Source of the DNA: Podarcis muralis
Lineage: Eukaryota
Direction: 5' to 3'
Assembly (NCBI RefSeq): GCF_964188315.1
Contig: NC_135660.1
Span: 61,504,001 to 61,568,000, forward strand
DNA: 64,000 bases
In this document: piece after piece, positions 1-64,000 of the stretch
Layout of the letters: every line of letters starts with the position of its first letter
Position numbering within the stretch: the stretch's first letter is position 1
The notes under the pieces: model-generated
What the model was told of the DNA's origin: nothing
The model's database searches: none
What the model saw: the letters and a program-made list of their open reading frames with translations, nothing else
Made by a program: the position numbers and the translations under genes

Positions 1-60
1 ATTCTCTTCCCAAAATTGACTTCCACAGGGATGCGGTTGTCATTTCTGTTCCTAGCTCCA

Positions 61-114
61 AGATAGCTGCTAACCAATGCCTAAACCAACAGATAGCTGC
101 TAACCAATGCCTAA
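61..114. repeat. 30-bp tandem duplication
   Basis: agatagctgctaaccaatgcctaa at 61 and 91. Confidence 0.85.
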
Positions 115-666
115 GCAACCACTCACATACTGTAATTCAACAAAGTTGTGGCCAAAATTATGCCAAAAACAAAAACAAAAATGATGTGTGAAGCGTGTTT
201 TTATTCGGGGGTGTCTTGGGGGTCCTCGACATGCAATCATAATTTTAGCATATATAAACACCATCCTGTGATAATTATGTTTGTTTTGCTTATTGAAAGC
301 AGTAGAGCATCTCCTGGTTCAGCCTGCAAAAATTTAAAAGCATTCCAGTTGAATACTTCTCTCTATTGCCTCCCCTTTTCCCAGCTCCAAAGGCCAAAGG
401 AAGGGGAAATAATTTCTAGTGGGGTAGGTGTGCTAGTCTCTTGATGTAAAAACACCAGAGTCTTGGTGCAGATCAACACATTGATTGTTGCACACGCATT
501 CATATACTAGAGTCCACGTCATCAGATGCATGAAGGTACTAATAATAATCTTAGCATAATTCCCACCATGAGGAAGTTGGCCAGTGACAAACTCCAGGAG
601 GCCCATAGGAAGTTTCTCATTGGCAGGAACCAGGGCTTTTTTTAAAGCTGGAACTAACTGGAACTC

Positions 667-992
667 GGGGCGCAGGTGGCGCTGTGGGTCAGCAGTTTGA
701 ATCCCCACGACAGGGTGAGCTCCCGTTGCTCGGTCCCTTCTCCTGCCAACCTAGCAGTTCGAAAGCACGTCAAAGTGCAAGTAGATAAATAGGTACTGCT
801 CCAGCGCGAAGGTAAACACCGTTTCCGTGTGCTGCTCTGGTTCGCCAGAAGCGGCTTAGTCATGCTGGCCACATGACCCAGAAGCTGTACGCCGGCTCCC
901 TCAGCCAATAAAGCGAGATGAGCGCCGCAACCCCAGAGTCGGTCACGACTGAACCTAATGGTCAGGAGTCCCTTTACCTTTACCTTTACCTT
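667..992 (+). mobile_element. Sauria SINE with internal deletion in the tRNA-like head
   Basis: ggtggcgctgtgg head, conserved core, (ACCTTT)n tail; TSD taactggaactc/taaccggaactc (655-666, 993-1004). Confidence 0.9.
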
Positions 993-1634
993 TAACCGGA
1001 ACTCAGTTCCGATACATCTCAGGTTTGCACCATTGCCATTCTAAGAGAAATGAGGGAGGTGTTCATGGTGAGTTCTGGCATCTCTTTTCCCAGAAAAACA
1101 GCACTGGCAGGAACCCTTTGGAAAACCCTTGGTCCTGTGCCAAGGCCCTGGATGAGGAGGGTGGATAGGCCTCCCTCAGCCAGTGTGTTGCTGCTCCTGC
1201 TGCCACTGGTTTGTAAGTCAGTTTTTTAAAGGGAAGGGGGTCTGGGAATTTGGCTTGGACAAAAAACTGTTTCCAATGAACATAACTCATTTTATCCAGG
1301 TATGCATCACTGGAAGGAAGAGGTCTTGGGCAGAGAGAGATATAGCAGGATGCCATGTAGATGGTAGTGGAGGCCCTGGAATTTGATGAGATTAATGCGC
1401 AACCCACTCTATGCATTCATAATGTGATGGGGGTCCATCCACCAACCCTGTCCCTGATATAGCAAAAGTCTGTATGTCTGCAGGTCTACCTGCGTAGATT
1501 TCTGTCAACTCAGGAATCCGCACTCCATGTATGAATGTTGACAGTGGGCTCTGGGAGCCATGCAGTCTCAGCCCTGTTATCCTTTCCAGTAGGTGAATCC
1601 CTTTCACTTTATTAACACAAGAAGGAGGCTAGAT

Positions 1635-1638
<4 letters not shown>

Positions 1639-1680
<42 letters not shown>
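1639..1680. repeat. (TA)n microsatellite
   Basis: About 20 TA units. Confidence 0.95.
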
Positions 1681-1684
<4 letters not shown>

Positions 1685-1761
1685 TGTCATGAATGGTCCA
1701 TCATTATTCATTTGCAATAAGGAAAGTACTTTGCATATAGTCAGAGACTAACTTAGTTTTT

Positions 1762-3081
1762 CCAAAGAAGGGCAGTGCCAAAGAATGCTCCAACTACCAC
1801 ACAATTGCACTAATTTCACACACTAGCAAGGTTATGCTTAACATTTTACAAGGCAGGCTTAAGCAGTATGTGGACTGAGAACTCCCAGAAGTGCAAGCTG
1901 TATTTTGAAGGGGCAGAGGAACCAGAGACCAAATTGCAAACATGCACTGGATTATGGAAAAAGCTAGAGACTTCCAGAAAGACATCTACTTCTGCTTCAT
2001 TGACTATGCAAAAGCCTTTGACTGTGTCGACCACAGCAAACTATGGTAAGTTCTTAAAGAAATGGGAGTGTCTGATCACCTCATCTGTCTCCTGAGAAAT
2101 CTCTATGTGGGACAAGAAGCTACAGTTAGAACTGGATATGGAACAACTGATTGGTTCAAAATTGGGAAAGGAGTACGGCAAGGCTGTATATTGTCTCCCT
2201 GCTTAATTAACTTATATGAAGAATTCATCATGCGAAAGGCTGGGCTGGATGAATCCCAAGCTGGAATTAAGATCACCGGAAAATATATCAACAACCTCAG
2301 TTATGCAGATGACACAACCTTGATGGCAGAAAGTAAGGAGGAATTAAAGAACCTTTTAATGAGGGTGAAAGAGGAGAGTGCAAAATATGGTCTGAAGCTC
2401 AACATCAAAAAAACGAAGATCATGGCCACTGGTCCCATCACCTCCTGGCAAATAGAAGGGGAAGAAATGGAGGCAGTGAGAGATTTTACTTTCTTGGGCT
2501 CCATGATCACTGCAGATGGTGACAGCAGTCAATAAATTAAAAGACGCCTGCTTCTTGGGAGAAAAGCAATGACAAACTTAGACAGCATCTTAAAAAGCAG
2601 ATACATCACCTTGCCGGCAAAGGTCTGTATAGTTAAAACTATGGTTTTCCCAGTAGTGATGTATGGAAATGAGAGCTGGACCATAAAGAAGGCTGATCGC
2701 CGAATAATGGATGCTTTTGAATTATGGTGCTGGAGGAGACTCTTGAGAGTCCCATGGACTACAAGAAGATCAAACCTATCCATTCTTAAGGAAATCAGCC
2801 CTGAGTGCTCACTGGAAGGATAGATCCTGGAGCTGAGGCTCCAATACTTTGGCCACCTCATGAGAAGAGAAGACTCCCTGGAAAAGACCCTGATGTTGGG
2901 AAAGACTGAGGGCACAAGAAGAAGGGGACGACAGAGGACGAGATAGTTGGACAGTGTTCTTGAAGCTACCAGCATGTGTTTGACCAAACGGCGGGAGGCA
3001 GTGGAAGACAGGAGTGCCTGGCGTGCTCTGGCCCATGGGGTCACGAAGAGTCAGACATGACTAAACGACTAAACAACAACA
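1762..3081 (+). mobile_element. BovB (RTE-clade) LINE, 5'-truncated, with disrupted reverse transcriptase C-terminal part and 3' UTR
   Basis: ORFs with GVRQGCILSPCL and YADDT RT motifs, several stops; (CAA)n tail; perfect 12-bp TSD aacttagttttt (1750-1761, 3082-3093). Confidence 0.95.
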
Positions 3082-4329
3082 AACTTAGTTTTTACTTTAC
3101 GTCTTTGGTGGCTGGGGCTCAGCACTTAATCTTCTCTGATAAATGCTGTTCATACGCTTGATATAGTTGTATGCTATGGGCCAAATTGATGCAAGTTGTT
3201 GTGCTAGCAGATCCAAACCAATGACTCCTGCTGTGGCAATAGGACCCTCCTCCCTCTGCTGTGTCTTCCTGAAATCTGCTTGGAAGGAAAGGAGAATCTC
3301 CAGAACAGTACACAGGGGCAGGAGAGGAGAGGTTGTTTTGTCCAGCAAGCAGAAATGCTTCTTCTGATGGAACAATCTCCTTAGCATGAGTTCCACCACC
3401 CTATCTGCTTTTCATTTTCTCTGGAGGAGACTTCCCTTGTGAGAGGAGATGTTCATGTCTCATATTTTTCCCACTATTAGAATCTGACTTACAAATTTAT
3501 GACACACCATTATTTGTGATTGATTTCTCCCTTCTCCCCCCTCTGCCCTCTTCTGGTTTGAGTTTAATACTTACATTATATATTAATTTTTTTCAACTGA
3601 GGAAGTTTACCGAAATGGTTCATATTTTATGGCAGATGTGGATGATGGTAGCTGATAGCTAAAAATATGCCTGACTAATATACTGGCCTGTCTTTTCATG
3701 ACTTGCTTATTTATCCCTTGGCCATATTTATGTGTGGTGAGCTGTTCATATTTGAAACATGATTGTAAATTGCACATTTTAAAGGCAGCACATTTTCTTT
3801 ACGTCTTCCTCCTCAGTGGCCATGTTGCTTGTTCTAAGGATGAGTTACGCAGAGTAATTTTGAAAGCGTAATGGGGCTCTCAGTAATTCATACATCTCTT
3901 AGGAATACTCTGCTCTAAATATCAGGTGATGTAGAAGACTGGTGTTTTCCTTTAATAATATATCTAGACCCATTTTGATGGATCGACTGAAATCTCTGCT
4001 TGGATTTTTGAAAATATAAATATTCCTTCTGCTGCAAATTAAGCTTCTTTAAATTTTATTCATTTATTTGATTCAAGTACCTCTGATTTCTATTTCATCC
4101 TGACTCTGAATAATCACCAATGATTAGCTGTACAATATCATGTAACAACGTCTCTGGCTACTGTGTAAATGTTACTGGAACAGCTAATCACTCTCTTCAC
4201 TGCCAGAGACAAGCACAGAACAAATAATGAGTAGGGATTTTTTTTTATATTTATATTATTATTTTTTTGCAGGGAGGAGGAAGAACCCAATCATGTTACA
4301 AACAAAACATGTTTGCTGAAATACACCCT

Positions 4330-5190
4330 ATTTATTTATTTAAAAACATTTCTAAATTGCTTAGTGGTCTGCGTTATACACAATATAAAACCAATATCCA
4401 TTAAAACAAAACAAAAAAATACAGCCTAAAACCAGTAAAACAATATAAAAAACATATGAAGGAAAGTAATACAGTGATTCGGGGAATTCATACATTGATA
4501 TCAGAGCCCAATCTTTTGGGTCAGGTAAAGCCTGGGGGAAAATATAAGTCTTCACAAGATGTCTGAACCAATGGGTGGTTGCTCCTTCTTGTATGGCCTT
4601 CCACAGAATAGAGCCAACAGCAGAAAGTGTCTGTCTTTGGGTCACCACCCTATATTTTGTAGGGTGTGGTGCCATGAAGTAGAGTCTCCCCAAATATATA
4701 TAGGGGCAGAAAGTCTTTCAGGGAGGTCCTTTAGGGTTGTCAGTGTTAACAGGCCCTTGAACATGGCAGCTGATCAGCAGATTTCTTAGCTCTGGTATAA
4801 TATGTTTGTCTCCAGGTACTCTGCTCAATCTGGATGTAGCATTCTGCATTGAGATCAATTGCAAGGCAAGTCCAACAGAGAGTGCGGTAGTCCTGTCATG
4901 AGGTAGCCAATGCATGAATCACAGTGGCTAAGCTATCCCTGTCCAGGAAAGGGCGCAGTTGGTGCACCTACCTGAGTTGATAACAAGCATTCATTGCCAC
5001 AGGTGTCACCTGTGCCTCCGGTGACAAAGATTGATCGAGGAGCACCTCTAAACTACTCACCTGCTCTTTCAGAGGGAGTGCAACCCATCCAGAACCAGTG
5101 AACTCTCCAAACTCCGGGACCTGGGAACCTTTTACACACAGAGTCTCCATCTTACCAGGATTCATTCTCAGTTTGTTGAACCATCACTGC
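4330..5190 (-). mobile_element. L2-clade LINE 3' fragment, degenerate
   Basis: Minus-strand translation ...VALPLKEQVSSLEVLLDQSLSPEAQV...YQLR resembles L2 ORF2 after the RT core; AT-rich 3' end near 4330. Boundaries approximate. Confidence 0.7.
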
Positions 5191-5404
5191 ATCCAGGCGC
5201 CATTTTTTTTAAAGAGCCAGGGTGGCCCCAAGGTTAGAAAGTCTAGAGATGGTAGTAAATGTGAAGTATTATAAAATCAGATCCTACTTCTGCAAAGGAT
5301 ATGTTTGGTCTAATTGGATATTCCTTGGCTGCTTTTTTGTGAGAACAAAAAATGTGGTGTGATTTGAGATGTCTTTTTTTAAAAAAATCTTTTTTCCTTT
5401 TTAG

Positions 5405-5476
5405 GAATTTATCAGGGAACATTTTTTCAAGTCTCATGAATGGACTCTTCTCTGAGCTTTTAGCTCTGAAAGCCTT
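5405..5476 (+). CDS. ADGRA-family exon: last leucine-rich repeat ([24 protein letters not shown])
   Basis: Pyrimidine tract ...tttttccttttag acceptor, 72-bp phase 2-2 exon typical of LRR exons, donor gtaagt; too short for the ORF track. Confidence 0.92.
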
Positions 5477-8400
5477 GTAAGTATGCCTTGATTAGGTAAA
5501 GGCCCATTTTGGCACCATTTACACATATTACTGTGATTAGCTTCATCATTATATAGATTTTCAGCATTGTATGTTCAGTGAAATTAATATAAATTCCTTA
5601 TGTGCATTTTGTAAAAAGCATTCTAATCCTTTTCTGTCACATGGAATATTTTCAGATCACTGGAATATTAAACAGTTGTGTTGGAGCCAGAATAGTAGGG
5701 TTGTAATAATTGTTTCATTGTGATTTTTAATTTGAAGTTGTTTTTTTAAAAAATGCTGAAGCTTTATGGTTGATTTCCCTTAACATTTTATGAAGGGGTG
5801 GATGGAAGCAGAGAACAAGTAAATTAATTCCTTACAGTGTTTACATAAAACATCTTATATGTTCATTATAACCCTACTTAGATTAAACCTACTTATTAGA
5901 GTTAACACATTTAAACATTCCTCTTTTCTAGCAGATGGGGGGATTTTATTAAACAATAAAAATAATGATGAAAAATTAACGAGTGTAGAGGTTAAATAGT
6001 GCTTCTATAATTACTTGCATAGACTCATAGAATTGTAGAGTTAGAAGGGATTCCAACATCATCTAGTCCAACCCCCTTCAATGGAGGAATCTCAACTAGA
6101 TCATACATCAGTGTTTCCCAACCTTGTGCCTCCAGCTGTTTTTGGCCTACAATTCCCATCATCCCTTGCCACTGGTCTTGCTAGTCAGGGATGATGGGAG
6201 TTGTAGGCCAAAAACATCTGGAGGCACAAGGTTGGGAAACACTGTCATACATGACAGATGGCCATCCAACCTCTGCTTAAAGACTTCCATGTGGCAGTTA
6301 AATAGTACAGAGCCTATATACTGTTATTGATTTCGCTAAATTAGAAATAGAATTTGACATCGTCTGTTGGAATTATGGAACTGAAAGACTATAATGCAGA
6401 CCCATCAAAGTCAAATGCTTTGGAAGGCATAATGCAGATATCCATCTATGGCTTTCGTTAGGCAGAGTAAGGCAGATGCCTCAGGCAGCTGATAGAGTGG
6501 GTATAAGGTAGTAAAGGTGTTGTAGCAAGGTGTTGTGACTACCATGATTCCTGCTTAGCTAGCATGCTGCCCTCAGTGGAGAATGCTTTGTTCCATCACT
6601 ACTGTTGAAGCAAGGCTCATCCTCCATCTGGTTGGTTTCAGGACATGGAATTGTGGGGTGGGGAGGATGCCATCTTGCAATTTGCCTCAGGCATCAAAAC
6701 ATCATAGGCTGGGCCTCTTTGTTTGTATGCCACTTTTCCACAAAATTGTGCCCAGAGTGGTTCTGAGCATGTCAAATGGGCAACAGTAGAACTAAAAAAA
6801 AAATCCATACCAGGCACTTTTTGCAGATAATCATGGTGTCAAAAAGATAGATATGTCATTAGAGAAAAATCAGTCCATTTAATATTACTGAAAACAATAC
6901 AAATGAACTAACCTAACAGCTTAAAACTAAACAGGAGAGAGAGAATAAAACCTAACAGAGCCTTACACCGAGTCCAACCAAATGTTAGTCTAGCTCAGTA
7001 TTATCTACACCAGGACTACAATTCCCATCATCCCTGACCACTGGTCCTGTTAGCTAGGGATGATGGGAGTTGTAGGCCCAAAACAGCTGAAGGGCCGAGT
7101 TTGGGGATGCCTGATCTACACTGACTTGGCAGCACTTCTCAAGGGTTTCTGACAAGGAGTCTGCCAACCCTACCTGGAGATGCCAGGGATTGAACTTGGG
7201 ACCTTCTGCATGCATAGCAGATGCTCTGTCTACAAAGATTCTCTACTGAGCTATGGCCCTCCCCACGGTATATATACAAGCCTGGGAAAATAAATATCAC
7301 CATTACAGAAAGGGCATTCCATGGAGGTTCGCTCCAATCACATCCATTGGATTGCAGCCACACCTCTCACATGTGGTAGCCTGCCAACTCTTACCTGGGT
7401 GATTTCCTGAGCAGCAGATGCACAGTGACTACACTCAATGTGTTTTCTCTCTCTCTGTCACCTGAAATGCCAAATTAAAATTCCCAGGTTGAGAGCCAAA
7501 ATTAATTCTACCTCAATAATTCTGAAAAACTGGATTCCCCACTTCTCCAGTTAAAATGTTTAAATCCTAAGTCACATACAGTAGATAACCTGGCTATGTG
7601 CTTTCACGTAGTGAGAGTTATTATTATTATTATTTTAATTCTATACTCTTAAATAACTCACGTCCCAAATACCTCATATAGCACTGTAAGCTTAAGAGCA
7701 AATGTTCAATTGGACAGTAAGACAAGAGCTTTCATTGTTCCCAAACATCCATAAGTGGAAGGAGGATGTCATTTAAATTCATCAAGCTACTGGACCTGTG
7801 AGGTAAACTCCTCCTTGCCATGTATACATATCCCATTACTAAAGGGAAAGGTGGAATGGTGCATCCATGCGGAGCACAAAGCTCAACTAAAACACCCATA
7901 TCATTATCCTGCTGTCCAAGAAGACAAACAAAACATCTGATTAAAGAGCTGCATTGTTTACGTAGTGTCGTGGTGACATAATCAGACTCATGGGCAAATA
8001 GCAGTGCTGTTTACATAGGCTTGCAGAGGCATAGAGCTATACGGGAGAAGATACTGAATGGTTTAGGGCATTAATGGTAAGCAGAAATGTCCTAAGTGGG
8101 ACCATGCTTAGCTGGGGGGAAATGCATGTTCTGTGCCTACAGAGAAACAGTTTTGTGAGATTGGGGGCTTCCATTGTTGAAGGAGCAAGGCAGGTTTCTT
8201 GGTGAGTTAATTGGCTCTAAGTACATGCCATTGGGACGCGGGTGGCACTGTGGGTTAAACCACAGAGCCTAGGACTTGCTGATCAGAAGGTTGGCAGTTC
8301 GAATCCCTGTGACGGGGTGAGCTCCCGTTTCTCGGTCCCAGCTCCTGCCAACCTAGTAGTTCGAAAGCATGTCAAAGTGCAAGTAGATAAATAGGTACCA

Positions 8401-11400
8401 CTCCGGTGGGAAGGTAAACAGCATTTCTGTGTGCTGCTCTGGTTTGCCAGAAGTGGCTTACTCTTGCTGGCCATATGACCCAGAAGCTGTATGCCAGCTC
8501 CCTCGGCCAATAAAGCGAGATGAGCGCCGCAACCCCAGAGTCGGCCACGACTGGACCTAATGGTCATGGGTCCCTTTACCTTTACCTTTACATGTCATTA
8601 GTATAAGAAAGGAAGCCGCTCTGTGCCAGAAGGCAAATGGATGGTAGTGAGAAGGACATCTGGATGGTAGTGAGAAGGACAATAGCCAGAGTAGAGCTGT
8701 GTGTGGGAGCTGAACTGGAAGGAGGCTGAAGACAGAAGCCTGAGAATGAGAGCCATGCTTAATTTCTGCTTGAATCCAAGTCTGTGGTCAGTGCTCTTTT
8801 TCTGGGGGCACTCAAAGGTACATAGTACTGGCACCCTTTTTCCTAGAAGAAAAGCACTGGCTATGGAAAAAGCAAGAGCTTCTGGATGCTAATGCTGTGA
8901 GCCCCTCCATTGCAGGCTCAGGTTGTTTTTCCCAATTGTTGGTGTTTAGACTACCTTTTTAAAGATTTGCCTTGAGAGAGTCTTTAAACCTCTTTTGTAT
9001 ATATGTGTGAATAAATCATAGATCATAAATGCAACATAGTCTCTGCTGTGTCTCATTCCAAGAAGACCAAACCCTGGGGAGGTGTGTCTGGAACCCCTGG
9101 ACTCTTACACTGCTTGGAGACTGGGGTGGCATGCAACAACATGTTCAGCCTCATGGAGGAGAGATGAATGGATGTGGATGATTATGTGCAGATAGAGGAT
9201 GCACAACTGGTCCTTGCTGCTGATGTGCCATTAGTGCTGGATGCCACTCAGATTATCTGTCTAGCTTCCTCTAAGAGCTAGTTAACTAAGATTTGTTAAA
9301 TGTCGTCAGTGTTTCAATGATTAGTTTTCTGTGACAATCACTGTATAAAAATCATGTTGAAAGGGATAGTATTGATTGGTTTTGGGTTTCATTTCAGACA
9401 TTTCTACACTGATTCTCTCACCTGTGACTGTAATCTCAAATGGGTTTTACACTGGGCTAGAAATGCTTCAGTTCGGATCTCAGAAGAAACAGTTTGTGCT
9501 TTCCCCAGGAGTTTACAAGGAACATCATTTCAGAACCTGAAAGAAAATCAGCTGATGTGCGGTGAGTGGTACTCTTCTTTCAGCGTCATGAATTGAAACC
9601 AGTATTCTCAGAGAAAGTGTATTCTGAAGGATAAATGCCAAGTGATTGGTGTGCAGAACTGGATGATAGCTGAAAGAAAGCAAATATGTCAGAAACCATA
9701 CTGAGGCTTAAGGTTAAACAATATGCAACTTAAAAAAAACAAAAACAAAATTAGATTGCAGATCTCTTTTGTATATAAATAAATGTTCCTTGTAAAACTA
9801 CCAGTGCCCTTATCTGCCTTTGTAACTCTTATACATTTGAATGTATCATAGGAAAGGTATTTCTCATTGCATTTCATCTTCAAATAAATAATCTTTTTTC
9901 ATTAGATTGTAGTGTGACAACAGGGAATAAATGTCAATCTATCTGCCACTCACCTTCACAAGCCTTGCAATATAAGCTGTACCTGTGTAGGGAAGGATGA
10001 ATTTTAATAATGGGGAGCTTTAAGAGAGGCAAAGATCTTAAAACAAATATTTGAAATAATAGAAACGGAATGGATGGGAAGGAGATAAAATAACATGTGT
10101 AAAGTCCTGTCTCTCATATTAGAGCAATCTCGAAACCACAGTGTGTATGTCGCTTTCTGAAGATCTCATCATGCAAACAAAACTGACCCTGAAAAAACTT
10201 AGAAGTTATTCTCTAGGTTTTGTATAGGAAGAAATGTTATTTCGCTATGTGCCACATGGTTATCTGACTTCAAATCATTTGTATGTGCAGCTTACATGCA
10301 TGCATTTATAAAATGTACTCCAGAATACTTTGTCCAGAATACTCTGAATAGTTTTATACCATCCTTATCTTTCAAATTTCTCTGTCAGAGGACTGTTGAT
10401 CTTTCCCCTCAGCCAATTCCCTGTGGTTACAGCAGTTCATCTGTATAACAAGTCAGATATGTAAATATCAGAGTCTGAAACACCTTGGCATTGCAGCTTG
10501 TTACCAGAACCAATACTTTGTTGTGCAAAATAACTTATTAAAAACAAGTTTTTCTTATGAATTAAATATAAAATTGATGCCACCCAGTGAAGTTCATTTG
10601 ACATGAAGTCTGGATTTGTACCTGTTTATCTTCATTAAAACATGAACAGAAGGTTTTGGCAAGGTCTGCCTGAAGCATAACTGATCCCAGGCAATTTTCC
10701 CTATGTGCTGTAAGCAAGCTTTGCTAATTGAGCCTCGCTGAGCAGCCAGCAGCCATTCTCATTTCTACAAATCTGAAGTAAGAAATTTTACTTTCTTCTT
10801 GGCTTTATGGCTGTTCCATTAATTTTCACACTTGGTATCCAAGGACAAAGCCAAAGGGTTACTTAATTTTTAGTCAATCTTTTATATTATTTATATTGAT
10901 TACATTGACATGCTGACTATAAAACTTCAGGCTCCATCGCAGGTTGCCGACAGAGCTGCTGCAATGATGGTCCTGAGGAGACTATTGCCTTTTCTTCAAA
11001 TTAATTACCTTCACCATTTTACTTTATAATTAACCAAACTTAAACTCAGCTAGAAAATGTTGAGGAACAGACAGATCAGTCCTACGCTCGAATTATGCTG
11101 GGATTTGCAATAGTCTGCTATGTTGGTGGAACAACTGCCTTATCCAATGGTGGGTCAGCCCAGGAAGGAAGGTGAGAAAACACCTTAAAGGGCGATTAGA
11201 CAAATTAAAGAAGGATAACACTATCAACAGCTGCTTGCCATGATGTCTATGATCTTTCTTCAGTACTGGAGATTGCATGTCTCAGAATGCCAGTTGCAGG
11301 AGAATACCAGTGGAGAACATGTGCTTGTGCACTTCCCATAGACATCTGGCTTTCACCGTTAGAACAGAATGTTGGACTAGATGGACCTTTGCCATAGTCC

Positions 11401-14400
11401 AGGATCACCTCCCATTTTCATCAGCCCCAGTGGCTCAGCCATCAGTGTCCTTGCTATGCCAGCCTCCAGGCATCCTTGGGGGCACAGATTTAGGTCCCCT
11501 TATGAGCCCAACAACACCCAAAGAGGAGGGGAAGCGGCCCATACAATAGAGCTTCCTGCACAGGATGTCTGCAGAGAGCACCCCTAGCTCATCCATAGAT
11601 GAGGATTCAAGACCCACCCATGGAGGCAAAATTGCTTTTGCCAAAAAACCAATGGGACAGGCCAGGACACATAACGAGGAACCACAGACACCCACTGACA
11701 ACAGAAACGTACAACTCCAGCGGCAATTAAGAGGAAACTTGAATGATGCTGTAGAATATATTTATCATAATGCTTTCTTGCACATTGAAGCATTAAGTTA
11801 AATGTTCAGTCTATGTTGTTAAACATATTTCTGTGCACCAGATGTGGAGACAATAAAGGTTTTTAATTATTTTTTCCTTTGCAGACTTTTTACAGTGTTG
11901 CCTTTGCCTAATGTTCATACTCTTTCCTGGTTTGTCACTTGCTTCATAAGGGAAAAAGTGGTTTAGCTGAAAGCACGCCGTATAAAAATACTTATTGAAA
12001 TGAATGTACAATGAACAGCACAAATGGCAGGTTTTAATTCATAATATCATTGTCAGATTTACACTGTCTATAATTTTTTTTTATTCCTTTGTAATATAGG
12101 TTTTTTATTTTTATTTTCTGGAGGAGATGACAAAGGAGAGGACTATTAGCTTTAGCAGTAGTAGTTACTTTCTGAAGGCTTCTCTGACTTGCATGACTCC
12201 TCAAAAGATTTAGGGCCAGACTACACATGGCAGCAGTTGTATAGCTCTGCCTTTAAGTGAATTTCAATAGAACTTTTTTCTGGGCAAATTGCAGGCATAG
12301 GAATCCAGGTCTAGATTAAATCTCCTATAGCCCTATGCTAGGATACCAAGTCTAGACAGACCGCCACACAATATCTCAAAACAAGCCTTCACTTTAGGGT
12401 GGAATTATGTGACTAAAGTCAGGGGTAGTATGGACCTCAATTTAATCACATTCATTTAACTAAAATGACATACAAACAACAGGGACCTGATCCTAACTTG
12501 AAGTAGGGAAGGTGTCAGGGAGCTTAGGATGCGTCTTCCTCTGCACCCTGATATTTTAGGCCTTATGAGATAATTCCTAGACAACACCTGTATTTTAGGG
12601 TTCAAATAGATTAAAACCTTACTGTAAATGAATCACAGGGTTGGTCTGAGGAAGGTAGGGTTAACCCTTTATCTTTGTACCATTTCTCCAGGTAAAATCA
12701 ATAGTTGCAGCTGCTGTTTCCCCCCCCCCCCAAGGGGCAATATATATTGGTATCCATATGAGTCCCAGATTAAGCCTGTAAAAAATTAAGCATAAATTGT
12801 AAGGGTGAAGCCTTAGCACAAATATTAATTTCTTTGTGACTATTCTACTGTGGCTCAGGCTAGATAATATGAATTGTCTTCTCAGGCTTTGTTTCTTTGC
12901 ATCTATGGTCTGCAGTAAACAAATATTTATGGTAGTTTTTTCAGATCACCACATTGTGCTGTACCCCATGGTTTTTGTTCTAGTGAAAATTTAGAGTCCA
13001 CATTCTTGGAATAAAAAATTGTATGGGGGGGAGGTCATTTACATACTACTTTGGCTTCAATCTTCTCATTCTGCATTTCTTTAATAGCTACAGGATAGAA
13101 TCTTTTCTTCCTCCTTTGTGAACTGAAAGTCATTCCATGCAGTAATTACATTTTTTGATGGAGTCAACTAATAGCATTGCTATTCTTTAGTAAGCTTATG
13201 TCCTGGCTTATCTTATTGGTTATTGCCATTGCTGTCTAACCTGTTGGTGAGTCTTGTAGCTTTCTATATCAGAGTGAAAACCATGTATTTTGAATTAGCT
13301 TCATCGTATTATTTTGCTCTATGACCTAAGAAAATGCCCTCTCATAACAGATAAGGAAAGCCATCAAATCCCCCGATTTTCACTAGACTTTAAGAACTGA
13401 GGCTCAAAAGTGTTTCTCACTTCAAATTCGCTTAAGAAGCACCCAGGGTGAGTCAGTAAAGGAATAAGGTAACCATGGAAAACACTGTTTACTCAGATGC
13501 AATCTCTAAAAATTACAGAGAGATTATAGTGTATGGCTAAGTGCGCTCCCGCTGCTCGGTCCCAGCGCCTGCCAACCTAGCAGTTCGAAAGCACCCCCAG
13601 GTGCAAGTAGATAAATAGGGACCGCTTACTGGTGGGAAGGTAAACGGCGTTCCGTGTGCTGCGCTGGCTCGCCAGATGCAGCTTTGTCACGCTGGCCACG
13701 TGACCCGGAAGTGTCTGCGGACAGCGCTGGCCCCCGGCCTCTTGAGTGAGATGGGCGCACAACCCTAGAGTCTGTCAAGACTGGCCCGTACGGGCAGGGG
13801 TACCTTTACCTTTACCTTTTAAGGGAGGGAAGGAGAGAATTTAGCAAATAATGATGACAATCAGTTTCCCTTTATTTTAGCAGTTATTCTCTTAAGTGAC
13901 CCTCAACAGAAATTAAATGCTGAAGCTAATTTGAAATAAAGCAGTATCTTCTTCAAGTTACCTGGAAATCAAGCAGACATGGATATAGGTGAAATGTGTG
14001 TTATCTACCTTGCAAAAGTGAGAAGTGATTCTGAGGCTTTCACAAAACTTTATAAACAGTGACAGCACCACACCAGGAGAAAGTTTTTTCTCCTCATGGT
14101 TTTATTATTTATTATAATTTATTTAATGTATTTGTATCTTGCCTTTCTCCTAAGTTGGGCTACGAGGCTTCTTTAAAAACCATCACCATAAAATACAAAA
14201 TGACAAAAGCAAATTGGTTAAAAACAACAATGGTTAAAAACCAATACAAGAAAAAAAAATAGAACCAGAATTAAAATTCTGATTGTCCTGTATTAACATG
14301 GTCTGCACCTATTTCTCAATGGCCTTTCTAAATAGGAAGGTCTCAGACTGCTGGCAGAAAGATGACAAGGAGGAAGCAAGCTTGACTTCTTTTTAGAGGG

Positions 14401-14671
14401 AATGCCACAATATGGGAGCAGTACTTTTAAGTACTGAACAGAGGCCCTTTTCTCATAATATATTGGCATTAAATTAATGGGGGAGAGTATGTCCTCCCCA
14501 TCATATTTGTGTTCAAACCTATGTCTGAAATGTGTGTGGGTTGCGAATCTGTTTGTTAGCAGTACAGAATCATTGCTGTGGCAATTGGAGATTTTTGTCC
14601 TGGTCACTTGAATTACAGTAGGCCCTGGAGTTGATATCACCTGGGAAAGAGGGCTTCTGCCTTGTTTGTTT

Positions 14672-14723
<52 letters not shown>

Positions 14724-17700
14724 TCTCAGAGTTTGGGCTCCTCCACACTTCCATTTGTGCTGTGCCTAGAAAGCAAGGGGCTTAGTGGTTTTTCACTTGG
14801 ACATGTGCTTTCTAGGCATGCGTCTGAGCAGTTTTCCCCTTGTCCCACTCCTTAGCGATATATCAGAACATACTGCAATCCAAGGAAAACCCTAATCGGC
14901 ATTTGCATCTGTTGAGCACTAAAGTTTGCTGTAGACCTGTTTGAGAATGAACCTGCATGGATTCTGTTTAACTAGGTCGGAGTAGTCAACCTTTTTATAT
15001 CTACCACCCACTAATGCATCTTTCTTGATGGTAAAATTTTCTTATCGCCCACCAGTGCTCGATGGAAGGAGGATTCAGCTTGTACCGTAGAGCCCCCTAC
15101 TGCCCACCTAGAATCCTGAAACACCCACTAGTGGGTGGTAGGGACCAAATTGACAACCCCTGAGCTAGGTACCTAAGTGCCACATTGCTGGGCTATTGCT
15201 TATGATGCTAACTGGTAAGGATGCTAGGCTGGAAAAAGTGTAAAGTGCTAAAATTGCCTCCTGCAGATTTTTAAAATATAACTCTGGCCTTAGCTGTGGA
15301 TGAAACTGGCAAAAACAGTGGTGTGTGTGAGCTAGAGAGAGAGATTATGCACAGGATGAATGTGTTTCACCTTGAAAAAAATAACCTGTAACCAACTGGT
15401 GTGACCATTGAATTCTAAATTAGGAAAGCCTTGGCAAATTATCTCCCACAATATTTCAAATATGGAATAGATTGTTTATTATGGTTCACGGCTGAGGCAC
15501 ATAAACAATAGTACTTAGATTTAGGCAATAACACGGGAATCACGTAGCAACTGTCTGTATTTCAATGACTTTCCAGCCCATCAATTTTGAAAGCTACCTT
15601 AATTTTAACAGTCAAGTCATGAGTGAAATTAGCACACAGTGAGTGACATTCAGAATATTATCTGGAATAGGTTTTATTTTTTTATTTTTTAAAAAACTCA
15701 TAATAATATACCTATGTAGAAAATTTTAGTAGACTGACTTACTACTTCATATTCTTTTGAAAGATTCATTTAGAATGTTATTCAACATTTAAATTAGAAC
15801 ATTGTACAGTTATTCTAAAGGAGAAACATTTTTGTATTATTGCTGGTATTCAGGCTGTCACACACACATATTGCTCAAAAAGGTTTCAGCCTCCCTCTTC
15901 AAAAGCATACTTATGTAAAAAAAAGAAGAAAAGTGGGCTTTTTAAGCTCCAGTGTATTCTATGAATGTCCATTGAAGTTGCCTCTAAATGAAAAGGAAGA
16001 GCAGATATTCACATTTTCCTGCCTTTCATTGCATTCTTAATCACTTTGAGAGTTATGTGTCAGCAGCAATTCTCAGGTCTTAACAGTGAGGCTTGAGTAC
16101 CCAGTCTGAGGGGTCATGCTTCTCCTGAGGAGAAATCAGTGCAGAAGAGCAAAAACTAAATATGTACTGTATCAAGTTCCATTAAATAAAAATATAAATT
16201 GTTTACCAGCTAAACATGTGTCAAAAGTCACTGAGCTGAGATGTCCCCATTTCTCTGCCTCATATCCGACATGGAAATGAACTGAAATGGGTGCAGCCAT
16301 TAAAATATTCCATTTTTTATTTCTACTACTTCTAGCCCTAGGCCATTGCATTGAAAATTAGGCACCCACCGAAGACCTTTTTCTTCCAACTAGCCTTTTT
16401 AAGTTGAGATCTTTTCCAGTCTGTATCTGTACTGGAACTGTTTTTAAAATGTTTTAAAGGGGTTTGTTATTGTTTTATCACTTGCTGTTTGTCACCCTGG
16501 GCTGCTTTGGGAGAAAGTGTGGGATATAAACTTTTTTAAACGCCATTTGGGGAGGGTTGATGGTGAATATCAGGGTGTTGAGGGTGAACTTTCCAGCAGT
16601 GCGGTATTTTTTATGGTAGTCAGATGGTAGCTACCTCCCAGAATGTCCCACCAAGTTATTGTCTTACTGTCATTCTGAAGAGCATTTTGTGGCAAACAGG
16701 GAAAAATTATCCTTCGCTAGGAACACTGCTGCCAACTCTACCTGAAAGCAGAAGCATCAGTCTTGGGAAGAAACTTGTTATATATAGGATGGTCATCTTG
16801 TTGGGATACTGCTAGGGAGGCAAAGTCCATCATAGCCCCCAAGCCGGCTGCCGGACGATCCATCGACCTCCTGTAGACAGGCAGTATCAGCAATTAGCGA
16901 CACGAAGCCTCAGAAATAGTATTCCACATTCTTAGGCTGGTGCACACTCTATCAGCAGAATTCACACAGCAAAAGATGCACAGCAGGAGAGCATATTTAC
17001 AAGTTTATTCAACGTTGGTCAGAACAAAGAAAAACATGACCGCCTGCTTCAGCGTTCAGGCACGAAGGAAAGAACGAAAGCAAAGACACAACAGAAACAT
17101 CCTGTGCAACAGGAAATACGCAGACTCTGTGACTCACAGCCTGCTCCCTTTTAAGGTGGAACGGAAATATCCTAACACATCTGTCATGGATGTTTTAGTT
17201 GAGATTCCTGTATCGCAGGGGACATGGGGACCCTCTGGGCCCCTTACAACTCTATCATTCTACAGTTCAGATTCTGAGTCATTTCAGGGTTGCAGTGCTT
17301 GTTGAAGCTACTTGCTCAATGTTGTCCTGCTTCATTGGTCTTGCATCTTTATGACCAGGAGATGGAACTTGTTGCCAGCGCTCAGGGGTGATGGGATTTG
17401 TAGTCCGGCAACACCATGGGTCACCTAACCCCTGCTTTTTAGATTATATTCACCAAAGCCATTGATAGTTGTGCTGCCTTCACAGATTGGCAGTCTCCAC
17501 TGTCAAAAGTCTACTCATAGTAGATGCACTATATTATACTCCAAACCGTCTTTCCCATGCTGAAAAATTGCTGTTTAAAGTTTAGTCTGTGATGTTTGTC
17601 TTTAGAATTCCATGTCTTATTTGAGGCCTTATTATTTTGGTATCCAAGAGCAAACAATAGTCCCCCCGAGGTAAATTTATGATTAGATTCCTGCCCTGCT

Positions 17701-20700
17701 TTTTTGGTAGTAAAAGGTAAAGGGACCCCTGACCATTAGGTCGCTTTATTGGCCGAGGGAGCTGGCGTACAGGTTCCGGGTCATGTGGCCAGCATGACTA
17801 AGCTGCTACTGGTGAACCAGAGCAGCGCATGGAAACGCCGTTTACCTTCCTGCCGGAGCGGTACCTATTTATCTACTTGCACTTTGATGTGCTTTCGAAC
17901 TGCTAGGTTGGCAGGAGCAGGGACCAAGCAACGGGAGTTCACCCCATCGCAGGGATTCGAACCGCCGAACTTCTGATCGGCAAGTCCTAGGCTCCACCCT
18001 AGGTTCCTCCCAGCCCCACCTGCGTCCCATTTTTTTTTTGGGGGGGGGGGTAGTGTTCCACTGTAAAATATGGATTTCCTGGTCATCTGCAGTGGGGGAG
18101 AGGGTTTTCCCTCTTTCTGAAGCAAAATGAACCCTGCAAGAGGGTGGATGTACAACTCCCAGTTGCCTATCTGTACCACCAGTATTTTATATTAGCACTG
18201 TTAATACAGGTTTTATGATACATTTGTTTATTTATTACACTTATGAATGGAATTATTTCTGAATCGCTTCTCATATAGCATCTCAAAGCAATTTCATAAT
18301 AAAAACATCAGTATTAAAAACAGCTACATTATTTCCTTTCTAAAAACTATTACAGCAATTAAAAAGCAATTACAAATACTTTCATATGTAAAAACAATTC
18401 AAGTGACTGTGTAAACATGGCTAAAAATATTTAACAGTAATTAATGGCCTGTGTAATTTAAGATCCTGTGTGATGCAATGCATAAAATGCGGCATTTGTT
18501 TTAAATGTCTTCAGACATTCTGGTTTCCTTTATTTGCTGCCAAATTGTCCCTCTCACCAACATTCACTATGTTTTCTTGAGACAGTGGCTAAGGCTAAAT
18601 TGCACTGGAGAGATGTGGAACTTCAGGGATAAACAATAATACCAACTTGTAGATCATCATAACGTTATGTGTGCTTCAAAATCCACACTGTGATCACTAC
18701 TTTCATATTTACGCCGCTTGAAAAGCATTTGTGTGTATGGGCAGTTTAAATGAACATTGTACTGAAACAAAAATGGTAGTAGGTTACTGCCATGTTTAGA
18801 ATATATATATATATACACACAACAGAGCCCATCACCATGCTTGTTTACATTTATCATTATTTCAAAGTAACTGAGGGTAGATGCCATTTTTTCAATGGTG
18901 CTGGTGATGCATTAATGAATTGAAAGCCCCAAGGAAAATTTCGAGATTGCAGCGGAAGCAGGGGCAGTACTTATTCTGAATCCTGGGTGTCCTTGAACGA
19001 GGCAAGAAAAGCCCAGTAAAAGAGTACAGAAAAGTAAGATTTAAAGTGTTTGCCAATTCATTTATAAAAATGCCTTACTTTTGTCACCCTGAAAATGAAT
19101 ACATATTTCTAATAATGTCCCAGCAAAGTGCTTTTAATGCCGTTCTCAGTTGGCATTGCATCCAAACAAGGCAGCTATTACTCATATTTGCTGTGTTGGT
19201 ATCTCCTCTCCCAGAGATTACCTTTCACGCCAATGCACTTTCTTTTATAGTCGTATAAACCATAATTGCAAAGCTTTATAGAACTGTGGTAACTGGCAGT
19301 GTCAAGGGCAGTAGCTACTCTGTGCTCAAGGCATTACACATCAAAGTGAGGAAGGGAAATGCTATACAGTGCTAATGGGGTACGCCCTTACTCCTAAAGG
19401 GCTGCCAAGTTTTGTTTCTCTAGTGTGTGATGTTCATGCACTTGACAGTTGTCTTGCACATTCCTGGAGGCCCATTATATCTTCATTCATCCACAGGTAG
19501 CGCTATAGCTTGTTTTCCTAGTTTCCTAGAGACTCTTAGGATGCCTGCCCAGGAGTCTGTTTCCTGTTTCCTTACTGTTCACCTTGCCAAATCAGAGCTG
19601 GGAAAGGAAAAGTAAGGGTGGGATCTGTCATCAGTTTGAAGGCATGATAACAAAAACACACACACTAATGTAAAATACTGTGCTGATTCCTTTACCACAC
19701 ATGACACAACCTACTACAATTGTACTTGGCCCCACTTGACAACACTCATCCCCAGTTCACACAAAATCCAAGCCATACCATGGCCGAGTGTGAGCAAGCA
19801 AGCATGCAGGTATTCTGAGCAAAAGTTGCAGCTGCTTTACTCATCCCTGGGTCCTGTTATTGCCACGCTTCCTGGAGCTCAGCCATAATTTGGCTCAGCA
19901 TTATGTCTAAACTTGGAGACTTGATTTGTCCGCCCCACCCCCAACACATCATGATCAGCAAGCCAAGAAGAAGCCTTGACCATAGCTTGAGGTTTGGTTT
20001 AAGTGAAACAAATCACTATCTTTATGGAAGCTTTTAATAGTGGACGAATGATTATATTTTCATATTCTGCTGGAAGCCACCCAGAGTGGCTGGGAAAACC
20101 CAGCCAGATGGGCGAGGTATAAATTTATTATTATCATCATTATTATTATTTGTTGTTGTTGTTTGTTTTGTCATGTCCGACTCTTCGTGACCCCATGGAC
20201 CAGAGCACGCCAGGCACTCCTGTCTTCCACTACCTCCCGCAGTTTGGTCAAACTCATGTTTGTAGCTTCAAGAACACTGTCCAACCATCTCGTCCTCCGT
20301 TGTCCCCTTCTCCTTGTGCCCTCCATCTTTCCCAACATCAGGGTCTTTTCCAGGGAGTCTTCTCTTCTCATGAGGTGGCCAAAGTATTGGAGTCTCAGCT
20401 TCAGGATCTGACCTTCCAGTGAGCACTCAGGGCTGATTTCCTTAAGAATGGATAGGTTTGATCTTCTTGCAGTCCATGGGACTCTCAAGAGTCTCCTCCA
20501 GCACCATAATTCAAAAGCATCAACTCTTCGGCAATCAGCCTTCTTTATGGTCCAGCTTTATGGTCACTTCCATACATCACTACTGGGAAAACCATAGCTT
20601 TAACTATGTGGACCTTTGTTGGCAAGGTGATGTCTCTGCTTTTTAAGTTGCTGTCTAGGTTTGTCATTGCTTTTCTCCAAAGAAGCAGGCGTCTTTTAAT

Positions 20701-23700
20701 TTCGTGACTGCTGTCACCAAAAATTATCATCATCATCATCCCAATTTGAGCGTAATGCTAAGCCATGGTTTATCTTTGGATGGTACAACAGCACTGGGGA
20801 ATGAGTGAAGTGGTTGCAGTTTTGCTCTGACTACAGCTCTCTCAATCACATTTAGCCATGGTTTAACTTAGTGTTACATGTGAACCAGGCTTCAGTCTGA
20901 CTTCACCTGTTGTGTAAAACTTCATCTGTTGTGTAAAACGTTGTGGTTGATTATGGCTGAAGTCTCAGATTGCCAGTTCACATCTTAAGTCAAATCTGGG
21001 GTGGGGGTGAGGGGAGGTGAAGGACAGGATACATCAGGTGTGAGAAGTTATTCCTTGTTTTTCTCCTCAGCTTGGGGCAGGGCACAAATGTAACACAATA
21101 GCCTTAACTCAGAACCATAAATATAAACTATTTCATAAGGTCACAAAAGATGGGAATTCCTTTTGCCCCCCTTCAGAATTTAGAGTCTTCAAATCAGATA
21201 CATTTATTTTAAAAACAAACATTATTGCCTACAGAATGATTGCATTTCCCTGTACATGAGGAATAAATTATTTCATGGGGGGAAAGGGCTGGCATTTATG
21301 TATGGCAATTTTTCAAACTAAAAGGAAAGATTAAAAAAAGGAGGTTGCCATTTAATTTGTGATAGTGTAAGACAGTGTGGCTGACAGGAGAATATTAAGA
21401 TGGAAGTGGCTATTAAAATGACTTGGAAGCAACCCCCTTCCTCATTGGTATTATGGAATTGGCAGAAAATGAGGGATCATTATTTTAATGGAAGCAAACC
21501 ATAGCGATATGTGCTTAGGTGTGCTTGTAGCTGTAGAACAAATTGATAAATGCTGGTACATTTGATATCGCACAGGCGCAGCGTCATAAATATTCTAGAA
21601 AAGATGTTAAGACTAACATTTTATTAGTTACTGGAATTTAGCATCACTTTTCAGTTCAACTGAGTGCATTTCTCATATGCCCTAGCATTCTACAAACCTT
21701 CTGTGGAGAATCCTAGGCAGTGCACTGCAAAACATAAGTTGTCCTCTGGTGTATGTCGTGTGTGTGTACACACACACACACACACACACACACCACTTTG
21801 TCAGTAGATCTCTGTTGAAAAACACAGTCCCGTTTTTGTTTTCTTTGTCCCTACCCCCATTTTTTTCCATCTGCTTTGTTACTGGATCGGTTCTTTACTT
21901 TTAGTGTCTTCCAGCTTATTTCCACTGAGTTTAGCCATGCATATTTCTCTCCCACTGAGATTGTATACATATATTAGAACTCTAACTCACACGTTTGTCA
22001 GCAGTACATGCTACACTCTGCAGGCATAGCAGGTTCAGATAGAAAGCCCCAATGGCGATACAATAAATCAAGCGATTAACAAGAAGTAACTCTGGTTTTC
22101 CTTTGCAAAAGCACACGGTCTTAAAAGATGAGATAATTCTAATGTAGAAAAGTTCAGGTTTATTGTTGTGCATGAATTTATAAATAGTTGGGGGGGGTGC
22201 CATTGAAAAACAAGAAATACCTCAAAAAAATGTGAGCCAGCACAAATATAACACTTGGGTATCTGCAAACCATGATGTCCAAATCAAGCTCCAGCCTCTC
22301 TTTGTTATCCAGACTGATATCCCCCTCCCTTGCCAGTTTAGCTATAATGCATTACATGCAAGCCAGTGGAAGTGATCAAAACACTGGAGTGAAACCATGG
22401 TTTGAAAACATTTGCAAACCATGGTTCTGAGGGAACTTTGTGTTAGCAGTGGTTTGCATTAGTGTACATGCAGCCTAAAAACAAGGTTAATTTGTCAGGA
22501 TTCAGTCCACAGAAGAGGAGCAAGGGGAGCAGGAACCTCCAGGAGATCACCACACAGAATCAATCATGTTATCAAAGACCAATTTAGGGAGTAGTCCTGC
22601 GGACGTCAGTGGGAACGTTAAAAAGCAAAGTTACAGGCCAGACAAGCTGAAGTCAAGTTGGAGAATTCATCTAACACTCTTCTCTTCCTCACCCCCAAGC
22701 CACAACCAAGCATATTCAAAAGAAGCAAACACATTTTAAGCTCTTCAGATATAATTAATAGGGAACTGAAGTGCCTTAAAAATGGGGGTACACACACATT
22801 AAGGTGGTGGCTGGTTGGTGGAAGGACCCTGAGTGACAGGCAGGGAAGAGAATACCTTCCAGGGTGAGAGACTATTGAGAAGAAAGGAAAGCCCCCAGGT
22901 GAGAGCTGGGGAGAGTTCACCCCTTTCTGTGTGAGACTAAGGTTTCTTTTTTCTTTCTCTGTTTTTGTTCTTATTTAGATTAGATTCTTTTATTTTATTG
23001 CAGTATGAAAAAGCTTTCATAAAATCTATTTTTTTAATAATAAAAAAGGAGTGCATGGTGTTATGTCATGCTTTGCCAAACAAAAAAATTACATTCTATT
23101 ACAGTTCAGAAGATCAGAAGGTTGCTTTGGAAATGGAAAGGTAGCATCATCTCCAGCCTCCAGCCATATGTTCATATTTTGACTGCTGTCGTACATGATG
23201 CTGAAATGCCTTTTCATTCCTTGTTTGGCATGAATCGTAAACAGATGCTTAGTTCATTTGCCATCCTTACAATACATTTTTAAAACTCAGAAGTACATTC
23301 CATTGACTTTAGTGTTGCTTGTAAAGTGCAGTTAGATTTTCGGCATTAATCTGGAGAACCTGGAAACGACAATTTACATTATATCATCTCTGGTCTTGTG
23401 CTAGTCCCACAGGCTATTGCCTGTCCATCAGTACTGTAGCCAAGACCAACGATGTCAACAGCAAAATAAATTAAAATGTTTTTTCATATCTAGTGATGTT
23501 TAAACCATAGAGGTTTGGCAAGTTACTTCGTTAAGCTTATAAAAATATTGATGTTGTATTTCATGCTCTAGTAGTTTGTTGGCTTGTAACACAGCTTGCT
23601 TCCGTATGAGTGAGCACCTGAATTCATCATGAACATACGCATGCACTCTAAAGCAATCACCTTTGAAGGAAATAATTTATGAATAAGGGTGATAATTAAT

Positions 23701-26700
23701 TGAATTAGCATTCTCATGTTACCTTATTCTGTTCTCTGCTTTTAGAATTTGCCTTGCTGATGCTGCTTTATATTGTAGCATTGATGTTAAAAAGTTAACA
23801 TAGGCAACATAGATGGGTCTCTGCATTGGGGAAAATAGCAGAGGGAGAGATGGAGTCGCACAGATGGAGATATGATACAAGTCACACAATGACCAGTTGC
23901 ATCACCATCATCATTAGTGAGCAGACTCTGGGATCCTAATTCAGGGTGGAACCATGGCGGGAGATGTGGGAGCTTTTAACATTTTGCTTCCCTCTATGGT
24001 TCAGTGCGGGTGGCGCTGTGAGTTAAACCACAGAGCCTAGGGCTTGCTGATCAGCAGGTCGGCGGTTCGAATCCCCATGACGGGGTGAGCTACCGTTTCT
24101 CAGTCCCTGCTCCTGCCAACCTAGCAGTTCGAAAGCACGTCAAAGTGCAAGTAGATAAATAGGTATTGCTCTGGCGAGAAGGTAAACAGCATTTCCATGC
24201 TATGGTTAGCCAGAAGTGGCTTAGTCATGCTGGCCACGTGACCCAGAAACTGTACGCTGGCTCCCTCAGCCAATAAAGCGAGATGAGCGCTGCAACCCCA
24301 GAGTCATCCGCAATTGGACCTAATGGTCAGGGGTCCTTTACCTTTTATGGTTCAGATCAGGGCCCCACCCTAGATGCTTTTTACTCTGTGCCCCTGCCCC
24401 ATATAAACCATTCGCACCCTCAGAATACATCCCTCCTGCCTCCACTAATAAAGCCATTTGGAAGAGAAGGTGGAACAAGCAACATGACTTGCAGATAAGC
24501 AGTCCGTGGTTATTTAAGATACTCTACTTCCTCAAAACGTTTCCACAGCTACATAACAGTATGTATTTCTCCATGGCAAGCTGACTGTTGTTTAGTGTAT
24601 GAATGATCTTGTTTGGCCTCCAGGAATGTCTCAGGAAAAGGGGCTAATCTTTCCAATGTGATGCTGATCTATTACAAATAAATTCACTTGACATGGTACA
24701 CTCTCTAGGAAGCTGCCGATAAACAAAACCATGTGCATTTGTTTTTGAGGCATTTATAATGGAAGAGAACGTGTGAGGTTTGCTCAAGCTGTGTTTCGCT
24801 ATGTTGTTTAGAGCTTACACTAATCAGCCAAATGGAAATGATTTTGAATGGCATTGTGTTTTATTAGCATTAAGGGACTAACAGGCAAGTAAATGTTAAA
24901 TCATTTTTGACATCCATTCTGTCATGGTTTATAAAAAGTACTTGTACACCCTAGAGAGAGTCTGCTACAAATCTAATGCAGCAATGTGGTAAGGTTCTCT
25001 CCCCACCCCTTCATGAATAGATATTAGAAAACCCTTCATTTGCTTCTATAAATGATTTATCTGCTGTGTACTAAAATTTAGTTGTACTTTTATACTTTAG
25101 ATATATATCTACAATTAAATATGTCTGAACTTTCAGTGGGCAGTTGATTCCTGTGTTATGTGGCTCTTATCAGATGAGCTAGGTTTAAAATTTAAGGTCA
25201 GATATTGGGCATATTTGTGCAGCTTGGCATCTGAAAACACAAACTACACACACAAATCTGAGTAGTGATGGCTGGGTTTTGATTTAGCAAAGTGATATTT
25301 AATAATTTTATGATATTTTTGTGTCTCTCTGTGTGTTTTACCCATGGCTGTGTATTGTGCTTTTTGGATGATGTTTTTAAATTGTTTTATTGCTGGCCTT
25401 TATTGTTCTTTTCGAACATTGCTATTTTGTTTTTGTTTTATTATGTTCATGAGCTGTCTTGAACTATATGAGGAAAGGCAAGATATAAATAACTTGAATA
25501 AATGAATGAATGAGCAGGGAAAGGATTAAGCAAACTCTCCCTCCTCTTTGCCTGCCCACTCCTGATTCTACCCATTAGAAATGGCTTTTTCAGCTCCAAC
25601 TGGGCTGTTAGGCTACAGGCTTGTGTACAATTTGTAAGCTGAGTTTTAAGAAGTGCAGAACTAGAGGCTAAAATGCTGGCTATAGCAGAATGTTAGGGCA
25701 ACTTAGATTTCAGAAAGAACAAAAAAAAATAAAAAATGACCATCCTGTGAAGAAACTCTGTTCCTGATTCCCATAGTAAGGAATCATTGCTTTGCACTTA
25801 GAAAACCGAGTAACTGAAGGGGTGTTGCATATGTCTGGGGATTCCCTGACTCATACGCCTGTACTACATTAAATTCAATGATGGAGCCGAATAAAAAGGC
25901 TTTTCATGATACTACAGCTCCTCATCAATTTGCCAATTCATAGAATCCTCAGGTCTCCTCTTCCCGGTTTTAATTAATAATTCTTTCACAATATCAGGTG
26001 CGAAAATACTGTGCTGGGAAACACACCAGCTGACTTATGGAAATGTCTTAATGCCAAATGACAGCATCATATTTTGAGGAAAGTTGTCGTGCCATTTGCA
26101 GTATTAAAAACAGATGGAGGTGTGCAGAGAAAAGGGGGAGCCTACGAGAAGGCCCAGGCTTTGCTGCCAGAGGCTGAGTTGATGTTTATATTACAGATTA
26201 CAAAGAGATTGCAGTCTCCCAATGGCAAATATTCTCTGGGTACAAAAGCGATAAAAACTGTTTAAAGTTGCAAAACATACGCAAATAATATTTTAGATGG
26301 CAACACTAATGCTAAGAACAATTTTTAATTTGGAGAAGTCTAAAAATAAGGGCAAACACAAGCCCTAACTAGTTTCACAATGTTAAACCTGCATTGCAGG
26401 GGGTTGGACTCTTGAGGTCCTTTCCAACTCTACAATTATATGATTTGGTCATCCTATGAAATCATGGTAAAGCATACCATTCTACCAAAGATTAAAAGTA
26501 TGGAGGTTAATACTTGTGCAAGTCAAATGGTATTTGGCTGGCGTCTTGGTGTTAAAGTAGACACCAGATGAATCACACTGCAGAGGACATTCCATAAACA
26601 GAAGACCACTTTTAAGAAGTCTCTTGTGACAACCCACCATATTTCAGCTTGCAAGGACACACAGAAAAGGGTCTCCGTTGACCTCAGGGCTTGGATTGAA

Positions 26701-29700
26701 CCTTCAGATTACTTGTTTCTGTCGCTCTGACAAATGTATTAATTTTATTTAATTTGTAGCAGCATTGTGAAACACAGCTGAATGTGCATGCACTTTTACA
26801 TGTCTCTGGCCATGTCTCTACTCAGATGTGAGTCCTGTTGCATTCAGTGGGGCTTACTTCCCGGTAAATGAAGATAAGACTGCAGCCTTAGTGTCATGCT
26901 ATGGGAGTTTCATTGGACCGTCTCCAACTAACCTTTACTCAGAGTAGACCCATTGCTGATGGGCATGTTAAGTCTGCTCAGAGTATGACTAACATTCAAT
27001 ACAATCCATTGCAAATAACTTATAAGCAAGCTATTTACTTCTGTGTCGTATATCAAATTCTGAAATTTTTCTAATTCTAGCATTATCGTTCATTTCCACA
27101 TTCTGCTAAGGTATTTCTAGGACTCAAGTCAATTATAGCTGGGTTTTTGGAGATCGGATACAAAGTGCCTCTCCAATTTTTTCTGCTCCCACTGAGCAAC
27201 ACTTTGTATCCCTTGCCAATTTTCATCACTATAGTTAAGAATATGGCTTTCTGGCTACTTGGACTGGTTGTATTCAGCAGGAACTGAGAAACGAATATAT
27301 TGTTTTGGCAGTAAAACTGACTTCATTCATTTGCTGTATTCCAAGCCACAATATAATGATTTATTTACTTAAAACATTTCTACAGAAAATGTTCATGGTG
27401 GCTTAAATCACCAAATTTAAAACATCAGGTATTCAAATATAATAAAATAAACATTGCTGCTTAAATCCTTCTTTAAAACAGCCTGGAAGTAAACAAAATC
27501 AGGAACTGGAAGACTATGGACCTGTCAAAACATAAGGTTTCTGCTTGATGTCTAAGTCCACAGGCTGAACCCAACTCACTTGGAAATAAATTCAGTTGAA
27601 TTAAATAAATCTTTCTTCTGAGTAGATATGCTTATGGTTGCACTGTAAATGTCAACTCAGGGCTCTTTCACACTTCACCTTGTGCCGTGCCTAAAAAGCA
27701 CAGCTCCAAACAATTTTCCATTTGACCCACACTTTCTAGGCATGGGTCTGTGTGGTTTCCCCCTTGCTCCGCTTCTTTCCAAGGGAAAAGCTGCTCTTCA
27801 GCAATAGAGCGGAACAAATGTCCATCTGGGAAGAATCCAAATTGCTGTTTGCTCTGATTGAGCACTAAAGAGTAGTTTTCCCTGGGGGAAAGCAGCAGAA
27901 CAAGAGGAAGTGTCAATAAGTTCTCAGTGTCACAGGGATAGGGAGTTTCATAGCCTGGTTGCTGCAATGGAAAATGCCATCTCCTTTAGCTTGTTCAGAG
28001 TGGCTGGGGAAACCCAGCCAGATGGGTGGGGTATAAACAATTCTGGGCATTTGTAAATCTCCCTCAAAACAGGAAATGTGATTTTTAGTGCATGATTAAG
28101 GTGTTCAACACAAGCTAGTATAGTGATTTTCAACCAGTGTGCAATGGCACCCTGGGGTGCCTTGAAGGATGGTATGGGGTGCCACGGGCAACACTGGCCT
28201 CTGTCCCTCTTTCCTTCCCTCCCTTACTCTAATGCCCTCTTGCCTCTCTGCCTCCTAAAGGCTTGCATGGCTGTTTGTTGCAGCAGCCCTGACTACAAGC
28301 TCCCCAGGCGAATGGTGCCTCTGGGGCTGGCCAGGGGGTGTTTCCCAGGCCCCTGGTGGGGCAGTGGGAGGAGACACCTCTCTTTGGGGCAGGGAGGGCA
28401 GCTCAGAGACCAGGGGCTGCTCAGAGGACTCCCAAGGAGAGGGGAGAGTTTAAGAACGCTCCACAAGGGAGGGTGTTTGAAAAGGGTGAGGGGCTGCTGG
28501 CTCTGCAGGCAAGGGGTGACAGAACTGGGCTTCTGAGCCCCACAGGGGTGCCACAGAAAAAATGTAGTTGGTCAAGAGAGCCGTGGACCCAAAAAGATTG
28601 AAAACCTCTGAGCTAGAGTATTAACGTTTGCTATATTGATAGTTCAACACGCCTTCTAGAAAAGTATATATAAATAAATAAATAAATAAATAGACTATAG
28701 ACAATTTTGCCTCTCTGTCAAGAGATGTCAACATAGCCAAATACATTTGGCAATCAGTTTATTATAAATATGTGTAAATACTAGAAAAACATATGCATTG
28801 ATCATGTTCATTACTTTCAAAAATTGACTTGTGCCTGTTAAGTGTTAATAGGCTGATATACATTTATTTATTTATTTAATTAGAGAATAATTCCTTCCAT
28901 CCTCTAACTCTGAAAAGATGCAAAGGTGTTTCCACTTTATGCTGAACTGGAAGCACTAAAACATTTCCTTTATAAGCAGAAGACCTGAGGATAAAAATAT
29001 GTACCCGTTGAAAGGTACAACCAAGTGAATAAATGTTATCATTATCCTCACAAAATTAAAAATGCAGAGCTTGAGATTTAGCCATTCTATCTAAATCAGC
29101 ACTGCTGTGTTGTTTGTAGATTTATTACAATCAGTGCAGCTAAATGTGGAATAAAATTACTGCTTAGTACGAGTCACAGTATTTGACCCTTGAGCTGAAA
29201 GTGCTTTCTTTCTTCCTTGAAAATATAATGCTGTGTGCATTAGCTTCTAATACTGTGGCAGCTGTGCTCAGCCTAGGCAATAAGAAGGAAAGGGAGAGAA
29301 AGTAGAACGGAGGGAGAGACAAGGTCTTTCCATTTATTGGACCTTTTGCAAAAAGATTGCACATTAACCTAATGTTACATTGAAATCAACAGTGTGTTAA
29401 TCACAGGTGGGTTGACTTGATCACGTGAGTCTAACGTGTTTCCCCCTCATAATCATAACTCTCAGCACAAACATTTTACCTTCTGCAGTGTTTTACCAAT
29501 CATAGTATAATTGTCTCGGATTAGTTTACAGAATGAAGTGAAAACTGCCAAACTGACAATGTGATGGAATGTGTGTGTAGCTTATGGGCATGTGTTTTGT
29601 TTCAGCAAACCTTATTGTTCAAGGATGGAAAAGAGCTTCTTCAAAGTTCTCAGCAGCACATACAGAATTTACTAGGAAGTGTAAGGTCTGCCACTTGGTA

Positions 29701-32700
29701 TTACTCATCTAGTTCGCAGATCCCTGCCATACGGAGATTTATAGACATTGCTGACCACCTGGCAACTATCTTTGTGAGCCCTCTTCTTGACATGGGGCAC
29801 ACAGTAATTGCATCTGTGGAGGATATACCCTGTGTCTTTAAAAAACAAACTTGGTATTTTCATTCTAGTGACAAGAAACGATGGGCATGATCCTGTACCC
29901 ATTTAGCTGGAAGTAAACCCCATTAAATTCAAAGGGACTTGCTGCTGAGTAGACATGTGTAGAATAGCACTGCGAAGATGTACTTGTCCATTATTGTTTT
30001 TGCTGACTCTAGTTCTGCTCCTCTCCTCTCCTCATCACTAACAATGCAATAAACGAATTGTTTCCTTTATACTCTCACCTACAGCTGGACCGCTGGAGCT
30101 GCCTCTATTTGAATTGATACCATCCCAGAGACAAGTGGTTTTTCATGGCGACCGCTTACCATTTCAGTGTACAGCAACATACCTCGATAATACTACACAA
30201 GTGCATTGGTACCACGATGGACGCCTAGTTGAAACAGATGACGAAAGTGGCGTGTTTGTGGAGGACAGCATAACGCATGACTGCTGTTTAATCACACGGT
30301 AATATATTCCCATCTTTGGTATTATTTAGAACAGCTTTTCCCAACCTGGTACACTTCAATTATATATAGGGCTACAATTTCCATCAGCCCCAGTCAGCAT
30401 GGCCCAATGGTCAGGGATGATAGGTGTTAGGATTCAACAACTTCTGGAAGGAACTGGGTCAGGGGGAACATACAGTATGATTTTAGCAGTGTGGTGAATG
30501 ATGGTGACTAGTTTGGGTTTTTCTTTTGGTCTTTGCTGGCTGCCAGGTAGATTTCCATCTTTCTGAGATGCTCACACTTCTCCAGATTCAAACTGGAGTC
30601 TAAATACTAATGTTAGAGTCTCCCCCCCCCCCCCCCAATTTCACTTGGTTAAGCTGTAATCCAGTGGCACCTGCATGGTACATTTGACTTATTCGGGAGA
30701 GGTATTTGAAAGATGACATAAAGTTATTTTAATACTCCCAAGTGCTTTAGGAGACATATGATGAGTAAAGAGAGTAACTTCTTCTTAGAATGATCCCTGA
30801 AATACTCGTTTCTTTTGCTGATGAATTCCAGCTCTGCAGCCTCGTCCATCAAATGTCTACCGAAACTTTCCATTTAAATTCAACAATGCTAAAGGGCAGA
30901 CATTTCCCTGGAACATGCATTGGTTTTTGATAGCCCTTTGGAGGTGTCTAAACTAGAATTATAGGTGATTCTGTTGATAAAAAGTTTCTCATTGGTTATG
31001 TATTATATTCATGATAGTACTTACTTCTGAGCAGATATGTATAGGATTGCGGTGTTGACATATTTTCCCCTCGTGGAAAATGGCTAGCTGCTACAAACTA
31101 CCTCGCAATGGATGCTCCCTCTCCCACCACTTTCTGTTAATGATCAGGTGGAGTAATATTTAAAGGCTGTCTATGAATTCTCCAGTCTCTCTCTCTCTTT
31201 CACTCTGTAACACAGAGGGGGAAAGTGTTCACACTGATTAACATCAGTTTCTTTCTATGTCGACCATTTATTCATTAGTATCATTTTACTAGAACAAGCT
31301 TTTTCTTCTTAAAAACGCAACTTATTTATTTATTTTCAAACACTCTTGCTGAGAATCTGTGCCCCCGTGAGATTTTTTTCAGAAGTGTCCTGCTGTTGCA
31401 CCTGCCAGCAATACCTAGACAGAACAATTCTCAAAGCCGCATGCATTTGGCAGCAACCAATGCAAATGTATTAAGAACCTGAATCATGCTTTATGAATTT
31501 TATATCGGACTGTACAATCTCAGAACTACGATGCCCTGCCAGGTTGCTCTAATTTGTGTGTGTTTACTTTATATCGAGGAACAACTGACATCATCTAGTT
31601 CATTTTTTATACCAGTAGGAGACTGGAATGATGAGCTATACTGCTGCTTTTCAACCTTTGCTATGCAAAAAAAATGTTTTACAGTATACAAAATTGCCTT
31701 GTGGCGAATGTTTAGAAAGATCAAAAAAGAGGCAGCATGTTGAATATGGGAAGGTTGAAACTGATTCACAACATAAAAATCAATATGTGCAACGTGGGGC
31801 TGATGGTTTAATTAGTTCTATCAAACACCTGCTGCTTAAATTACTGGGTAGATACTGCCCTGCCCTCTCATTTCTGCAACTGCAGACTTTCTTTGCAACC
31901 CACCATAAAACTAAATGTCTGATTAATATGATCTAATCTGCCTTGATTTTATAACACTTCTCCTCCCACTTTCTATACCCATGAAGTTAACAGAATGTAG
32001 CCCATATATTGTAATATCCTGACCTAGCATTACTTTTGAACATTATACTAATTGTATTTTTGAAAGCCAACACACTTTGCATAGTTAACACTTTTGAATA
32101 TTTGCGACCCTTGCAAAAATAATATCTATCATATGGGGTCAGGGATAGGGAGCTAGTAAAATCGGTGGGACAGCATTTTGTAGCTGTTTGCAAGGTTCCC
32201 AGAAGAACTGTAGAAAGCTTTAGAAAGGGCTGTTGAAAATGGAGGGCCATTTTGGCTCAGCCTCAAGTATAGCTCCACATATAAAATCAAATTAATGTGT
32301 GTGCAACTGTTACTGTAAGTGTTGTCATAGAAACAGGGGCAGTCTTCCACCCCCTGTGTTTAACTGTATGTGTTGCCTTTTAGTGCAGATACTATACTTT
32401 AGTGCAGATACTAGTCTTTCCAAAGCTACTTTCTGAAATTTGTAAAGAGAATGACTAAAAGTGTCCATATATCCTGATTGTTCTGGATATGTATTTCCAG
32501 CTCAACACAATTATCGTTTATAGACATTCCAGTTTTATTGTCTTTCCTTTGTAAATATAAGATATTGAGCCACATTACTAGCTTTCTGTTAAGACATAAT
32601 TGAAAATAAATGACAACCTAAACATTTTTTTTGTACTGTGCTAATGAAACTAATTTATAAAGTGAGACTCTGCCTCATGACATTTTTCTTGGCAACAAAT

Positions 32701-35700
32701 GTTTCCATATGGGACACTTGAGAATATGTTTTCAATTAGTTCTTACTTCAATTTTTCAGGTATTGGCCAATAATAATATTATTTGAACTTTTCAAAGTTA
32801 CTCTGACATATCATTTCCATGGTCATATGTATACTTTTTTATATAAGTTAAGAAACTTGTTCCCTACCAGTCATTGAAATGGTATATTTCTACCATGAGC
32901 CAACCACATATTTCCTATAGCATTTGAAAATAATTTGTGCATCTGAAAAATATGAACCCGGGAGCTGAGTTCAGCTGATTTCCCTGAGCAAATGTTTACC
33001 TTGTATTGTCAAATTCCTTTATGTCTTTGAAGATTATGGAAAGTGTGTGGCTAGGCCATACCAGCTTGCCCACTTCTTTTTCAGTGGCCCTTCTCCAGCT
33101 ATTCCCTTTTTTCGGAAGCATGGTTTGTATTCACAAAGGAGAAGGCCCCAACTCAAACAGAAGGATTAGCTATCCCAAATTTAATAGTATATTGTGAGGC
33201 ACACCAATGAAGTTGGTTGAATTGGGGTTCACGTAAAAACAAAGAGTATCTATGTCAAGTGTGACAACTTTTTATCGAGATGCCTCTCAGTTACTTAAAT
33301 GTGAGGCTTGAAAGGAATCTGTTTTTGTAATAAATCATCATCAACAGTAACAATTAGTAATACAAAAGAGAGGACCTTTTTTTGTCATGGCACTCTGAAT
33401 TCCCCTGCCCCAGGTCATATCTGTCACTGGCATTACAATATTTTCAATGCCAGGTAATGTTCATTGGAGAAATGTTGGAGGGTATGAGGTTATCAGACCC
33501 CCGAACCGTCTGAAGCCAACCCTGTATAGGGAAGGTTTTCTTTAATGTTTACGTTTTATTATGTTTTTATATTTTAATGATCTTCCTAGTTGGCCACACA
33601 TTTTAGATGGTGTTTTTTTGTCACAATTTAGCCTTACACTGCTTTTCACTTTATAGGCTATTTTTTTTTAGCACAGGCACAATGTGTTTTAAATATATTA
33701 GGTCTGATGAAAAAGAAAATGGAAAATGTTGACACCAAATGTATAGATGGCATAAACTTATGAGATAAAAGGGAAGTGCGTAAAGACTATTAAATAAAGT
33801 GCAGCAGGAAACCCGGGCAAGCAGCTGGAAAAGAAATGTAGTTGAGGGAGAATATAGACTTTCAAAATAGAGTACCACAACAAGGAGCAAGATGGCAAGC
33901 TTCTGTATTATCCAGACACTGGCCTGGTTAACATGTCACAGTAAGTCAAACTATGGCCTATGCACAAACATGCTGGCGCCTCAGGAGGACCATGAGGCAC
34001 AGCATGAGTCAAATTTAGTGTGCCATCTGAACCTAGACTCAGAGGTGAGGCAAGGTGGGTGCGGTGGATGCATCCCCAGGTGCCAGCTTGATGGGGGGGT
34101 GTGACATTTGCTGCGCCACCGGTGCCATTTCCCCGCACTCCCAGCTGGAGGAGTTAGGCAGGGGAAAGGACGAGCTGCATGGGTGCAGCTCCCCAGGTTC
34201 AGGGTATGTTTGGGAGTCACAGGGGGCGCTGTTGCGCTGTTGCCCCAGCCCAGATGGCACCCCCAGCACGATCATGGCCATGTCAGATGGCACCCTCCGG
34301 CAAGATCGCGGCCATACTGGATGGCACCCCTGGCACGATCCCCGCCGCGCCAGATGGCACCTCTGGCGTGATTGTGGCTGTGCCAGATTGCACCCCCTGG
34401 GTATGATCGCCCCACCACCTGGGTGGATTGCCCTGCCCTCAGGTGCATGGCATGTGTGCCACCCTGGGTGTCGGAGCGGCTAGCCCTGCTGCTGCCTAGA
34501 CTTGGGGTTAAGGTCCCTCCTTTTTAACTATGATCAGTAACCAAGGTTTGTTCTATGTTCCATGCTAAAAGGGCTGGCTGTTTGTGTTATAGGATAGCTT
34601 CTGTGTGAGATTGTGCCATTTCTGAAGAGCTCTGTTGCAAAAGGCAAAGAGGAATTGTTGAGGGTTTTGTTTGCTCTGTCTTAATCTGTAGGGCTTTAAA
34701 AAAAAAAGAAAAAGAAAACACCTCTGAGTTAATCTCACTGTAGGTTTAAACTGAAAAAAGGATGTGTGTCAGGTATGTGAGAGAGAGGGAGAGAAAATGA
34801 CGCTGCTGCCACTGAAGAATGACAGCTTATTTTTATAGCTCCATGCTCCAAGGCTGACTCCATGTCCAACACAGCTATATGAATAAATGATGCAGGCTTC
34901 CCAGTGATATGAAACTGTAATAAGAACTGTGATCAGAGTGCTCTTCATCAAAGATAACAAGACCTTGCCAAAGTCATGTTGTTGCAAATGGCTGTGTGGT
35001 ATTATATGTATATACTGATACATAGGTTTCTCAGGCGCAATGAATTTTTCTGTTGTTCTTTCAGTAGGGGGGAAATACAGCTCTCTTTCCAACCATTTCC
35101 AGCTACTGGGGCTACTCAGCCAAGGCACCATAATTCCAATAAACATTAAAAAGGTTAACCACCTTATACAGTGGTACCTCGAGTTACATACGCTTCAGGT
35201 TACATACGCTTCAGGTTACAGACTCCACTAACCCAGATATAGTACCTCGGGTTAAGAACTTTGCCTCAGGATGAGAACAGAAATCGGGCTCCGGCGGCAC
35301 GGCGGAAGCAGGAGGCCCCATTAGCTAAAGTGGTGCTTCAGGTTAAGAACAGTTTCCGGTTAAGAACAGACCTCTGGAACGAATTAAGTACGTAACCAGA
35401 GGTGCCACTGTATTTTGTAACACGTTTCCAACCATAGATTACAATACGAAAGGCGAGCCTAGAGTTTACACAGAATATACAAGCTTTGTACTGTCAGGCT
35501 GTCAACAAAACTGACAATATATTGTGTAGCAGAGATGATAGCCCTTTGTAGGGATTTGAGAAATGGAGAAACCGTGATGCGCACCTAAAGTTACATGAAA
35601 GTCGTGTTTTACACATTTTGTCTTCCGGCAAGAGAAAAAATGTCAAACAATACAGTCCAATAAAGAATTAAAACAACCGGCATTTCTAGAATTAGTGATC

Positions 35701-38260
35701 AAAGTTCAGCCAAGAGCAACATGTCTAACAGAATAGGCTTTCCTTGGCAGGCTGCTAAAACTTCGTAAATGAATGGAAAGTGGCCAGTGCAAATAGTTCA
35801 AGCATCCCCAAAGCCATATCTTATTTTGTGTGATACAGATATTGATTTGTGGCCAATGACAACCCTGAATGCAGAAGGCTTGTTAAACAGAATTTGTAAA
35901 TACTTGGAGGAGGACAGTTGTGAAACCAGCTCAGGAAAAGTTCAGTTGTCCCACTTAGCACAACAGATGGGGGGGGGGAGTATACCGATGCAAAATGTGC
36001 TTGCATGTGACTTAGATTAAAGCAAAAACTGCTGGAGCTATAGTGTCTTGTGGGGCATAGGGTGAAAATACAAATGTTTAAATTAGCTTTTGGTTGGAGC
36101 AGTTGAAAATGGAAATGAAGCAGCATTTGCAACTTAATAAACATTACGTAATAAACATTATAATAAATGTTTATTACGATGTAATAAACATTACATCGAG
36201 ACGCGGGTGGCGCTGTGGGTTAAACCACAGAGCCTAGGACTTGCTGATCAGAAGGTCGGCGGTTCAAATCCCCGTGACAGGGTGAACTCCCGTTGCTCGG
36301 TCCCTGCTCCTGTCAACCTAGCAGTTCAAAAGCATGTCAAAGTGCAAGTAGATAAATAGGTACCGCTCCGGCGGGAAGGTAAACAGCATTTCCATGCGCT
36401 GCTCTGGTTCGCCAGAAGCGGCTTAGTCATGCTGGCCACATGACCTGGAAGCTGTACGCCGGCTCCCTCGGCCAATAAAGCGAGATGAGCGCCGCAACCC
36501 CAGAGTCGGTCACGACTGGACCTAATGGTCAGGGGTCCCTTTACCTTTACCTTAAACATTACAGATAGTAGCAGTGATATTACCACCTGATTAGAGTGGC
36601 TGGTTGGGATCTGCTGTTAACCTCACCCACTTTGAGGTTGTCCAGTTCTGCAGGCTCTGGCTCTGGCTCAGCATCAGAGCAGTGGGGGTTCCATCAGAGG
36701 CACATTCTCAGTCTGAGGTGTCAGATAAAGTCATGTCCTCTACCCTGGACAGTCCTGGGACAGTTAATCCCTCAGGCAATGGCTTGTCTCTCTCCCTCTG
36801 AGCCAGAGGCAGGGGAGAACAGGACAGATTGCTTAAGAAGCAGCAGGAGTCTGGCAAACACTGAATTAAGAGCTGGGGAGGATGTGGTGTTGCAGTAACT
36901 TGGTCCTATGGCTTCCTTCTTTCCTGGAGCCCACACTGACTCATTTATTCTCTTCTCAAGTAATGGAATGCTTCCTGCTGCCAGATGGGTGTTGGGACTT
37001 ATGGTCTGGACTTCAGATTGTCTTATTTTCTTTCAAATATTTATGTACCCCTTCATATTCAAGATTCCTAAGCAGTGTACATAAAATATTTTAAAAAGAG
37101 AGAGAATTGAAATTCATCATAAAAACAGAAAACTGCCTTTAAATGCCTGCTGAATTTTTTTGTAATGTGCCTGACGTTCAGCAAAGAGGGTACCTGTTTA
37201 ATCTCAGTCATTAGGATTGGACCACCACAGGGTTGGGTCCACAACACTGAATGCCCAGCTTCAAGTAGTTATGATCCTTGCCTCTGAGCCATAGGAAACC
37301 TCCAGCAGAGACTCCCTCAGATATCTCCATAATCAGGCCATGCTTTAAGGGATGAGGCACTCCTTAAAATATCCTAGACCCAAGTTGTTGAGGGCTTTCC
37401 AGAAGATCACTGAATCTGGCCAGTAATGTTGGAACCGAATTGTGCTGGTTTGATCTTCAGGAAATATAGCATTATTCAACATCTAAACACATTCTGAGGG
37501 AGAGAAAGTGTCAGACACAAGCAGAGGGTGGCAAATGAAAGTCTGCATTACAATAATGCAACAAATACTAATTTTAAAATTAATTATTTTGGTGAACTCT
37601 GCTGGCTACCATTTTCTAGCTGCTCCCAAAGGCATGCAATCAAATAATCAAGGATTATCATACAAAGATTAGCACTTTTTATTCATCATCTTGGACATGT
37701 TTTACTTAACAAAGCCTCGGTGTGGGTTTTCTGTTTGCTAGACCAGTTGCTGCTATAGTTTCATTGTGGTGATGGTTCTTGTTCCTGTTGTCTGGGTCCA
37801 ACAGTGAATGTTGAGGGCTGTGTTGCTAGACCTACTGAGCAGTGGGCTTTTTCAAAGCAAAGTCAACATTGTGGAATTGTAGGTTAGAAGTATGAGGGAA
37901 AAGTCCTGCAAATAGGCTGTGTTTCACTTGTCTAGCACTTCCCACGCTCTGGGTGGTTCCAGAGCTGAATTGACTACACAATCATTGAAGCAGTGGCAGA
38001 ATGTCTAGAAGTATGAATGAAGCCAAGTTACAGGGAACCAGGCAGAGGGCCTTCTTGGTAGTGGCACCCACCCTGTGGAACGCCCTTCCACCAGATGTCA
38101 AAGAGAAAAACAACCACCCGACTTTTAGAAGACATCTGAAAGCAGCCCTGTTTAGGGAAGCTTTTTAATGTTTAACAGACTATTGTATTTTAATATTTTG
38201 TTGGAAGCTGCCCAGAGTAGCTGGGGTAACCCAGCCAGATGGGCAGGGTATAAATAATAA

Positions 38261-38306
<46 letters not shown>

Positions 38307-50300: not shown

Positions 50301-53300
50301 GGGCAGAAATGGCATTGAGTAGGGTATAGGTAAAAGGGGAGACCCCCTTAAGGGACCTTGCGGGGTGAACAGCCCCCCACCCTAGCTCAAATGGGGCAGG
50401 GCTAGTCAGAAACCAACTTAAGTTATCAGCAGCCCCAGTCTCATGGTTTTGCGCCACGTTGGATCATTGGTGTGTGGCTGCCCCCCCCCCAACTTTTGTG
50501 ATTAAGGTTGTACTTCAGGTCAGATCCTGTTCTGATGCCATGCCAGCCTCAACTATTTCTGTTAGTGAATAAATTTGTGGCCAGTTTCATCCATACACAT
50601 CTCCTGGTTCGGAGGGTGGCAACAAGAAAACAGGCCTTTTCTGTGGTGGCTCCCCAATTGTGGAATGCTTTCCCCAGAGAGGCTCGCCTGGTGCCATCAT
50701 TACATGTCTTTAGACGCCAGGCAAAGACATTCCTCTTTAGTCAGGCCTGTGGCTATTAAATAATCTATGGCCTGTGAAAGTGTGGGGGATAGGACTGTTG
50801 TTATTATGATTATTTTACCATTAGGCTGTCTGTCAGTATGCTCTCTACTATTCTTTTGTTACGTTTTATCATTGATGTCTTTTAATGTGTTTCTAATTTC
50901 GTACACCACCCCAAGATCTTTTGATAATGAGTGGTATATAAATTGAAAGAATAATAATGAGAATTTTCCTTGCACTCTCACCTGGCTTTGAAGGGGGCTG
51001 CTACAGTAAATGCCCTACAATGGTGTAGTCTCCTTGCCCTCCCATTCTTGTTCTGAAGACTATACAAATTCTGGAAACTCCAAAAGAATGCAGTTTTTAT
51101 TAGGTCTGTAGCCCCATTCTCACTGAGATGATAAACCCATGTCTTGGCTAAATCCCTTCAGGTGGAAACCTCATATGATAGAATGCCTCTCCATACAGAA
51201 ATACTGCCGGTGCATTGAAAATGATGTGTCAGGGAGCACAGACCTAGCTTAGCCTTCTATCTGACATGGTAGTTTTCTGTATATAGGATTTGTGTTTGTG
51301 AGGCAGCATTCCATCAATGTAAACACATTTTCATATTACCGGATCTTTAATAGAATATGCTATTTGATATATGGAAGGAAGTGTGGAAATGTACGGTTTA
51401 ATAAAGAAAAGCTATCACTCATTTTTTAGAAGGAAAGGCCATCGGTAGTTTTCCCCTTTATCATTCCCTAGCGTAATAGCATATCAAACCAAAACAGCTT
51501 CAAATAATAAACAGCACTGCTGTTAACTTGCAACTCCACTGATTATGAGTTTTCTTCTCATAATCAATGAGTAAAATTGAGGCCCACAGACGAACCAAGT
51601 GTTGCTGATTAATACTTATTGTTACCAGGCCTAGAAATTTCTAGGTGCTGTTCAGAAATTAAAAGACAGCACAAGGCCTGCCAGTAGGCTTACTTAATTA
51701 ATAAACATGACACAGAAAGGATGGAAAGGGAAGCATCTAGGTGGAGTGTTTTAATTGATTAATGTTCCAATTAAACTGATTAAAGCACGTAGCAGTTCAA
51801 GATTATCTGTGCCAAACTGTTTGTGTATATTCTACCAATTTTCTCACTTGAGTGTTAGTGATGTGTGAATTTCCCACCTAGATTGTCACATTACAATTTA
51901 GTACTGATTATTTATTTATTTATTTAAAAGTTTTGTATACTGTCCTTTGCCATTTGGCCTCAGAGCAGCTGCAGCAATAAAATATATAAAAACAGAATAC
52001 AGAGCAAATATAATAAACATAATTTTATAACTTCAACAAACAGAAGAAAAGAAGAAATCACTCAAACCTCGTTACAGGATAGACTGGCATTCTGGAAAAT
52101 GCAATGCAATTTTTTTAATGAATGATGGTGGCAGATAACCCTGTCCCTCCAGTCTGGCTTAGTAGGCACAGAGAATCAGTTTAAGGCTTCCAATTCAAGA
52201 TGAATATTTCACGTGCACTGCAGTCTAGGTGCACTTAGAAGTAAGGCCTTCTGAGTAAGCCCTATTGGAGCTTATTTCCTAGCAAGTGTGCACAGTAGGG
52301 GTGGTGAACATGGTGTCTTCACTATGTTGGACAACTCCTTTTAGCGTGGCTAATTGTGAGGGATGATGGGAATTGTAGTTCAACAACTTCTAGAGGGAGG
52401 TATGTTCGCTACTCCTGGTGCACAGAATTGCATCCTTAGCTGACTGTTGATTATTGTTATTTTGCTTGTAGATGGCCCAAAACTCTGGCTGGTGTAATTG
52501 CTTACCACCCATGTCTTCAGTATTCTGTCAATCCAGCTTCCCTCTTGAATGCAGCAGAAGAGTCAAAAGCATGGCGTAAGTGTAATCGCACAGGTCGGTG
52601 GGCTGAAGAAAGCTATTCTGAATGTCCTTACTCACAAGAAGCTACTCAAGTCCTTCATGCTTTTAGTCAGGTAAAATGACACCAATTGTTATGCATAGAG
52701 CATACTGTAGATGTTGCACATCTCTTATCAGCACACTGCACAGAAATAGAAGTTTACTTCTTTGTTATCTAAGGTATATTTCAAGGACAGGATCGGACAT
52801 ATGCTTGTAGTATCCAAGTTCTACAAATATTCTAGGTTTGAACAAGGAAAGTCAGAAGTGTTTATTATATAGATCAGGAGAGGGGAAAGACCACTCCTTT
52901 CCTTCATGAGAGCCTCCATTCAAGCTGCCCAATCATGGGTGGTTGGGGGGAAATGTCTGCGGGACCCTACTCTCTCCACTGCTTCCAGTTGGATCCACTC
53001 CCTGAGCATAAATAGGAGATGCGATCAGCCCCTGGCAGCTCAGTCAGGGCCAATTTTCCCACCCTCCCATGCTAAACTATATATAATGAGTTGCACAATG
53101 GCAGGTTGCCGGGGCGTGCTCATGGCTTTGCTATGGAAGAACTCAGTTGCCATATTTGGGGCCAGGCAAGACTTTTCTCTCAATCCAGTTGACCCTGGCT
53201 GAGGGCTTTGCTGACCTCATAGCAATCGTCACAACTTGATGGCGGGTAAGACATTGGGTTGGATCCTTAGCCAGAGGTGGATCACACTCTACCACAACAA

Positions 53301-56300
53301 GCAACAGGATAGCCCATTAAAGCGGTCAGTGAGGATGGTGCTTCTGTTCAGATACCCTGATGGGAGCCAAAGGGCCATAGCACAACCGCCCAGGATGGTG
53401 CTGCTGAAGGGATCGCCCCAATTTGATGTATGTCATAGGGCAACCCCAATAATCAGCTAGCAGACGGGTTGGTTGATTCCAGATACATACCCAATGCCTA
53501 CACCAAACCTACTTGCATCTGTAATCAATAAAGTTGTGGTTGGATTTTATCCCAACATGGCTGTCCTGTGTTTCATTGCTTTCTTTGAATTCCTGGCCCT
53601 GGCAGAGGGCTTAGTGCACCTGGGCCTGCAAAATTTGGCCTTCCAGATGATGTTGAGTTATGACTCCCCTCACCCCTGGGCATTGGTTGTGTTTACTAGG
53701 ACTGATGGAAGTTGTTCACCAGCATCTGGTGGGCCAAAGTTTCCCCACTCCTGTTCTAGATTCAGGCAAGATGCTCATGATATCTGACCTTAATACATCT
53801 GTTCAGTTAGCAAACTAGTGAAGCAGTGGCACCAAGGTGTAAAAGTTACCTGATGACTTAACTGCGCACAGCCTTGTTTGTAGCAAGTATTTTACCCTGT
53901 AAAGGGCTGATGATTGAGACTGAATTTTTGCATGAATGACATTTTTCATCTGTAAGACTGAATTTGTTTATTTTTAAAAGTGCAACTGGGGTTAAACATT
54001 TGGCTGTGTTTTATAGGCAGCATTTTTTTTTTTTGTATTCTATTTCCAGATGCATCTTAACTCCACCAATGCACTTGAATTTTCCCATCAGCTTGCAACC
54101 TACACAAGAGATGCTGCCAACTTTTCAGATAAGGAGGACATTATCTATTTGGCTTACATGCTGGAAAAGCTAATCATATATATGGATGAAATAAAAGATG
54201 TAAGATACTGTCTTACTAATGAATATGTGACTGTTGGAAGCTGAAAAACAAAGAACAGAGGCATGATCTTAAATTTAGTACCAAATACCCAGCAGTAAAT
54301 TTCTGTATTTTAATATACAAAAGTTGTGGCTTTTCAACCAGATACTTCAAATATGCACATTCTTAATTTCATTTGAATTAGAATTTTTTCCCAGTACAAC
54401 AATAATTATGGTATATAGGGTTGTATCCAGAGCTATACAAACACAATTCCACTTGTTTAAATGGGCTTCTTCTCCTTCCATACCCCCAAAATTTACTCCA
54501 GAGGATTCTTCATTCTTCTGCAGCTGATTTTCAGGATACATAGAGGGCTGCAGGACAGATTATGGTTAGGGTAGTTACTACTGGTGGGGAAAGGCTGCCT
54601 CTTTCAGACCTTGTGCTTGCCTCCCAGATGCTATGTCTAGTTACAGCTGGAAACAAGATGCTGGACCTAATACCCCATTGGCTGGATCTAGTGTGTGTGC
54701 GTAGGGGGTCCTTTTGTTCTGTTTTATACACAGCTTCTTCACTAAGGTTGAAATGAAGGCAGTTCTTGTAATATCACAAGAGTTCTAATCCTATTTAGTA
54801 TTATTGCCGTGAACAATATTTTGGCTGCAAGCTGGTATGATGTGCTTCATATATTTTGATACTTCTAGACATCTGCTTTCTCCAACATTCATGGTGCCTT
54901 CATAGGTAATTGACACAGTGACCCAAAGTGGGCATGCATTCCCCATAGCTTATGAAGGGGGGAAAAGAGGACCAGTACCAAACCCAAAGAGGAAAAAAGA
55001 GGCAAGGCCTCAACATGGTATTAAAAAATAGTAAAGGTAAAGGGACCCCTGACCATTAGGTCCAGTCGTGACCGACTCTGGGGTTTCGACGCTCATCTCG
55101 CTTTATTGGCTGAGGGAGCTTCTGGGTCATGTGGCCAGCATGACTAAGCCACTTCTGGCGAACCAGAGCAGCGCACGGAAACGCCGTTTACCTTCCCACC
55201 AGAGTGGTACCTATTGATCTACTTGCACTTTGACGTGCTTTCGAACTGCTAGGTTGGCAGGAGCAGGGACCGAGCAATGGGAGCTCACCCCATTGCGGGG
55301 ATTCGAACCACCAACCTTCTGATTGGCAAGTCCTAGGCTCTGTGGTTTAACCCACAGCGCCAAAAAAAATAGAACCTTACAAAGTAGTGAATGCTTAACA
55401 CATCTTGGTGAAAACCTTTCGGGGGCACTAAAAGAACGATGACAATCTACATCAGGCGTGGCTGATCTTTGACTCTCCAAATATTGCTGAACTACAGTGC
55501 CCTGCATTCCAAACCATTGGCCATGCTTATTAAGGCTGATGGTAGTTTTAGTTCAGCAACATCTGGAGAACCCTAGGTTTCCCATTCCTGATACACATAG
55601 TCACTACATTTCGTAGCACAACCCATATCTCAAGTTGTGTTTGACCTCACAACTGAATTGGGACACTAGCAATTTATTTACTACTACAAAGACTCTCCTC
55701 CCTGGAAGAGAGGGGAGTGGTTGTGGGCGGGAGCCCGAGCACCGCCCCTAGCAGGGGGCGTTAGCCCCCTGCCTCCACCTCTCCTGGCTGGCGCCCACGC
55801 CCCTCGGCAGGCACCCAACCAGGTGCCTCCGAGGGGGCGTTCTCAGCAGCCATTTGCTGCAGCGCCAGCCTCTCCCCGGCCTCATTCTTCGCCGTCGTCT
55901 CGTCGCCCATTAACCTTATATCACGTGTCCTTGTGTATTCATTTCACATTGCGGGGGTCGGGTCCTCGAACCACAATTTATTTACAATTTAAAACAGAGA
56001 TCCTGCACAAGAACAGGAGCCCCCCCCCCCACTTCATCCCCATGGAGGGCAATGGGAAGAACAATTGGGAGAGGGATGTTAGTCACTTATCCTCACTATC
56101 CCTCTCTCACATTTACTTAACTTGGAAAAAGAACACATGGAGTGGGATTAGATTGCATCCGTAGTCAGGGCAGGGGCTGGAAGAGTAACAAATCACTGGT
56201 AAAGCACTCATAGCACGATATACTTTATGTCAATGGAACATTATTGCTTGGGCTCATATAATTCTGAAACAGTTTTGACTTTATAGTTACTGACTTGGGG

Positions 56301-59300
56301 ACAGGCTTATCCATAAGAAATCAATTTAGTCTTATAGCCAGAATACAGGATTTAGGTTGATGCTCTAAGAACTAGTAATTCCTGAAATGCTCACTAGACC
56401 AGTTAAATGCAGCTGCTTTCAATTGTGCTTTTATGTCATTGTTGTGCAGTAGTCAAATACTTTGCACTATTCCTTTTTTTCTCCCCCTTCCCTCCTACCA
56501 GCTTGCAGATGCTGTAGTTGAGATTGCCAGCAATATAATGCTGGTAAATGACCATGTATTATGGATGGCACAAAAGGAAGATAAAGCTTGTACCAGGATT
56601 GTACAGTGTGTGGAACATATTGCAAATCAAACTCTGACCAGTAATACACAGGTCATATCAAAGGTATTTCTTGAGATTTATTTGTGGCTTTTTGATATGG
56701 AAAAGGTGGGAGTAGGAGGGAGAAGCAGAGAGGGATGGGGGGGGGGGAGATCTGGGTATGCATACAGCATTGGTTTATATCTCAACTGATTTTGTAGCAC
56801 CCAGTGCATTTGTCTTATGAGCTCGTGTTCATCATCAGAACCTAGAAATGACTCAGTAATAATTATTAGTACTTACTCCCTTTTTTTTTTTTACCACCAC
56901 GGTGTGACCGATAATCTATATTAGATAAATGATTGGTCCATATTTTGGGGGCTGTCGCAACACACAGCTTTAAAACTTAGTAGTATCACTTAATCATATT
57001 CTGAGTTACGTAGAGAAAGAAGGAGTCTGACACCACCAACCAAGAGTAATTACTGTGGGATTAGTTATTTCTGCTGAGAGTAATATACAGTGGTACCTCT
57101 AGTTATGAACTTAATTCATACTGGAGGTCCGTTCTTAACCTGAAACTGTTCTTAACTAGAGACGTGCTTTCACTAATGGGGCCTCTTGCTGCTGCTGCAC
57201 CGCCAGCACACGATTTCCGTTCTCATCCTGGGGCAAAGTTCTCAACTCGAGGTAACTCTTCCAGGTTAGCGGAGTTTGTAACCTGAAGCGTTTGTAACTT
57301 GAGGCATTTGTAACTTGAGGTACCACTGTACTTTAAAGTAGAGGTAGAATAGGGCTAGACTTCAAGTTTGTCACATCTACTTTGATTTTTGATTATTATT
57401 TTTTTACTAAAACCCTAAGATCTACAATCGAGCCAGGTGCAAAAGGCATAACCATTTTTTAAAAACAAAACAAAACACAGGGTACCTCTGAGCATATTCT
57501 GAACCTAGAAATGTGTTTCCAGTGCCAGAACTTAACTGACCTCACAGTCCTTTCACACAAAAACTACTACTGACTACCTTTCTTCATTTAAATAGCCTAA
57601 TTTAAGTGAGAAGAGTAGTTTTGTTGCTGCTGCTGCTGCTGCTAAACAATTTAGAGTCACAAACCTTTGCAAGTCTACTGCAAATCACCCAGAAAACAAA
57701 CAGTAGGTTTGCTTTCTGCCCACTCCTGCCTTTAACCAGTTGTTTTAAACCAGTGGTTCCCAATTTGTAGTCTGCAGACTCCAGGGGTCTGTGATACATA
57801 CCCAGCAACTGTCCAGGACATCCCATTTTGCAGGGCACCCAAAAACATGCAAGTCATTAGACCCACACAGGAGTGGCTTGATTTTGTGCTGAGACATGAT
57901 GGAGGATATGGTGACACCATTCACATAACAAGAACTACCACAGAGATATCAACATTTTCAAAAGTAGGGAGTCCGTGGCTTGGCTTTTGGAAAACAGGGG
58001 GTCTGCAGTACTTAGCTATTTGGGAACCACTGATCTAAACTAATAGTTTGCCCTTTTTACTGTTTTTGAATTATTAGAACACACTTTCCCCTAATAAGAT
58101 GAATCAAATAATAAAGTGATAGTTCAGAATAAAAGCCTTCCAAACCTCAGTTTCTGTTAGAACAGAAAGCATTTCTTGGATTGCATTGCTTAGGAGAACC
58201 ATACTTAGGATTTCTAGCTAGTTGTATACGTCAGAATAGTAGTAAAGACATAACTGATGCCATATGGCCGTAGCAGAGGATCCCTAATCAGATTTAGTTT
58301 TGCATTTAGAAGTCAGTTCTTATCTCTGACTACCATGTTTCATGTTACAGCAGCAGATGTTCAGCGAGACTTGACGATAACATGCAAAAACAAATTCTGA
58401 TCTAGAAGACGTCCTTTGGATGCCAATATATGAAACAACAAATTGGAAACCTAGATAGTTTATCTATTGGAGTCTGCCTTTCACACATCAAAGGAAAGGA
58501 AAAACAGGAGTCCTTAGAGCACCTTTCCTGAATGAGCTTCCCATAGTTTGTGCTGTGCTTTTCACATAATAGGGAAGGGCATGTCAATCTCTGACTTTTG
58601 TCTTCTGGGTTTCTAAGGGTTTTCCTGTTGTTATTCTGTCTCTCGCAGCTACAGTAAACCTACCATTAAAATTATGGACTGGTCATTTCTTCGTCAGAGG
58701 GCAAACGGGCAAATTTAGCAGGGGATCAAATACTTTCCCCCCTCACTGTGCATACTGAACAAGAAGTAGCAAGGATACCTAAAATTAGTGGAATGTCTTC
58801 AAGTGGTCAGCAACTTCTTAAAAAGTCTACATTTTGTCATCCAATCTAGTTGAAACAAGAACCTTCTCCTTTAGCTCTGCTAGCTGATGCTTGTGATGTG
58901 GCTGGCCTGTGATCATTATTGTGGTCTTCTAAAATCACATGGTTCTGTTCTGTCACCTTCTCTTCCCAAGATATCTCTCTTATCCTTGATGATAGTTGGC
59001 TTTTGTACTGTGATATACTTCATTGATGCCGGGAGTACCTGGCTGTATCTCTGCTATTTGGAAGGCTCTCTATTATCTGGAAAATCTGCCCTACTGGGAA
59101 CTATTGGTACAGCTGATTCACCTTGCATTCCCCTTTCATATTTGCACTTGTTTTTGAAGTCAGTAAATGATTTTCTTTCCTGCTGCAATGTGTGTCCAGC
59201 CAGAACTAACGCACAAAAAGTGGAACAGAGGCACCTTAATGTTGCTTGATGTTGTATATGTAGTATGCATATATGACGAAGTTATCCAGAAGTTGATGTT

Positions 59301-60498
59301 GATATGATAGTAAATGTTTTTAGATGTCAAGTACCACAGGTCATTTTTCTTCTTCTTGTTTAAGGGTATCTATCTCCCTTTGTGGACAATTAGGCAGACT
59401 GCTTCTTTGTCTTGATCCTACTTAGCCATTCTTTATGTCCCCCCCCCCCTTCTGTAGGCAAATTAGCGTACAGTCAACTTCAACTTGTAAATAAAGCTGT
59501 AGACTTCTCTGTGTAGTCTCGTACAATACCAAACAACTGCTGTTCATTTTGGAGGCTAGCCAGCAGCAATTAAGCAAAATGCATCACTGAGACAGTGCTA
59601 GCCTCCGTTTCTCTCTGAATATGAAAAGACCATATCTTCTTGAAGATGTAAATGATTCCAGCTAATGAAACTGTAAATATTTTTTTGACCAGTCCTGTCA
59701 CTTCACCTCCTCTGTCACCGTTAATCGGTACTTTACATCATGGAACACTAAGAAATGTGTCTTGATTCAGGGAGACCATCCATTTGGCTGTAGATGCTCT
59801 AGAGAAACTTGAACTATTCCTTCCTTGACCACATTTAGTTGCCATAGTAATATGATATGAATTATTACTGCCATAGCACTGCGAGAAAAAAATTGCCAAT
59901 CTGAATTCCTGCACATTTCCCATTCATTTCCAAGGTGGTGAGCATCTGACCGTAGGAATCTTGTTAAAACAAACAACTAATGACTGTTAAAATACAATTA
60001 CTCCAGTTAATATCATTCTTCTCTGTAAAGATAAAATTTAAGAAATGTGTTAGGTCCTAGTACATTTAAAAAAGAAGAAGATCCTTGTACGTTTTTAAAA
60101 ATTAAAAATAGTGTTGCAAGCCTACAAGTTATGTAACTTTATGGGTGCACATGAATGGTGTTTTGTGATGCATTATGTATGTGTGTTTGTGTGTATAGTA
60201 CAGCATATGCAAATACGTAATGTAGATTTTATACAAGTTATTGCCTGTAAAAATATGTTAAAACTACACCAGCTCCTCCAATTTGTTTTGACAGGTTTCT
60301 CTTAATATTGCTCTGGAGGCCTTTATGATCAAGCCATCTAGCTTCATGGGGATGACTTGCACTGCCTTCCAGAAAATATCTGCAGATCCAGACAGGTCAC
60401 TGAGCCGCAACACAGGGAACAGGGAGACAGACCAACGTTTGAATTTTAAGTGCAATGCTGGCAGTCATAGTGCCTCTGTGGTTAATTTCTCTCCAATG
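5405..60498 (+). CDS. ADGRA1: Partial multi-exon gene (8 internal exons) for an ADGRA-family adhesion GPCR ectodomain (LRR-LRRCT-Ig-HRM-GAIN); probably long-form ADGRA1/GPR123
   Basis: Exons 5405-5476, 9398-9561, 30085-30298, 46946-47110, 52472-52670, 54050-54199, 56502-56663 and 60295-60498 splice in frame (phases 2,2,1,2,2,0,0,0,0) without stops. Motifs such as [45 protein letters not shown] and NIALEAF are diagnostic of ADGRA2/ADGRA3-like receptors. Family call is secure; the paralog symbol is inferred by exclusion and sets the confidence. Confidence 0.6.
6018..6289 (-). mobile_element. CR1-type 3' end fragment interrupted by a hAT MITE
   Basis: Reverse complement of ...gggttggactagatg...ctctacaattctatg CR1 tail on both sides of the MITE. 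Confidence 0.65.
6109..6244. mobile_element. hAT (Charlie-like) MITE
   Basis: TIRs cagtgtttcccaacc/gttgggaaacactg, internal palindrome, perfect 8-bp TSD tcatacat. Confidence 0.9.
6978..7262 (-). mobile_element. tRNA-derived squamate SINE interrupted by a hAT MITE
   Basis: Minus strand gggccatagctcagtagag... A box and aggtcccaagttcaatccc B-box-like head, tail ...gataatactgagctag. Confidence 0.7.
7011..7113. mobile_element. hAT MITE with left TIR partly deleted
   Basis: ggactacaattcccatcatccc...gggatgatgggagttgtag core, perfect 8-bp TSD atctacac (7003-7010, 7114-7121). Confidence 0.88.
8233..8588 (+). mobile_element. Sauria SINE, full length
   Basis: gggacgcgggtggc start, accttt tail, TSD tacatgccatt/tacatgtcatt. 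Confidence 0.93.
8600..9137 (+). mobile_element. Degenerate LTR-like remnant (3' part)
   Basis: gtgaataaatcata polyA-like site and ...ggggtggcatgcaaca end resemble lacertid LTR ends as recalled; 5' boundary and TSD not found. Confidence 0.35.
9398..9561 (+). CDS. ADGRA-family exon: LRR C-terminal cap ([15 protein letters not shown]...ENQLMC)
   Basis: tttcag acceptor, gtgagt donor, 164 bp, CDC..W..C.P..L..C LRRCT pattern; inside ORF 9354-9596. Confidence 0.95.
11280..11405 (+). mobile_element. CR1-type 3' end remnant
   Basis: ...agaacagaatgttggactagatggacc...; a similar remnant lies at about 54560-54690. Confidence 0.5.
13541..13819 (+). mobile_element. Sauria SINE, 5'-truncated, second subfamily
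   Basis: Shared core but a distinct 3' half (gtgtctgcggacagcgctggcccccgg...ggcccgtacgggcaggggtacc) and accttt tail. Confidence 0.88.
14110..14660 (-). mobile_element. L2-clade LINE 3' remnant, old
   Basis: Minus strand agggcctct...ctcccatattgtggcattccctc...ccttcctatttagaaaggcc resembles the L2 RAFS..APxLWNSLP terminal region; boundaries approximate. Confidence 0.45.
14676..14720. repeat. (GA)n microsatellite
   Basis: About 22 GA units. Confidence 0.95.
14978..15162. mobile_element. hAT MITE
   Basis: Degenerate TIRs cggagtagtcaacc/ttgacaacccctg; TSD aactaggt/agctaggt. Confidence 0.75.
16799..17177 (-). mobile_element. Solo LTR (379 bp)
   Basis: TG...CA ends with short inverted termini tgttggg/cctaaca, perfect 5-bp TSD catct, AATAAA on the minus strand. 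Confidence 0.85.
17711..18028 (-). mobile_element. Sauria SINE with 3' internal deletion and altered 5' head
   Basis: taaaaggtaaagggacccc...tgcgtccc reverse copy; lacks about 35 bp after gaccattagg. Confidence 0.9.
20040..20149 (+). mobile_element. L2-type extreme 3' end fragment
   Basis: ggaagccacccagagtggctggg...cagccagatgggcgaggtataaat(tat)n, the same tail as the copy at 38028-38306; another fragment at about 27990-28038. Confidence 0.6.
20150..20718 (-). mobile_element. BovB LINE 3' fragment
   Basis: Reverse match to 2517-3081; minus ORFs [25 protein letters not shown] and [12 protein letters not shown]. Confidence 0.93.
21758..21792. repeat. (GT)n-(AC)n compound microsatellite
   Basis: (GT)5 directly followed by about (AC)12. 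Confidence 0.9.
24005..24345 (+). mobile_element. Sauria SINE
   Basis: Near full length; perfect 10-bp TSD tatggttcag (23995-24004, 24346-24355). Confidence 0.93.
28121..28610. mobile_element. hAT (Charlie-like) non-autonomous element
   Basis: TIRs tagtgattttcaacc/gattgaaaacctctg; TSD agctagta/agctagag. Confidence 0.75.
30085..30298 (+). CDS. ADGRA-family exon: Ig-like domain, first part ([29 protein letters not shown]...HDCCLITR)
   Basis: cctacag acceptor, gtaata donor, 214 bp; matches the ADGRA Ig exon; overlaps ORF 30114-30302. Confidence 0.95.
34040..34494. mobile_element. GC-rich hAT-type MITE containing a 33-bp minisatellite
   Basis: Perfect 8-bp TSD cctagact (34032-34039, 34495-34502); degenerate cag...ctg termini. 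Confidence 0.75.
35169..35410 (+). mobile_element. Tc1/mariner (Tigger-like) MITE
   Basis: TIRs cagtggtacctc/gaggtgccactg flanked by TA on both sides. Confidence 0.9.
36198..36553 (+). mobile_element. Sauria SINE
   Basis: Full length; TSD taaacattaca; unusual repeated/palindromic sequence at the 5' junction. Confidence 0.93.
38028..38306 (+). mobile_element. L2-clade LINE 3' end with (TAT)n tail
   Basis: agggccttcttggtagtggcacccaccctgtggaacgcccttcc encodes an [16 protein letters not shown]2 ORF2 C-terminal motif; about 15 TAT units at the end. Confidence 0.8.
38599..38956 (+). mobile_element. Sauria SINE
   Basis: Full length; perfect 13-bp TSD cctgctagatcta. Confidence 0.95.
39781..40105 (+). 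mobile_element. Degenerate tRNA-derived SINE (same family as 6978-7262) interrupted by a hAT MITE
   Basis: tttgcatgccaaaggtccc... head and ...gacagtgctgagctaaatg...ctcagtataacatagcttcctgtgtt tail. Confidence 0.6.
39920..40053. mobile_element. hAT MITE
   Basis: cagggcttcccaaacttgggtctccagc...gctggagactcaagtttgagaaaccc; TSD not intact. Confidence 0.85.
41410..41749 (+). mobile_element. Sauria SINE
   Basis: Full length with small internal deletion; perfect 15-bp TSD tatgtgtataggtta (41394-41408, 41750-41764). Confidence 0.95.
42717..42860. repeat. Fold-back inverted repeat (65-bp arms, 14-bp spacer)
   Basis: 42717-42781 and 42796-42860 are reverse complements with 2 mismatches. Confidence 0.95.
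42863..43080 (+). mobile_element. Tc1/mariner MITE with rearranged left end
   Basis: acctcaggttac...gaggtaccactg+TA; same family as 35169-35410; its left TIR tip lies inverted at 42782-42795. Confidence 0.88.
43451..43750. mobile_element. GC-rich hAT MITE (300 bp)
   Basis: TIRs cagagccgactt/aagacggccctg; perfect 8-bp TSD gtcactat. Confidence 0.88.
44884..45296. mobile_element. hAT-type non-autonomous element
   Basis: TIRs caaggctggattta/taaatccggcactg; perfect 8-bp TSD tgtggaag. Confidence 0.85.
45536..45952 (-). mobile_element. LTR-like sequence, probable solo LTR
   Basis: Minus strand begins tgttattggg and contains aataaagaagatattc...gtgaatccggtgctcacaac; no matching TSD found, left boundary uncertain. 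Confidence 0.45.
46527..46742. mobile_element. Palindromic MITE-like element
   Basis: 28-bp inverted repeats at 46550-46577 and 46684-46711; cagta.../...tactg outer ends. Confidence 0.55.
46946..47110 (+). CDS. ADGRA-family exon: Ig C-terminal strands and start of HRM ([19 protein letters not shown]...[15 protein letters not shown])
   Basis: ttgtag acceptor, gtatgg donor, 165 bp; Ig WEC motif; overlaps ORF 46956-47144. Confidence 0.95.
49845..49980. mobile_element. hAT MITE
   Basis: tagggtttcccaaacttgg/ccaagtttgggaatccctg; TSD gtttagcg/gtttagag. Confidence 0.88.
50091..50261. mobile_element. hAT MITE with internal 22-bp G-rich tandem repeat
   Basis: Perfect 16-bp TIR cagtggcgtagcgtgg/ccacgctacgccactg; perfect 8-bp TSD cactgtct. 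Confidence 0.92.
50600..50958 (+). mobile_element. L2-clade LINE 3' end
   Basis: ORF 50508-50759 contains [36 protein letters not shown], an L2 ORF2 C-terminal motif. Confidence 0.75.
52296..52417. mobile_element. Diverged hAT MITE
   Basis: taggggtggtgaacat/atgttcgctactcctg; perfect 8-bp TSD gtgcacag. Confidence 0.8.
52472..52670 (+). CDS. ADGRA-family exon: hormone receptor motif ([14 protein letters not shown]...[10 protein letters not shown]...ECPY...HAFSQ)
   Basis: ttgtag acceptor, gtaaaa donor, 199 bp, translated by hand; W-P-x-T, C, W-R-x-C, W, C pattern of the HRM domain. Not in the ORF track. Confidence 0.93.
53380..53640 (+). mobile_element. Possible DIRS/LTR terminal-repeat remnant
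   Basis: ...ccaaacctac...caataaagttgtgg...tgtcctgtgtttcatt resembles squamate retroelement termini as recalled; not bounded by a TSD. Confidence 0.3.
54050..54199 (+). CDS. ADGRA-family exon: GAIN subdomain A ([15 protein letters not shown]...[12 protein letters not shown]...DEIKD)
   Basis: T-rich tract then ttccag acceptor, gtaaga donor, 150 bp phase 0-0; ORF 54050-54244. Confidence 0.93.
55032..55363 (-). mobile_element. Sauria SINE
   Basis: Reverse copy with slightly truncated head; TSD aaaaaatag. Confidence 0.92.
55453..55590. mobile_element. Diverged hAT MITE
   Basis: gctgaactac...agttcagc palindromic core; TSD atctacat/atacacat. Confidence 0.65.
55718..56015. mobile_element. CpG-rich 298-bp insertion, possibly an LTR-type solo element
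   Basis: TG...CA ends flanked by ggag/ggag; much higher CpG content than its surroundings. Confidence 0.4.
56502..56663 (+). CDS. ADGRA-family exon: GAIN ([41 protein letters not shown]...VISK)
   Basis: Long pyrimidine tract then ccag acceptor, gtattt donor, 162 bp; inside ORF 56433-56789. Confidence 0.95.
57088..57328 (-). mobile_element. Tc1/mariner MITE
   Basis: TA-cagtggtacctc...gaggtaccactg-TA; opposite orientation to the other two copies. Confidence 0.9.
57751..58032. mobile_element. hAT (Charlie-like) MITE
   Basis: TIRs cagtggttcccaa/ttgggaaccactg; TSD ttttaaac/atctaaac. Confidence 0.82.
60295..60498 (+). CDS. ADGRA-family exon: GAIN ([27 protein letters not shown]...QRLNFKCN...NFSPM)
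   Basis: ttttgacag acceptor, gtaagt donor, 204 bp; overlaps ORF 60325-60561. Confidence 0.93.
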
Positions 60499-61353
60499 GT
60501 AAGTGGTATAACCAATGAATACACTGAATTTATACATAAAATAGTTTGCATTTTGCACTGAAAGCAGCATTTGGAGCAATGAGGATAAGTGATCTGAAAT
60601 GATGAATTGAACTTCCTTCTGGTTTTGCAAGTGCATTGGCAATATTTCTTACAGAACTGTGTGCGTCGATTTAAGGACACACCCCTAATGCTTGATGTTG
60701 AATCCTAAATGTTGCATTGGTTGAATGGTGAGAACAATGAAAATAGTGTGAAAGCATGTGGGACTTTTTGTGGTATGAAAGTAAACTGGACTGAAATGCC
60801 ATCAAACCTATGGCCTCCAGCAAAAATAGTTGCAGGCATTCTGATCCTGGCCCAGGGACAAGGTGGACCAAAGCTGATTAAATCCATCTAAGTCTAATTT
60901 ATGGAGTAAATGTATGGTTTACTCAGGGTTCACTTGATCTATTAGTAGTAGTAATATTGAATAAATATATTTGCTTTTGTCTCAAGTTTATGATTTTGCC
61001 AAAGGATGTAGGTATATATTGAATGTATGTAGGAATCAGGATTATCTTCCCTTTACTAGAAAGCAGAAGTATATAAAAGCATCCAGATATTGAAAAAGAG
61101 TTGCTAGTTGTGAGAGGATTTGCTGCTGTTTGTTCAGCTGTGATTAGGAATTGTTTTATGTAATTTCCTGTTTGTTATGTACTGTTTCCTTAATGATGTA
61201 TATTGAATGTTTATATGAGGCACTTTGAAAAAAATTGCAAAAGGGGGTTCATCATATATTCAGATGATTTGAGCAATGCTAGACAAGTGACAAAAAAATA
61301 TTAAACCATGTTTGGAAAGGCACTTCTATTTTATGAAATGTAGCGAATAATAT

Positions 61354-61687
61354 NNNNNNNNNNNNNNNNNNNNNNNNNNNNNNNNNNNNNNNNNNNNNNN
61401 NNNNNNNNNNNNNNNNNNNNNNNNNNNNNNNNNNNNNNNNNNNNNNNNNNNNNNNNNNNNNNNNNNNNNNNNNNNNNNNNNNNNNNNNNNNNNNNNNNNN
61501 NNNNNNNNNNNNNNNNNNNNNNNNNNNNNNNNNNNNNNNNNNNNNNNNNNNNNNNNNNNNNNNNNNNNNNNNNNNNNNNNNNNNNNNNNNNNNNNNNNNN
61601 NNNNNNNNNNNNNNNNNNNNNNNNNNNNNNNNNNNNNNNNNNNNNNNNNNNNNNNNNNNNNNNNNNNNNNNNNNNNNNNNNNNNNNN
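61354..61687. other. Assembly gap (334 N)
   Basis: Run of n characters. Confidence 1.
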
Positions 61688-62277
61688 TCTAAGAAAGCAA
61701 ACAGACACGAGTTCCTTAGTGGGATGTATTATTTGTATTGAATAATGAAGCAGAACAATTAGATTCTGATCCAGTGCTAAATAGAATTTTGCATTTGGTT
61801 GAGCATGTTATTGAATTTAGAGTGTTCCAAGTTGAAGTTCTTGTTATCCTTGAACGGAATCTTATTTTAATAGGCTTAGTTTTTGAAGTTTTGAAGTATT
61901 CTGTGTATTATAGAACATTTCCCAAGCAAATGTTGAAAAGCTGGTTCTGGAACTCCTCAAAATCTTTAAATGTGGTCATCCCTCCTTTACCCTTCTGTGC
62001 TTTTCAGTTTCTGAGAGAAATGTGGCGCCCGTTGTTTCAGTGATTACTTTTTAAAAACCCATCTGAAAAGCCACATCTCAGCATTGCGGGATGTGCCATA
62101 ATAGAACAGCTCTTAACAAGTGAAATACTGCATATATTTTCTGTAATCTTTTAGAAAGTATTCAAAATGGTCCTGTTTTTGAGGAGGATGGATTCTGTCC
62201 TATCCTTCCTACTGATGTTTCTTCATGCTAGTTCAGTTGAATGCAATCTTGGATTAAGATTTTATTTTAATCAACCC

Positions 62278-62431
62278 TGTGGCACAATGGGCCAATACAT
62301 CTGGCTGTTTAACCAGGAGGTTGGAGGCTAGAGCCCACACAGAGATGGCTGTGGGCAGGATTTGTGCATTGCAAGGGGTTGGACTAGATGACCCTCAGGG
62401 TCCCTTCCAATTCTCCAATTCTGTGATTCAC
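62278..62431 (+). mobile_element. tRNA-headed SINE with CR1-like 3' tail
   Basis: gtggcacaatgg...aggttggaggctagagccc head, then ggggttggactagatgaccctcagggtcccttccaattc...attctgtgattc; tail-only copy at about 26390-26445. Confidence 0.6.
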
Positions 62432-64000
62432 TCCATACCTCCCAGGGTTGTTGTGGGGATTAGATGAAGGGGGGGGGGAACCATGTACATCACCTTGAGA
62501 AAAAGGTGGGATGCAAATGAAAAAAGGGGGGGGGGAGGAAATGTATTTAAAAAGCAAGCCAACCCCCATGCATGTTAAAAACAAGGAAACATTTTATGTC
62601 AGGTGCTGTAGGCCCTACTTGGCTTTAGGCAAAGGCAGTGAGGATGGAGGCCCAGTAACATGGCTGAGCACACAGCACTCTAGTTTGGAGGTGGCACTGC
62701 AGTCTCTTCCCCATTATACCAGTATCCTTCATTCTCATGTTGCTGTTGCAGGAGGAAATCTTCCCATTTTAGGAGATTGTCCATGTGCCACGTTAAATGG
62801 TTTCACTGGTGCCAGGGACTATAGGAGTAAAACAGAGAGAAGGTGGGGATGATCTAGCACTGTGTTGGATGTTCTTTCCACTTTTCTCTCTGCTGCGACC
62901 TTGTTCTTCAAGCAAGCCACAGAGGCCAATGCCAACCAGCCAGCCAGGGAATTGTGCCATCTCATTTCTAAGTGCTGTTGTGTGTTGTAACCAGAGCAAA
63001 ACATTTGTTCATATTTTTCAGGTACAGAAAATTAACATTTTCTCCAAATATGTTTGCTTGCCAAGTACTGATGCCTCTTTCTTTTTCTTATGACAAAGCA
63101 AAAATGGAAAACAAGTGATTAGATTCCCTTCCTACCCAAGACCATGCCTGGCATCTTATCTTAACCTATGGCAGAACATTTTGTTTGAAAAAAAACTTGG
63201 CAGTATATCGCTATATAAAGAGCTTTAGCAAAGTTTAATCTTTTCTTCCGTGTTTTTGCCCATGTTTGTTGAAAACGTCCAAGCCAATATTTTTGGCCAG
63301 GCTTGGATTGTCATGACTTGTTTCAGTGAACTAAATATTTTGCAGGTGAAATTTTCAGAAAAGTACAACAGAAAGCCCTTTTTTTGGTTCCATAATTGAA
63401 AAGGTAAAGTTTAATTCAGAATATTCAGTTAAACTGGAATCCATGTTATGCCTTGCTGCTATAGCAGGTCTTCTTAAAGTACGTGAAACAGTTATGTTTG
63501 CATAATTTCATAATTCATTGATTTTCTAACTGTTCTCATTGGGGTGGGGGGGTGGGGCGACGACGACAAGGCCGTTGCCTGCATCCATTTATCTCAAAGT
63601 CACCACACATGCAAAATTAGTTTTATCAAAATACCGAATTAGTAAAATCTTTATTATTTCCTTATCATAAAACCAAAACCAAAGGAAAACTAAAGCTGCA
63701 TAAAAAGAAAATGAAAAGTGGCAGAAAGGGCAAATGTTTGTTTCAGTAACAAAGTATTCCTTTTGTTGGCGATCCGTGTGAAAGCTCTGAGCTGCATTTA
63801 TTGAAAAACAGAAACAAAAACTTTTACACAATAGTTTCCCATTGTGGGGGAGATGATTCTGACATTGTTATATGCTTCTTGGAAGACTTCTTCAACTAAA
63901 TACCTGCAAGTGGCAATGGCTACTTATCTGATCCAGGGTGGGTGGCAGTTGTGGCCCATCACAGGCTTCCTCCGATTTCCCCAGAGCTGATAAAATGTCT

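What the first reader, a model, noticed from the sequence alone, without database searches (positions are those of the whole stretch)
5405..60498. ADGRA receptor that is neither ADGRA2 nor ADGRA3: likely ADGRA1 with an intact LRR-Ig-HRM-GAIN ectodomain
Seen: eight intact exons encoding a complete ADGRA-type ectodomain. Recalled knowledge: human ADGRA1/GPR123 starts just before TM1 and has no LRR, Ig, HRM or GAIN, while ADGRA2 and ADGRA3 have them. By eye these exons are only about half identical to either human paralog. They mix traits: LRRCT, HRM and first GAIN exon lengths (164, 199, 150) fit ADGRA2, while the 204-bp exon, LELP motif and KGD (ADGRA2 has RGD) fit ADGRA3. Inference: this is the ancestral adhesion-competent ADGRA1, with uncharacterised ligands and possible roles in Wnt/RECK-type signalling, and it would date ectodomain loss to the mammalian lineage.
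Basis: partly seen in the sequence, partly recalled or inferred. Interest (0 to 1): 0.8.

Follow-up and report, generated by a model that had tools for sequence, protein, structure and literature searches.

The report
Lizard ADGRA1 gene keeps its ectodomain

Summary
Eight + strand exons (5405-60498), all with AG/GT borders, splice into 1330 bp with one open 443-codon frame. They encode the last LRR, LRRCT, Ig, HormR and the first half of a GAIN domain.

The protein is 84-91% identical to annotated ADGRA1 of six other squamates. It is about 80% identical to turtle and bird ADGRA1, 68% to platypus, 55-62% to marsupials, and about 50% to ADGRA2 or ADGRA3. An ectodomain tree puts it inside the squamate ADGRA1 clade (100/100). 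AU tests reject a place with ADGRA2 or ADGRA3.

In a 7TM tree the short, 7TM-only ADGRA1 of placentals nests among these long proteins. The long form is therefore true ADGRA1 and ancestral, present from sharks to marsupials. RNA contigs from three studies carry two of the predicted junctions.

Monotremes and marsupials keep the ectodomain, so the loss lies on the eutherian stem.

This is not new. RefSeq and UniProt already hold about 1300-residue ADGRA1 models for many non-eutherians. However, reviews up to 2026 still call ADGRA1 the only adhesion GPCR without a GAIN domain. The 7TM exons and the synteny lie outside the window and were not tested.

The parts
5405..5476 (+). Exon of 72 bp, phase 1: the last leucine-rich repeat ([23 protein letters not shown]).
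   Evidence: AG/GT borders. 100% identical over 24 aa to bird and turtle ADGRA1 by tblastn.
9398..9561 (+). Exon of 164 bp: LRRCT cap with four conserved cysteines.
   Evidence: AG/GT borders. tblastn E 1e-21 to 1e-23. Cys33, 35, 57 and 78 are conserved in 50-52 of 52 relatives.
30085..30298 (+). Exon of 214 bp: linker with the LELP motif and the first half of the Ig (I-set) domain.
   Evidence: AG/GT borders. Pfam Ig_2/Ig_3/I-set. 83-90% identical to bird and turtle ADGRA1.
46946..47110 (+). Exon of 165 bp: second half of the Ig domain, then the start of HormR with the KGD motif.
   Evidence: AG/GT borders. 95% identical to Anolis ADGRA1. KGD is conserved across ADGRA1 and ADGRA3.
52472..52670 (+). 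Exon of 199 bp: hormone-receptor (HormR/HRM) domain.
   Evidence: Pfam HRM E 5.9e-6, above the gathering score. The spliced joint 52670|54050 is present in RNA-run contigs of three studies.
54050..54199 (+). Exon of 150 bp: first helices of GAIN subdomain A.
   Evidence: AG/GT borders. Joints to exon 5 and exon 7 appear in RNA contigs. Helical in the model of the Pogona orthologue.
56502..56663 (+). Exon of 162 bp: GAIN subdomain A, continued.
   Evidence: AG/GT borders. Joint 54199|56502 in runs X1 and X5. Contigs continue past 56663 with letters that fit exon 8.
60295..60498 (+). Exon of 204 bp: end of GAIN subdomain A and first strands of subdomain B. The gene continues beyond the window.
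   Evidence: AG/GT borders. tblastn E 1e-19 to 4e-30. No further exon was found up to 64000.

Best explanation
The window holds the middle of the squamate ADGRA1 (GPR123) gene. The eight exons encode residues equivalent to 149-591 of the roughly 1300-residue long form: last LRR, LRRCT, Ig, HormR and the first half of the GAIN domain.

Shown: the exons are intact, conserved and spliced in RNA, and they are orthologous to the ectodomain of proteins whose 7TM is ADGRA1.

Inferred: in this animal the exons are joined to GAIN-B/GPS, a 7TM and a tail ending in ETTV. That would make a canonical adhesion GPCR that binds extracellular partners through LRR-Ig and signals through the 7TM and PDZ/Dvl-type tail contacts.

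In squamate orthologues the GPS reads HF|G. It has no Ser, Thr or Cys nucleophile, so the receptor is probably not self-cleaved and would work as an uncleaved holoreceptor, as has been reported for ADGRA2.

The long form is ancestral to jawed vertebrates. Eutherians keep only a short form that begins at or next to the Met ending the tethered-agonist core (FAVLM|DLKTVLS).
For: - One open frame of 443 codons across eight AG/GT exons.
- Identity of 89.4% to Anolis, 87.8% to Pogona and Hemicordylus, 91.3% to Rhineura (over 381 aa), 84.4% to Heteronotia and 83.5% to Liasis ADGRA1, against about 50% to ADGRA2 and ADGRA3.
- Ectodomain tree: the window sits inside a squamate clade (100/100) within an ADGRA1 clade of 29 rows (100/99) whose branching follows the species tree. 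ADGRA2 and ADGRA3 form separate clades.
- AU tests reject the window with ADGRA2 (p 1.65e-5) or with ADGRA3 (p 1.57e-4).
- 7TM tree: eutherian short ADGRA1 nests within the long proteins (clade 100/99, 34 rows).
- Pfam on the orthologues finds LRR, I-set, HRM, GPS and 7tm_2.
- The AlphaFold model of Pogona 149-748 (pLDDT 79) matches solved HormR-GAIN modules: 6V55 E 6e-21, 4DLO TM 0.64, 8OEK, 4DLQ.
- RNA contigs of three studies carry joint 52670|54050 and two carry 54199|56502. One 2718-nt contig runs about 2.46 kb past exon 7.
- GPS and start-site alignment.
- The ETTV tail is conserved.
Against: - The 7TM exons, the first LRR exons and any neighbouring gene lie outside the window, so the link between ectodomain and 7TM in this genome is inferred from orthologues and from contig lengths. 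The contig sequences could not be read.
- No squamate ADGRA2 or ADGRA3 was in the tree. Turtle, bird, mammal, fish and shark sequences stood in for them.
- The runs that show the joints are labelled 'RNA?' and are assembler contigs. The one raw RNA-seq run gave depth below 1 on the exons.
- Function, ligand and lack of GPS cleavage are inferences from sequence.
Confidence: 0.93

Rival explanations
1. The exons belong to the squamate orthologue of ADGRA2 or ADGRA3, and their low identity to the human proteins only reflects distance.
For: The domain order is the same as in ADGRA2 and ADGRA3. RefSeq names many relatives 'ADGRA3-like' or 'ADGRA2-like'.
Against: ADGRA2 and ADGRA3 form their own well-supported clades that include bird, turtle and mammal members. 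The window is about 50% identical to those and 84-91% identical to squamate ADGRA1. AU tests reject both placements. The proteins with the misleading names carry a 7TM that groups with human ADGRA1.
Confidence: 0.01
2. In this species the ectodomain exons are a separate transcription unit. They would be an ectodomain-only, secreted or decaying gene, and are not joined to the ADGRA1 7TM. The long models elsewhere would be fusions made by gene predictors.
For: Public data hold many ectodomain-only fragments of 430-680 aa. They also hold 570-575 aa 7TM-only models in non-eutherians: Catharus, Pleurodeles, Protopterus and Dromiciops. The 7TM is not in the window.
Against: The GAIN domain is split between the window and the downstream exons, and GPS runs straight into TM1 in all long models. 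About 1300-aa models agree in length and domain order from sharks to marsupials. The frame is intact and 84-91% conserved among squamate lineages. One RNA contig continues about 2.46 kb past exon 7.
Confidence: 0.04
3. The window holds a lineage-specific second copy of ADGRA1, like zebrafish gpr123 and gpr123l, and not the single orthologue.
For: Teleosts have two copies (PMC4335454). Only one 64-kb window of this genome was seen.
Against: The end branch is short (0.039) and lies inside squamates. No second squamate sequence per species appears in the searches.
Confidence: 0.02

Closest known systems
ADGRA1 (GPR123), long form, as annotated in RefSeq/UniProt for Anolis carolinensis, Pogona vitticeps, Rhineura floridana, Hemicordylus capensis, Heteronotia binoei and Liasis olivaceus
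   Same: Identity is 84-91% over all 443 residues, with the same domain order, cysteines, KGD and LELP motifs. The window falls in the same clade.
   Different: It comes from another squamate species, and only the middle part of the gene lies in the window.
Eutherian ADGRA1/GPR123 (human, mouse; about 560-577 aa)
   Same: It is the orthologous gene by the 7TM tree of the full-length relatives. The tail ends in the same ..GPWKNETTV.
   Different: Eutherian proteins start at M-DLKTVLSLPQYPGEFLHP, directly after the position of the GPS and tethered-agonist core. They have no LRR, Ig, HormR or GAIN. The N-terminal part of the human 1279-aa isoform shows no similarity to the ectodomain.
ADGRA2 (GPR124), the Wnt7/RECK co-receptor
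   Same: It has the same LRR-LRRCT-Ig-HormR-GAIN-7TM-ETTV architecture. It is the sister clade of ADGRA1 in the ectodomain tree (98/97).
   Different: Identity is about 50%. ADGRA2 has RGD and LELH where this protein has KGD and LELP. It forms a separate clade. No test of RECK or Wnt7 binding was made.
ADGRA3 (GPR125)
   Same: It has the same architecture and shares the ancestral KGD and LELP states.
   Different: Identity is about 49-51%. It forms a separate clade. Its GPS is SL|S/G (PMC12059339), against HF|G in squamate ADGRA1.

Membership tests
ADGRA1 orthogroup | The ectodomain groups with ADGRA1 and not with ADGRA2 or ADGRA3. | tested here: met
   Tree support 100/99 and 100/100. AU p 1.65e-5 and 1.57e-4 against the alternatives.
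ADGRA1 orthogroup | The 7TM domain is orthologous to human and mouse ADGRA1. | not testable with these tools
   The 7TM exons lie outside the window. The feature is met for the squamate orthologues that share 84-91% of the ectodomain.
ADGRA1 orthogroup | Conserved synteny (INPP5A / NKX6-2 / CFAP46 / KNDC1 neighbourhood). | not testable with these tools
   The window has no other gene. The python orthologue spans about 398 kb with no neighbour within 10 kb. Earlier notes hold nothing on these genes.
ADGRA1 orthogroup | Cytoplasmic tail ending in the PDZ-binding motif ETTV. | not testable with these tools
   The tail is outside the window. It is present in all long and short ADGRA1 relatives checked.
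Adhesion GPCR (class B2) | GAIN domain fold next to the membrane. | tested here: met
   Window exons 6-8 encode GAIN-A and the start of GAIN-B. The model of the Pogona orthologue matches solved HormR-GAIN structures: 4DLO, 8OEK, 4DLQ and 6V55. Relatives carry precomputed Pfam GAIN_ADGRA3 and GPS hits.
Adhesion GPCR (class B2) | Canonical GPS cleavage triad H-L|T/S with a nucleophile at +1. | tested here: not met
   Squamate orthologues read THF|GNFAVLM. Birds have HF|N and a turtle has HF|S. The site lies outside the window, and cleavage itself was not assayed.
Adhesion GPCR (class B2) | Secretin-type 7TM domain. | not testable with these tools
   It lies outside the window. Orthologues carry 7tm_2.
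ADGRA2 | Groups with ADGRA2 and carries the RGD motif before HormR. | tested here: not met
   The window has KGD, not RGD. ADGRA2 is a separate clade, and the AU test rejects the grouping.
ADGRA3 | Groups with ADGRA3. | tested here: not met
   ADGRA3 is a separate clade (100/99), and the AU test rejects the grouping.

The most novel reading that the evidence does not exclude
The textbook statement that ADGRA1 is the only adhesion GPCR without a GAIN domain and adhesion modules describes a eutherian peculiarity. From chondrichthyans to monotremes and marsupials, ADGRA1 is a complete LRR-Ig-HormR-GAIN-7TM receptor. The eutherian protein is a natural truncation that starts at or beside the last residue of the tethered-agonist core, so it lacks both the ectodomain and most of the agonist. 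None of the papers searched here states this, although the sequences are in public annotation.
Probability: 0.45. Interest if true: 0.55.

Novelty: already known. Interest (0 to 1): 0.35.

Why it matters
For this genome the result is routine annotation: an orthologue of a gene already modelled in other squamates.

The wider point has some use. Papers and reviews from 2021 to 2026 treat ADGRA1 as an adhesion GPCR with no ectodomain, no GAIN domain and no tethered agonist, and they discuss its activation as a puzzle (PMC13178472, PMC12922695, PMC12059339). The data here show three things:
- The full ectodomain is ancestral.
- It has been under purifying selection for hundreds of millions of years: 84-91% identity across squamate lineages, with all structural cysteines kept.
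- It was dropped only on the eutherian stem, after faster change in the mammalian lineage (long platypus and marsupial branches).

Chicken, lizard, frog, fish or opossum ADGRA1 could therefore be used to look for ligands of the ectodomain. They could also be used to ask what the eutherian receptor gave up.

Tried and rejected
- PDB sequence search with the HormR exon found only CRF receptors and no ADGRA ectodomain.
- Pfam on single exons names only Ig and HRM. The LRR, LRRCT and GAIN exons are too short or too divergent to score alone.
- Earlier notes of this scan hold nothing on ADGRA, the 7TM part or the expected neighbours.
- Synteny through the python orthologue failed. The gene range is about 398 kb, no DNA was returned and no neighbour lies within 10 kb.
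- Rfam found nothing in the window.
- The last protein search did not return this species' own protein or any eutherian protein with an ectodomain among the 120 listed. That is not a test of absence.
- The spliced 443-aa protein was not handed to the big search tools. It has no reference and must not be typed, so single exons and stored orthologues were used instead.

Full report
OBSERVATION

The exons are:
- 5405-5476 (72 bp)
- 9398-9561 (164 bp)
- 30085-30298 (214 bp)
- 46946-47110 (165 bp)
- 52472-52670 (199 bp)
- 54050-54199 (150 bp)
- 56502-56663 (162 bp)
- 60295-60498 (204 bp)

Each is preceded by AG and followed by GT. Joined, they give 1330 bp and a single stop-free frame of 443 codons. 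Pfam recognises Ig in exon 3 and HRM in exon 5. tblastn with five related proteins finds exactly these eight exons and nothing else in the window. The gene therefore enters and leaves the window through long introns. One N gap lies at 61354-61687.

WHICH GENE

A search of 1.84 billion representative proteins with the Ig exon returned ADGRA-type proteins. Their source names showed ectodomain-only fragments labelled ADGRA2-like or hypothetical as the nearest ones. Two further searches brought in about 1300-residue proteins named ADGRA1. They come from squamates, turtles, birds, amphibians, gar, chimaera, platypus and marsupials, and they carry LRR, Ig, HRM, GAIN, GPS and 7tm_2 domains. The same searches also returned the roughly 572-residue, 7TM-only ADGRA1 of eutherians.

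Identity of the window protein to these relatives:

| Relative | Identity |
|---|---|
| Anolis ADGRA1 | 89.4% |
| Pogona ADGRA1 | 87.8% |
| Hemicordylus ADGRA1 | 87.8% |
| Rhineura ADGRA1 (over 381 aa) | 91.3% |
| Heteronotia ADGRA1 | 84.4% |
| Liasis ADGRA1 | 83.5% |
| Turtle and bird ADGRA1 | about 80% |
| Platypus ADGRA1 | 68% |
| Marsupial ADGRA1 | 55-62% |
| ADGRA2 or ADGRA3 of any vertebrate | 49-52% |

TREES

A maximum-likelihood tree of the ectodomain region (53 rows, 447 columns) gives three jawed-vertebrate clades: ADGRA3 (100/99), ADGRA2 (100/99) and ADGRA1 (100/99, 29 rows). The ADGRA1 clade follows the species tree. The window sits inside the squamates (100/100) on a short branch of 0.039. 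AU tests reject holding the window with ADGRA2 (p 1.65e-5) or with ADGRA3 (p 1.57e-4).

A second tree of the 7TM region (56 rows) places human, prosimian, tree-shrew, rodent, dog, horse, pig and whale ADGRA1 inside the same clade as the long proteins (100/99), next to marsupials and platypus. The long proteins are therefore true ADGRA1. Many of them are misnamed 'ADGRA3(-like)' or 'ADGRA2-like' by automatic annotation.

TRANSCRIPTION

Contigs of RNA-labelled runs from three studies of the same organism carry the joint 52670|54050 (GT..AG). Two of them also carry 54199|56502. One 1555-nt contig spans exons 5-6-7 and runs on at both ends. One 2718-nt contig begins in exon 6 and continues about 2.46 kb beyond exon 7, which is long enough to reach the end of the coding sequence. 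The contig sequences themselves are not shown, and the single raw RNA-seq run had depth below 1 on the exons. The evidence is therefore good for two junctions and only suggestive for the link to the 7TM.

STRUCTURE AND MECHANISM

An AlphaFold model of Pogona ADGRA1 residues 149-748 used a 45-sequence alignment and reached mean pLDDT 79. This stretch corresponds to the window's 443 residues plus the rest of GAIN. The model shows a beta-rich Ig domain, a HormR domain, a six-helix GAIN-A and a beta-sandwich GAIN-B. Foldseek matches solved HormR-GAIN modules of ADGRG6 (E 6e-21), BAI3 (target TM 0.64), BAI2, CELSR1 and latrophilins.

All structural cysteines of the window protein are conserved across the family.

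In squamate orthologues the GPS reads THF|GNFAVLM, without a nucleophile at +1. Self-cleavage is therefore unlikely. This is an inference and was not assayed.

Eutherian proteins begin M-DLKTVLSLPQYPGEFLHP. The long forms read ..FAVLM-DLKTVLS.. at this point. The eutherian protein therefore starts at or beside the last residue of the tethered-agonist core. This agrees with the report that the short N-terminus of mouse ADGRA1 is not needed for basal G-protein activation (PMC13178472).

The tail ..GPWKNETTV is shared by long and short forms.

KGD and LELP occur in ADGRA1, ADGRA3, lamprey and invertebrate relatives, while ADGRA2 changed to RGD/RGE and LELH.

EVOLUTION

The long form occurs in chimaera, sharks, rays, bichir, sturgeon, gar, teleosts, coelacanth, caecilians, frogs, turtles, crocodilians, birds, squamates, platypus and five marsupials. 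Every eutherian ADGRA1 returned is 569-692 aa with 7tm_2 only. The exception is the human 1279-aa isoform, whose extra N-terminal part has no similarity to the ectodomain. The loss therefore falls on the eutherian stem. Branches are long for platypus (0.26) and the marsupial stem (0.37) and short for sauropsids (0.007-0.1). This suggests weaker constraint in mammals before the loss.

WHAT IS KNOWN

[quoted passage not shown] The vertebrate repertoire studies used 7TM trees and do not mention the ectodomain (PMC8584163, PMC6900090, PMC4335454). No paper describing the long form was found in six searches. Absence from this library does not prove that none exists. The sequences themselves are public and named ADGRA1.

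VERDICT

For the window it is ordinary annotation of a known gene. The general point is correct, modestly interesting and little noted in the literature.

Noticed in passing
window 695-983, 8243-8585, 13541-13815, 17713-17994, 24011-24345, 36208-36550, 38609-38949, 41420-41748, 55031-55362: A SINE-like repeat of about 330 bp occurs in nine places (10 BLAST pieces) on both strands, 78-89% alike across the full-length copies. The copy at 55031-55362 draws very high depth and many variants from RNA contigs and reads, as expected of a genome-wide transcribed repeat.
   Followed up: partly
window 57028-57421, 35167-35416, 42864-43082: A second interspersed repeat occurs in three copies, 81-91% alike.
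   Followed up: partly
window 2062-2535 (+): A 157-aa ORF carries reverse-transcriptase motifs (..SYADDTTLMAES..). It looks like a LINE remnant in the upstream intron. It was not searched further.
   Followed up: no
window 34000-34530: A G+C-rich stretch has long overlapping ORFs in several frames on both strands and repetitive Trp/His/Pro-rich translations. Its nature is unknown.
   Followed up: no
window 61354-61687: An assembly gap of 334 N lies in the intron after exon 8. It was left as it is.
   Followed up: no
relatives: P0255, P0258, P0272, P0304, P0262 (GPS region, outside the window): Sauropsid ADGRA1 has Ser where fishes, frogs and mammals have the last GPS cysteine (..LHSTHF.. against ..IHCTHY..). 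Its cleavage site is non-canonical: HF|G, HF|N or HF|S.
   Followed up: partly
relatives: P0261, P0259, P0303, P0294, P0353, P0357 and many teleost entries: RefSeq names many ADGRA1 orthologues 'ADGRA3', 'ADGRA3-like' or 'ADGRA2-like'. Both trees put them in the ADGRA1 clade. The likely cause is that the human reference ADGRA1 lacks the ectodomain.
   Followed up: yes
relative P0331 (human ADGRA1 isoform 1, 1279 aa): The 728 residues before DLKTVLSLPRY show no similarity to the LRR-Ig-HRM-GAIN ectodomain and no Pfam domain. This part looks like an unrelated upstream open frame.
   Followed up: partly
relatives P0267, P0293, P0301, P0298: 7TM-only ADGRA1 models of 570-575 aa, starting M-D(L/F)KTV, also exist for a thrush, a newt, a lungfish and a marsupial. 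They may be a real short isoform from an internal promoter that predates eutherians, or truncated gene models.
   Followed up: no
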